53,208 nt of DNA. Origin: Chlamydiia bacterium (GTDB taxonomy: Bacteria > Chlamydiota > Chlamydiia > Chlamydiales > Parachlamydiaceae). Within the stretch, counting starts at the first letter, position 1; the number at the start of each line of letters is the position of its first letter. Positions 1 through 53,208 of the stretch are shown here, piece after piece. The translations under genes and the position numbers were made by a program. Under the pieces are notes generated by a model. It was not told where the DNA came from and did no database searches. It was given only the letters and a program-made list of their open reading frames with translations. The stretch spans positions 1 through 53,208 of the forward strand of contig JBBSJT010000004.1 of the NCBI GenBank assembly GCA_038257035.1, written 5' to 3'.

Positions 1-443
1 CCAATATCCATCAACCCTCTTTTTAACATCAAAAAAACAGTGTCCAGTTTTCCGATTTTCATATTGATGGTAATTTTTGGGTAATCTTTTTTCAAACTAA
101 GTAAAATTGAAGAAATTAAATTCACAGCTATACTTTGCGTGCAAACAACATTAATTTGCCCCTGTATCACATCCGTATTTTCCTTGGAAACATCGTTAAT
201 TGCTTGCAGGGTTCTTAATATCTGCTGGGTTAAAAAAAAAACCTGCTCTCCTTGAGTTGTAAGTTTAAAACAATTGCGCTGATGGCTAATCAAGGGCATT
301 GCCAAAGCCTTTTCAAGTTTTTGAATCCCCTGACTGACGGCGGATTGTGTTATAAAGTTTCGTCTTGCAGATTCTGAAACACTTGAAGTCTCAACTGCAT
401 CATAGAAATATTTTAAATTATTAAGATTAAGTCCGTTATGCAT
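1..443 (-). CDS. LysR-family transcriptional regulator (3' end runs off the window; not in ORF track)
   Basis: Manual translation from ATG at 443: MHNGLNLNNLKYFYDAVETSSVSESARRNFITQSAVSQGIQKLEKALAMPLISH...FKLTTQGE, a typical LysR winged-HTH. Confidence 0.9.
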   Translation of the reverse strand, partial: MHNGLNLNNLKYFYDAVETSSVSESARRNFITQSAVSQGIQKLEKALAMPLISHQRNCFKLTTQGEQVFFLTQQILRTLQAINDVSKENTDVIQGQINVVCTQSIAVNLISSILLSLKKDYPKITINMKIGKLDTVFLMLKRGLMDI

Positions 444-444
444 T

Positions 445-459
445 ATAAGCTCCGCTAAT
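445..459. promoter_or_regulatory. Putative LysR binding box
   Basis: ATAAG-N5-CTAAT imperfect dyad with T-N11-A spacing (T446/A458) between the divergent lysR and PRT genes. Confidence 0.5.
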
Positions 460-549
460 GTATTTACCTAAAACATTAATTTTACCAAAACTTGATGAAT
501 ATTGCAAAATAGAAACAAGACAACAACAAATCAAAAAAAGAGGGTATAC

Positions 550-1074
550 ATGACGATATGTTTAGACAAACCTAATTCAACAGAACAACCGCTATATATG
601 GGAACAAAATTTCTGCATGTAAACTGGAGCGATTATGATAAAAAAATGATGCAGTTAAAAGAAATTATTGATGCATCAGGCTGGGAATTTAATCAAATTG
701 TCTGCATTGCAAGGGGTGGACTAACGCTTGGTGCAAAACTTTCTCATCATATGGACAAGCCCTTAGGTATCATCATTGCAAAGTCATACAAAGGTGAAAA
801 TGAAATGAGCCAAGGAAAGCTTGTTATTTCTAAAATCGCAACAATAGAAGCTCTTGGAAATAAAATATTATTGCTTGATGATCTTGTGGATTCTGGTGAA
901 ACAATGCCAGAAATCATAAAACATATTAGAATGAATCATCCGGAAGTGGAAATTCGAACAGGGGTACTTTGGTATAAGACATCTTCCAAATATGAACCGG
1001 ATTATTATGTCGATACTGTCGTAAAAAATGAGACAACAGACACATGGATCGTTCAGCCCTTCGAAAAATCCTAG
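550..1074 (+). CDS. Type I phosphoribosyltransferase (xanthine/guanine PRT-like)
   Basis: IVCIARGG motif, PRPP-binding ILLLDDLVDSGET, WIVQPFE tail; ATG at 550 after AGAGGG preferred to TTG at 502. Confidence 0.85.
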   Translation: MTICLDKPNSTEQPLYMGTKFLHVNWSDYDKKMMQLKEIIDASGWEFNQIVCIARGGLTLGAKLSHHMDKPLGIIIAKSYKGENEMSQGKLVISKIATIEALGNKILLLDDLVDSGETMPEIIKHIRMNHPEVEIRTGVLWYKTSSKYEPDYYVDTVVKNETTDTWIVQPFEKS

Positions 1075-1076
1075 CC

Positions 1077-1329
1077 ATACCGTTAGGGTGGCTCTTTTCA
1101 CCGCGAAGAGCGCGAAGAAGCGCAGCTTCGCTGCGAGAAGAATCGCGAAGAGGAGCGCTTACGCGCGATAGAAGAAGGGAAAATTTAAAAAGCATTACTA
1201 AATCCTAAAGATCTTAGCTATATTTTTATTTTTTCGCGCTTATTAAGCGCGCTTTCTTCGCGCTCCTTCCCGCAGCGAAGCTGCGCTTCTTCGCGTCCTT
1301 CGCGGTAAAAAGAGCCACCCTAACGGTAT
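1077..1329. repeat. Long inverted-repeat element, CGCGAAG family (A)
   Basis: ATACCGTTAGGGTGGCTCTTTTCACCGCGAAG... pairs with ...CTTCGCGGTAAAAAGAGCCACCCTAACGGTAT around an AT-rich loop. Confidence 0.9.
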
Positions 1330-1412
1330 AAAGAGCGTTAGCACCTCTTAATCCCCTATGTAGAACACTGTGCTCTCTGTGGTAAAAAAACTTTGGTAAA
1401 ACTAGCGCTCTA

Positions 1413-2111
1413 TTATTCGGTGTCGTCGAGCAAGAAACGGTAACCCACGCCACGCACAGTTTCGATAGCATCGAAATTGGGCCCAAGTTTCTTTCTTAAA
1501 GAAGCAATATGGACATCGATATTTCTATCAATTACAAAAGCATCGCTATTTTGAATATCGTCTAATAAGTGGTTTCTTGTTAAAACCTTACCTTTATTGA
1601 CAACTAATCGTTTTAAAATTCCAAATTCAGATAAAGTAAGTGGGATGCTTTTATCATTCTTTCTTAACAAATAACGATCTACTTCCAAAGCAAATGGCCC
1701 AAATTCAATGATTTTAGCTGATTTTTCCTGCGGTTCAGTTCCGCGTCTTAAAATAGCTCTGATTCTAGAAAAAAGAACTTTTGGCGAAAAAGGTTTAGTT
1801 ACATAGTCATCAGCTCCTAACTCAAGACCCAAAATTATATCAATTTCTTCGCCTTTTGCTGAAACCATCATAACAGGAATGTCTTTTAGCGCTTCGTTAC
1901 TCTTCATTTTTCGGCAAATATCAAGACCGCTTAGGCCGGGAAGCATAATATCAAGAATGACCATATCCGGCTTTTCCTTCTCAATCGTTCGGTAGCCGTT
2001 TAGTCCATCGACTTCTACAAAAATTTTATAACCTGAAATTTCGGCCTGTAATTTGATCAAAGCGGCTATATCTTCTTCATCTTCGACTAAGACAATTTTT
2101 GGCTTTTGCAT
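1413..2111 (-). CDS. OmpR/PhoB-family response regulator
   Basis: Receiver domain (LVEDE, LDIMLPG, GADDYVTKPF) plus winged helix (RNIDVHIASLRKKL, ETVRGVGYRF). Confidence 0.95.
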   Translation of the reverse strand: MQKPKIVLVEDEEDIAALIKLQAEISGYKIFVEVDGLNGYRTIEKEKPDMVILDIMLPGLSGLDICRKMKSNEALKDIPVMMVSAKGEEIDIILGLELGADDYVTKPFSPKVLFSRIRAILRRGTEPQEKSAKIIEFGPFALEVDRYLLRKNDKSIPLTLSEFGILKRLVVNKGKVLTRNHLLDDIQNSDAFVIDRNIDVHIASLRKKLGPNFDAIETVRGVGYRFLLDDTE

Positions 2112-2254
2112 AATTCACCTTTTTATAAAAAAAATAGTATATACTCACATCTTTATTAAAACATTTTTATTAATTAATTGCATCATATTTTTATTGATTC
2201 TTAATAAAAATTAATTTATCATCTAAGGAAAGGTTAATATCAGGCAAGTTTTTT

Positions 2255-4027
2255 ATGAAGTTTTACATTAAAGCGACAATCTTTACATCGTTCATTTTCA
2301 TTTGCTTGTCTTTGGGACTTTTTATTAAGAATTCGCAATCAAATCATAACCAAGTCTACCGTTTATTTGAGGCGGCCGATTACAAAATGGCACTTGCCTA
2401 CACAAATGAATTAGAAGAAAGCTCAAATTCAGCTAAATTCCCCCTTTATAAAGCCTATATATTAAGAGAACAAGATAAGCTAACTGAATCAACAGTGGCT
2501 TTAAAAAAAGCTCTAAGACGGCTCAAACCAAGCCAAAATGTAGACCTTGCAGAAGAAATTCATCTAAATTTATTGCTTAATAGTTTTTTAAGTCGCGATC
2601 TTGATCAGTTCCAAGAATCCTTAAGCAATTTTAGACCGTCACCCTCCAGTCTTAATCCTCATATCGATCTATTCTTTGCAATTGAGGCTTTTTTAAATCG
2701 AGACTACCAAAAAGCATTGCCTATTTTTCAAAAGCATCAATTACATCATTCTTCTCTTCATCACACTTACTTTTCTCCTTGGATGAAACTAGCATTTGAA
2801 AAAAATTTTAACAAAGAGTGGCTTAACAAGCATATTGTTCTCTGTCTCGTTGAAGAATCTTTGTATAGTCTTGCCAACAAAAAACTGGATGAGATGCTAG
2901 AGGATAATGAAGATGCTGACTCTGTCCATTTATTACGAAGTTTTTGCTATTTTAAGCAAAGCGAAGAGAATCCATGTGAAATAGCCCTGACTCTACATGC
3001 CTCTGCTCTTCATGAAATTGATGTTTTAAATCTTGATAAAATTCGAAACGACAAAGATTTAGCTGATGATTTAAAAAAAATGGTTTTAAGCTTGCAGACA
3101 CACATTTTAAGATTTGCAAAAACAGGATCCTTGGATGAATTTTCTCTCTACTTAAATTCCTTTCAATTTTTTGCAAATGAACAAGAAATTGAAATTTTAG
3201 CAAAGCTTCTTATAAAGATCATTAATGAATTGGAAAAAGACACTATTATAACTCTTTTACAAAAAATTGAGGGCAAAACACTTGTCAAGCTGCTTTACAT
3301 TAACAGACAACTTATGGAAGAGATGATTAAAAAAGGGGATTTGGAAAACCTCCATAAAACGATGCAGTTAATGAAGCCTTTCAACAACAAAGATTTTGAT
3401 TTTGTTGCTTCAATTAATCAAATTGCTACAGAATTTGCTCTGACTTGTCTTAAGGGTGCCAAAACAGAACTTGGAATTAGCCTTCTTAACTTTTTTAGCC
3501 AACATGAGACTGATCCGAAATTAAGACTTGGGCTTGCAAAAAAATTAGTAGATTTGGCAAAGTATTCATGGCTTCAAGAGAACTATGAGAAAGCAATTAA
3601 GATTTGGAAAATAGCAAAAGATTTCCCGAGCGATCAAGACAAACCTTTAATTTTAGAAAACCTTGAGCAAACGATTTTTTCAATCTATAAAAATGCAGAA
3701 AACTATGAACTTAGTATTCCTTGCTTTTATGCAGCAAAAGCCGTTAAAATTTTGGAGTTAAACCGCGTAACTCTGTGTAATCAGAAACAAAAAAACCGCA
3801 TCCTGGAAGATGCCACTTATTTTTATTCCAAGGGCCATAGCACCATCGCTCGTGAAAAGGCTTTATTCATCCTTGAAATTGATCCTGAAAATGAAGTTGC
3901 CAACCGCATCATTGGGCTGATCGCTTACGAAAATGGTAATTTTGAAAGAGCTTATGCCCATTTAGTTAAAATAAAGCAGCCCAATTTAAATATTTTAGAA
4001 ATCTTAAAACAGATAAAAAAAGAGTAA
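2255..4027 (+). CDS. Hypothetical membrane-anchored helical/TPR-like protein
   Basis: 590-aa ORF with N-terminal hydrophobic anchor and C-terminal TPR-like segment (ILEIDPENEVANRIIGLIAYENGNFERA). Confidence 0.65.
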   Translation: MKFYIKATIFTSFIFICLSLGLFIKNSQSNHNQVYRLFEAADYKMALAYTNELEESSNSAKFPLYKAYILREQDKLTESTVALKKALRRLKPSQNVDLAEEIHLNLLLNSFLSRDLDQFQESLSNFRPSPSSLNPHIDLFFAIEAFLNRDYQKALPIFQKHQLHHSSLHHTYFSPWMKLAFEKNFNKEWLNKHIVLCLVEESLYSLANKKLDEMLEDNEDADSVHLLRSFCYFKQSEENPCEIALTLHASALHEIDVLNLDKIRNDKDLADDLKKMVLSLQTHILRFAKTGSLDEFSLYLNSFQFFANEQEIEILAKLLIKIINELEKDTIITLLQKIEGKTLVKLLYINRQLMEEMIKKGDLENLHKTMQLMKPFNNKDFDFVASINQIATEFALTCLKGAKTELGISLLNFFSQHETDPKLRLGLAKKLVDLAKYSWLQENYEKAIKIWKIAKDFPSDQDKPLILENLEQTIFSIYKNAENYELSIPCFYAAKAVKILELNRVTLCNQKQKNRILEDATYFYSKGHSTIAREKALFILEIDPENEVANRIIGLIAYENGNFERAYAHLVKIKQPNLNILEILKQIKKE

Positions 4028-4033
4028 AACATT

Positions 4034-4954
4034 ATGTTCTTAGTTATTCTCCTCTATGCCCTATTTGCAAGTGTTTTTACTATATCAAAAATTGGCCTTG
4101 AATATTCCGATCCTTTATTTTTCGTAGGATCAAGAATGATGCTTGCCGGCCTCATTCTTCTTGCCTTTCAATTTTTTTATCACAGAGAATCATTTTTTGT
4201 AAAAAAAGAGCATTTTTTTCGAATTTTTCGTTTAGCTCTCTTCAATATTTATTTGACAAATGTCTTTGAATTTTGGGGACTTAAGCATCTTACATCCTTT
4301 AAAACCTGTTTTATTTATAGCCTTTCGCCATTTGTTTCAGCCCTGCTCTCTTATATGATTTTCACAGAAAGGCTAACTTTAAAAAAGTGGATTGGACTCA
4401 TCGTTGGCTTTTTGGGATTTATCCCAATTCTTTTAAGTCAAACGGCCTTGGAAGAAGAGACCGGTCATCTGTTCTATCTTTCATTTGCTGAACTTGCAGT
4501 CATAGGAGCCGTATTTTCAAGCGTTTATGGATGGATCTTACTAAGTCAGCTTGTCAAAGAAAATGGTTATTCACCTTTTATGGCCAATGGTCTTAGTATG
4601 GCACTTGGTGGTGCTATGTCACTTTTCCACTCATCGTTGATTGAAAATTGGAACCCCTCTCCTGTTTCCTCTTGGATGCCATTTTTGTCCTGCACATTTT
4701 TGCTTATTGTTATCTCCAATATCATCTGCTACAATCTGTATGGAGAATTGCTTAAAAAATATTCACCAACTTTTATGTCGGTTGCAGGATTTACAACAGC
4801 TTTCTTTAGTGCATTATTCGGTTGGATTTACCTTGGCGAAGTCATCACATGGCCGTTTTATTTGTCAGCAATGATCGTTTTTTGTGGCCTTTTGCTTTTC
4901 TATAGACAAGAAATTGAAGACTCAAGAAACAAAACCGTTGAAAATTTCATCTGA
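4034..4954 (+). CDS. DMT/EamA-family transporter (resembles the chlamydial SAM/SAH transporter type)
   Basis: About 10 TM segments with two EamA-like halves; PLFFVGSRMMLAG motif; substrate assignment is tentative. Confidence 0.8.
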   Translation: MFLVILLYALFASVFTISKIGLEYSDPLFFVGSRMMLAGLILLAFQFFYHRESFFVKKEHFFRIFRLALFNIYLTNVFEFWGLKHLTSFKTCFIYSLSPFVSALLSYMIFTERLTLKKWIGLIVGFLGFIPILLSQTALEEETGHLFYLSFAELAVIGAVFSSVYGWILLSQLVKENGYSPFMANGLSMALGGAMSLFHSSLIENWNPSPVSSWMPFLSCTFLLIVISNIICYNLYGELLKKYSPTFMSVAGFTTAFFSALFGWIYLGEVITWPFYLSAMIVFCGLLLFYRQEIEDSRNKTVENFI

Positions 4955-4974
4955 ACCTATTATAAGCTAAGTTT

Positions 4975-6033
4975 ATGAACGCTTCTAAACTAAATTATGA
5001 AATTGCAAACTCTTATGCAAAATGCGCTTCTGATCATGAAATAAAAAAAGTGATCGAGCCTATTTTTCCAAAGTTTGACAAACTTTTGAAATTTTACGTA
5101 AAATTTCATCTTTTTTTTCTCTTTCTAGGGTTTAGTGAATTGATATTATTAGCAGTATCCTTTCAGTTTTTGAAAGAGTCGGCTTGGATCGCCTTTGGCT
5201 TTGGTTTTCTTTTTTTAACTCTTTTTTCCTATTTTATTTTAAGACTTTACTTCCAAACGCAAAAACCCATTCAGTTAGACGATCTCAAACAACAATACGA
5301 AAAAAATTGCAAAGAGCTTATTTCCTACTCAGAAGGTAATCCTGAAAGTTATATTACTCTTGCAAATGCCTACTGCAAACTTGCAAATAGTTTGCATAGA
5401 AAAGAATCTCTTATCTTTAGATTTCCATCATTCATTGCAGTAAGGGCTAAAAAATTAAACATTTGGATGGAAAAATTTAGCTCATGGTGGCTTTATGAAG
5501 ATGTACATCGCATAAAAGAGCTTCTTTTGCTTGCGGCTGTAGCAGAGCATATTAAAGTTGTCAAGTGTGAACCTATAAGTCAAGCAGCCCACGCAGCACT
5601 TGCAAATGCTTATGTAATGCTCTCCGGACTTTATGCATCGATTGAAAAAATCGAACCCTCGACAGATGAGCCAAAAAAAGTTTTAAAATCTACCGTTTCA
5701 CCTGAAATGGAACAAAAATTTCGACTCACTGCTGAAAGGGCTATTGAAGAATTTAAAATTATTTGTGATTATGCCCCGGAAGATCCTTGGGTGCATAAGC
5801 AACTTGCTTTTAGCTATCATGACCTGCAAATGCCTAACGAAGAAATCAAAGAATATGAAATTGTTTTAAAGATCAATCCGGATGATAAAGACACTCTTTA
5901 TAAATTAGGAATTCTCTATTTTCAAGAAGGATTTAACGCAAAAGGTTTAAGACTTTATGAAGAACTCAAAAAACAAAATCCAAAAAAAGCAGATCAACTT
6001 ATTACCTATTATGCAGCTTACACACCGTTTTAG
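4975..6033 (+). CDS. Membrane protein with C-terminal TPR repeats
   Basis: Two N-terminal TM helices; TPRs PEDPWVHKQLAFSY and NPDDKDTLYKLGILYFQEG. Confidence 0.75.
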   Translation: MNASKLNYEIANSYAKCASDHEIKKVIEPIFPKFDKLLKFYVKFHLFFLFLGFSELILLAVSFQFLKESAWIAFGFGFLFLTLFSYFILRLYFQTQKPIQLDDLKQQYEKNCKELISYSEGNPESYITLANAYCKLANSLHRKESLIFRFPSFIAVRAKKLNIWMEKFSSWWLYEDVHRIKELLLLAAVAEHIKVVKCEPISQAAHAALANAYVMLSGLYASIEKIEPSTDEPKKVLKSTVSPEMEQKFRLTAERAIEEFKIICDYAPEDPWVHKQLAFSYHDLQMPNEEIKEYEIVLKINPDDKDTLYKLGILYFQEGFNAKGLRLYEELKKQNPKKADQLITYYAAYTPF

Positions 6034-6469
6034 AAATATTTTCAGTCTATTTGCTCTTCTTTTTTTTACCACATTGTGCCTTGCTGATAATGAGGCACTT
6101 CAAGATCTTGAAGATAGATTACTCCTATATCCTCCATCCAAAGATGATTATGCACCCATTATTGAAACGGTAGAACAGCAGCTTTTAGCTATTCGCGGTT
6201 ACAATTATGATAGGGCCTATTATTTTTACACTTCCGATGCATTTCGTCAAAGGACAACGTACCCAGATTTCCTACGATTTGTTAAGGGAAATCAGGTTTT
6301 AGTCAACAATAAATCCATTTCACAATCTTCAGTCTCAATTGATAAAAATTATGGCTACTATAGTGGTTTAATCTCTTCAAATGACGGATCGATCCGAAAA
6401 ATTCAATATCAACTTGTAATAGAGAATGACTCCTGGAAGATTCAGAGTATTGTTTTCCCCAAGAAATAG
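6010..6469 (+). CDS. Exported DUF4864-like protein (start approximate)
   Basis: Signal peptide (FSLFALLFFTTLCLA); EQQLLAIRGYNYDRAYYFYTSDAF motif; WKIQSI C-terminus; ORF track start is 5957. Confidence 0.55.
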
Positions 6470-6500
6470 TTTTAAAGGGCTTTAGGGGGGACGTTAATAA

Positions 6501-6692
6501 GGGATTTTTAAAGGACAAAAAGGACTAAAAGGACATAAAGGACTAAAAGGACATTTCCACCGTCTTGAAAGTGTATTCAAGGCGCTTTATAATAAATAAC
6601 TATTGTGATATGATCTATAAAGTTGTTTTTTGTCCTTTTCGTCCTTTTCGTCCTTTTCGTCCTTTTTGTCCTTTTTGTCCTTTTTGCCCTTT
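6501..6692. repeat. Long inverted-repeat element, AAGGAC 9-mer family (B)
   Basis: GGGATTTTTAAAGGAC(AAAAAGGAC/TAAAAGGAC)n ... (GTCCTTTT[C/T])n; homologous to the copies at 32338 and 49613. Confidence 0.9.
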
Positions 6693-6720
6693 TTATTGGT
6701 TAACTACTTGCTGTACAAGC

Positions 6721-7018
6721 TTAAAGGTATAACCCTCCCTTGTTGCAGCGTCTGCAAAATCAACTAAATTGTGATTGTTATTTTCAAGGTCTCTTAATTG
6801 AGTAAGAGGCAACTGGGGTAAATCAATCTCTTGAGGATCTGTTAACCCAATAGCAATTAAATCACATTTTTTAGCTATCAGAGTAGCTTGGTGAGTAAAA
6901 TCATCAGATATAAAATCTGAAATAAGAAAGTAAACTCCTGATTTCAACAATACATTTACAATGAAGTCCAAAACGTTGCCAATATCTGTTTTCAAATTTT
7001 TTGGAGTAAAGACAAGCA
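6721..7018 (-). pseudogene. Duplicated internal fragment of the DUF58 gene
   Basis: Colinear with 9322-9619 (offset 2601); 17 mismatches counted in about 298 bp; lacks both gene ends. Confidence 0.9.
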
Positions 7019-7190
7019 CTTCCTTTAATCATCTATGATACACTGGAATCTTTTATTTCTTTCGGGCAACTCATTTTAAATATTCCTATTTGTAGTAAGT
7101 TACTACCTTAAGATAGCTATGTGGATATGTTCAAGACTTATTTTCTTAGTAAAGTTTAAAACCGTTTAGGATTTGTTTCAATTTTTTTTC

Positions 7191-7219
7191 TTGCAAATAA
7201 CGATTCACAAATATATAAC
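7191..7219 (+). promoter_or_regulatory. Putative sigma70/sigma66 promoter
   Basis: TTGCAA-N17-TATAAC upstream of the ORFs at 7277/7384. Confidence 0.4.
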
Positions 7220-7383
7220 CTTACATTTAGCAAAATATATTAATCCTAAAAAATAAATCATAAAGAGTTTTTTAAAATGTTTCATTTTATCCTTTTCCTT
7301 AATACTGGTATTTGTTCGTTTATAATCGCCAGATCTATTTGTACATATCAAACTAGCAACTATTCTAAACTTATAAGGCTTAC

Positions 7384-8043
7384 ATGTTTACTTACGTCTG
7401 TTACTTTCGTTTCTGTTTTGTTTTTTGCTTTAGTGTACAAATACTTTCACTTAATTCTCGAGTAGAAGCACAAACATCAAATTGCGAATATAATTTTGAT
7501 GCCAACGCTATCAATAATTGTCATACTCTAGATGATAAAATTGATTGTTTTATTGATGCAGGGATGCAATATCAACAAGAAACTTCTAAAAAATTTAAAT
7601 ATAAAAAGTTCCTTAAACAGGCTTATAAGCATTTAGAGGGACAGAATATCAAGGTTGATAAAAAATTAAAAAAAGATATGGACAGACTCGTTCAAAATAG
7701 AATAAATGAACGTTTTTTTGGACATCAAGCAAACAAAACAAGTGCGGGACGAGCAAGCCCAGGACAAGCAAATCGACATAACCCCAACGGTGATTATCCA
7801 AATATTTTTAGGGAAGCTATCATAGAAATAAGTACTGGGGCTGTAATGTTAGTATCCGAAATTCCTCCCGTACAAATTGTTGGTGGTGGTCTTGTTGTAA
7901 GCGGTGTAATAAAACTTACAAGTGCAACAATAAATTTTGTATGGCCGGAACCAGATGAAAGAGACAGACCAAGAGAAAGGGACAGGGACGGTGAAAGACC
8001 TTCAATGGCGGATAGAGAAAGAGATGGAGAAAGGGGTAGATGA
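7384..8043 (+). CDS. Hypothetical exported/membrane protein
   Basis: 219-aa ORF with hydrophobic N-terminus, GGGLVVSG hydrophobic hairpin and R/D/E-rich tail; start uncertain (overlapping ORF 7277-7465). Confidence 0.6.
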   Translation: MFTYVCYFRFCFVFCFSVQILSLNSRVEAQTSNCEYNFDANAINNCHTLDDKIDCFIDAGMQYQQETSKKFKYKKFLKQAYKHLEGQNIKVDKKLKKDMDRLVQNRINERFFGHQANKTSAGRASPGQANRHNPNGDYPNIFREAIIEISTGAVMLVSEIPPVQIVGGGLVVSGVIKLTSATINFVWPEPDERDRPRERDRDGERPSMADRERDGERGR

Positions 8044-8053
8044 CCAAGATAAA

Positions 8054-8141
8054 GGGAGTGTCCGAAATTTTGTGTAAATAAAATAGACTAAGAGTTAAAA
8101 TTCTTAGTCTATTTTATTTACTCAAAATTTCGGACACTCCC
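8054..8141. repeat. Near-perfect 40-bp-arm hairpin (MITE-like and/or bidirectional terminator)
   Basis: 8054-8093 is the reverse complement of 8102-8141 with one mismatch; 8-nt loop; lies between convergent genes. Confidence 0.85.
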
Positions 8142-8217
8142 CCCTTGAATTACTGAAGGTTGATATTATCTTGGCTTTAGTGCCGCGAGAGCGATCGTGC
8201 ATATCCTGTAAAAAAAA

Positions 8218-9021
8218 TTATTGATTAATGATTTGCTGAACGAAGGAATATGCCTTATCGATGTCGGCAGGGGTTGGTTTTTCTTTTCCAAATTTGACTA
8301 AGTCTGCTAGCACCAAAAGCTGCTTCAAAGAATCCTTTGGAAGATGCTGATCATCCTTAATGACCTCTAAAAATTCATTTGTTGTCTTAGCTTTTGTTTT
8401 AATGCCATACCCCTCTTCAAGATACTCCCGTAGTATATTTGTCAAAGTCTCATAACGTATTTTGGGGTCTTTTGTTAATTTTTCAAGGCTTTCATTTGCT
8501 TTAATTTTAGAAGTTTTTAAAGTGTCGATAACAGGTTTTTCTTTGGATTTTGAAAATTTAATTATCCCTAAAATGAAAAGACCTGCAAGGGTTGCCAGAA
8601 AAAGTTTATCCCAGGGGAAATTTCGTGTTTTTGCAATTGCTTTATTTCGCTCTATTTGACTTAAACTGTCTTGTTTGATTATTTGACTGCTTGTTTCATC
8701 TAGTTCGATTGGAATTTTTTTGGAAAAGTCAAGTAAGCCCGCTGGAGTACCCACAGAATCTGCATTTAACATTGTAGTGGCTAAACATAAGCAAATAAAA
8801 ATATATACTGGTTCGGCTGGAAAGTAAAAAGTTTCTGATTTTTTCAACGCAGAGACGCAGAGACGCAGAGACGCAGAGAAGCGCGCTAAAGCGCGAAAAG
8901 AACAAGAAAAGTCAACCGTTTTTCGTAGCTTAGAAAAGGATTTAATTTTTCGTTTTTCGCGCTTTAGCGCGCTTCTCTCTCGTCTCTTGCGTCTATTAAG
9001 TCTCTGCGTTGAAAAAATCAT
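8218..9021 (-). CDS. Hypothetical membrane protein of the MoxR/DUF58 (Bat-like) cluster; true start probably near 8770-8820
   Basis: TM helix then LREYLE...TTNEFL...LADLVKF, typical of genes downstream of DUF58; first ~60 codons are read-through of a repeat element. Confidence 0.65.
   Translation of the reverse strand: MIFSTQRLNRRKRRERSALKREKRKIKSFSKLRKTVDFSCSFRALARFSASLRLCVSALKKSETFYFPAEPVYIFICLCLATTMLNADSVGTPAGLLDFSKKIPIELDETSSQIIKQDSLSQIERNKAIAKTRNFPWDKLFLATLAGLFILGIIKFSKSKEKPVIDTLKTSKIKANESLEKLTKDPKIRYETLTNILREYLEEGYGIKTKAKTTNEFLEVIKDDQHLPKDSLKQLLVLADLVKFGKEKPTPADIDKAYSFVQQIINQ
8836..9020. repeat. Long inverted-repeat element, ACGCAGAG 8-mer family (C)
   Basis: TGATTTTTTCA(ACGCAGAG)x4 AAGCGCGCTAAAGCGCG ... 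CGCGCTTTAGCGCGCTTCTC ... GTCTCTGCGTTGAAAAAATCA. Confidence 0.9.
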
Positions 9022-9185
9022 ATGCGTTTAAATAAATCTCTTTATAGTATTATCTTAATTTTTTTAAATTTTTCATTTTGAAGTAGAACGTGTTATATTT
9101 CATTTTAAAATAAACTTTTATTTTTTTAACTTCTTCCACTCACTTGCCTTCTCTCTCTTGATCTCAGTGTCCTCTGTGGTAAAAA

Positions 9186-10070
9186 TCATTTTCGTTTATT
9201 CCCACGAATTTTAAAAAACTTCATGATCTCATGAAGATAGGGACGATCTGTGCGAATATCAATAAATCCTGCATTAATTTTTCCCATCAAAGCCTTAACC
9301 TTTTGTATGCGCTCTTTTGCTTTAAAGGTATAACCCTCCCTTGTTGCAGGGTCTGCAAAATCAACTAAATTGTGATTGTTATTTTCAAGACCACTTATTT
9401 GAGTGAGCGGAAACTGGGGTAAATCAATCTCTTGAGGATCTGTTAACCCAATAGCAATTAAATCACATTTTTTAGCTATCAGTGCAGCTTGGTGAGTAAA
9501 ATCATCAGATATAAAATCTGAAATAAGAAAATAAACTCCTGATTTCATCGATACATTTCCAATGAAGTCCAAAACGTTTCCAATATCCGTTTTCAAATTT
9601 TTTGGGGTAAAGACAAGCAGTTCCAAAATGATGGAAAGCACATGCCTGACGCCTTTTTTTGGTAAAATATATTTCTCAATTTGATCGGAAAATAAAATCA
9701 AACCGACTTTGTCATTATTTTTAATGGCTGAAAAAGCAATCGTTGCTGCAATTTCAGCAATGAGCTCTGATTTTAAACGAGGAGTACTTCCAAATAGTGT
9801 TGAGGCTGATACATCTACGACAAGTGTAATATTAATTTCCCGCTCTTCGCGAAAATTTTTAACAAAAGGCTGGTTCATGCGCGCAGTCACTTTCCAGTCG
9901 ATACTTCTGATCTCATCCCCCGGCTGATAAACCCTAACATCTTCAAATTCCATTCCTTTGCCCTTAAAGGCACTTCGATAGGCTCCTGCCAATAAATCTT
10001 TTGAAAGCTTGGTTGTTTCTATTTGAATTCTTCGGATTTTCTTTAAAATTTCAACGGAGACTGTACCCAT
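9186..10070 (-). CDS. DUF58 domain protein
   Basis: GMEFEDVRVYQPGDEIRSIDWKVTAR, VDVSAS, LISDF motifs. Confidence 0.95.
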   Translation of the reverse strand: MGTVSVEILKKIRRIQIETTKLSKDLLAGAYRSAFKGKGMEFEDVRVYQPGDEIRSIDWKVTARMNQPFVKNFREEREINITLVVDVSASTLFGSTPRLKSELIAEIAATIAFSAIKNNDKVGLILFSDQIEKYILPKKGVRHVLSIILELLVFTPKNLKTDIGNVLDFIGNVSMKSGVYFLISDFISDDFTHQAALIAKKCDLIAIGLTDPQEIDLPQFPLTQISGLENNNHNLVDFADPATREGYTFKAKERIQKVKALMGKINAGFIDIRTDRPYLHEIMKFFKIRGNKRK

Positions 10071-10085
10071 CTTATTCCCTTCATT

Positions 10086-11078
10086 TTAAGGAACAATTAA
10101 TGTGTCTAGTATACGGTCAATAATGACATCCGATGAAACGTTTTCAGCTTCTGCTTCATAAGACCTTCTTAAACGATGTCTAAGAATATCGTGGGCTAGT
10201 TTTTTAATATCATGTGGCGTCACATAAGCTCTGCCATTTAAAAAAGCACGCGCTTTTGAGGCATTTTTAAAAGCAATAGTTGCTCTTGGTGAGGCTCCGA
10301 ACATCAAAAGACCTTCAATGTCAACTCCATATTTTTTGGGGAATCTTGTAGCAAAAATGATATCTAAAATGTAGTTTACAATTTTATCGTCGATGTAAAT
10401 TTCATTGACAACTTTTCGAAAATTTAAAATATCATCTCCATTTATTAGTTGTTGAATGGAGGGGCGATCTGAATAAGTCCCTTGCTTTTCCATGATTATT
10501 TTTTCTTCATCATAACTTGGGTAGTCGACTTTGATTTTCATCATGAATCGGTCTGTCTGAGCCTCAGGAAGTGGATATGTTCCCTCTTGCTCAATCGGGT
10601 TTTGAGTGGCTAATACTAAAAAGGGGTTTCCTGTTGGGAATGTTTCTTTGGCAATCGTCACTTGCTTTTCCTGCATGACTTCTAATAAAGCGGATTGTAC
10701 TTTTGCAGGAGCACGGTTGATTTCATCAGCAAGCAAGATATTTGTAAAAATAGGGCCTTTACTTATAGTAAAAATCGAATCCTTTTGATTGTACATCAAA
10801 GTACCAATCAAATCGGCTGGTAATAAATCAGGGGTAAACTGAATACGTTTAAAATCAGCATGAATGATTTTAGCAAGAGTAGTCACTGTTAAAGTTTTGG
10901 CAAGTCCGGGCAATCCTTCCAAGAGTATATGACCATCTGCAAGAAGCGCCACTAAGATACTATCGACCATATCTTTTTGGCCAACAATAATTTTCCCAAT
11001 TTCATTTTTAATAGATTCGATAATTTCTATATGTTTTTCAATTTTAAGAGATAATTCCTTTAAATTGGGCTCTTGCAT
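10086..11078 (-). CDS. moxR: MoxR-family AAA+ ATPase
   Basis: LLEGLPGLAKT, RIQFTPDLLPAD, LADEINRAPAKVQSALLE, ATQNPIEQEGTYPLPEAQ. Confidence 0.95.
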   Translation of the reverse strand: MQEPNLKELSLKIEKHIEIIESIKNEIGKIIVGQKDMVDSILVALLADGHILLEGLPGLAKTLTVTTLAKIIHADFKRIQFTPDLLPADLIGTLMYNQKDSIFTISKGPIFTNILLADEINRAPAKVQSALLEVMQEKQVTIAKETFPTGNPFLVLATQNPIEQEGTYPLPEAQTDRFMMKIKVDYPSYDEEKIIMEKQGTYSDRPSIQQLINGDDILNFRKVVNEIYIDDKIVNYILDIIFATRFPKKYGVDIEGLLMFGASPRATIAFKNASKARAFLNGRAYVTPHDIKKLAHDILRHRLRRSYEAEAENVSSDVIIDRILDTLIVP

Positions 11079-11091
11079 AGTATAGTCCTAA

Positions 11092-11955
11092 TCAGTTTAC
11101 TAATGTTTGAAATTCATGAAGCCACGATTCATTTTTAAGATCTTCTTTTGTTTCAGCAAAACTCACTCGTCCGTACATCTCTCGATTGTCAAGATATTGC
11201 GGAATATTTTGTTTTCTTGCTGTATCACTAAAAATCACATATTCGTATCGATAAGTATTGTCATCATAAGACATTTTATCTAAAACTTCGTGTCGGACAA
11301 AATAGGTACAATGCACCACAGGCTGTTCGATCAAACCTTTCAGTTGTCTTGATAAAATTGCTTCATAGTGAGGAGCATTAATAAAATATCCATTTGAATC
11401 AACCGCGCTATGGTAATTGGCATAAAAACCTGTATCCGCACCTTTTAAAAAGGGGGCAACAATTGGAAGTTTGGTATCATAAAGGGTTTGAATTGTGTGT
11501 GGATGAATAAAATTATCGCAGTCTGCAACAAAATAATGTGAATTGTTATTTCTGGCAAAATCAAGAGAATCTTGTCTAATCTTACCTAATACCTTGAATC
11601 TTAATGCGTTCCATTCATGCTGCTTATAATTTTGTACCTTTTCTGCTACATCGGATGCATCAAAGTGCACGCCTGCATATTTGTTGCCGACTTTATCAAC
11701 CCATTGTTTTAAAATATTAACTGTATCATCGGTGTTGTTATTTGTACGAATGTACAAATAAGTTTTATTTGCTGGGAAAGTTTGCTTCTCAAGGAGCTCA
11801 AGGTACATGGGCAAAGTATGCGCCTTATCTTTTGCTAGAATGGCTATTGTCAAATGATCAATAGGTTTTGTCGTTTCTTTTTCAGTTGCCTTAAAAAACA
11901 TGACAGCTACAGCAATAGCTAAACTAGCACTAAAAAAAATTAAAAATGTTTTCAT
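11092..11955 (-). CDS. Glycosyltransferase resembling the N-terminal GT-A domain of procollagen galactosyltransferase (COLGALT1/PLOD-like)
   Basis: N-terminal anchor; IAILAKDKAHTLP, TNNNTDDT..ILKQW, YFVADCDN (DxD), IVAPFL, GYF..PHY..I, PVVHCTYFV. Confidence 0.75.
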   Translation of the reverse strand: MKTFLIFFSASLAIAVAVMFFKATEKETTKPIDHLTIAILAKDKAHTLPMYLELLEKQTFPANKTYLYIRTNNNTDDTVNILKQWVDKVGNKYAGVHFDASDVAEKVQNYKQHEWNALRFKVLGKIRQDSLDFARNNNSHYFVADCDNFIHPHTIQTLYDTKLPIVAPFLKGADTGFYANYHSAVDSNGYFINAPHYEAILSRQLKGLIEQPVVHCTYFVRHEVLDKMSYDDNTYRYEYVIFSDTARKQNIPQYLDNREMYGRVSFAETKEDLKNESWLHEFQTLVN

Positions 11956-12215
11956 AGAATTTGTCTTAAAGTTTCGTAAAGCTAAACAATACAAATCTTT
12001 ATTTTATTTGTACAAACAATTTTTTTAAACATGAAGACAAGATAGCCAACTAAAATCTATTGGTGTCGTTTTTATGATTTTTTTTTGAAATGAACAATGC
12101 TTGAACCTCTATTTTTTATTAACATTATCATTAATCATAAATTTAATTTAATTACTAAAACCAAAATATTAAAACAATATATAATACCTTGATATTTTTA
12201 TGAAATCTTTGTATA

Positions 12216-13655
12216 ATGAAATTAAAAAGCAGGTCACCTTTGATCAATTTTAACCCACCTTGCTACAAATTTATTACAACTACAACTGACCAAACCCAAG
12301 TCGAGGTTGAATACTCTTTGAAATCTACTCGTTCAATTGAATCTCTATTCATTGAAGAAGCTGAAAAAAGCTCTCTTTTTGCAGTTGCTTTCATTCAAAA
12401 ATTGGCACAGGATGGTAATCAACAAGCAATTCACTTAAGTTCCATTTATCAGGCCTATCATCTCTTTATGGAAAAGGGCGATAAACACCTATTCGCATCA
12501 ACTTGTGAAAAGATTTTTCAAAATCAACAAACAGACTCAATTGCCAAAGATTGTGCTAAATATATTATGTCATTAATAAAAAATCAGAAAATTGATCCCT
12601 CTTTAAAAAATGGGGAAGTCTTGATAAATCATCTTATTCCACAGTTGAAAGAAACACTTGCGCTAAAGCGTCCAGAAGTAATTTACCCCTCACAAGAGGT
12701 GATAATCTCTGAAATAACGTCAAAACATTTGGCTTTTCCTGATTTGATTAAATTTGAGGAAAATTATTATGCCTGCTTTAGGGAGGCCGATTCGCATGTC
12801 GCCTACCAGGATTTTGGAAAAATTCGTATTTTAAAAGGCAATTTCGATGAAAACGAAAAAAAATGGGATTTTGAAAATGCCGGGTTGATTTCCAAAGAGA
12901 GGTTTGATTTACGTGATCCACGTTTTTTTATCGATCATCACAATAATTTACGCATCATCATGGGTGCCTCCAAAATTAACGAAGAAGATGAAACAACTGA
13001 AATGGTTCCTCATGTTGCTACTTTAACAAATAAGATATGGCAAATTTCAGAAGCCAAAGCTGACGCTACAGGTAAGGGTCCTAAAGGTCAATGGATTTGG
13101 AGAGTAACTTGGAATCCGCATGACAATCATGGATATGCTCTTTCCTATGGGCAGAATAAAACTCTTTCTTTAATGAAAACATCAGATGGCTTTGAGTTTA
13201 TAAAGATTGCAGATATTGGCCATGAACCTTTAACCGATTTATCTGAAGCTACCATTCGATTTAAAGCAAACGGTGAGGCCACAGCCCTCATAAGAGCTCG
13301 AAGAAATGGAATTATTGCCGTTGCTCATCCAAATGATTATACTAAATGGACATATGAAACTGTGCCTTTTAGAGTAGGTGGCCAAGATTTTCATTTTTCA
13401 AAAAATGAAGAAAAAATATGGGCGGCAACCCGTCACTACTTTTTGAATGAAGATAACACCCTTGATGAATCAACAATTATTGCTTTGATGAATCAGCATG
13501 CTTTAATACCGGCCCTTCGGATCAAAAGTCATCTTGATAACAGCTACCCTTCGATGGTGATGGAGTCTGATGGTAGTGCAACCGTAATTTATTACTCCAG
13601 TGAGACTGAAAACCTCAGCCGTGTTTATATCACTAGAGTGACATTACCCGATTAA
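12216..13655 (+). CDS. Sialidase/BNR-like beta-propeller protein with a ~150-aa unique N-terminal extension
   Basis: HLAFPDLIKF..YYACFRE, DLRDP, WIWRVTW, SEATIRF, DNSYP, YYSS motifs. Confidence 0.6.
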   Translation: MKLKSRSPLINFNPPCYKFITTTTDQTQVEVEYSLKSTRSIESLFIEEAEKSSLFAVAFIQKLAQDGNQQAIHLSSIYQAYHLFMEKGDKHLFASTCEKIFQNQQTDSIAKDCAKYIMSLIKNQKIDPSLKNGEVLINHLIPQLKETLALKRPEVIYPSQEVIISEITSKHLAFPDLIKFEENYYACFREADSHVAYQDFGKIRILKGNFDENEKKWDFENAGLISKERFDLRDPRFFIDHHNNLRIIMGASKINEEDETTEMVPHVATLTNKIWQISEAKADATGKGPKGQWIWRVTWNPHDNHGYALSYGQNKTLSLMKTSDGFEFIKIADIGHEPLTDLSEATIRFKANGEATALIRARRNGIIAVAHPNDYTKWTYETVPFRVGGQDFHFSKNEEKIWAATRHYFLNEDNTLDESTIIALMNQHALIPALRIKSHLDNSYPSMVMESDGSATVIYYSSETENLSRVYITRVTLPD

Positions 13656-13744
13656 TTTACGCTTAAATCACTTTTCGCATTTTTTCTTTATATATTCTTA
13701 ATAAAATGCTGGTATGATGGTAAATCATTAACAATGAGGTTTTT

Positions 13745-14338
13745 ATGAATTTATTAAGTAACTTAGTCGATTACACGCACCATGAGCTTGATAAAGCTTA
13801 TCAAAAGACACAACTTGAGATAAATAAAGCTTATTATAATGTTTTTGACGCAAGTTTATTTGAGGAAGGCCCAATAAAAAAGATGACTCCTTCAATTCTT
13901 GTGAATATTTTTTTAAATCTTAACCGTACTGAATGGCAAAAACAATTTGAAGTTTGCAAAAAATGGAAACAACTTGCTAACGATCCTTCTTGTTCCCTCT
14001 TATTTGATAAATTTTTATCAGAATTCAAAAAAGAAAACAAAAGCTTCTTTAACGAAAATTTTGAAAAAACTTTTAAATATGAACTTCAAGCGAATGAAAA
14101 TTTTTTATTCTCTGCAATTAAAAATCAAGTTTATTTCAAATTCGATAACTTAAAAGAACCGGAAATAGAACGTCTCAAAAACAAAAATTTTTACAGTAAA
14201 ATAGTTTCGGATGCTGGCACACTGAGTCTTGAAGCAATAGCAAAAGAGTATAAAAATCTAGGATTTTCTCAAGATATTATAGATGACGTTGAACGAGATC
14301 AAGCAACTCATTCGCTTAACATACCCGTTTTACTTTAA
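13745..14338 (+). CDS. F-box-like protein (putative effector)
   Basis: MTPSILVNIFLNLN...FEVCKKWKQLANDP matches the F-box pattern. Confidence 0.7.
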   Translation: MNLLSNLVDYTHHELDKAYQKTQLEINKAYYNVFDASLFEEGPIKKMTPSILVNIFLNLNRTEWQKQFEVCKKWKQLANDPSCSLLFDKFLSEFKKENKSFFNENFEKTFKYELQANENFLFSAIKNQVYFKFDNLKEPEIERLKNKNFYSKIVSDAGTLSLEAIAKEYKNLGFSQDIIDDVERDQATHSLNIPVLL

Positions 14339-14348
14339 AATTAAGAAA

Positions 14349-14969
14349 GATATGCTGGTGCTACTTTAAAGTGAAAAATTTAAACCTCTACAACCTATAA
14401 ATCTTCGATTTTTTACAGGATATGCGTGATCGCTACACGGCAGGATCGCTAAAGCGCATACGAATTAAGCTAAGGCCTCAAGTTGCTTAAATAAAAGATC
14501 TTAATATTGATTATAAAGCAGGCCTACAGCCTGCGTTGTCACTCCTCACCATACCTAGGGCGGTGCCCTAGGCTATTACAACTCTGGCCTTCAGCCTGAA
14601 AGACGGTTTTTCAGGGCAAAGCCCTGGTTTATGAAAGCCTAGGGCAACGCCCTAGGTGTCAGGTTGTTATGGTCGCAGGCCTACAGCCTGCGTTGTCACT
14701 CCTCACCATACCTAGGGCGGTGCCCTAGGCTATTACAACTCAGGCCTTCAGCCTGAAAGACGGTTTTTCAGGGCAAAGCCCTGGTTTATGAAAGCCTAGG
14801 GCAACGCCCTAGGTGTCAGGTTGTTATGGTCGCAGGCTGAAGGCCTGCTTTATAATTACTCTTCTTAGCTTTAGCGATCCTGAATATCCTGAAAAAAAAA
14901 TCGAAAGGTGCTAAATTAATAGATATAATGGGATTGAACCTTTTCGTTTTCATGTAGCACCAGTATATC
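14349..14969. repeat. Nested inverted repeats (incl. ACAGGAT family F) enclosing a 2x157-bp REP/BIME-like tandem array
   Basis: IR pairs 14349-14364/14954-14969, 14404-14455/14868-14905, 14510-14535/14831-14856; tandem units start at 14518 and 14675. Confidence 0.9.
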
Positions 14970-14981
14970 CAAAAAAGTTAT

Positions 14982-15794
14982 TTAAGGATGTCTTGTGAAG
15001 TGAATGCCAAGCCAACCATCTTCCTCGATCATAGAATTTAGTGTCCAATTATTAGCCTGTGCAAAGCTCATATAATGAGAAACATCTTTTTTTAAGATCC
15101 CTGAAATTAAGCAATCCCCGGGAATATGATGCATTTGTTGTAGCGATTCGAAAGCTTCTACCTGCTCACTTTGAACCATATTCATGAGTACAAGAAGTGG
15201 CTTGTGAGGATTATTTGGCATGTAGTCCATACTTTTTCCAAAATGAATATTTCCATTCAAGCCGTTTATTTCGCAATTAAGAAGTGCGTGTTTAATAGCT
15301 TCATCGTCAATGTCGACGCCAAAACAAGATGTTGCTCCCATTGAGATAGCGGCCAACGATAAAATGCCGCTTCCGCAACCAATATCCAAGACATCTTTTT
15401 CAAACACTTGGCCATTCATGAGTCTTAAAACAAGCCTTGTCGTTGGATGGGAAAGATCACCAAATCCAGGACCCGGTTTTATTTTTATAGGATTGAATTT
15501 TGGATTTTGGCAACCAAACTCTTTCAAATCAACATGGACATAGCCCTCATAAAAATTCATGCCATGATCTTTAAACTGTTGTTCCCAATCAATTGCAGGC
15601 AATACAAACGGGGTAAAATAGTCAATATCAATCTGTTCTTTTAAAATTGCTTCATCTTCAAGGTTTGCATAAATAATCTTTTGACCATTTTCATCCTCGT
15701 CACTATAAAGAATAGCTACTCCTAAATCTTCAAGTTTCTGCCAAACAGTATCAAGATCGGCTTTAGTAGTGAGATGAATGCACATGCTTTTCAT
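14982..15794 (-). CDS. prmA: Ribosomal protein L11 methyltransferase
   Basis: IDWEQQFK, IKPGPGFGDLSHPTT, VLDIGCGSGILS, GVDID, LISGIL. Confidence 0.85.
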   Translation of the reverse strand: MKSMCIHLTTKADLDTVWQKLEDLGVAILYSDEDENGQKIIYANLEDEAILKEQIDIDYFTPFVLPAIDWEQQFKDHGMNFYEGYVHVDLKEFGCQNPKFNPIKIKPGPGFGDLSHPTTRLVLRLMNGQVFEKDVLDIGCGSGILSLAAISMGATSCFGVDIDDEAIKHALLNCEINGLNGNIHFGKSMDYMPNNPHKPLLVLMNMVQSEQVEAFESLQQMHHIPGDCLISGILKKDVSHYMSFAQANNWTLNSMIEEDGWLGIHFTRHP

Positions 15795-16680
15795 AATAGT
15801 CCAAAATATCGGGTAATACGTCTCTTGCCGCTTTTTTGCCATTTTCATAAAGTGCACAAGTGTGTCGATCATCAAACATTCCTATCGGATTTAAGGAAGG
15901 TCTGATCACAACATTAGCACCAAATAAGCAGCGGCGACTTTGATTTAAGTGAATAATTTCAGCAGATCTTGCTGCAACATTAAAAAGGTTATTGGGGTTG
16001 GTTACAGGAAGTAATTCTCCCAAATCGACGGCAATAATCATTCGTGGTGAATATTTGAGCGCTGTTTGTACGGGATTCGGATCCAAAACACCACCATCGA
16101 CAAGTACCCTTCCATAGAGTTTTACAGGGTTAAAAAAGAAAGGTACTGCACAAGAAGCTAACACTGCAGGAACGATTGGACCACTGCCCAATTCAACAAT
16201 CTCTCCGCAATTTAAATCGGTTGCGATAGCAACAAAGGGAATCTTTAGATCTTCAAAATTTTTAACATTTAATTTGCTGCTTAAAAATCGAATCAATGAT
16301 TTGCCTTTACAAAGGCCGTAGCGACAATTTAATAAATTAATTTCAAGTAGATCTTTGCATTTTAAAGCAATGAGTAAGTCTTTTACGTATTGACCGTCTG
16401 GCATATCGGCGTAAAGAGCCCCGACAACACTTCCGGCACTACATCCAACAATCAGATCTATTGGAATTTTTGCCTCTTGTAATACTTCAAGCACTCCCAC
16501 GTGGAACATCCCTCTAGCACCACCGCCGCCCAAAACAAGAGCCACACCTATTTCTCTTTTATTAAAAACAATTTCAGGAATTGGACACGTCTCTTTTTCA
16601 TATTCATAATGGGGATTATGACATGAAGGCAATGTCAATAACGTGACAAATAAAAGCAAAAATTTTAATTTATAGAGCAT
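15763..16680 (-). CDS. Patatin-like phospholipase, probable lipoprotein
   Basis: Lipobox LPSC; ALVLGGGGARG, GCSAG, LVDGG. Confidence 0.9.
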   Translation of the reverse strand: MLYKLKFLLLFVTLLTLPSCHNPHYEYEKETCPIPEIVFNKREIGVALVLGGGGARGMFHVGVLEVLQEAKIPIDLIVGCSAGSVVGALYADMPDGQYVKDLLIALKCKDLLEINLLNCRYGLCKGKSLIRFLSSKLNVKNFEDLKIPFVAIATDLNCGEIVELGSGPIVPAVLASCAVPFFFNPVKLYGRVLVDGGVLDPNPVQTALKYSPRMIIAVDLGELLPVTNPNNLFNVAARSAEIIHLNQSRRCLFGANVVIRPSLNPIGMFDDRHTCALYENGKKAARDVLPDILDYYEKHVHSSHY

Positions 16681-16783
16681 AAAAAAGAATTTACTGGTTA
16701 AGTATTTATATCACTTCATTTTAGCTTAACCTCTCTATAAAGAACAAGAAAATAAGAGCCACCCTTCCACCGTCACTTTTACA

Positions 16784-17119
16784 TTTTTTACCGCGAAGCA
16801 ACCGTTATTGAGGGATTTTTTTACCGCGAAGAGCGCGAAGAAAGACGCGAAGGCGCGCGAAGAGAGCGCGCTTAAAAGCGCGATAACAAGAAGAGCATCA
16901 AAAAAATGATTTATCCCTTATTCCACTTTGCAATTGCAAAGTGGATGATTTATAAAATTGTTTTGTCAAAAACAATTTTATATATAAACATTCAAGGCTT
17001 TTGTACTGCCCCCTCTTAGGCGCGATAGCGCGCTTCTTCGCGTTTCTTCCCGCAGCGTAAGCTGCGTTTCTTCCCGCAGCGTAAGCTGCGCTTCTTCGCG
17101 CTCTTCGCGGTAAAAAAAA
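16784..17119. repeat. Long inverted-repeat element, CGCGAAG family (A)
   Basis: TTTTTTACCGCGAAGAGCGCGAAGAA ... TTCTTCGCGCTCTTCGCGGTAAAAAA; extra stub of a left arm at ~16784; tandem duplication of GTTTCTTCCCGCAGCGTAAGCTGC in the right arm. Confidence 0.9.
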
Positions 17120-17145
17120 GCAAAAGACCCTATTGACTAAAGGGC

Positions 17146-17174
17146 TTGACAAAATCGAGTTAAACTTCTAAAGT
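17146..17174 (+). promoter_or_regulatory. Putative sigma70/sigma66 promoter of the rml operon
   Basis: TTGACA-N17-TAAAGT about 25 bp upstream of rmlA. Confidence 0.6.
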
Positions 17175-17199
17175 TTTACAATAAAACATTCGAGGTCAT

Positions 17200-18069
17200 A
17201 TGAAAGGAATAGTCTTAGCAGGAGGCAGCGGAACCCGCCTACATCCTTTAACTTTAGGGGTTTCGAAACAGTTACTTCCTATTTATAATAAGCCGCTCAT
17301 TTACTATCCATTATCCGTATTATTGCTTGCCAATATTAAAGATATTTTAATTATCACAACCCCTGAAGAGCAATACTTGTTTAAACGTCTTCTAGGAGAT
17401 GGATCGAACCTTGGAATTCGTTTACAATATGCAGTACAGGAAAAGCCAAATGGTCTTGCACAAGCATTTATTATTGGTGAAGAATTTATTGGTGATGATT
17501 CTGTTTGCTTAATTCTTGGAGATAATATTTTTTACGGCAACCACATGGGACCACTTCTTGAAAAAGCTATATCGCGAAAAAAAGGCGCTACTCTTTTTGG
17601 TTATGAAGTAAAAAATGCCACAAGTTATGGTGTTGCTGAAATGGACGATACTGGGAAAGTTCTTTCTTTAGAAGAAAAGCCGGCAGATCCAAAATCAAAC
17701 GTTGCTGTAACAGGTCTTTATTTTTATGATAACAAAGTAGTAGAAATTGCAAAAAATTTAAAACCATCGGCTCGTGGTGAACTGGAAATTACTGATGTCA
17801 ATAAAGAATATTTAAAACTTGATCAAGTTCACATTAATGTGATGGGCAGAGGATTTACATGGCTTGATGCTGGAACTTATGAAGGCCTCATGCAAGCTAG
17901 CCAATTTGTTCAAGTAATTGAAGATAGGCAAGGTCTTTGCATTGCAGCTCTTGAAGAAATTGCTTTTCGTCAAAATTTTATTAGCAAAGAACAATTAGTG
18001 GATTTAGGTAAAAAACTTGGAAAAAGCCCTTATGGACAATATTTAACAGCAATAGCGAGTGCATCATGA
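17200..18069 (+). CDS. rfbA: Glucose-1-phosphate thymidylyltransferase
   Basis: [38 protein letters not shown]. Confidence 0.97.
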
Positions 18070-19127
18070 TTCAATTACGAAACGTAAAGAATATTTTAGT
18101 TACAGGCGGAGCCGGTTTTATTGGATCAGCTTTTATTCGCCATGCTTTGAAAATAGAAGACTTTACCGGAACAATCGTCAATTATGACCTATTGACTTAT
18201 GCCGGAAACCTTGAAAATTTAAAAACTGTTGAAAATGATCCGCGCTATATTTTTAAACAAGGGGATATTTCAAATGAAGCTCTAATTGAGCATCTTATGT
18301 TAGAGCATGATATCGACACAATTATCCATTTTGCAGCAGAAAGTCATGTAGATAGAAGCATTCTTGGACCAAAAGCATTTCTTGAAACAAATATCATGGG
18401 AACTTTTCACTTGCTTGAAGTTTTAAGAAAGTTTCCTAAAATTCACTTTCATCATGTTTCGACCGATGAAGTTTATGGATGTCTTGGGGATACAGGCCTT
18501 TTTACAGAAGAAACCCCTTACAGCCCAAATTCCCCCTATTCTGCCTCAAAAGCTGCTTCCGATCACCTTGTAAGAGCCTACGGTACTACCTATCAGCTCT
18601 CCACCTGCATCTCAAACTGCAGCAATAACTATGGCCCCTACCATTTCCCCGAAAAACTTATTCCTCTGATGATTTTAAATTGCTTGGAAGGAAAACCACT
18701 TCCTGTTTATGGTAACGGAACAAACGTGAGAGATTGGCTATATGTTGAAGATCACGCATCTGCATTGTGGATGCTTTTAACAATGGGCAAAAAAGGGGAA
18801 ACCTATAATATTGGCGGTGAGTGCGAACTAAAAAATATTGATCTTATCCATATAATTATTAATATTTTGAGCGAACTTAACATCAAAGATAAAGAAAATT
18901 TAGAATCCCTCATTCATTTTGTAAAAGATCGCCCCGGTCATGATTTTCGTTACGCCATCGATTGTTCCAAAATAAAAAGAGAAATCAATTGGCAGCCATC
19001 ACACTCCTTTGATGAAGGGATTAGAAAAACTATTAATTGGTATTTGGAAAATCTTGATTGGGTAAAAAATATTCAATCAGGTAACTATAGAGAATGGATT
19101 GAAGCGCAGTATGGAGTAACGGTTTAA
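18066..19127 (+). CDS. rfbB: dTDP-glucose 4,6-dehydratase
   Basis: [44 protein letters not shown]. Confidence 0.97.
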
Positions 19128-19130
19128 CGG

Positions 19131-19961
19131 ATGAACGATGAACTACCTATCATTACAATTGAAGCTGGCCACACACAAAAAGGATACCTACAAAGTGTCT
19201 ACAAAAGCCGTGAGCTTTTGTACTTTTTAGCATGGCGAGATATTATTGTTCGCTATAAACAAGCATTTTTTGGTATTGCTTGGGCAATTGTCAGACCCTT
19301 GCTTAACATGCTTGCGTTCACTTTAATTTTTAATCGCATCGCCCATCTCGAATCTGAAAATGTCAATTATGCTCTATTTGTGCTTGCAGGGATGTTGCCA
19401 TGGCAGTTTTTCTCAGGCTCTGTCATGGATACAAGCAATTCATTATTGACAAATGCAACCTTGATTACAAAAACCTATTTTCCAAGAGTCATTATTCCCC
19501 TTGCACAGCTTGGGGTGCATTTTCTTGACTTTTCAATTGGATTTATATCTCTTCTTATTCTGATGCCTTTTCTGGGAGCAAGTTTTGGATTGTCTTTGCT
19601 TGCTTTACCGCTATTAATTGTTTTACTTATTATGATTAGCAGTGCGTTTGCTTTTTGGCTCTCCTCAATTACTGTTCAATATCGCGATGTACGCTTTATT
19701 GTTCCTTTTATGGTACAATTTGGTATTTTCATTTCACCGGTCGGCTATTCTAGCAACCTCATTCCTGAAAAGTGGAAATGGCTCTATTTTCTAAATCCAT
19801 TAGTTGGCATCATCGATGGTTTCCGCTTCGCTTTTTTTGGGGTAGCTTCAGCTGATTTCGCTTATTCTCTAGTCACAAGTATTTTTGTCACCCTTGGGCT
19901 ATTTATTAGCGGATATTTTTATTTTTTAAAAAAAGAACGTTACTTTGCAGATCGTATATAA
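19131..19961 (+). CDS. wzm: Polysaccharide ABC transporter permease
   Basis: RDIIVRYKQAFFGIAW, LITKTYFPR, YRDV, LNPL motifs; about 6 TM. Confidence 0.9.
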   Translation: MNDELPIITIEAGHTQKGYLQSVYKSRELLYFLAWRDIIVRYKQAFFGIAWAIVRPLLNMLAFTLIFNRIAHLESENVNYALFVLAGMLPWQFFSGSVMDTSNSLLTNATLITKTYFPRVIIPLAQLGVHFLDFSIGFISLLILMPFLGASFGLSLLALPLLIVLLIMISSAFAFWLSSITVQYRDVRFIVPFMVQFGIFISPVGYSSNLIPEKWKWLYFLNPLVGIIDGFRFAFFGVASADFAYSLVTSIFVTLGLFISGYFYFLKKERYFADRI

Positions 19962-19964
19962 CCT

Positions 19965-21233
19965 ATGAAAAACATGATCGAAACTCACAATTTATCAAAA
20001 AAATACCTGATTTCCAGCAATTCAGAAGAAGGTTATTCAACTCTTGTCGAAACTCTGGCAAGGGCTGCATTTAAATGTTTGCAACGTCTAAAAAACCCAT
20101 TAAAAAAGAAAACGGAAAAGCACAGCACACAAGAATTTTGGGCCTTAAGAGATGTCAACATCGAAATTAAACCAGGAGACCGTGTCGGAATCATCGGAAG
20201 AAACGGTGCGGGCAAATCCACGCTTTTAAAAATTTTATCACGAATTGTTTCGCCATCTTCCGGTCACATTAAAATCCGTGGTAGAGTTGCAAGCCTCCTT
20301 GAAGTTGGCACGGGATTTCATCCGGAACTTACCGGTCGCGAAAATATTTTTTTAAACGGTGCCATCCTAGGGATGGGAAAACATGAAATTATTAAAAAAT
20401 TTGATGAAATCGTCGATTTTTCAGAAGTCGGCAAATTTTTAGATACCCCTGTGAAACGATTTTCCAGCGGAATGATTACCCGTCTTGGATTTGCAATAGC
20501 TGCACACCTTGATCCCGATCTACTGATTGTCGATGAAGTTTTAGCTGTTGGAGATGCCCTTTTTCAGCAAAAATGTTTAAAAAAAATTAATGAGATGGGC
20601 CAACATGGACGCACTGTTATTTTCGTAAGTCATGATGTAGGCTCTATTTTGTCCATTTGTAATAAAGGCATTTATTTGTCCGCTGGTAAAGTGGTTGATC
20701 AAGGGCCGATTGAGGCTTGCGTTAATACTTATATGCGCTCCTACAGCCTGCAAACATTAGATTGGATAGGAGATGTTGGAGATGAGCATATACGCTTCTA
20801 CAAAGCCAGTTTAAGAAGCAACGGCCAACAAAAAGAATTTTTCTATCAAGGTGATCCAACAAAACTTGAAATTGAATATGAAGTTTTAAAACAGACAAAA
20901 GATTTAAATCTTGGCATTGGCATTTGGAACCAGCGCAATCAATTGATTGCAAGAAGTTATACGACCGATGATATCCTCAACCATCAAAGCTACATTAAAA
21001 AGGGTAAACATAAACTTACCTTGAATATTGATTCAGGTATTTTCCATGAAGGTGACTATTTAATAAAAATTGATTGTGGTTTGCATAACAGCAAAAACAT
21101 CATTTCAGATTCCATTGTTTTAAAATATCCGATCTATGTAATGGACAAAAGCACGCGCGATGGACATCTATCTGATCGTGATGGTATTTTTCTTGGAAAA
21201 AATTGGGACTTGGTCTCCTCAGAGGTTAATTAA
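19965..21233 (+). CDS. wzt: Polysaccharide ABC transporter ATPase with C-terminal Wzt domain
   Basis: GRNGAGKST, GFHPELTGREN, FSSGM, LIVDEVLAVGD plus ~160-aa C-terminal extension. Confidence 0.92.
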   Translation: MKNMIETHNLSKKYLISSNSEEGYSTLVETLARAAFKCLQRLKNPLKKKTEKHSTQEFWALRDVNIEIKPGDRVGIIGRNGAGKSTLLKILSRIVSPSSGHIKIRGRVASLLEVGTGFHPELTGRENIFLNGAILGMGKHEIIKKFDEIVDFSEVGKFLDTPVKRFSSGMITRLGFAIAAHLDPDLLIVDEVLAVGDALFQQKCLKKINEMGQHGRTVIFVSHDVGSILSICNKGIYLSAGKVVDQGPIEACVNTYMRSYSLQTLDWIGDVGDEHIRFYKASLRSNGQQKEFFYQGDPTKLEIEYEVLKQTKDLNLGIGIWNQRNQLIARSYTTDDILNHQSYIKKGKHKLTLNIDSGIFHEGDYLIKIDCGLHNSKNIISDSIVLKYPIYVMDKSTRDGHLSDRDGIFLGKNWDLVSSEVN

Positions 21234-21237
21234 TTTT

Positions 21238-22215
21238 ATGGATCAAAATCTTGAAACAATTGATGTCTTGATGGCTACCTACAATGGTGAAAAATACATT
21301 GATGCCCAAATTCAATCCCTTTTAAATCAAACACATCAAAATTTTTGTCTCTACATTTGCGATGATCATTCCAAAGATAATACAAAAGCTATTATTGAAA
21401 AATATGCAGCAAAATATCCTGAAAAAATAAAAATTATTGTATCCGAAAAAAATCTTGGGGCCATTCAAAATTTTTCATTTTTATTAAATCACTCTACGAA
21501 TCACTCAACGGCTGATTATGTGATGTTTGCAGATCAAGATGATATATGGATAAATGATAAGATTGAAAAATCACTTGCCAAAATGAAACATCTTGAAAAA
21601 GTGCATGGAAAAGGGTTACCACTGCTTGTCCATACAGATCTTACAGTAGTTGACCAAAATCTGAAGGTTTTGGGTAATTCCTTTTGGAAGTACACAAACT
21701 TAAAACCTTTTTCCTTTCATACCACAAACCGCTTTTTGGTTCAAAACGTGGTCACCGGCTGCACTATGATGCTGAACCGGCAATTATGTCAATTATCACT
21801 TCCTGTTCCAAGTGAAGCTATAATGCATGATTGGTGGATTGCTCTTACGGCTGCAACTTTTGGCAAAATCGGTATTGTAAACGAACCTACTATTTTATAC
21901 CGTCAGCATGGCTCTAATACATTAGGAGCCAAGAAATTTAAACTTTTTTCAACTCTAAAAGATCGGTTTATCGCTTATTGTAAAAAGGACCGAACTTTGC
22001 AAAATAAAATGAATGCAAGGCAAACACAAGCAAAAGCCTTTTTTGAACGTTTTCAAACTCAACTTAAATGTAATGATCAGCTTATGTTTAATGATTACCT
22101 AAACTTTCAAAATCACTCGTTCTTAAAAAAACGAATAATTGTAGTTAAGCATGGGTTTTATCGCAGCGAATGGGTCATCAATTGTGCCCTTTTTGTGATG
22201 GGAGTCAAACCTTAA
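21238..22215 (+). CDS. GT2 glycosyltransferase (rhamnosyltransferase-like)
   Basis: LMATYNGEKYI, FADQDDIW, VTGCTM, MHDWW, YRQHGSN. Confidence 0.9.
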   Translation: MDQNLETIDVLMATYNGEKYIDAQIQSLLNQTHQNFCLYICDDHSKDNTKAIIEKYAAKYPEKIKIIVSEKNLGAIQNFSFLLNHSTNHSTADYVMFADQDDIWINDKIEKSLAKMKHLEKVHGKGLPLLVHTDLTVVDQNLKVLGNSFWKYTNLKPFSFHTTNRFLVQNVVTGCTMMLNRQLCQLSLPVPSEAIMHDWWIALTAATFGKIGIVNEPTILYRQHGSNTLGAKKFKLFSTLKDRFIAYCKKDRTLQNKMNARQTQAKAFFERFQTQLKCNDQLMFNDYLNFQNHSFLKKRIIVVKHGFYRSEWVINCALFVMGVKP

Positions 22216-22217
22216 AA

Positions 22218-23501
22218 ATGAATGATGGCAGTTTTACCATCAACCTGACTAAATTAAAAAATTTATCTTTTTTGATCTTTTATTTTTCCATGATTTTTGT
22301 TGGGCTAATGATGCCCTCAGATGGAAACCATGGTATCTTTACTCCCAAAAGTTTATCCTTTTTAGGAAGTATCTTTTTTTTTTCCATTTTAGTCTTATCA
22401 AGTAAAAAAATGAGTTTGTATCAGCTTAAAACTTGGATTTTTACAAGTTTCCTCATGAGTTTTTTACTTTTATGGCTTTTTATTGGGTCTACTGAGAATT
22501 TCTCTCATCCAACAGCTCCGCTTGATCAATTTAAAATTTTTCTGATTACCATTTCCTTTGTGATCATGACTCTTTACACATGTGATGCAGGCCTCATTAA
22601 AGATGAAAACTTAATCAAAACAATGATTTTTGTAAATTTTGGTTACTCCTGCCTAAAACTTATTCTCATCATTCTTCATGTCTTAAATTTTATCAATATG
22701 TTCGCACTTATGGAAACAATGGACATGCGTTTTATGAGCATGGAAATGGCATCAGGTTTTTCAAGGTTTCAAACCTCAGTTGATATCGTCACCCCCTTCT
22801 TTATTCTTTTTGTACTGCAATCTGATGCTTTAAACTTGAAATTTACCAATAGATTTAAATATTTTTATTGTTTTATCTCAACAATTTCAATCATCTTTAG
22901 TTTCTCAAGATTTTTAATGGCAGTCGCTGCTTGCAGCGCCTTTTTTTATTGGTTGACTCTTAATAAAAAAGCTCTTCTAAAAGGGATATTTATCTTTTTT
23001 GCTTTATTTGCAGCGTTTATTTTGATCATTGGTATTGATAATTTTCTGACAATTATTGAAAGACGATTTTTTAGTAATGACAATTACTATTCTGATCTAA
23101 CACGTACACAGCAAATTGATGCCTTAATGGAGCAATTTTATATAAGTCCCTATTTTGGAATGGGTCTTGGAGGCTATGTTAAAGATTTTCTTCGCGACAC
23201 TTCAATAGTATATTCTTATGAGGTACAATGGATTGCCTTTCTTATGCAATTTGGACTTTTTGGGATGATTTTTTTACTAGTCCCTGTTTTATTCATCTGC
23301 TTACAATTTTTAAAACCGCCCATCACACGGGTAAATCTTTCCTTTCTTGCCTTATTTATTGTTTGGTTAATGTCAGGATTTACCAATCCTTTTCTTATCT
23401 CCCTTGCAAGCGGGATTATTTATTCCATCTTCCTCTTAGCCGCGCGCCTTTTGAGGTATACACCTGTTATTTTTAACACAGAGAACACAGAGGAGCAATG
23501 A
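22218..23501 (+). CDS. O-antigen polymerase/ligase-like (Wzy/WaaL) membrane protein
   Basis: About 11-12 TM segments; FSFSR, PYFGMGLG and FLMQFGLFG motifs; located in a polysaccharide operon. Confidence 0.7.
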   Translation: MNDGSFTINLTKLKNLSFLIFYFSMIFVGLMMPSDGNHGIFTPKSLSFLGSIFFFSILVLSSKKMSLYQLKTWIFTSFLMSFLLLWLFIGSTENFSHPTAPLDQFKIFLITISFVIMTLYTCDAGLIKDENLIKTMIFVNFGYSCLKLILIILHVLNFINMFALMETMDMRFMSMEMASGFSRFQTSVDIVTPFFILFVLQSDALNLKFTNRFKYFYCFISTISIIFSFSRFLMAVAACSAFFYWLTLNKKALLKGIFIFFALFAAFILIIGIDNFLTIIERRFFSNDNYYSDLTRTQQIDALMEQFYISPYFGMGLGGYVKDFLRDTSIVYSYEVQWIAFLMQFGLFGMIFLLVPVLFICLQFLKPPITRVNLSFLALFIVWLMSGFTNPFLISLASGIIYSIFLLAARLLRYTPVIFNTENTEEQ

Positions 23502-23514
23502 GAGGATTGAGAGG
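23466..23514. repeat. Left arm of a CACAGAG family (E) inverted repeat; partner at 24627-24677
   Basis: TTTTTAACACAGAGAACACAGAGGAGCAATGAGAGGATTGAGAGG. Confidence 0.8.
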
Positions 23515-23533
23515 AAGGAGAGGATGAATTTAA

Positions 23534-23606
23534 TTTGTACCTTAGGCTTTAGCCTGAGCTTTTTCAACGGTTTTGAACAAACTCAGGCTAAAGCCTAAGG
23601 TACAAA
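23534..23606. repeat. REP-like inverted doublet (REPIN-like)
   Basis: TTTGTACCTTAGGCTTTAGCCTGAG and its exact reverse complement at 23582-23606; each arm is itself a small hairpin. Confidence 0.85.
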
Positions 23607-23646
23607 GTTAACATCCGGAATAATTCTTTCATATACGACCGTTAAC

Positions 23647-24438
23647 TCATTTTAGATCGCGTATGGCCACAACGCCGATATTGTAACGTGCTTGATCTTT
23701 ATGGATGATAAAACTTAGAGGCGGAAAATTACCGGTTATCGAAAAGTAATTATCTCTCCTTTCTAAACTATATGCGTAAGTTACTGAATCATGAAATAAG
23801 TGATTTTTTGATCTTAAATACTCATTAATAATGCAAATATTAATTTCAGATAGCGTTGGAATCCTGTAACCGTGTTGCAGATTTTCAACCAAAATTTCAT
23901 TCTGTGTGTAAGTTTTGTCAAGGCTATTGGGAATGATTTTTTTTGTCATGAATACCCAGCCTGATTTAATAGGTTTTGATATATCAGAAAAATTAAAACA
24001 ATTAGTACCATTTAAAAGTAAAGTTCCAACTTGTTCGTTTAATTGACGAAGATTCCAAATGCTTGACTCCTTTCCATTAATGCTTTCAGGAATCCATGCC
24101 AAAACATGATTATCCATGATTCTAGAATCTGGAAATACAGGGCAAGGACTTTTTAAAATTTCACTGATTTTATTAGGTAATAAATGAAATGCTTTTTTCA
24201 ATTCTTTGTCGGTGCAAAAATGATTCCAAACACTCGTGCAAAATCTATCAAAAATGATTTTCTTTGTCAGATCTATATCATTAGCCCATTGCTTACTTGC
24301 TAAAGAGAATTTTTGAAGCTCTTTAAAATCCAATTTAAGAAAAATCTCTCGGATCACATCATCCGGCAAAATCACTTTCTCTACACTCTCGACTTTTCCC
24401 CAATTCGTTCCAAAAGCCGTATCAAAACCCCTAATCAT
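23647..24438 (-). CDS. F-box-like protein with C-terminal domain paralogous to 38530-39420
   Basis: LPDDVIREIFLKLDFKELQKFSLASKQW; shared LP..I.EI.KS.C...P, H..WIP, G.W..M...I.P.S, P...E..ICI, IG....R motifs. Confidence 0.75.
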   Translation of the reverse strand: MIRGFDTAFGTNWGKVESVEKVILPDDVIREIFLKLDFKELQKFSLASKQWANDIDLTKKIIFDRFCTSVWNHFCTDKELKKAFHLLPNKISEILKSPCPVFPDSRIMDNHVLAWIPESINGKESSIWNLRQLNEQVGTLLLNGTNCFNFSDISKPIKSGWVFMTKKIIPNSLDKTYTQNEILVENLQHGYRIPTLSEINICIINEYLRSKNHLFHDSVTYAYSLERRDNYFSITGNFPPLSFIIHKDQARYNIGVVAIRDLK

Positions 24439-24469
24439 CTAACCCCAAACATTATTTATCTAAACTATA

Positions 24470-24603
24470 AGATTTTTTCAACGCAAAGAAGCTGCAGAAG
24501 ACGCAAAGGCGCAAAGATAAAAGGAACCCTTAGCTTACAAAAGCCTTTATTAAATTCTTTGCGCCTTTGCGTCTTTTGTAGCTTCTTTGCGTTGAAAAAA
24601 TCT
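24470..24603. repeat. Long inverted-repeat element, ACGCA(A/G)AG family (C)
   Basis: AGATTTTTTCAACGCAAAGAAGCTGCAGAAGACGCAAAGGCGCAAAGA ... TCTTTGCGCCTTTGCGTCTTTTGTAGCTTCTTTGCGTTGAAAAAATCT. Confidence 0.9.
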
Positions 24604-24626
24604 CAAATTTCTAAGCCCTCTTTTCG

Positions 24627-24677
24627 CCTCTCCCTTCTCTCATTGTTCCTCTGTGGTCTCTCGTGTTAAAAAATCAC
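24627..24677. repeat. Right arm of the CACAGAG family (E) inverted repeat
   Basis: CCTCTCCCTTCTCTCATTGTTCCTCTGTGGTCTCTCGTGTTAAAAAATCAC, reverse-complementary (imperfect) to 23466-23514. Confidence 0.8.
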
Positions 24678-24687
24678 GGAATATTGA

Positions 24688-26190
24688 TTAACTTAACGCT
24701 TTGAAGGCATTCGGGAAATGACGAATGATGTCAGACGCCATCATGCAATAGGAACCCTTTTCGTAGGCGGCACTTTCACCCCCAATTCCATGCAAAAATG
24801 TACCCAGAATAGCCGCAGCCTCACAAGACAGTTTTTGTGATAGCAATGAAGCTAGCAACCCTGTCAATACATCTCCACTACCGGCTGTTGCCATTCCCGG
24901 ATCCCCTGTGATATTAATATGGATGGGGTCTTCAGGAAAAAAGATAAATGTCGGGCCACCTTTTAAAATAAGTGTCACCTTCTTTATTTTGGCAAATGCT
25001 TCGCACTTTTCTATAAATTCCAGATCAAGCTTTTGTTTGGTTTTACAGTTCAGTAAACGCTCCATCTCTCCTTTATGCGGGGTTAAGATGGCCTCTTTTG
25101 GCAACGCAATTTTATATGCGCTCAAAATATTTAGCGCGTCGGCATCAATGACGCAAGGTCGTTCTATTTTGGGGAGTATTTTTCTAAAAAGATTAACAGT
25201 ATTGTCATCTATCCCTAAGCCTGGGCCTATAAAAACGGCATTTGCCTTATTCAATCCCTCAATAAGCATTTTATGGTCTGTATCGGCATAAGGAATTTTA
25301 ATTAGCTCAAATGGGGCTGCAGACAATTCATTTTGCATGTTTTCAGGGTAATAAAGTTTAACGATACCGCTTCCGGCAGAAAGAGCTGACAAGCTCGATA
25401 AAATAGCAGCACCGCTCATTCCTTTAGAGCCTGCAAGCGCTGCAACAAAACCCGCTTCATATTTGTTACGATTCGGTTTGATCTCAGGCATCAGAGCCTT
25501 TGCTATGTTAAATTCGATCATGTACAAATCGGCTTTTGCTTCTTTAACAGCTTTAAAGGGCAGTCCAAAATCTACATAGCGCAATTTTCCAATGTAATTC
25601 CATCCATCATTTAAGAAAAATCCGGGTTTTGGAAAGCATAAAAAGGCTGTTTCTTTTGCAATAATTGTTTGGGGAGAAGCTTCTCCTGTTTCACCATTTA
25701 AGCCGGAAGGAATATCTATCGCAATAACAGGTAATTTGGAATGATTCACTTTAAATATAATTGAGCTTAAAAGCTCATTGATTTGCCCTTTAAATCCTGT
25801 ACCAAAGATACCATCTAAAATAAGACCGTTTATCGGCAATGCAAGATCATTAGCCGATAAAATTTCACGAACGAGTCCACCCTCATTAAAAAATCTTGTT
25901 TGGTTCATTTGGCAAAGTGCTGAACATTCCTTGAAAGGCATCAATTGCAAGGCATCAACACTATAGCCCATATTTAAAAGATATATACCTGCAGCATAAG
26001 CATCGCCGGCATTATTTCCTTTTCCACATAAAAGCACGACGTGCTTGATCAGATCATTGCGTTCAATATAGGCATGGGCTATTTGGGCAACTTGACGGCC
26101 TGCCTCTTCCATAAAATCTTTTTCCATGGAGCCTTGAAGAACAGCTTTGGCCTCAATTTTGGCCATTTCTTTTGATGATATAATTTTCAT
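24688..26190 (-). CDS. nnr: Bifunctional NAD(P)H-hydrate epimerase/dehydratase
   Basis: CGKGNNAGD, DGIFGTG, IDIPSG, IGPGLG, VIDADAL, LTPHKGE, MATAGSGDVLTG. Confidence 0.93.
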   Translation of the reverse strand: MKIISSKEMAKIEAKAVLQGSMEKDFMEEAGRQVAQIAHAYIERNDLIKHVVLLCGKGNNAGDAYAAGIYLLNMGYSVDALQLMPFKECSALCQMNQTRFFNEGGLVREILSANDLALPINGLILDGIFGTGFKGQINELLSSIIFKVNHSKLPVIAIDIPSGLNGETGEASPQTIIAKETAFLCFPKPGFFLNDGWNYIGKLRYVDFGLPFKAVKEAKADLYMIEFNIAKALMPEIKPNRNKYEAGFVAALAGSKGMSGAAILSSLSALSAGSGIVKLYYPENMQNELSAAPFELIKIPYADTDHKMLIEGLNKANAVFIGPGLGIDDNTVNLFRKILPKIERPCVIDADALNILSAYKIALPKEAILTPHKGEMERLLNCKTKQKLDLEFIEKCEAFAKIKKVTLILKGGPTFIFFPEDPIHINITGDPGMATAGSGDVLTGLLASLLSQKLSCEAAAILGTFLHGIGGESAAYEKGSYCMMASDIIRHFPNAFKALS

Positions 26191-27185
26191 AGGTGCTCTT
26201 CCTTGATTTCGCGTTGCATTAAATAATAAACGGCATCTTTTGGTTTCATGCCCTCATAGATGATTTTTTGCACAACTTTTGTGATAGGTAATGAAACGTT
26301 AAGCAGCTTTCCAAGTTGTAGAGTTGATTTACATGTGTAAGCACCCTCAACAACCATTTGGATTTTATCTTTAGCATCTTTTAGACTCAAACCCTCAGCT
26401 AGGAGAAAACCAAATCTATAGTTGCGACTCATACTAGAGCTGCATGTCAAACATAAATCACCCATGCCGGCAAGTCCATAAATAGTTTCTGACTTTGCCC
26501 CGCAAGCAACTGCCAATTTGCGAATTTCATGAAGCCCTCTTGTCATTAATGCAGCTTTTGCACTGGAGCCCATGCCAAGGCCATCAGAAATGCCGCAAGC
26601 AATAGCAATGATATTTTTTAAAGCTCCTCCAAAGGCCACTCCCACAATATCATTATTCGGATAGACGCGAAATGTTGGTGTGTTAAAGGTTTCAGCAAGA
26701 AGCTTGGTCACATCAGAATCAAAGGCCGCACCAACAACTGAGGTTGGTAGGCCTTTGATCACTTCTGTTGCAAAACTTGGGCCACTAAGCAAACCAACAA
26801 GAGGTCTAACTTTTTCCCCTAATACTTCAATAACAACTTCCGGTAAAATTAAACCGCTATTCTGTTCTATCCCTTTAGAGGTAATTATGATGGGGCAAGT
26901 CGGTGTTTTAACACTCAAAACTTGGGAAAAAACAGGTCTAATGCCGGCTGATGTAACAGATTCAACAATCATATCAGCAGAATCGAGCGCTTCTTCCAAA
27001 TTTGTCGTAAATTTCATGTTCTCTTGAGGTCGGCATCCCGGCAAAAATGGATGTTCTTTAAGTTGATTCAAATCTTTTGCAAGATTTTCTTTTGTTGTCC
27101 ATGAAGTCACCTGATACCCTTTTTGACCTAACAGGGAAGCTAGACAAAAGCCAAAACTGCCTATTCCTAAATAACAAATTTTCAT
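26187..27185 (-). CDS. gpsA: NAD(P)H-dependent glycerol-3-phosphate dehydrogenase
   Basis: YLGIGSFG, SKGIE, LSGPSFA, GALKNIIAIA, GLAGMGDL, SRN; start at MKICY. Confidence 0.95.
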   Translation of the reverse strand: MKICYLGIGSFGFCLASLLGQKGYQVTSWTTKENLAKDLNQLKEHPFLPGCRPQENMKFTTNLEEALDSADMIVESVTSAGIRPVFSQVLSVKTPTCPIIITSKGIEQNSGLILPEVVIEVLGEKVRPLVGLLSGPSFATEVIKGLPTSVVGAAFDSDVTKLLAETFNTPTFRVYPNNDIVGVAFGGALKNIIAIACGISDGLGMGSSAKAALMTRGLHEIRKLAVACGAKSETIYGLAGMGDLCLTCSSSMSRNYRFGFLLAEGLSLKDAKDKIQMVVEGAYTCKSTLQLGKLLNVSLPITKVVQKIIYEGMKPKDAVYYLMQREIKEEHL

Positions 27186-27189
27186 AAAA

Positions 27190-28548
27190 CTACTCTTTAA
27201 TATAATGTGTTTGAGGAATTTCTTTTCCTTTCCATTTTTCCAATAATTCATCCGTTGGGTAATAAAATTCTTGAGCAATTTCAAATGGTTGCAAAATAGG
27301 ATCTCGCCTTCCGGTAACGTGACAGATTGTTTCATAATCAAGAAGTTCCATTTGTCTCTGCACTGATTCCAAGGTATGATCACCGATCAAATTTTTTAGA
27401 GGTGAAAAACAATTTTTGCGCAGATATTCAATAACTTCCACATTTTTTGCAAAAGGCAAAACATCAAAGATAAACTTTTCAAACTTCCATCCATTTGGAA
27501 AGTCAGGCTTTTTGGTCTTTTTTGAATCAAAATAAGCCACTTTTTTAAAAGCCTTATGGTAGGGCAAAGGATCGTCCATATTGGCAATTTTGCTGATAAA
27601 GTTCATAGAAAAAGAAAAAAGACTTATGTTGGCGTACATAAATTTTAACCTCCCTGATTCATCTTTTGCAAAACGATTAAAATCAGACATTTCCGAGTAT
27701 TCAATGACACTTAAAAAACCTGATCTACTGACTAAAACACCGACGCTTTCGCTACTTGAGTCCCTCTTTACGCATTTTATAACAATTTCAGCTTTTTTAC
27801 GAGATTGAAAATCGAGAAGCTTAACATCAAAGGGATCGGCAAGCGGATTATCGATAAGGACATAGTTGACAAATTCTACTCCCTTTTTTAGCCAATCTTC
27901 ATAAATTCCACTTGAAAAAAAAAGTTTAAGCGAATTTCCATTGCCATCCGGTCCTTTTGAAATTGTGTAAGGATTTTCTAAGAAAAGATTTCCTTCCAAA
28001 TCCAAGAAAACCATATTTTTTTGTGAAAAAAATGACAGTTGTGCAGGATTGAGGCCAAAATATTCATTATTTTTGAAAAATTCTTTAATTTCAGCCTCAT
28101 TCTCATTTGATGTCATAATCGCTAATTGTAGCATTTGGTGACTCATTTTTCCTGCAGCTAAGGTTTTTTCTGCAAAAATCTGAAAAAGACTCTTTTTTTT
28201 AACAGAGGAAACTGGAAATGTGCCTTTTGCTTTGTCGTACTGTAGTCTTGTACCTTGTCCGCCGGCAACAATTAAACAGCCGAGCTTGCCTTCACTTAAA
28301 AGCTTTTTTCCCATTTTGTCATCTAGATCATCAGAATGGATCACATGATCGATTGGCTCATAATTATCATCTATCGGATCATCTTTTACAAAGAGCATTG
28401 CTTGTTGTTTTTTAAATATCTCAATGTTCAGTTCATCGATTTGATTAAGTAACAGCCTTTTTTGATTTTCTGTTAGAGAATCATAAAATTCTAGCAGATG
28501 CTCTTGTTTGATCGTCTGTAATTTTAGTTGCGCTTCTGCTTTATCCAT
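27190..28548 (-). CDS. UDPGP-family (UAP1-type) UDP-sugar pyrophosphorylase
   Basis: AGGQGTRL...KG, PDGNG, DNPL, IEYSE, KFEKFIFD, FSPLKN. Confidence 0.9.
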   Translation of the reverse strand: MDKAEAQLKLQTIKQEHLLEFYDSLTENQKRLLLNQIDELNIEIFKKQQAMLFVKDDPIDDNYEPIDHVIHSDDLDDKMGKKLLSEGKLGCLIVAGGQGTRLQYDKAKGTFPVSSVKKKSLFQIFAEKTLAAGKMSHQMLQLAIMTSNENEAEIKEFFKNNEYFGLNPAQLSFFSQKNMVFLDLEGNLFLENPYTISKGPDGNGNSLKLFFSSGIYEDWLKKGVEFVNYVLIDNPLADPFDVKLLDFQSRKKAEIVIKCVKRDSSSESVGVLVSRSGFLSVIEYSEMSDFNRFAKDESGRLKFMYANISLFSFSMNFISKIANMDDPLPYHKAFKKVAYFDSKKTKKPDFPNGWKFEKFIFDVLPFAKNVEVIEYLRKNCFSPLKNLIGDHTLESVQRQMELLDYETICHVTGRRDPILQPFEIAQEFYYPTDELLEKWKGKEIPQTHYIKE

Positions 28549-28591
28549 CTTAATCCTTTAATGTAAACCATTGCAAGTTCAGCTTTTCTGA

Positions 28592-28697
28592 TTTTTTACC
28601 AGTGAGTCAGTGAGAAAGACATGAGGACAGTGAGGGGTCTTGAATTCCTAACCCCTCACTGTCCTCATGTCTTTCTCACTGACTCACTGGTAAAAAA
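28592..28697. repeat. Long inverted-repeat element, CAGTGAG family (D)
   Basis: Perfect 47-bp arms 28592-28638 / 28651-28697 with a 12-nt loop. Confidence 0.95.
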
Positions 28698-28842
28698 ATA
28701 TTAATCGTACTCTTTTCAAATTTTATGGCAGAATATCACTCTTGTTGTTTTTTCTCGACTAAAAATTAAAGAATGATAAATTATGACTAGTAATTAAATT
28801 TAATAACATGTATAATAAGTATTTAATTAAAGATGGAATAAT

Positions 28843-30606
28843 ATGTTTAGTTTTAGTCAAAGAATATTTATTAGCTATGTTGTTGTGTTTCTGTTATTTA
28901 TAACACTAATGTATCCTTTTACCGATCAAATTGTTCATCGTATTACAAACAAAGCCATGGAAGATCGGGCGGATGATTTAATTGAAAAAATACAAACAGC
29001 ACCAAACAATGATTCCATCATCAAACTATTAAAAGATTTAAAAGCCACCGTCTTTTTCAGAATGAGTGTCATCACAGATGAGCGAAAAGTACTCTACGAT
29101 TCAAGAATTAAAAGATTAATTGGCCCAAGGTTTAGCCAGGAATATGTTGTCAATCACCCTGAAGTGATGGAAGCTTTTAAATATGGTATTGGGTACAACG
29201 AAGACTACTCAGATTTATTGGCTCAAAAATTTGCTTACATGGCCAAAGGATTTGATTTTCATGGTAAAACATACATTCTACGAATTGCTTTTCCTTATAA
29301 TTATGTAACTGAGCTGACAAAAGATTTAAAATTTTCATTCATTGTCGTTGCAACGATTGTTTTACTACTTTTTAGCTTACTGACATGGTTTGTCATCAAC
29401 TATATGACAAAACCTATCCAGCAAATTATTAACGCCATCAAACCCTATCAGGATGGAATTGAAACCTACCTTCCGGAAATTCAATTAAAAGCCACAAGTA
29501 GCAGCGATGAGTTTCAAAAACTTGCAGAAACATTAAACTCCCTTTCCATTAAAATCAGAAATCACATTTCAGTCATTACACAAGAAAGGAATGTCATTGA
29601 AACCGTATTAGAATCGCTATTAGAAGGTGTTATTGCGGTCGATGATGAAACAAAAGTGATTTATGCTAATAGCACAGCTTTAAATTTTCTTGGAATTCAA
29701 AGAAGTGATCTGATCGGTAAAAAATTTGATGCATCGATTGAGGCCAAGTGCCACGAACTCCTTATTGCCTGCCAGCTCAATAAAAAAATTCTTAAAGAAA
29801 CACTCCAATTAAAAAAAGATGGAAAAAGAATTATTTTAGATATTGTTGCATCGCCTAAAAAAGGTGAACAAGGGGCAATTTTAGTACTTCAAGATCAAAC
29901 TTCACATCATAAACTTTTGGAAATGCGAAAAGATTTTATTGCAAATGCATCCCATGAGCTCAAAACACCATTGACTATCGTACGAGGTTTTGCTGAAGCG
30001 CTCCATGATAACCCCGATTTGCCTAATAGTATGAAAGAAGATATGACTTTGAAAATTGTAAAAAATTGTAAACGCATGAACCATATTATTCTGGATCTTT
30101 TAACGCTTAGTGATGTTGAAAATATCCCTGAATCCCGCATGCAATCCACTGAATTACTAGATATCATTACCAAATGCCAAAAAACAGTTAAAGAAGTCTA
30201 TCCTGAAGCAATTATAGAAATAGAAAATGCCTCTAAGGAGAACATGGAAATGGTAGGCGATCCTTATTTATTGGAACTTGCCTTTAATAATTTAATCGAA
30301 AATGCCGCAAAATATTCCAAGGAAAGCCCAAAAATTCGAATTAATTTTCAAAAAAATGATTCCTTCATCAAAATCACCATTTCAGATAATGGCATCGGTA
30401 TTCCAAAAGAAGACCTTGAGCATATTTTTGAAAGGTTTTATACAGTCAACAAAGCCCATTCAAGAAAACTTGGGGGGTCGGGTCTTGGATTATCTATTGT
30501 GGAAACAATCATCCATAAACATTTTGGGAAAATCAATGTCACATCCGTTATGGATCAAGGAACTACCTTTACAGTAGAACTCCCCGTCGAGCGCGTTAAT
30601 CCCTAA
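28843..30606 (+). CDS. PhoR-like sensor histidine kinase (TM-HAMP-PAS-HisKA-HATPase)
   Basis: FIANASHELKTPL H-box, NLIENAAKYS, ISDNGIGIP, IFERFY, GSGLGLSI. Confidence 0.93.
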   Translation: MFSFSQRIFISYVVVFLLFITLMYPFTDQIVHRITNKAMEDRADDLIEKIQTAPNNDSIIKLLKDLKATVFFRMSVITDERKVLYDSRIKRLIGPRFSQEYVVNHPEVMEAFKYGIGYNEDYSDLLAQKFAYMAKGFDFHGKTYILRIAFPYNYVTELTKDLKFSFIVVATIVLLLFSLLTWFVINYMTKPIQQIINAIKPYQDGIETYLPEIQLKATSSSDEFQKLAETLNSLSIKIRNHISVITQERNVIETVLESLLEGVIAVDDETKVIYANSTALNFLGIQRSDLIGKKFDASIEAKCHELLIACQLNKKILKETLQLKKDGKRIILDIVASPKKGEQGAILVLQDQTSHHKLLEMRKDFIANASHELKTPLTIVRGFAEALHDNPDLPNSMKEDMTLKIVKNCKRMNHIILDLLTLSDVENIPESRMQSTELLDIITKCQKTVKEVYPEAIIEIENASKENMEMVGDPYLLELAFNNLIENAAKYSKESPKIRINFQKNDSFIKITISDNGIGIPKEDLEHIFERFYTVNKAHSRKLGGSGLGLSIVETIIHKHFGKINVTSVMDQGTTFTVELPVERVNP

Positions 30607-30613
30607 CGTCTGA

Positions 30614-30888
30614 GTGTTCACCACGAAGAACCCTTCGGCCATATCCTTCTAGTGATGCTTCTTTTACCGCGAAGACCGCGAAGGAAGACGCGAAGGCACG
30701 CGAAGAAGCGCAGCTTATGCTGCGAAGAGAAAAAGAAGAAAGAATTGAACATTTCGTTTTTCTTGTTTTTTCATCGCAGCATAAGCTGCGCTTCTTCGCG
30801 TGCCTTCGCGTCTTCCTTCGCGGTCTTCGCGGTAAAAAAATCAACATAAACTTTATAATAACACTCAATTTCTTCGTGGTGGAACCAC
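30614..30888. repeat. CGCGAAG family (A) element nested in a CCACGAAG outer inverted repeat
   Basis: Perfect 64-bp arms 30662-30725 / 30774-30837; outer pair TTCACCACGAAGAA (~30617) / TTCTTCGTGGTGGAA (~30870). Confidence 0.92.
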
Positions 30889-30946
30889 TTGCGGAAAAAA
30901 ATGGTTTTCTTTAACTTGATTGTAAACTCATCTTTTAAGGAAAAAC

Positions 30947-32311
30947 ATGGCTCATATCAAAATCGTCAAAGGTCTTAATATTCCGATTTCAGGGCAGCCC
31001 ATAAAAAAAATGGGGCAAATTCCAAATCCAAAACAATTGGCTTTGGATTTAAAATCCTTTGACGAAATTAGCTTTAAGTTATTGGCAAAAGAAGGAGACC
31101 TTGTAAAAATTGGTCAGCCGCTTGCAGAAGATAAAAACAGTCCGGGACGATTATTTGTTTCTCCCGCGGCAGGTATTATATCTGAAGTCAGAAGAGGCCT
31201 AAAAAGACGCCTTGAAGCAATTATCATTGATGTTTCAGAAACTGAAGAATTTCATGAATATCCGTTAATTAACCCTGAAATTGCATCTAAAGAAGAGATT
31301 AAAGCAAGATTGCTAAATGGTGGTATTTTCACCCTCATCCATCAAAGACCCTTTAATATTTTGGCAAATCCAAATAACAGCCCAAAATCCATTTTTGTTA
31401 AAGCCATTGAATCAGCACCTTTTGTTCCTGCAGCAGAATTACAGGTTGAAGGATATGAAAAAGAGTTTCAGGCCGGACTAACAGCGCTTTCAAAATTAAC
31501 GGACGGAAAAGTTCATCTCGTTTATTCTGCAGAGAGCAAATGTGCAGCCTTTTTAAATGCAAAAGGTGTCGAAAAACATGACGCAATAGGCCCGCACCCC
31601 ATAGCAAATTCTTCTTTACACATTCAAAAAATTGATCCTATTCAAACAAGCGACGATATCATCTGGACTTTGAATGTTCATGATGTAATTTCAATCGGCC
31701 ATTTACTGACAAAAGGAAAATATTTTACCACTCGTTTAATCAGTGTTGCAGGGGAAGGAATTGAAGAAAATGCAAGAGGCTTTTATAAAGTACGAAACGG
31801 GACTGCCATAAAAAATCTTCTACCCTTTAAAAGTGCAAAGAGCCCTTTAAGATTTATTTCAGGTGATCCATTAATGGGTAAGAAAGTAGAAGAGAATGAC
31901 TTTTTAGGGTTTAATGATTTTGTATTTTGCTCGTTGCCGGAAAGTGAAGATCGTGAATTTCTTCACTTTTTTCGCTTAGGGAAAAATAAATATAGCATGA
32001 GCGCTGCTTATTTATCTGGGCATCTTGCACCCGGTGCTCGGCAGTATGACTTTAATACCAACTTGCATGGGGAGCCAAGACCTTTTATTGTAGCTTCCAT
32101 GTATGACAAAGTTCAACCTTTAAATATCTCAACCATGCTGCTTGTTAAGGCTGTGATGGCAGAAGATTTTGAGCTTGCAGAAAATTTAGGCTTACTTGAA
32201 GTTGATGAGGAAGATTTTGCGCTTCCAACATTTGTCTGCCCTTCCAAAATGGAAATGACCGAAATCATGGCCAATGGCATCAAGCGCTACTCCAAAGAAC
32301 TCCTGAGCTAA
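30947..32311 (+). CDS. nqrA: Na(+)-translocating NADH:quinone oxidoreductase subunit A
   Basis: IKIVKGLNIPISG, VSPAAG, GPHP, ISGDPLMG, LGLLEVDEEDFALPTFVCPSK. Confidence 0.93.
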   Translation: MAHIKIVKGLNIPISGQPIKKMGQIPNPKQLALDLKSFDEISFKLLAKEGDLVKIGQPLAEDKNSPGRLFVSPAAGIISEVRRGLKRRLEAIIIDVSETEEFHEYPLINPEIASKEEIKARLLNGGIFTLIHQRPFNILANPNNSPKSIFVKAIESAPFVPAAELQVEGYEKEFQAGLTALSKLTDGKVHLVYSAESKCAAFLNAKGVEKHDAIGPHPIANSSLHIQKIDPIQTSDDIIWTLNVHDVISIGHLLTKGKYFTTRLISVAGEGIEENARGFYKVRNGTAIKNLLPFKSAKSPLRFISGDPLMGKKVEENDFLGFNDFVFCSLPESEDREFLHFFRLGKNKYSMSAAYLSGHLAPGARQYDFNTNLHGEPRPFIVASMYDKVQPLNISTMLLVKAVMAEDFELAENLGLLEVDEEDFALPTFVCPSKMEMTEIMANGIKRYSKELLS

Positions 32312-32534
32312 AGAAAAAAATTAAAAAACTTTTTAAGGCATTTTTAAGGACTAAAAGGACAAAAAGGACATCAAGGACTAAAAGGACATTTCCACCCTCT
32401 TGAAAGTATCTTCAGAGCACATTAACTTTTCCTTGAAGATTTATTCGAGACGGTGGTATAGTTGTCCCCATAATTAAGACCGTGCATTTTGTTCCTTTGT
32501 TGGTGTATAATCCATTGATTATTGGAGTATTACA

Positions 32535-32815
32535 TGGATAAAAAACACCAAATAAGATCGCCCAGTCTAAAAGCAAAGGTAGCAATTGAAGCTTTAAAGG
32601 GTGAGTTATCCTTAATTGAGATTGCTACTAAATATAATATTCACCCCAAACAGGTTGGAAGATGGCGTGATCAACTTATTGAAGAGAGTGATGAATTATT
32701 TATTCACAAAAGCAGTGTGAAAACTTCCAAGGATCCTGAAACTGATGAATTATTAAAAAAAATAGGTCAGCTGACTGTAGAAATTGATTTTCTAAAAAAA
32801 AAGCTTGGAAAATAG
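32535..32815 (+). CDS. IS3 transposase OrfA (HTH)
   Basis: KAKVAIEALKG...IATKYNIHPKQVGRW...LLKKIGQLTVEIDFLKK; A9G slippery run at 32794-32803. Confidence 0.9.
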
Positions 32816-32859
32816 AGTTATCTAAAAAAAAGAAGTTAATTGAACCTGATCATGAAAGC

Positions 32860-33642
32860 TTGAGTGTAAGAAAACAGTGCGAATTGCTAGGAATTAGCCG
32901 TTCGTCTTACTATAGAATTCCTAACCCTGAGACCGAACTAAATTTAAAGTTGATGAAAATTTTAGATGAACAGTACATGGAAGCCCCCTTTTTTGGAAGG
33001 GAAAAGCATACCGAATGGTTAAAAAGAAAGGGCTATAATGTTAACCACAAAAGGATTGGAAGGTTATTAAATAAAATGGGTATTCAAGCTATGGTACCAG
33101 GTCCAAATACAAGTAAAAAAAATCCAAGAAATCCCATATTTCCATATTTATTAAAAAATATGGAAATCAATAAACCCAATCAAGTTTGGGCAGCAGATAT
33201 AACATGGATCCCCACTAGTAAGGGGTATTTGTATTTAGTAGCAGTGATAGATTGGCATAGCAGGTACATTTTGAGCTGGTGTTTATCGAGAACAATGCAC
33301 TCGGATTTTTGCATAGAAGCATTAGAAAAAGCCTTAGAAATAGGAAAACCGGAAATATTTAACACAGACCAAGGAACGCAATTTACAGGCCATGAATTTA
33401 CAGAAGTTTTAAAGGCTAATGAAATAAAAATCAGCATGGATGGTAAAGGTAGATATCAAGATAACATAATAGTAGAAAGGCTTTGGAGGAGTGTTAAATA
33501 CGAAGAGGTCTATTTAAAGAATTACGAAACAGGTGAAGAAGCTTACGATAATCTAGAATGGTATATGAAGTTTTATAATGAAGAAAGAACTCACATGTCG
33601 TTGAAGTATCAGACACCTGCTGAAATATATTTTTCTGCTTAA
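32860..33642 (+). CDS. IS3 transposase OrfB (DDE), in the -1 frame of OrfA
   Basis: VWAADITWI, FNTDQGTQF, DNIIVERLWRSVKYE; frame open back to the A9G site, so an OrfAB fusion by -1 frameshift is likely. Confidence 0.93.
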   Translation: MSVRKQCELLGISRSSYYRIPNPETELNLKLMKILDEQYMEAPFFGREKHTEWLKRKGYNVNHKRIGRLLNKMGIQAMVPGPNTSKKNPRNPIFPYLLKNMEINKPNQVWAADITWIPTSKGYLYLVAVIDWHSRYILSWCLSRTMHSDFCIEALEKALEIGKPEIFNTDQGTQFTGHEFTEVLKANEIKISMDGKGRYQDNIIVERLWRSVKYEEVYLKNYETGEEAYDNLEWYMKFYNEERTHMSLKYQTPAEIYFSA

Positions 33643-33937
33643 ATTAAAAATTTAATTTTACGACCCTCCCCTAGGGGAGGGGGCTTATTGGACTTATATA
33701 AACTAACATTGCATTAACAAGGAACAAAACCTTAAGCAATTTTGGTCTTGACATTGGGGACAAGCATAGTGGACTCGTCCTTTTAGTCCTTTTTGTCCTT
33801 TCTGTCCTTTTAGTCCTTTAAAATCCCTCCTACTTTATTTTTTTTAAGATAATTGTTGAAAAGACGTGAAATTATCCTTTTTCGTAGAAAAATTTCCCCA
33901 TCAAGTGTATTATCTTCTTTTTACTTCAAGTCGTTCA

Positions 33938-36100
33938 ATGCTAAATATCTATAAATCTTTTATTTTAATTTTTTCCTTACTATTCTCTAGCTATTGCCAC
34001 GCTATTGATTATGCCCACCAACACTGTGACGAAAATTTAATGCGTGATTTATTGATCGTAGACTATTGGAATAAAAAAATTAATGAACGCCTCCCCGTAT
34101 TTTATAATAATATTTTGTCAGGCGGCTATTTAAACATGCCTTCTGCTAGGATGGGCTGTGAAGGCGAAATTGGTGCAGGCTATGCAAAAGTGCCACCCTA
34201 CCGCAATTATAATTTGCGCATGCAATTACTAGATCGTTTGGAAATTAGCGGAAGCTACAGAATTTTTAAAGGTGTAGACGACCCCATTCTAACACCTCTT
34301 GGATTTGGTGATTTATCCGATAAAGGAGCTAATGTCAAACTTGCCATTTTGCATCCGGAAGATAGCCAATACTTATTGCCGGGCATTGCTGTCGGACTTG
34401 AAGATTTCATGGGAACTAAAGGGTTTGAAGCGCGCTATGTTGTCATGACAAAAGTGTTTTTAGATCATAATACGGAAATTACTTTGGGGTATGGCGATCG
34501 ACGAATAAAAGGTTTTTTTGGCGGAATTACTGTTATGCCTTTTAGAAATAGTTGTTTGACATATCTTGAAAATTTGGCATTAAGTGCAGAATATGATGCC
34601 ACTCCTTATTGTGACCCGGAAATTGAAAGGCATCCAAAAGGTCGTATCAAAAGATCCCCAATCAATTATGGAATTAAACTGCGTCTTTTTGACCATCTTG
34701 ATTTATCCGTAAGCCGCATTAGGGGGGATGAATGGAGCTGGTCCGTTTCTTCATTTTATAATTTTGGTCAAACAAAAGGGTTCATTCCTAAATTTAATGA
34801 TACCTTGCCCTTTAAAGGCCCCTTTAATACAGAGCCTCTTGGTTGCCAAAGAAAAGAATCGATAATGGCCGAAGAATTTCGTGACGCTTTTATAAATCAG
34901 GGATTTGAATTACTAGAAGTTAAAATTTATAATAATGAGTGTGGTCAAACAACATTGCGTTTAAAAGTTGATAATCTTAAATATGCCTTAGAAGCTTGTG
35001 TAAGAGAGCGTTTGAATTATTTACTAGGCTATTTGGTTCCTGATAATATTGATTTTGTCACTGTAGTGATTGATGAACGGGGCCTTGCAATCCATCAATA
35101 CGAATACGTAATGCCTTTTGTAAGATCTTTTATTCATGACCAAATTTGCGAATATGAACTAAAAATTCTCACTCCCTTAAAAGAAGTAACATTTGTTAAG
35201 TGCGAGCCGCAAGTTCCAATTTTTAAGACGGCTCGCAACTTAATAAACTTTGAACTTCTGCCAAAAACACATAGTTTTTTTGGCAGCTCAAAGGGCAAAT
35301 TTAAATACGCAGTTGGTTTAAATGCCGGCATTAACGGCTTCTTACCGGGCGACATTTATTACTCTGCACTTATAGGATATACTTTCCTTTCTAATTTAGG
35401 GGATTTAACAGGCGTTGACAGGCTAAATCCTTCGCAATTGATTAATGTCAGAACAGATATCATTCGCTATTACCAGCAAAAAGGATTAACATTTGATAGA
35501 CTCTATCTTCAAAAAAATTGGAATCTTGGAAAAGGTGTTTTTACAAGGCTTTCAGCTGGCTATTTTGAAGAGGCTTACGGGGGCGTTGGCATGGAAGTTT
35601 TGTATTACCCGATTAATTCGCCGTGGGCTTTTGGTATTCAAGGTGCAGTCTTAAAAAAACGTAACTATAATGGCCTGGGGTTTACCAACCAAATTCGAAA
35701 ACTTAATGGTTTTTGCCCAACTTATCAGCGCTTTCTAGGTTCACAATTGTTTTTTAACGCCTATTACGACTGGAAAGCTGCGGGCGTTGACTTTAAAATT
35801 TCGGCCGGACAATTTTTGGCAAAAGACCTTGGCATTCGCTACGAGATTACAAGGCATTTTCAAAGCGGACTTCGTGTTTCTGTCTGGTTGGCACACACAA
35901 ATGGACGTGACCGCATCAATGACAAAACTTATTATGACAAAGGGATTGCTTTGTCCATGCCTCTAGACATATTCTATACATACAGTGATCGCGATCGCTG
36001 GAGATATGGGCTTTCAGCTTGGTTAAGGGATGTTGCTGTCATCGCACAAACCGGTGAAGACCTTTACAATATGATCTACGAGCAACGCAACAATCATTAA
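33938..36100 (+). CDS. YjbH-domain outer-membrane protein
   Basis: Signal peptide; GYLNMPSARM, LPGIAVGLEDFMGT, AGYFEEAYGGVG, GQFLAKD.G, DKG...SMPLD. Confidence 0.85.
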   Translation: MLNIYKSFILIFSLLFSSYCHAIDYAHQHCDENLMRDLLIVDYWNKKINERLPVFYNNILSGGYLNMPSARMGCEGEIGAGYAKVPPYRNYNLRMQLLDRLEISGSYRIFKGVDDPILTPLGFGDLSDKGANVKLAILHPEDSQYLLPGIAVGLEDFMGTKGFEARYVVMTKVFLDHNTEITLGYGDRRIKGFFGGITVMPFRNSCLTYLENLALSAEYDATPYCDPEIERHPKGRIKRSPINYGIKLRLFDHLDLSVSRIRGDEWSWSVSSFYNFGQTKGFIPKFNDTLPFKGPFNTEPLGCQRKESIMAEEFRDAFINQGFELLEVKIYNNECGQTTLRLKVDNLKYALEACVRERLNYLLGYLVPDNIDFVTVVIDERGLAIHQYEYVMPFVRSFIHDQICEYELKILTPLKEVTFVKCEPQVPIFKTARNLINFELLPKTHSFFGSSKGKFKYAVGLNAGINGFLPGDIYYSALIGYTFLSNLGDLTGVDRLNPSQLINVRTDIIRYYQQKGLTFDRLYLQKNWNLGKGVFTRLSAGYFEEAYGGVGMEVLYYPINSPWAFGIQGAVLKKRNYNGLGFTNQIRKLNGFCPTYQRFLGSQLFFNAYYDWKAAGVDFKISAGQFLAKDLGIRYEITRHFQSGLRVSVWLAHTNGRDRINDKTYYDKGIALSMPLDIFYTYSDRDRWRYGLSAWLRDVAVIAQTGEDLYNMIYEQRNNH

Positions 36101-36109
36101 TTTTTCTAC

Positions 36110-36232
36110 GTTTCTGATTTTTTACCAGTGAGGCAGTGAGGAGCTACATGAGGACAGTGAGGGGTATGCTTGCAGAACTTCTCACTGACCTCATGTCTTT
36201 CTCACTGCCTCACTGGTAAAAAAATCAGAAAC
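36110..36232. repeat. Long inverted-repeat element, CAGTGAG family (D)
   Basis: GTTTCTGATTTTTTACCAGTGAGGCAGTGAG ... CTCACTGCCTCACTGGTAAAAAAATCAGAAAC. Confidence 0.92.
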
Positions 36233-36243
36233 ACTTGATGTGA

Positions 36244-37062
36244 TTAAACTAGTTTGTTATTGGCGAGGAAGGTTTCCATTACGTTTTTGTAAATATGAAG
36301 GATTTTATCGGCGATCATAATAGAATTTAAACATTTGCGCTTTTCTGCAAAATCAAGGTAGCTTTCCAATTTTGGATTATCAACGCCCATGGAATGCCAA
36401 GGTTCTGCATCTTCCTTACTTTCATTAGATTTAAGGGTGGATTCCAAGGTTTCTTTCCACAGTTTAGCAACTGGTGATTCAACATTTTTATTTTGAAGAA
36501 ATATAGCTGCAGCATCCATCAAAAAGAGCTTCCCTGTATCATAAAATAGCATCAAATCCTCGGCATAGATATGATTTGATAATTTTCCACCAACATTAGA
36601 AAAATCTTCGAATAAACTACCTAACTTATAATCTTGAGGATCCACTTTAAAAGATTCAAAGGAATTATGGAAATTTTCAAGGTAAAAACATTCTAGTAAA
36701 ATAGAAGATATCTCATTTTTGGTCGATATTGCATCATGGGTAAGCTTACCAGAAAATACACATCCAATTATTCCGGGAATACTTGCAAAAAACCAAAGAG
36801 GATGTAGCAGAGCTCCCCCTACAATTCCTGGAGCGCTACCAAATATTGAATAAAGATATGACACTGGAATTACGGTAATTTTATCGTTGTGTTCTCTTAA
36901 TATTTTCTTCTGCTCTATAAACAATTGAAGTGCAGTCATTTCAATTTTATCAGTATTATTAATGACGACTTCTTCCAATTCATTATAATTGCTGAATGGT
37001 AAAGATTGATAACCAATATTGCTTGTATTTTGTAACATGCATGTCTCCTGTTTTGGAAACAT
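36244..37062 (-). CDS. Hypothetical protein with a bilobed hydrophobic segment (Inc-like)
   Basis: About 40-aa hydrophobic stretch VIPVSYLYSIFG...IIGCVFSG after an S/N-rich N-terminus; start may be 37038. Confidence 0.6.
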   Translation of the reverse strand: MFPKQETCMLQNTSNIGYQSLPFSNYNELEEVVINNTDKIEMTALQLFIEQKKILREHNDKITVIPVSYLYSIFGSAPGIVGGALLHPLWFFASIPGIIGCVFSGKLTHDAISTKNEISSILLECFYLENFHNSFESFKVDPQDYKLGSLFEDFSNVGGKLSNHIYAEDLMLFYDTGKLFLMDAAAIFLQNKNVESPVAKLWKETLESTLKSNESKEDAEPWHSMGVDNPKLESYLDFAEKRKCLNSIMIADKILHIYKNVMETFLANNKLV

Positions 37063-37162
37063 TCATAAACAAATTTTTAATTCTTAACAAGCTCTTCTTA
37101 ATTTTAAGACCTCTACAATCCCTAACATCTTCGATTTTTTACAGGTCGTTTTATGTAATTTA

Positions 37163-38314
37163 TTAAGGTTTTAAAATAACTTTAGTGCAATCGTCTTGCT
37201 TATCACAAAATATTTTATAGGCATGTTCTGCTTGATGTAAGGGCAATGTATGCGATATGACGTCGTCCAAAATCACTTTTTTATCTCTAACAAGTTGCAA
37301 AAGTTCATCAATATAAACTTGGACTGGTGCCTGACCCATTTTTAAAGTCACACCTTTATCAAACAGTTGCCCTAATGGAAAACGGTAACTTGATCCATAA
37401 ACACCTACGATCGATATAACCCCACCCCGTCTTACAGCACTGGCACATTTTTCTATCACTTTGACTGACCCTGCCTGTCCTGTGATAACATTTAAGAATT
37501 TCTCTCCAAAATTTCGGTCGGGTTCCATTCCTACGGCATCCACACAAACATCGGCTCCTCTACCCTCTGTCATTTCACGAATGACATCAACAAGATTGTC
37601 TTGATTATAATTTAAGGTTTCAGATTTTGCACATTTCTTAGCCTTTTTTAAACGGTAATCAAGAACGTCAACTCCAATAACACGCTTAGCACCTTTCAAC
37701 CAGGCGGCTTTTTGTGCCATGATACCAACAGGTCCGCAACCAAAAACAACAACTGTTTCTCCGCCTTTCAATTCTGCTTGGTCGATTGCAAACCAGCCTG
37801 TTGGAAATATGTCGGTCAAAAAAAGCACTTCTTCATCCTTAAGCGAATCTTCTATTTTTCGTGGACCCACATTAGCATAAGGAACTCTAACATATTCAGC
37901 CTGGCCACCCGCATATCCACCATAAAGATCTGTATAGCCAAATAAAGCTGCTCCCTTTTCTGTTAACAACCCACCTTCCGGGCCATAATTGTCATTGGAG
38001 TTTTCGCAATGAGTTGGTAAGTCGTGATTGCAAAAAAAACAGCCTCCACAAGCAATCGGGAAAGGGATTACAACACGATCCCCTTTTTTTAAATGTGTGA
38101 TTCCTTTGCCCGTTTCCTCAACGATGCCCATAAACTCATGCCCCAAGACCATAGGATTTTTTTGTGGAATAAAACCATTATATAAATGCAGATCAGAGCC
38201 GCAAATAGCTGTAGAGGTTACTTTTAAAATGATATCTGAATCTTTTAGGATTGTAGGGTCTTTTACTTCTTCAACTAATACTTTTTTAGGATGGTGAAAA
38301 ACAAGAGCTTTCAT
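37163..38314 (-). CDS. Zinc-dependent alcohol/formaldehyde dehydrogenase (YbdR-like)
   Basis: AICGSDLH, GHEFMG, C-GG-C-FF-C structural Zn site, GGQAEYVRVP, FGCGPVG. Confidence 0.93.
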   Translation of the reverse strand: MKALVFHHPKKVLVEEVKDPTILKDSDIILKVTSTAICGSDLHLYNGFIPQKNPMVLGHEFMGIVEETGKGITHLKKGDRVVIPFPIACGGCFFCNHDLPTHCENSNDNYGPEGGLLTEKGAALFGYTDLYGGYAGGQAEYVRVPYANVGPRKIEDSLKDEEVLFLTDIFPTGWFAIDQAELKGGETVVVFGCGPVGIMAQKAAWLKGAKRVIGVDVLDYRLKKAKKCAKSETLNYNQDNLVDVIREMTEGRGADVCVDAVGMEPDRNFGEKFLNVITGQAGSVKVIEKCASAVRRGGVISIVGVYGSSYRFPLGQLFDKGVTLKMGQAPVQVYIDELLQLVRDKKVILDDVISHTLPLHQAEHAYKIFCDKQDDCTKVILKP

Positions 38315-38529
38315 ATAAACCTCCAAATATTAAACTATTACTTATAACTTTAAACTAATTTAATAAAAATTAAAAGTAAACACATATAAATTAAACTAAA
38401 AATCATGACTCAAATGGGGTTGCATCAAAATAAAGAAAAAAGTATGCTCTTTTTTCAAAACCTTAAGTAAAGGCAACTCATACCAAAATCATTTGACTCG
38501 TCAACCTATTTTCATGGAGCTTAAAATAA

Positions 38530-39420
38530 ATGCATCTTGTTTCTAACCTTGTTTCTAATTCGTTCAATTCCATTGATGTGATTGTTTCTGACGTAACACC
38601 GGAAATAGAGATCACTAAAGCTTTTGGGCTTCTTGAATGCGAAGAAAATGCTTGTCATGATATTCTTGTTCATAATTTATTCACTCATCTTTATTTAAAA
38701 GATTGCTCAAGATTAGGCCGCATTAACCCAAAGCTAACACTTATGGCAAATGAGCAAGAATTTCTAAAAAGGAAAATCTACCTTGAAAAAACGTTTAATC
38801 CACAGGATTGGAATAAATTTTACAAGTTGAAAATAGAGGATGAACTTGAAGCTTGGCAAAGTTTACCTGACAATATCGGGGAGATCTTTAAAAGCTCATG
38901 TCAAATAGTGCCCAATAAAAATTTTGCCAAAACTCATGTCGTGGTTTGGATTCCAAAAGGGATGAGTATTAATTTGTTTCAAAAGATTTTAAAAAAGAAG
39001 CTTCCAAACAATCCCGAGGGTTTCAATGAAGTTTTTGATGGTATCTTGGAAAAATATGGCGACGTCGCAACTGTAAAAGGTGAGTGGATAGTCATGCCAA
39101 GAGAAATCTTACCTACAAGTGCCTGTAAAAAATTCTCTTTTCAAAAAAACATGGTCCGTCAGCTCAATAAAAATCATCATACCAATTATACATTTCCCAA
39201 AGTGCTAGAAGCTATTATTTGCATAACAAATATGCATTTTAAATCTAAAATTAAAATGTTGCAGCAACAATACACTAGGTGCCAAGAAAACATTGATGTT
39301 GATAACGATGGTAAAACATATAGACTCATTGTGGGGTATTCGGGTACGGGTCTTGTTTTACATCATGGTCAATTTGATAATGACAAAATCGGCATCGCCC
39401 CCACACGCAAATTTATATAA
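38530..39420 (+). CDS. Hypothetical protein paralogous to 23647-24438 (degenerate F-box-like N-terminus)
   Basis: LPDNIGEIFKSSC, HVVVWIP, GEWIVM, YTFPKVLEAIICI, IGIAPTRKF. Confidence 0.7.
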   Translation: MHLVSNLVSNSFNSIDVIVSDVTPEIEITKAFGLLECEENACHDILVHNLFTHLYLKDCSRLGRINPKLTLMANEQEFLKRKIYLEKTFNPQDWNKFYKLKIEDELEAWQSLPDNIGEIFKSSCQIVPNKNFAKTHVVVWIPKGMSINLFQKILKKKLPNNPEGFNEVFDGILEKYGDVATVKGEWIVMPREILPTSACKKFSFQKNMVRQLNKNHHTNYTFPKVLEAIICITNMHFKSKIKMLQQQYTRCQENIDVDNDGKTYRLIVGYSGTGLVLHHGQFDNDKIGIAPTRKFI

Positions 39421-39705
39421 TACCGCTGATGTTTGCATTTTTTTACCGCTGAGTTGCACTTTTTTTACAACCTCTAAAGGGGACTTTTTTACCGCGAAGA
39501 ACGCTAAGAAAGACGCGAAGGCACGCGAAGAAGCGCGCTAAAGCGTGAAGAAGATATTTTTTATAATACATATATGCTTTTTTCAAATGTAAATATTGCT
39601 CCTCTCCTCTCTTCGCGCGCAAGCTAAGCTTCTTCGCGTTTCTTCCGCAGCAAAGCTGCGCTTCTTCGCGCTCTTCGCGGTAAAAAAAGCAAACTAAACG
39701 GTATA
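39416..39705. repeat. Long inverted-repeat element, CGCGAAG family (A)
   Basis: Core TTTTTTACCGCGAAGAACGCTAAGAA (39485) ... TTCTTCGCGCTCTTCGCGGTAAAAAA (~39687); additional outer left stub ATACCG..GTTTGC.TTTTTTTACCGC. Confidence 0.88.
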
Positions 39706-39737
39706 AAAAATCAATAACTTCGTGGTTAAGCCCGCGT

Positions 39738-41960
39738 CTATTTTTTGACGAGGTGGTAGGTTTTTTTATAGAAATCGACCATCTGCTTTTCCATAAGGTC
39801 GCTCGGTCCAAAAAATTGTTGGCAATTTGGCAAACTATTCAAAAAATGCTTGCCATACCCTTTTTGTAAAATTCTGGAATCCAAGCAAACAATGCAGCCT
39901 CGATCCTTTTTATTGCGTATCAAGCGGCCAAAACCTTGTTTAAATTTTACAATTGCAGTTGGTAAGGAATACTCCATAAAGGAGTCCTGACCATTTGCAT
40001 GTAGAGCCTCTGATCTTGCTTGTATGATTGGTTCAGATGGAACTTTAAAAGGCAGTTTTACCATCACAACACATCGAAGGGCATCACCGGATACATCCAC
40101 ACCTTCCCAAAACGAATCTGTACCAAAAAGGACTGAACGGTCTTGACTTTTAAATTTCTGAATCAATTTTTGACGGCTCTCAACACCCTGCTTTAGGGGT
40201 ATATAACGGTGGCTTAAAAGTTTTTTCTCTAGATAATTGTAACATGTATTTAGCATGGAATAGGAAGTAAAAAGAATAAACGCATTGCCGTGGGATGCTT
40301 GAATAATTCCCCAAATTTTTTCCGAAGCAACCTGAATAAAATTAGGATCCATTGGATTAGGAATATCTGTTGGAACAACAAGCATGGCCTGTTTTGCAAA
40401 ATTAAAAGGTGAATCATAAACATTTTCAGTGATCGTTTGGTCAGGTAATAATTTAGACGTTAAACCAAGACGCTGCCTGATAAACTGAAATTTCTGATTT
40501 GAAGTTAATGTGGCACTGCATAAAATTACGGTTGAAAATTTATTGAATAAATATTCAACGCAGGACATGGAAATGTCAAGATTTGCATTGTTTAGATGAA
40601 TATTATCTAAGTGTGCAGCTTGAAGTTCTATCCATCTGACTTTATTGGGATCTAATTTATCAGAAATAAACTCAGAGAAAGCATCACCTGACTCCTTAAG
40701 GCGGTTTGAAAGGGCCAAGACCTCGTAACGCACAGTCTTAGTAATCTCGTCTAGTTTTTCATCGTCCATTGCCTTAACATCTTGATCGATACTCTCAATG
40801 GATCTTGCATATTGTGAGATGGCTTTTAAAAGATCTTGCACATTGGGGACAATCTCATTTTGCCAAATCGGATGTGTTTGATGATAGGGAAGAAGCCGAA
40901 GTTTATTTTCCTTATCTTCGCGGGAGGAATTATTCGTTCCGATACTTGTAACAAAATGAGACAGGGCATCAAAAGTGCGTACAATATGCGTCAGAAGATC
41001 ATTTTTATTGCCTGTTAAATCAATATTTAAGCGACTTAAAATAGAAGTGACTTCAGAAGATATAGTCTTTGATTTGTAATAATTCACAATTTTTTGTTTT
41101 AATAGTGGCAGTTTTCCATGCGCATTGACTTGCTTTTCAGCGCTAAGCCTTCCTATGATCCGAAGAAGGTTCATGCGATTAATATTTGTCGCAAAATACT
41201 CTGTTGCAATATCTTCAATATGATGCGCTTCATCTAGAATTACACGCGTATAATGGGGTAAAATTGCAGCATCATTGTAATTTTCATTTTCGGCGCGTCT
41301 ATTTAAATCTGCAAAAAGAAGATGATGATTAACAATTAAAATTTGAGCATCGGCGGCTTTTCGTCTTGCTTTAAAAAAATGGCAATCTTGAAAATATTCA
41401 CATTTGCTATTTGAGCATGTATCGCTTTCAGCCGCTACCATGCCCCACATCTCATGTGAGACTGCAAATGGCAGACTTGATCTTGATCCATCCTTTCCCG
41501 ATTGGTTCCATCCATCAATTTTCTGCAATTCTTCCGCACGTCCGGGGTCTAGAAGAAGGCGCTCATCATTTGCTTCTTGTAATTTTCTAAGACAGAGGTA
41601 ATTGCCCATTCCCTTAATCAACGCAGCTTTTAATTCCACTCCCAGAGCTTTTAAGATTATGGGAATATCTTTTATCATCAGCTGCTCTTGAAGGGCAATG
41701 GTGTGGGTAGAAATGACAGTACGTTCTTTATTTTGAGCCGCCCAAAGGATTGCGGGAATTAGATAAGCAAAGCTTTTCCCGGTACCTGTACCGGCCTCGA
41801 TTAAAGCAATGCTATTATCGTTGTAGGCCTTTAAGATGTCGACCATCATTTTTTGCTGCTGCTCTCTTGGCTCAAACCCTTTTAGAGAGCAGCTCAAAAG
41901 CCCATTTTCTTTCAAAATCTTAAGCGCCTTTTCAATATCAAGGCTTGAAGCTGTTTCCAT
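39738..41960 (-). CDS. DinG/YoaA-family ATP-dependent DNA helicase
   Basis: EAGTGTGKS, Fe-S cysteines, VNHHLL, LDEAHH, SATL, FWEGVDV, QGFGRLIR. Confidence 0.93.
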   Translation of the reverse strand: METASSLDIEKALKILKENGLLSCSLKGFEPREQQQKMMVDILKAYNDNSIALIEAGTGTGKSFAYLIPAILWAAQNKERTVISTHTIALQEQLMIKDIPIILKALGVELKAALIKGMGNYLCLRKLQEANDERLLLDPGRAEELQKIDGWNQSGKDGSRSSLPFAVSHEMWGMVAAESDTCSNSKCEYFQDCHFFKARRKAADAQILIVNHHLLFADLNRRAENENYNDAAILPHYTRVILDEAHHIEDIATEYFATNINRMNLLRIIGRLSAEKQVNAHGKLPLLKQKIVNYYKSKTISSEVTSILSRLNIDLTGNKNDLLTHIVRTFDALSHFVTSIGTNNSSREDKENKLRLLPYHQTHPIWQNEIVPNVQDLLKAISQYARSIESIDQDVKAMDDEKLDEITKTVRYEVLALSNRLKESGDAFSEFISDKLDPNKVRWIELQAAHLDNIHLNNANLDISMSCVEYLFNKFSTVILCSATLTSNQKFQFIRQRLGLTSKLLPDQTITENVYDSPFNFAKQAMLVVPTDIPNPMDPNFIQVASEKIWGIIQASHGNAFILFTSYSMLNTCYNYLEKKLLSHRYIPLKQGVESRQKLIQKFKSQDRSVLFGTDSFWEGVDVSGDALRCVVMVKLPFKVPSEPIIQARSEALHANGQDSFMEYSLPTAIVKFKQGFGRLIRNKKDRGCIVCLDSRILQKGYGKHFLNSLPNCQQFFGPSDLMEKQMVDFYKKTYHLVKK

Positions 41961-43625
41961 TTATTCAGCTTCTAGAAGGTCAAGAAAAGCTTTTAATTGC
42001 TTGGATCTTGTTGGGTGACGCATCTTGCGTAAAGCTTTTGCCTCAATCTGTCTGATACGTTCTCTTGTTACATTAAATTCGATACCCACTTCTTCGAGCG
42101 TTTTTGGTTTACCATCGGCAAGGCCGAAACGTTGAATCAAAACTTTTCGTTCGCGTTCTGTTAATGTAGACAAAACATCGCCCATTTTATCTTTCAAAAT
42201 GGAATAACCGGTAGCTTCTGCCGGTGAATCTGCTGAGGTGTCTTCGAGGAAATCCCCGAATTGGCTTTCTCCACCATCGCCAACTTCTGCTTGAAGCGAA
42301 ATTGGATGCTGAGCAATTTTATAGATCTCTCTTACGCGATCGGCAGTAATTCCAAGCTCCGCAGCAAGCTCTTCGGGACTTGGTTCACGACCTGTTTCCA
42401 TCATCAGTTTTTTTGCACCCCGAAGAACTTTATTGATCGTTTCGATCATATGGACCGGAATTCTAATGGTTCTTGCCTGATCTGCAATGGCACGAGTCAC
42501 GGCTTGACGAATCCACCAAGTAGCGTATGTTGAAAATTTATATCCTCTGCGGTATTCAAATTTCTCAACGGCCTTCATCAAACCCATATTTCCTTCTTGG
42601 ATTAAATCAAGGAAGGAAAGTCCACGGTTAGTGTATTTTTTTGCAATGGAGATAACTAATCTTAAGTTAGATTCCACCATTTCGCGTTTAGCTTCCTGGC
42701 TCTTATCCATCCAGCGCTGAAGCATACGTACATCTTTTTTGAAATCATCTAAAGTACGTCCGGCTCCCAATTCTCTTTTTTGAAGCTTGCGTTTTGCAGA
42801 AGCCAATTTAGAGGCCGCAAACTTGTTTCTTTCAGCACGGGGTACCAACTCATTGATTTCTTTTTCAAGCTGCAAGAAGCGATCGTATGAGCGTGTAATC
42901 AGCTCGCCAAAATCTTCAGTGATGTTTGGTCGAAAATGAAATCTTCGCAAATAACTTTGTGTCCTAATCCGACACTTTTCAATTTCTTCTGTAATTGCCG
43001 GGCGATCAGTCTTTTTAAGATTCGGATCTTGAAGTTTGACCAAAATAAGTTGCAATTTGTCATCTTCTTCTTTAAGAAGTCTTGCAAGCTTTGGTAAAAG
43101 AAGAATAAATTCTTGCTTATTAGTAATTTCTTTTTCTGTGATGCATTTATCAAAGCGATCTTTACCTTGAATAAGGAAGTTTGCAATGGAGATGGCTTCA
43201 CATGTCGAGTAGCGAAAACGCATGATAATGCGTTCAATTTGAAATTGCGCTTTTTCAATACGCTTTGAAATTTCAACTTCTTCTTCGCGAGTAAGTAAGG
43301 GGACAGAGCCCATTTCTTTTAAATACATGCGGACAGGGTCGTCCGGTGTGCCCTCTGCACGCTTTGGAAGACCTTCTAATTCTTTAGCTTCTTTTTTTCG
43401 CTCTTTTTGCTTATCAACTTCTGACTGGTTTAGGATCTGGATGTCCATTCCGGTCAAATAAATTAAAACCTGATCAATTTCTTCTGCAGAATCAAAATTC
43501 ATGGGCAGAATGTCATTGATCTCCTCATAGGTAATATAGCCCTGTTCCTTAGCTAAGTTGACTAACTCATCTATTTTTTGCTGATACTGATTGGAAACAC
43601 CGCTTTTAAAATTCGACTTGTTCAT
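41961..43625 (-). CDS. rpoD: Primary sigma factor RpoD (sigma66/70)
   Basis: [63 protein letters not shown] upstream of the ATG at 43625. Confidence 0.97.
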
Positions 43626-43750
43626 GATCTCCTTAAGAATTATTACCTTGAAAAAAGACAATCATACATTTAAAATGTATGAGGAATGTAAATTTTGTAA
43701 TACTTTAACTGTTTTTGTCAAGAACCTAATACATTGTCAAGTTTATTTTC

Positions 43751-44608
43751 ATGCAGCTTTACGCACTCGACCAAAATTTAACCGTTATCCACGCAAAAAA
43801 TGCAAAAAAACATATGAGTTATCAATGTTTGGAATGCAAAAGTTTTGTGCGTCTACGAGGGGGAATTCATCGGCAAAATCATTTTTATCATGTTCATCAA
43901 ACTTCCCTCTGTAAGCAAAGCGGCAAAAGCATGGAACATTTGCAAGTTCAACTTTTCTTGCAAAAAGAGTTAAATTGTCAAGATTTGCACCTTGAAAAAC
44001 GCTTTAATGAAATTGGAAGGATTGCAGATGTTGTCTCATTTTCAAAAAAACTTGTTTTTGAAGTGCAATGCTCTCCCATTTCCTTAGAGGAAGTAAAGTC
44101 AAGGAACCTTGATTATCAAAGACTTGGATTATCTGTCATCTGGATTTTGCACGAAAAGAATTTCAATCAAACTAAAGTTTCTGCTGTAGAAGATTTTTTA
44201 CAATCAACACATCATTATTTTACCAATATAGATGCCAATGGGCTAGGATTTATTTATGATCAATTCTCTCTTTTTGATAAGGGCAAAAGAATATTTTCCT
44301 CAAAGCCATTTATTGTAGATGTGAATCAATTTTTTCAAAATGACTTCTATGTAAAAAACCAGCCCATACCAACCCCTCTTTTACAAAAAATAATTTCCCA
44401 GCCCTTCTTTTTTAAAGGCGATCTAGTTGACTATTGCAAATCAGAACAGTTTTCAGAAAACACTTTTGGTCAAGCACTTAGAATCCTTGAGTTAAGAAAA
44501 CCAAAAAAATTGACCCTTACACTGTTCTTTATACATCTTTTGAAAAGTTATATTATTAGGCCCTATAGGATCTTCCTCAATATCCTCCTCGAAAAAGCCA
44601 CTCTTTGA
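43751..44608 (+). CDS. CoiA-like nuclease family protein
   Basis: YQCLEC..V.LR.G....HFYH, EHL, RIADV, FEVQCSPIS, Y..LGL.VIWI. Confidence 0.8.
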   Translation: MQLYALDQNLTVIHAKNAKKHMSYQCLECKSFVRLRGGIHRQNHFYHVHQTSLCKQSGKSMEHLQVQLFLQKELNCQDLHLEKRFNEIGRIADVVSFSKKLVFEVQCSPISLEEVKSRNLDYQRLGLSVIWILHEKNFNQTKVSAVEDFLQSTHHYFTNIDANGLGFIYDQFSLFDKGKRIFSSKPFIVDVNQFFQNDFYVKNQPIPTPLLQKIISQPFFFKGDLVDYCKSEQFSENTFGQALRILELRKPKKLTLTLFFIHLLKSYIIRPYRIFLNILLEKATL

Positions 44609-44613
44609 ACTGT

Positions 44614-44764
44614 ACGGTTTTTTTAAACAAGAGAGAGCAAGAGACGAGCAAAAGAAAATGAGAGGGGTATGAATTAACATTTGCCTTAGTGTACTTTATA
44701 ACCTTTCATCCTCTATCATTTTCCTCTCGTTCTTCCTCTGTGATCTTTGTGTTAAAAAAACCGT
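44614..44764. repeat. Degenerate long inverted-repeat element, family E
   Basis: ACGGTTTTTTTAAACAAGAGAG... / ...CCTCTGTGATCTTTGTGTTAAAAAAACCGT. Confidence 0.7.
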
Positions 44765-44917
44765 CATCCCTTCCAACATTCAAAAAAAGATTTGCATCAA
44801 AATTAGATTTTTAGTTACGGTCAAATTAAGGACACTTCTTATTACACTTGCTGTAAGCATCGCAATTATTCTTACCTATTGTTTTAAACATCTATTTTTC
44901 AAAAAGACGAGGGATCT

Positions 44918-45334
44918 ATGGTTTTTGAAATTTGTGCAGCAATAGCAACGTTCGTATTCGTAATTTTAGCATATTTTATTGTGCAGACATTAAAAGTGGT
45001 TCAAAAATCATTAAAAGAAGTCACTGTAACAATAAATAAACTAGAATCAGAAGTAGATGAACTAAAATCAAATGTTAATGAAATTTTAATCAATTCAAAT
45101 AAGACTATTGAAAAAATCAACAATAAAATCGACACGATCACTCCCGTCATCGATCTATTTTCACAAGTTGGAGAAGTAGGACAAGAGGCTCTTGGATTTT
45201 GTGAATCGAAAATGGACAATTATATTCATAGCAAAGAGAAAGCAAAATCAAATTGGGAAGACAAAATCTCGGATGTATCGGAAATAATAAATTTAGGTAT
45301 TAAGGTTTTTCAAAAAATTAAAAAAAGGAATTAA
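44918..45334 (+). CDS. DUF948 (YoxC-like) protein
   Basis: N-terminal TM (IATFVFVILAYFIVQTL) followed by a coiled coil. Confidence 0.75.
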   Translation: MVFEICAAIATFVFVILAYFIVQTLKVVQKSLKEVTVTINKLESEVDELKSNVNEILINSNKTIEKINNKIDTITPVIDLFSQVGEVGQEALGFCESKMDNYIHSKEKAKSNWEDKISDVSEIINLGIKVFQKIKKRN

Positions 45335-45337
45335 TTT

Positions 45338-46027
45338 ATGCAAAAAAATACAACAACTCATAAAAAAGCGGCCCCTGCTCCAAAAGCCCGTATTCATAAA
45401 AAACCAACAATGCAAAGTCAAGCGCATAAACGTCGCACTAATGGACATAATTTAAACGGCTTTTTCAAAGATAACGATACAAATGTAGCTTTGGGCGCAG
45501 TAGCTTTAGCTATTGGTGGTGGACTTGCAGCCTTTTTCTTATTAAAACCAAGCGAAGAAGAGCATTATACAGATCAAGCTTATGATACAGTTAAAAATGC
45601 TTATGAATATGCAACCGATTATGCAGGTAATATCAAAGACTATGCTGAAAATATTAAAGATACAGCTTACGATATGTATGAACAACCTTACTCAACCTCT
45701 CTTTTAGTAACAGGAATTATTAGCGGAACACTACTTGGTGCATCAGCTATTTATCTATTGTCAAACAGTTCAAATAAAAGTACAGAAAATCTTATGGAAA
45801 AATTATCTGATATTATGGACACTGTTTCAGAAGCTGCCCACAATACAAGTGATAGCATTCAATCAAATAAATGGTTTAGTGCGGCTCAAGAAATTATTGA
45901 ATCGCTAGTTGAAAAAGCCGGTGAGTATAAAGAAGAGGTCACTCATCACAAAGGTCATTTTTTAAATGATGCACTTGAGATGGGATTAAATGGTTATCGC
46001 GTATGGAAAAACCTCAAGAAAAGATAA
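45338..46027 (+). CDS. YtxH-like protein
   Basis: Two GG..LG/LAA..LL hydrophobic motifs each followed by amphipathic helices; adjacent to DUF948. Confidence 0.55.
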   Translation: MQKNTTTHKKAAPAPKARIHKKPTMQSQAHKRRTNGHNLNGFFKDNDTNVALGAVALAIGGGLAAFFLLKPSEEEHYTDQAYDTVKNAYEYATDYAGNIKDYAENIKDTAYDMYEQPYSTSLLVTGIISGTLLGASAIYLLSNSSNKSTENLMEKLSDIMDTVSEAAHNTSDSIQSNKWFSAAQEIIESLVEKAGEYKEEVTHHKGHFLNDALEMGLNGYRVWKNLKKR

Positions 46028-46058
46028 GGTGCGACGGCTGAATTTCTAGAATAATAAT

Positions 46059-46104
46059 ATGCTTGGATTTCACATCTAATAATTAGTGAGATCCGGGCAT
46101 TTTC
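46059..46104 (+). terminator. Putative intrinsic terminator
   Basis: ATGCTTGGATTTCAC...GTGAGATCCGGGCAT stem (with G-T pairs) followed by T-run. Confidence 0.5.
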
Positions 46105-46124
46105 ATTTCAGCTAAACTATAAAC

Positions 46125-46246
46125 GTTTTTGATTTTTTACGGTTGAGTCGTAAAGAAAGTCGTGAGGTCGGTGAGAAGCAATGCATTCCTAACCCCTCAA
46201 TGTCCTCATGTTTTTCTCACTGCCTCATTGGTAAAAAAATCAGAAC
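46125..46246. repeat. Degenerate CAGTGAG family (D) element
   Basis: Right arm CCCCTCAATGTCCTCATGTTTTTCTCACTGCCTCATTGGTAAAAAAATCAGAA well conserved; left arm eroded; shares ATTCCTAACCCCTCA with the 28592 copy. Confidence 0.8.
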
Positions 46247-46275
46247 TGAAGAAAGCTAAAGGTTGGATCTATTGT

Positions 46276-48021
46276 TTAATTGATTTTGGAGAGTGCTTCC
46301 ATGACCTCTAAGATTGAATAAGCGACATAATCGGCTTCAGATAATCCAAATTTATCAGAAACCAATTTGTTTTCTAGCCATCCCAACATGCAAACAATGA
46401 CTTTAAGATCAGGTTTTTGTTGACGAAGTCTTTTACAAAGATGTTCAGCGTAGCTCAAAACAAAAGGGGCTACAATGACAATGCAAACCACTTCAATTTT
46501 TTCGTTATCAATAAATACAAGATTGTTTTCTAAATTTAAACTTTTTGCCTCTTCAACATCATAAGATTCTGCAATCAAAAATTGCGTTAAAATATTACTT
46601 CCAAGCTTATCTCGGGAAGCTTTTGCAGGAATGCAATACACCTTTTTTTTCGATTTCACATCAGGATTTTGGCTTTCAATTTGGTTCGTCCCTTTCAAAA
46701 ATTCTAAAATATCGTAAATTCCTTGGAAGACACTTTCTTTTTTTTCTATTGTAATCACATCGAGATATAAATCATTTTCAGCTTTAGAAATAATTGGGAT
46801 TAATAAGGAGTCAAAAAGTGATATGAGAGAATTCGTCTTTAAGTAATTGCTAATAAGATCAATGGATTCATTTGAATCGTACGTCAGTAGCCGATTATAA
46901 TACTCCTCTTCCTGGTTAGAAACATGTTCTTCACGAAATAAATCGCTTATAAATTTCAACATGGATGAGTGCTTACTTAAAACGACAAGGCAAACCGTCA
47001 ATGGTGTAGATAAAAGAAGACCTATCGGCCCAAAAAACCATGTCCAAAAAACAAAGGATGAGACAAAGGCAAATGATGATATACCTGCAGCTATGCTATA
47101 AAACATTGGCTCAATGAAATTGGCAGTGACAGTTGCAATAAACGCAAAATAGGAAATGGTTAACATGGGCAAGACCCATGAATCAGCAATGATAAACGAA
47201 AAGGCAATGGGTAAAACCGCCCCTATAAAAGGACCTAAATAGGGAATATACTGGAAAATTGCTGCAAAGTAGCCCCATAAAATGAAATTGGGAACTCCTA
47301 TGACATATAGACCAATGGAAACAATTATCCCATAAGAAATATTAACCATTGTTTGTCTAAAAAAAAAATCATACATTTTATTACTGACATCGTCTAAGGC
47401 ACTAATTGTAGAACCCACTTTTCCGTGGCCCATAAATTTAATGATACGACTTCTAATATCGGTTCGACCAAATAACATGAAAATGACAAGCAAAAGAATG
47501 ATCCCCAAAGATGCGACAATGTTAAAAAATGAGCCAAAAAGCGATTGTACAAATTGAATGAGGCTTCCACTTAAATCAATTACTTTTAGCTCTACGGGGG
47601 GCAGATTGGTACTTTTTTTTTCATTTTTTGGCGTCAGGTAGATATCACTAAAATTTTCTTTAAAGTAATTAAATAAATTCTCTTTTTGAGATTCAAACGC
47701 TTTTAATTTCGATTGGATATTTTCATTATAGTACTCAGAATTAGATCCAAACAAATAAAGTTCTCGACTGAAAACGTATACTGAAAAACCAATGAAAGTA
47801 AATACAATAATCACTACAATTAAAATTGCAAGAGCCTCTCCGACAAACTTTGCAAACCTTGTGACAAGGGGGGAAAGAAGAAAGGTCAAAAAGGCTGCAA
47901 TCCCAAAAAGAAGAACCACGTTTTGCGCAAAATAAAGGGCAAATAGAGTAAAAAATATAATTAGTAATTTGTAAATGCCAAGTATGGCCGAATTCACTGC
48001 ATTATTTCTATTTGTCCGCAT
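46276..48021 (-). CDS. AI-2E-family transporter with a C-terminal soluble extension
   Basis: FLLSPLV, IGVP...WG, YIPYLGP, NFIEP, FWTWFFGPIGLLLSTPLTVCL, YYNRLL. Confidence 0.88.
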   Translation of the reverse strand: MRTNRNNAVNSAILGIYKLLIIFFTLFALYFAQNVVLLFGIAAFLTFLLSPLVTRFAKFVGEALAILIVVIIVFTFIGFSVYVFSRELYLFGSNSEYYNENIQSKLKAFESQKENLFNYFKENFSDIYLTPKNEKKSTNLPPVELKVIDLSGSLIQFVQSLFGSFFNIVASLGIILLLVIFMLFGRTDIRSRIIKFMGHGKVGSTISALDDVSNKMYDFFFRQTMVNISYGIIVSIGLYVIGVPNFILWGYFAAIFQYIPYLGPFIGAVLPIAFSFIIADSWVLPMLTISYFAFIATVTANFIEPMFYSIAAGISSFAFVSSFVFWTWFFGPIGLLLSTPLTVCLVVLSKHSSMLKFISDLFREEHVSNQEEEYYNRLLTYDSNESIDLISNYLKTNSLISLFDSLLIPIISKAENDLYLDVITIEKKESVFQGIYDILEFLKGTNQIESQNPDVKSKKKVYCIPAKASRDKLGSNILTQFLIAESYDVEEAKSLNLENNLVFIDNEKIEVVCIVIVAPFVLSYAEHLCKRLRQQKPDLKVIVCMLGWLENKLVSDKFGLSEADYVAYSILEVMEALSKIN

Positions 48022-48034
48022 TTGCTTCCATTTA

Positions 48035-48197
48035 GTTTTTTTTTAACCAAGAGAGAACACAAAGTTTACAGAGAGAGCAGGCAAGCAAGATAAGTTAAAT
48101 TACCAAATTTCAAAAACAATTTTTAAAGAATTTACAAAAAAATCTTTTTAGCCTCTCTTCTTCCTCTGTCAACTCTGGCACTCTCTTGTTTAAAAAC
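48035..48197. repeat. Degenerate long inverted-repeat element, family E
   Basis: GTTTTTTTTTAACCAAGAGAGAACACAAAGTTTACAGAG / CTCTGTCAACTCTGGCACTCTCTTGTTTAAAAAC. Confidence 0.7.
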
Positions 48198-48313
48198 GGT
48201 CTAGATACTAACGCCATATATCGGATTAAAAAAAATATTTGTCAATGGATTAAATGCCTGTAAATTTAACTTATCATTTGATATATGGGACTTAAATGAA
48301 TTAGAAGGAAATT

Positions 48314-49582
48314 ATGCAGCCAGAAAATAAACCTAATATTTTTAAACGCTTTTTTTTTCTAATCAAGAGTTTAATGTATTTTATTTGGGATTGCATAAAA
48401 AGTTTTCTTAATAATAATTGTTATGAAAAAGCTTCTGCCCTTTCATTTTATACCATGCTCTCGATTGTTCCTCTTTTAGCCGTCATATTTGGAATTTCTA
48501 AAGGTTTTGGGTTTGGCACATCGGTGGAATCACTTATTACTGATCGCTTTATACAACAACCTGAAATTGCAGATAAACTCATCGAGTTTGCACATTCCAA
48601 TCTTGAAAACATTAAAGGTGGCGTCATCACCGGGATCGGAAGTGCTTTCTTAATCTGGTCAGTAATCGGCCTTTTGAATAGTATTGAAACGATTTTTAAT
48701 ACTATTTTTAAAGTAACGGAGAGCAGAACTTATTCTGATAAAATTAAAGAATACCTTACCTTTCTAATTATCGCACCTCTAATTTTCGTCATATCCTCAG
48801 CCTTAAATATTTATTTGATAGGGCAAGTCTTGCAAATCTCAGGAAGCAATTTTATTGTTGAGGTATTAAGTTCTGTTGTTTTGTTTTTTTTAAATTTGTT
48901 TCCATTCTTTCTAATTTGGATTTTATTCACATTGATTTATATTTTTATTCCCAATAAAAAAATCCCCTATTATCAAGCCATTGTTGCAGGAGTCATTGCC
49001 GGAACGGCATTTCAAATTTGGCAATGGATATACATCCATTTACAACTCATTCTTTCAAGTTATGGCGCTATTTATGGAAGTTTTGCAGCCATTCCCTTAT
49101 TTATGCTCTACTTACAAATAAGCTGGTTGATTGTATTGACAGGTGCTATCATTGCAACAGAAATTGAAAAAGGATTTTTCAGAAGAGAAAAACACGCCTA
49201 TCCCCTCTCAATAAAGGTTGCAGCATTATTGATTGTCAATTATTGCATAGAGGCTTTTGTTAAGGGAAAACAACCCTATACTGCCTATCAACTTAGCAAC
49301 AAAGTTGGCATTACTTTGGAAGAATTACAACCTATAATAGACATCCTTTTAAAAAATAATATCTTACTTAAAGTAAATTTTTATAATGACTTTGGTTTTT
49401 CACCTGCACGATTGGCACACGAGATAACAATTAATCGCGTTTTAGATGCTATTGACAATAGTTATATTATACCAAGCACAATTTCAGATTCAGAAGATTT
49501 GCGTAAAATGGAAGGCATTTTAGTTGATCTGCATCAAGCGACCGTACCCATCGAGGACAAACCCTTGTATAAGGGAACTTAA
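48314..49582 (+). CDS. YihY/BrkB-family membrane protein
   Basis: ASALSFYTMLSIVP, IETIFNTIF, IYIFIPN, IYGSFAAIP...ISWLIVLTGA; C-terminal winged-helix-like region. Confidence 0.9.
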   Translation: MQPENKPNIFKRFFFLIKSLMYFIWDCIKSFLNNNCYEKASALSFYTMLSIVPLLAVIFGISKGFGFGTSVESLITDRFIQQPEIADKLIEFAHSNLENIKGGVITGIGSAFLIWSVIGLLNSIETIFNTIFKVTESRTYSDKIKEYLTFLIIAPLIFVISSALNIYLIGQVLQISGSNFIVEVLSSVVLFFLNLFPFFLIWILFTLIYIFIPNKKIPYYQAIVAGVIAGTAFQIWQWIYIHLQLILSSYGAIYGSFAAIPLFMLYLQISWLIVLTGAIIATEIEKGFFRREKHAYPLSIKVAALLIVNYCIEAFVKGKQPYTAYQLSNKVGITLEELQPIIDILLKNNILLKVNFYNDFGFSPARLAHEITINRVLDAIDNSYIIPSTISDSEDLRKMEGILVDLHQATVPIEDKPLYKGT

Positions 49583-49808
49583 GGGGCATAAGGGACATAA
49601 GGGGCTAAAGAAGGGATTTTAAAGGACATAAAGGACATAAAGGACAAAAAGGACTAAAAGGACATTTCCACCCTTTTGAAAATAGTTTCAGGATAAAGTT
49701 AATTTGGTTTAAAAATACTTTCAAAACGGTGGGCATGTCCTTTTTGTCCTTTAAGTCCTTTTTGTCCTTTTAGTCCTTTAAAATCCCCCCAAGTCCTTTT
49801 TATCCTTT
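49571..49808. repeat. Long inverted-repeat element, AAGGAC 9-mer family (B)
   Basis: Core GGGATTTTAAAGGAC (49613) ... GTCCTTTAAAATCCC (49787), inner stem CCACC..TTTGAAA / TTTCAAAACGGTGG, and outer AAGGG-repeat extension. Confidence 0.92.
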
Positions 49809-49816
49809 ATTCGCTC

Positions 49817-50437
49817 TTAGAGGCGTGTGACTTCGACCCGGTTATCTCTTTGCTGATAGAGGCTCTCCTCAATCGTTTTAATATCGAGCGCTTCACTTTG
49901 AAATGGCTCTACAGCAAGGTTTGGAACAATCGGTTGTTTGACTTCCGGTTTAACTTCAGCCAATTTTGCTTGGGAGTGCAACCTTTCAATCTGTTGCTCC
50001 AACTCTTTTATTGAACTTGCAAGCTTGTTATTTTCTTGGGCCAAAGATTGAACGGCATAATTTTTATCTTCCAAATCTTTATTAAGATTGATAATAATCT
50101 CATCTAGAGCATTTTTGGAAACATCATCTTCAAAAAGGAAAGCCTTAGCTGGTACGATCTCTTCATCATTTGCAAGATCTTCTTTGTCTAAAGAAATTGC
50201 ATTTTCAAATTGCATCATGAGCAAAAACAAGGTCAGTGAGCCGCCAATAGCAAAAAAAAGACCGAAAGAAAAAAGACTCCAGGTTTTTCCAAGTGGGTTT
50301 GAACTCATGCCATAATAGCTTAAGAACAGGATTGGTATAAAATAGAGAACGATAATGGCAAATGCAATGGTGTGTCTTGATCTAAACATAATATGCCTTT
50401 TTTTAGTTTGAAATTTTATTATAAATTCCAAGTCCAA
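49817..50437 (-). CDS. Hypothetical protein (2 TM plus coiled coil)
   Basis: 206-aa ORF; start likely at MFRSRH. Confidence 0.6.
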   Translation of the reverse strand: MDLEFIIKFQTKKRHIMFRSRHTIAFAIIVLYFIPILFLSYYGMSSNPLGKTWSLFSFGLFFAIGGSLTLFLLMMQFENAISLDKEDLANDEEIVPAKAFLFEDDVSKNALDEIIINLNKDLEDKNYAVQSLAQENNKLASSIKELEQQIERLHSQAKLAEVKPEVKQPIVPNLAVEPFQSEALDIKTIEESLYQQRDNRVEVTRL

Positions 50438-50846
50438 AAAAATAAAGAAATAAAAGAAATAAACTCACCGCATAGAGAGAGTCTTTTGTAGGAAAGGGAT
50501 TTTCCAAGGAAGAATGTGATGGGTTTTTGCTGTCGTAATAGACATCAAAGGCATTTTTAGCCTTAATTTTCATTGCATCATCTGCAGATGAGGGATTTCT
50601 AAATTTGCGATCGCTAAAAATGGTTTCACCGGTTTTCTTTTCACCATCGACAGTAAACGCATAGGTAGCCCCTACCCTAAAATCTTCGGACCCAATCTCT
50701 TCAACAAACCATTGAAGACTCTCTGCCTTTGCCAAAGATGTGAGGGAATAATAGGTGTTTAAATGATAAAGCGAACTTATGGCATAAAAGCTAAATGAGG
50801 CAAAAATAATTGCAAGAAGGCCCCATAAAACAGGATTTTTATGCAT
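50403..50846 (-). CDS. Hypothetical membrane protein (DUF3592-like)
   Basis: TM - Y.FTVDG - VYYDSKNPSHSSL - TM architecture. Confidence 0.6.
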   Translation of the reverse strand: MHKNPVLWGLLAIIFASFSFYAISSLYHLNTYYSLTSLAKAESLQWFVEEIGSEDFRVGATYAFTVDGEKKTGETIFSDRKFRNPSSADDAMKIKAKNAFDVYYDSKNPSHSSLENPFPTKDSLYAVSLFLLFLYFFGLGIYNKISN

Positions 50847-51690
50847 GCTTTGTAACCAAATTTTTCATTTCTAGCGGAAGAGGTGATTCAAAACGCATTG
50901 GCTTTTTCGTAATAGGGTGTTCAAATGCTAGTAAGTGAGCATGCAAACAAAGACGTTTTGCAGGATTGCTTGTCGAACCATATTTTTTGTCACCAACGAT
51001 TGGGTGTCCGGCACTTTGACAATGCACGCGAATTTGGTTTTTACGTCCTGTTTCAAGTTTTAATTCCAATGCAGTATAATTTCTTGCAGAACTAGTTGCT
51101 CTAAAATGAGTGATTGCAATACGACCTAAAGAGAGATCTTTTGTTTCACGCACAACATAATTTACATCTTCAACCAAATAAGATTCCCAAGTCCCCTCAG
51201 ATTCATCTAATTTGCCCTCTACAATTGCAGTATAGGCACGCTCTAACTCATGTTTTTCAAACATTTTCTTTAAAACGACATAAGCATCATCACTTAAAGC
51301 AAAAATCATAACGCCTGATGTGTCTTGATCGAGGCGATGAACGACTTGAACCTTTTTAGGCTTTAACGATTTTTTTAAAAAACAATGGGCAGTATGGCTT
51401 GCATCAAATACGGTTGCAACGCTCAATAAGCCAGATGGCTTATCAATGGCGATAATGTGCTGATCTTGATAAACGATTCTGATTTCACCAGATTTTGTAA
51501 TCTTCGCTTTATCTTGTACAGAAATCACCTGATCAGGGAACACGGTGGTGCTTCCAACTTTTTGCAATTTGCCGTCAACTTCAACGCGATCTTTTTTAAG
51601 CCAATCGCGAAGTGTATTTTTTGAGCTGCAAGAAGCAAATTCAGTAAGTGCTTCTAAAAGGGTCTGTTCTTTTTTGATAATGTATTTCAT
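50839..51690 (-). CDS. RluA-family pseudouridine synthase with S4 domain
   Basis: IDKPSGLL, VHRLDQDTSG, LETGRKNQIRVH, HPIVGDKKYG, LCLHA. Confidence 0.95.
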   Translation of the reverse strand: MKYIIKKEQTLLEALTEFASCSSKNTLRDWLKKDRVEVDGKLQKVGSTTVFPDQVISVQDKAKITKSGEIRIVYQDQHIIAIDKPSGLLSVATVFDASHTAHCFLKKSLKPKKVQVVHRLDQDTSGVMIFALSDDAYVVLKKMFEKHELERAYTAIVEGKLDESEGTWESYLVEDVNYVVRETKDLSLGRIAITHFRATSSARNYTALELKLETGRKNQIRVHCQSAGHPIVGDKKYGSTSNPAKRLCLHAHLLAFEHPITKKPMRFESPLPLEMKNLVTKHA

Positions 51691-51810
51691 GAGTCAAATG
51701 ATAGCAAAAGGCTCCATTAAAAGCAAATCAAAAAATCAATTGCTATTTATTAGAACATACATTACAATTTAAACAAATATTATATGGATAATACAATTTA
51801 AGGAAAAAAA

Positions 51811-52896
51811 ATGATTAGTAATACATCTTTTGAAACAAACTTTCAAGCTTTACCGGACAATATTCAAAATAAAATTAAAGATTATGTTCCTAATGTTATA
51901 GACCGTACTTCTCAATTACAATCAAACATAAAGGCTATTCCTGAAGATATTCGCAATTACATTAAAAGCTATGTTCCAACTATTTTAGATCGTGCCTCCC
52001 GAAATAATCTTTTTACTCAATTGCAATTAGAAACGGATAAAAAAATAGGATTATACGGAGAAAATTTAATCCTTAAAGGTCTTCATCTTTGTGATCAATT
52101 ATTTGAAGCTGAAAAAAGCTGGAATTTTCAAAAAACCAAGTGTGAAAATAACATAGTCCTAAATAGCATTCCTAAAAACCATTGGTATAAACCGGTTCCC
52201 GGTCTTTTTACCGCTGCACTCAACAATCCTACGGAATCTCGAAAAGCTTTAAATGCGCTTTCTTTCATAAACTACGGAGCAGATGAGGCGGTTAGACAAC
52301 TTGAAGTTATTAGTCTAACCGAGGATATTAAAATTCAGCTCGATTCAGATTTTAGTACAATAAGTAAAACAATCAATTCTTTGTTACAAATGATTCGCCA
52401 GAAAAGAAACACTGAGCAAACTATTTATAATGCTTGCGGGGGTAAAGACAAATTCCATGATTTAAAAATTCTTCCTTTGGAAGATCTTAAAGATATAAGC
52501 TTACATGATAAAATCCATGTTGGCGAGAGCCTCATGCGAGGATTACTTAGGGACTGCCCTCTCATCGCCATAAGTTTGCAAGAATCAAAACCTTTAGCTA
52601 AAAATTTAAATACCATAACTTTACTGATGCAATCAGATAAGAATGATCCAACAAAGTGGCACAATTTCGGCCTTACGGGTTTAATGCACAATGATTTAGG
52701 TTTTGTTAACGAGTTTGGAATTAAAAGAGGAGCGACAGGGAATTTCGCTATTAAAGATAAAGACAGCATGGAATACTTACACCACACCTATTATGATTTA
52801 TTTCCGACTGTAAAGCAATTGTTAACTACAGGTAGCGCCCTTTATAATCCGAAAAATCCCGCTCATGGCATGTTCAAGCTCGTCAAACAGGGTTGA
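51811..52896 (+). CDS. Hypothetical protein with a duplicated N-terminal motif (putative effector)
   Basis: NFQALPDNIQNKIKDYVPNVIDRTS / NIKAIPEDIRNYIKSYVPTILDRAS; AAGGA RBS. Confidence 0.7.
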   Translation: MISNTSFETNFQALPDNIQNKIKDYVPNVIDRTSQLQSNIKAIPEDIRNYIKSYVPTILDRASRNNLFTQLQLETDKKIGLYGENLILKGLHLCDQLFEAEKSWNFQKTKCENNIVLNSIPKNHWYKPVPGLFTAALNNPTESRKALNALSFINYGADEAVRQLEVISLTEDIKIQLDSDFSTISKTINSLLQMIRQKRNTEQTIYNACGGKDKFHDLKILPLEDLKDISLHDKIHVGESLMRGLLRDCPLIAISLQESKPLAKNLNTITLLMQSDKNDPTKWHNFGLTGLMHNDLGFVNEFGIKRGATGNFAIKDKDSMEYLHHTYYDLFPTVKQLLTTGSALYNPKNPAHGMFKLVKQG

Positions 52897-52917
52897 TGTT
52901 AAACCGACAGCAGTTAT

Positions 52918-53089
52918 TAGCCGCGGATGCGGCGGCAGCATGTAGCCACGGGTGTCAACCCGTGGTCAAGAATAATATATAATTAGCTGCGTTAGCTGCG
53001 ACAGAATCATAAACTAAATCGACACTTTTTTTTCTGTCGCCACTACGTGGCTTATATTTAATATTATATTTAACCACGGGTTGACACCC
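52918..53089. repeat. REP-like inverted doublet (second copy truncated)
   Basis: GTAGCCACGGGTGTCAACCCGTGG (52942-52965) and inverted CCACGGGTTGACACCC (53074-53089), with inner GCGACAGAA / TTCTGTCGC pair. Confidence 0.8.
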
Positions 53090-53208
53090 ATATGCGTTAA
53101 GCTAAGCAACTTTCAGCCCTAAGTTGCTGGTTTCCAACTTGTAATAACCTCGACCTGCATTAATACTTTGTCTTAATGTTGGTCGCTTTCTTTTATCTTT
53201 ACAAAGTC

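Follow-up and report, generated by a model that had tools for sequence, protein, structure and literature searches.

Long palindromes with tandem-unit arms in a chlamydial genome are probably empty copies of a little-described kind of selfish DNA

The window analysed here is a stretch of 53,208 nucleotides of contig JBBSJT010000004.1 from a Parachlamydiaceae bacterium (assembly GCA_038257035.1). The host sequence is a 2.37 Mb draft, 96%-complete assembly of an amoeba-type chlamydia, and 120 genomes of the same order were used as relatives. A first-pass annotation of the window had listed 16 two-armed palindromes in six families (A to F), and all 16 were located, with starts within about 22 nt of those first given. 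The arms have a period of 8-12 nt according to Tandem Repeats Finder. Family A is built from CGCGAAG units. Its first hairpin (1077..1329) has an outer palindrome ATACCGTTAGGG and 75-nt arms that are 92% complementary (MFE -157.8, z -20); it lies in the gap between convergent genes. Further A hairpins were found as an inverted repeat in a divergent promoter gap (16816..17119; fold z -15), at 30653..30846, where the arms are 94% complementary (47 matches in the same genome; fold z -28), and as an inverted repeat preceded by the 3' end of dinG (39485..39688). Family D (CAGTGAG units) is represented by a hairpin with 100% complementary arms (28592..28698; fold z -21), by one that begins 18 nt after a stop codon (36118..36224; fold z -15) and by a degraded copy (46133..46239).

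Family B consists of AAGGAC units with a 9-nt period, detected by Tandem Repeats Finder at 6505..6699 (fold z -13), and recurs at 49617..49783 with a conserved inner hairpin TTCCACC..GGTGG (fold z -18). Another B element is split: its left arm and inner hairpin (32341..32462) are separated from its right arm (33777..33823; both by Tandem Repeats Finder) by a 1300-bp IS3-family insertion sequence on the plus strand (32463..33762). This insertion sequence is present once in the assembly and stands outside the hairpin system; as a single plain insertion it was ruled out as an autonomous partner. The C hairpin at 8839..9017 (inverted repeats, Tandem Repeats Finder) contains four units of ACGCAGAG and an inner GC hairpin AGCGCGCTAAAGCGCGA, and is nested in a larger repeat with the ends ATATACTGGT..CTAC. 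A second C hairpin (24473..24600; inverted repeat) has a right arm that matches one in the same-genus genome G002 with 98% identity over 47 nt. An E-type left arm with CACAGAG and GAGAGGA units (23470..23528; Tandem Repeats Finder) pairs with a right arm 1.1 kb away (24649..24673), and the stretch between the two contains the second C element as well as an F-box gene and one further hairpin. Two further E-type hairpins are degraded, at 44618..44760 and, in a divergent gap, at 48036..48196. The F element (14409..14900; inverted repeats) has a loop that contains a REP cluster (14494-14872) of the type that belongs to a RAYT on contig C105. Four of the five orphan arms first proposed are real; near 39717 no clear arm was found. 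The four are a right arm of E/D type (CTCTCTGTGGTAAAAAAA; 1373..1390), a right arm of family F (8199..8217), a left end of family F (37133..37148) and an E-type right arm that adjoins the 3' end of a DUF58 gene (9171..9185). Of 18 window gaps occupied by elements, 9 lie between convergent genes.

Thirteen window elements were folded as RNA, and ten of them had energies far below those of mononucleotide shuffles (z -11 to -28). The other three are degraded: the D copy first placed at 46125 (z -2.8) and the E copies first placed at 44614 (z -4.6) and 48035 (z -4.1). In families D, F, C and A, changes on both sides that keep a base pair exceeded all 200 permutations. The order T-run, stem, A-run is read on both strands. 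An intrinsic (rho-independent) terminator was ruled out, as an A-run and no U-run follows the stem on either strand. The genome has an RNase III gene. No Rfam model, those for rRNA included, matched the window at gathering thresholds.

Arm counts over the whole genome, as the first-pass annotation had proposed, showed that the families recur, with 208 paired copies shorter than 700 bp. Ends with the T-run motif number 197 for A, 40 for B, 113 for C, 78 for D, 36 for E and 94 for F, and paired elements number 87, 13, 47, 31, 3 and 29, respectively. The purine-first order, initially said to hold in every family, is kept in 207 of the 208 pairs. Paired copies are almost all intergenic: 6.9% fall inside ORFs of at least 120 aa, against 83% of random stretches. 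The initial wording that they fill the intergenic space was overstated, as the paired copies amount to 1.56% of the genome. Each family has a consensus of 110-260 nt that includes non-periodic segments, conserved ends and inner hairpins. The consensus of D and F, whose copies appear well conserved, also takes in the loop. Unit number varies among copies and also between the two arms of one copy. Nesting occurs, with a C copy inside an A loop, and 13 of 194 elements lie within an outer inverted repeat, compared to 2 of 194 with re-paired flanks. No direct repeats beyond chance flank the copies in this genome, and a target duplication of 5 bp or more was seen in 0 of the 24 A copies that carry the two outer motifs. 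A search for paralogous empty sites within the genome returned only shorter variants of the larger C-bearing repeat, and when soil metagenome contigs were searched for filled and empty alleles, each joint could be attributed to further copies within the same families.

The window itself holds no GxxExxY or four-helix-bundle gene, as had been stated at first pass. That annotation had also noted an association of similar periodic runs with such genes in other bacteria and had suggested looking for loops that contain an ORF. Both points are borne out elsewhere in the genome for GxxExxY genes and families A and C. One A copy, on contig C7 (926-1588), encloses a GxxExxY PD-(D/E)XK gene and is the only one of the 87 A copies with a span above 400 bp. 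A second GxxExxY gene, 46% identical to the first, lies between C arms, with a degenerate C arm on one side and a complete C hairpin on the other. The A and C genes score 138.4 and 141.3 bits, respectively, with the GxxExxY model TIGR04256 (cut-off 35), and 138.9 and 137.1 bits with PF13366 (PDDEXK_3), a family given as of unknown function where it is listed in PMC3424549. Residues G32, G34, E37, Y40, D76, E86 and K88 are invariant in 26 GxxExxY sequences. The structural model of the nuclease (pLDDT 91.6) has a restriction-endonuclease-like fold; its best structural matches are all PD-(D/E)XK nucleases, with Z of at most 7.7 and thus generic only. Foldseek with this model returned nothing at E 0.001 or better, and a PDB sequence search nothing at E 1 or better. 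For families D, F and B no cognate gene is present in the 96%-complete assembly, and a search of the loops of this genome with the A-type protein found no nuclease gene remnants at E <0.5. In the literature found on GxxExxY, PF13366 or TIGR04256, on chlamydial palindromic repeats or MITEs, and on the IVS protein with repeats, the link between gene and hairpin is not described.

The genome has nine Y1_Tnp (PF01797) matches at seven RAYT loci, and REPINs share with the present elements the form of gene-less hairpin doublets without target duplications. That the elements are REPINs moved by these Y1 HUH enzymes is nevertheless highly improbable, since a separate GC-rich REP flanks each of the seven RAYT loci, A-F arms occur beside none of them, and the genes found between A-F arms are GxxExxY or PF05635 genes. 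The early statement that these are not GTAG-type REPs or CRISPR thus stands; a CRISPR array was ruled out because the copies are inverted pairs scattered over 210 contigs.

Within the order, GxxExxY genes are present in 41 of 120 genomes. Tandem-unit, purine-first arms surround the gene at 13 of 25 evaluable loci and are absent at 8 of the 25 in an ungapped test. Arms and gene occur together in 31 genomes, arms only in 8, the gene only in 10 and neither in 71 (odds ratio 27.5, p 5e-13). The arms-only genomes include G048, G123 and G127, with 26-42 matches each. Nuclease clades with 100/100 support match the arm units across different host families, a match that is also expected from simple co-inheritance of the cassette. 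The gene link extends in the order to B, D/E and F: G119 has, beside about 125 empty F hairpins, an intact GxxExxY gene from a separate clade with F arms on both sides, in G044 such arms surround a broken GxxExxY gene, and in both G068 and G044 a divergent PF05635-like gene lies between B arms. A HicB-like gene pair in G068 is likewise bracketed by F-type arms. The elements are gene-less, as initially proposed, but they do not form one mobile or recombination system: at least four arm types have their own nuclease clades, and a further type is linked to PF05635.

The relative G020, of the same family, carries a gene whose protein is 86% identical to the A gene described above. Its full gene-bearing element measures 630 bp, has terminal inverted repeats outside the arms and contains a 130-aa GxxExxY nuclease as its only ORF. 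A deletion form of 300 bp has multiplied: a single internal-deletion junction is common to 29 places in G020 (control 0). Among copies with both ends, 5 of 9 are flanked by direct repeats of 7-10 bp, compared to 1% of re-paired controls; the G020 A-type element thus makes target duplications of about 8 bp. The original claim of no target duplications consequently holds for the genome under study but not for this related element. Action in trans, also claimed at first pass, is directly indicated only in G020, by the deletion form at 29 places; for the genome under study it is deduced. Among the 76 G020-type ends no pair lies more than 754 bp apart, so that no transposase gene is seen between ends, in a genome that is only 79% complete and given that repeated insertion sequences often stay unassembled. 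G020-type terminal repeats gave no match in the genome under study (control 2), and the mode of insertion in G020 may therefore belong to another layer.

Terminal repeats outside the arms and 8-bp duplications, as seen in G020, are what a DDE enzyme usually leaves behind when it makes staggered cuts. They agree with a reading in which the cassettes travel as passengers in units mobilized by a conventional transposase that is not linked to them (of IS5-like or another type, encoded elsewhere or lost), the ends of these units happen to enclose the cassettes, and the nuclease serves, for example, in defence, addiction or RNA/DNA processing. In G132 and G110, an IS5-family element with 9-bp duplications holds arms and gene immediately within its terminal repeats (14 or more copies checked), and in G035 the gene copies adjoin the end of an IS5-like transposase. 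Multi-copy GxxExxY genes were for this reason rejected as proof of cassette mobility, as the copies in G132, G110 and G035 ride IS5-family elements. Cargo also varies, as seen from the HicB-like pair in F-type arms and PF05635 genes in similar arms. Against this reading, the 76 G020-type ends have no transposase gene between them, the families of the genome under study lack both such ends and duplications, and nuclease clade and arm unit are associated across host families. The full elements that were found encode only GxxExxY, with the reservation that G020 is 79% complete and that the arms of G132 and G110 are inside an IS5-family element. We consider the passenger reading unlikely, though a serious competitor, and favour the cassette nuclease over an unlinked transposase as the moving enzyme.

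An exact A-type arm 23-mer was sought in 185,579 species and found on 38 contigs from many phyla, of which about 6 represent one conserved coding gene. The remaining contigs mostly carry a lone T-run with CGCGAAG arrays 5' of host genes. A partner arm is present in only 4, and no GxxExxY gene lies within 700 nt. These matches suggest that the A-type unit is widely spread across phyla; cassettes in those phyla are not established by them. Arrays of the same unit that stand alone, together with the varying unit numbers, would fit an origin of the arms in place by short-motif slippage and inverted duplication, like STRR arrays and without dispersal of copies. As sole origin this is contradicted by the family consensus, with its non-periodic segments, inner hairpins and loops, and by the identical G020 junction, and we give it very little credence, although slippage may still change unit number. 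The conserved ends, inner hairpins and D/F loops likewise ruled out a simple tandem array of STRR type.

The same solitary arrays 5' of ordinary genes, together with the intergenic location, the share of convergent gaps and pairing kept better than independent change predicts, could indicate host-selected structural or regulatory sites that do not move now, either nucleoid or regulator arrays or RNA stems with a part in the protection or processing of transcript ends. In Geobacter metallireducens, sites made of octa- and heptamers in paired tandem arrangement were interpreted as global regulator sites in the relevant passages of PMC2700814. Comparison with relatives argues against this reading: family A was not found in two same-genus genomes and three orthologous gaps lack elements, the D hairpin at 36118..36224 and the A hairpin at 39485..39688 being absent from the matching G002 gaps. 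The presence/absence check set out at first pass thus revealed variation. Nested insertions, the 29 places of the G020 deletion form and, for a terminator role, the A-run after the stem on both strands are also at odds with fixed host sites, which makes this reading improbable.

The window palindromes are, somewhat more probably than otherwise, empty copies of a little-described kind of selfish DNA. Non-autonomous and without a gene, they would derive from small cassettes bracketed by hairpins, with the nuclease of their own arm type as the favoured mover. A full cassette would open with a T-run and a purine-rich arm, built of tandem 7-9-nt units; a single small gene would follow, and then the complementary arm and an A-run. 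For arm types A, C, D/E and F the gene would be a GxxExxY nuclease of about 130 aa, with a unit sequence specific to each clade, and for arm type B a divergent PF05635 four-helix-bundle gene. The resident nuclease would recognize the units repeated in its cognate arms and start the copying of full and empty elements in trans, and insertion would be preferentially into intergenic DNA and into the middle of other palindromes. The steps seen are the dispersed families, the gene-bearing A and C copies in the same genome and the G020 deletion form at 29 places. A transcript of either strand would read U-run, stem, A-run, the reverse of an intrinsic terminator, so that a long double-stranded stem is expected without stopping transcription; RNase III would probably act on this stem, as it does on rRNA intervening sequences.

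A broader and distinctly more tentative proposal is that the GxxExxY PD-(D/E)XK protein of about 130 aa could be the mobility enzyme of a cross-phylum hairpin class, cutting the folded or cruciform element and driving the copying of full and empty forms. It would then be a transposase or homing enzyme of an undescribed kind, and the tandem-unit palindromes of many bacteria and rRNA intervening sequences would be its empty copies. To our knowledge, intergenic tandem-unit palindromes have for decades been mentioned in passing but left unexplained, as Geobacter 'regulator sites', STRR-like repeats and rRNA IVS stems. The genome under study ties empty hairpins to a defined small gene, with gene-bearing and empty copies of one family side by side; to this are added cognate arm types for separate nuclease clades and a close relative with a multiplied deletion derivative. 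Should the nuclease move the elements, they represent a novel type of mobile DNA; otherwise they are widespread passenger cassettes with a role still needing explanation. In both cases the RNA structure between the genes of this genome is shaped by about 280 such hairpins, which sit at rearrangement points, and questions of cutting, binding and transposition are now open to ordinary assays.

Among known systems, REP/REPIN-RAYT of Pseudomonas and E. coli comprises intergenic hairpin doublets, empty and numbering in the hundreds per genome, along with one or a few copies that carry a gene, and has a repeat type per gene clade. The present elements are similarly empty intergenic inverted doublets with few gene-bearing copies that have the same repeats, every gene clade has its own repeat type, and target duplications are lacking in the genome under study. 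They differ in that the enclosed gene encodes a PD-(D/E)XK nuclease and not a Y1 HUH enzyme, and in their long arms of tandem units. MITEs, with the Correia elements of Neisseria as an example, are internal-deletion derivatives of insertion sequences, and the G020 deletion form, with its terminal inverted repeats and duplications, resembles them; in contrast to MITEs, the ORF of the full element encodes a 130-aa nuclease and no known transposase, and the copies in the genome under study lack duplications. The STRR heptamer repeats of heterocystous cyanobacteria are short tandem 7-nt units, intergenic, in many copies and mainly in direct arrays. The TAACTGA repeats of Beggiatoaceae, as described in the pertinent part of PMC4679880, are also short tandem 7-nt units, intergenic and present in many copies per genome. 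Both are, as far as those descriptions go, mainly direct arrays, whereas the present elements each join two arrays in inverted orientation into a conserved unit that has a T-run at one end and an A-run at the other.

The class 1-4 and heptanucleotide elements of G. metallireducens are closer in layout, being described in the passages on them as opposite-strand site pairs at variable distances, with 4-5 tandem 7-8-nt units per site, multicopy and intergenic, with one class said to resemble sequences in many genomes (PMC2700814). They have other unit sequences and are seen as protein-binding, and the same passages do not state a small-gene link (PMC2700814). The intervening sequences (IVS) of 23S rRNA, as presented in parts of PMC4990558, have complementary ends that pair to a long stem, with either a small gene or no gene enclosed, and a sporadic distribution pointing to horizontal transfer. 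In the helix-45 IVS of Coxiella burnetii, which has a PF05635/S23p ORF, RNase III is reported there to cut the stem (PMC4990558), and B-type arms of relatives likewise enclose a PF05635-like gene. Unlike IVS, which lie in helix 9, 25 or 45, all window copies are located between protein genes; the present elements are mostly empty, with several families per genome, and combine arms made of tandem 7-9-nt unit arrays with a gene that is mostly a GxxExxY nuclease.

The 16 two-armed hairpins described for the window in the first-pass annotation were all found, with starts within about 22 nt of those listed there, and arm periods of 8-12 nt were measured where 8-9 nt had been claimed; four of its five orphan arms are real, and one, near 39717, is not clear. 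The hairpins belong to six families (arm units A, CGCGAAG; B, AAGGAC; D, CAGTGAG; E, CACAGAG; F, ACAGGAT; and a sixth type, C). Ten of the 13 folded elements lay 11 to 28 standard deviations below shuffled sequences, and the D element at 46125 and the E elements at 44614 and 48035 were degraded in this fold comparison. A gene with a CoiA-like nuclease domain (43751-44608, +) directly upstream of the degraded E hairpin is probably unrelated to it. Three elements are interrupted. The B copy at 32338 is split between its inner hairpin and right arm by an IS3-family insertion sequence (32463-33762; 1300 bp, two ORFs, ends TGTCCCC...GGGGACA), the sole copy in the assembly. The F element at 14409, which follows an F-box or F-box-like gene (13745-14338, +), has a REP cluster (14494-14872) in its loop, and an F-box gene (23647-24438, -) lies, together with other repeats, between the E arms at 23470 and 24673. 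Read from the gene and element tables, 18 inter-ORF gaps hold an element (9 convergent, 6 tandem, 3 divergent). Long palindromes outside the six families were present at 8054-8141, 23529-23611 (with GGCTTTAGCC-type REP-like hairpins) and 52950-53089. A 108-aa fragment (6693-7019, -) duplicates the 3' portion of the DUF58 gene at 9186-10070 (-); it adjoins the right arm of the B element, and the intact gene adjoins an orphan E-type arm, which places a duplication break point at these elements.

The window is contig C4 of a draft assembly of 2,366,241 bases in 210 contigs with 36% G+C. Because it encodes a 566-aa sigma factor (1096 bits to NF004562), NqrA and F-box proteins, its gene content points, as judged from sequence, to a member of the amoeba-type Chlamydiota. 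Genome-wide, ends with the T-run motif numbered 197 (A), 40 (B), 113 (C), 78 (D), 36 (E) and 94 (F), and paired elements 87, 13, 47, 31, 3 and 29, respectively. The 208 pairs shorter than 700 bp together occupy 1.56% of the genome and are 6.9% inside ORFs of at least 120 aa, compared to 83% for random stretches. The purine-first order claimed for every family held in 207 of these 208 pairs; a perfect palindrome is identical on both strands, and the order is therefore a real property and not a choice of strand. An intrinsic terminator was ruled out, as both strands read T-run, stem and A-run, opposite to the order in a terminator.

Family consensus sequences are 110-260 nt long and cover the non-periodic parts and inner GC hairpins; the shared ends take the form GATTTTTT(A)C, and one inner GC hairpin is common to A and C. 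Both-sided changes that keep Watson-Crick pairing exceeded all 200 permutations in families A (261 vs 205), C (138 vs 105), D (106 vs 74) and F (88 vs 49) and did not do so in family B; common ancestry of subfamilies can contribute to the excess. Elements are often nested, for example a C copy within an A loop, and 13 of 194 are enclosed by an outer inverted repeat, compared to 2 of 194 with re-paired flanks. Some C, D and F hairpins are enclosed, at a distance of about 26-46 nt, by another palindromic layer whose ends resemble ATATACTGGTKCTACTTGAAAG, giving onion-like nests such as those at C24:17800-18130, C8:6690-6900 and, in the window, 14350-14975 and 8790-9110. The absence of target duplications was borne out in this genome, where none was seen, including in the 24 A copies that have both outer motifs.

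An Rfam scan of the window gave no match. The genome contains nine matches to the RAYT-like Y1_Tnp domain at seven loci (C29:9113-9457, C119:363-704, C105:2280-2621, C7:10608-10945, C25:9991-10328, C48:13969-14277 and C68:12300-12539), two of which are broken by a stop or frame change. All seven are flanked by their own GC-rich REP family and none by A-F arms; the cluster in the F loop, made of two 157-bp units, belongs to the RAYT on C105.

The association with GxxExxY nuclease genes (PF13366/TIGR04256), which the first-pass annotation had put forward for other bacteria, is present in this genome. One of its two GxxExxY genes (C7:1100-1507) lies within an A element that is alone among the 87 in spanning over 400 bp, and the other, on C17, has a degenerate C arm before it and a complete C hairpin after it. 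Identity between the two proteins is 46%. The structure model is confident (pLDDT 91.6) and has a restriction-endonuclease-like fold, with BpuSI, 3ijm, a Cas4, SwaI, BglII and Hjc as best matches (Z 6-7.7); a Foldseek search with the model gave no match at E 0.001 or better. Residues D76, E86 and K88 are invariant among 26 aligned proteins. The modelled fold and these residues fit an active nuclease and indicate nothing more specific.

Within the order, GxxExxY is present in 41 of 120 genomes. Flanks were surveyed at 29 loci with an ungapped inverted-repeat test, of which 4 lie at contig ends and 25 could be evaluated. Purine-first tandem-unit arms (CACAGAG, CGCAGAG, ACGCARAG, CACAAAG or CGCGAAG) surround the gene at 13 of the 25, other inverted repeats at 4, and no arms were detected by this test at 8, two of which were later shown to have arms inside an IS5-family element. 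In a tree of 26 GxxExxY proteins, clades with 100/100 support match the arm units and mix host families. The arm pattern CCRCAGAGNNCRCAGAG occurred in 39 of 121 genomes (reversed control, 0); arms and gene were both found in 31 genomes, arms only in 8, the gene only in 10 and neither in 71 (odds ratio 27.5, p 5e-13, with kin among the genomes not independent). D-, B- and F-like arms were seen in several other genomes, and GxxExxY is present wherever such matches exceed a handful, except in G102, whose four same-strand B-like matches were provisionally taken for a coding repeat. In the near-complete G119, an intact GxxExxY gene from a separate clade lies between F arms, the genome also contains about 125 empty F hairpins, and C-like and E-like cassettes each hold the matching nuclease clade; G044 has a broken GxxExxY gene between F arms.

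The hairpins may also carry cargo other than the nuclease. A 182-aa gene resembling PF05635, the four-helix-bundle protein of rRNA intervening sequences, lies between B-type arms in G068, a PF05635-like match has B-type arms on its flanks in G044, and a B-type match is directly beside one in G072. PF05635 is present in 22 of 120 genomes, and at 22 of 29 loci it is flanked by inverted repeats with a score of at least 16, about 19 being visibly tandem-unit arms. Many of these are pyrimidine-first, and the purine-first rule is therefore not general for PF05635. A pyrimidine-first hairpin with GTGCCC units, the arm type found around PF05635 genes of relatives, was observed at C47:1491-1741. The single PF05635 gene of this genome (C166:521-802, -) has GGAATTT-type inverted arms on both sides and rimM-like and methyltransferase-like neighbours, on a 3-kb contig that may be foreign to the chlamydial genome. 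By match positions, F-type arms stand on either side of a two-gene pair (L158, G068:C1:212750-213700), whose second protein reads, by eye, like a HicB-family antitoxin. The exact A-type start (T-run, ACCGCGAAG and two more CGCGAAG units) was found alone 5' of ordinary genes on public contigs (L113-L150) from Desulfobacterota, Verrucomicrobiota, Acidobacteriota, Thiobacillus and others, including seven contigs of one Desulfomicrobiaceae MAG.

Family A had no match in the same-genus genomes G001 (86% complete) and G002 (96% complete) and matched weakly in 2 of the 38 other relatives; genus-level DNA identity is only about 70%. The proposed check of orthologous gaps located three matching gaps in G002, from which the A, D and B-plus-IS elements are absent. 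For one C arm, G002 has a 47-nt match at 98% identity. A GxxExxY search gave no match in G001 and two small fragments in G002.

The same-family genome G020 (79% complete) contains a 630-bp element that has terminal inverted repeats and CGCGAAG arms and encodes a GxxExxY protein 86% identical to that of the A element described here. In shorter copies the left arm runs straight into the final third of the gene, and this deletion junction was found at 29 places (control, 0). Both outer ends are kept at 9 of 21 loci, and immediately beyond these ends 5 of the 9, the full element among them, carry 7-10-bp direct repeats (re-paired controls, 1%). No pair among the 76 ends of this type is more than 754 bp apart, as read from the end table, and this genome has no such outer repeats. 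The G020 data show that deletion gave rise to an empty form, which then multiplied, whichever enzyme moved it. The main rival explanation is that an unlinked transposase moves the hairpin units, and the 8-bp duplications in G020 favor it. So do IS5-borne copies of gene and arms: a 1564-bp IS5-family element with 9-bp duplications (positions 356-1919 of L050, G132:C4:1604169-1607516) carries a GxxExxY gene and, just inside its terminal repeats, CACAGAG/CACTGAG arms, and it also occurs in G110. Both element ends were seen at 13 of 14 fetched loci, and equal search scores indicate about 16-18 copies each in G132 and G110.

The data show that the families are dispersed, that a family can have both gene-bearing and empty copies, and that arm types and nuclease clades form cognate pairs. 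The earlier reading of a non-autonomous mobile system was largely right, except that several cognate systems take the place of one. In the reading that we propose, the nuclease would recognize the tandem units of its own arm type and start copying in trans, with landings favored in neutral intergenic DNA and palindrome centres. With the U-run, stem and A-run geometry, transcription would pass and a long double-stranded stem would form. In rRNA intervening sequences the stem is cut by RNase III (PMC4990558); by analogy RNase III, whose gene is present in this genome, may cut the element stem. To see the GxxExxY nuclease as a mobility enzyme of a new type is a tentative proposal, with the balance leaning against it.

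A literature search found no paper that ties GxxExxY genes to such hairpins, and Pfam PF13366 is recorded as being of unknown function, with mixed clades (PMC3424549). The closest described systems are rRNA intervening sequences, REPIN-RAYT systems, IS/MITE pairs and the paired tandem-unit sites of Geobacter metallireducens (PMC2700814). To these the present analysis adds gene-bearing and empty copies in one genome, the match of nuclease clade to arm unit, the table of arm and gene co-occurrence, and a deletion derivative with duplications.
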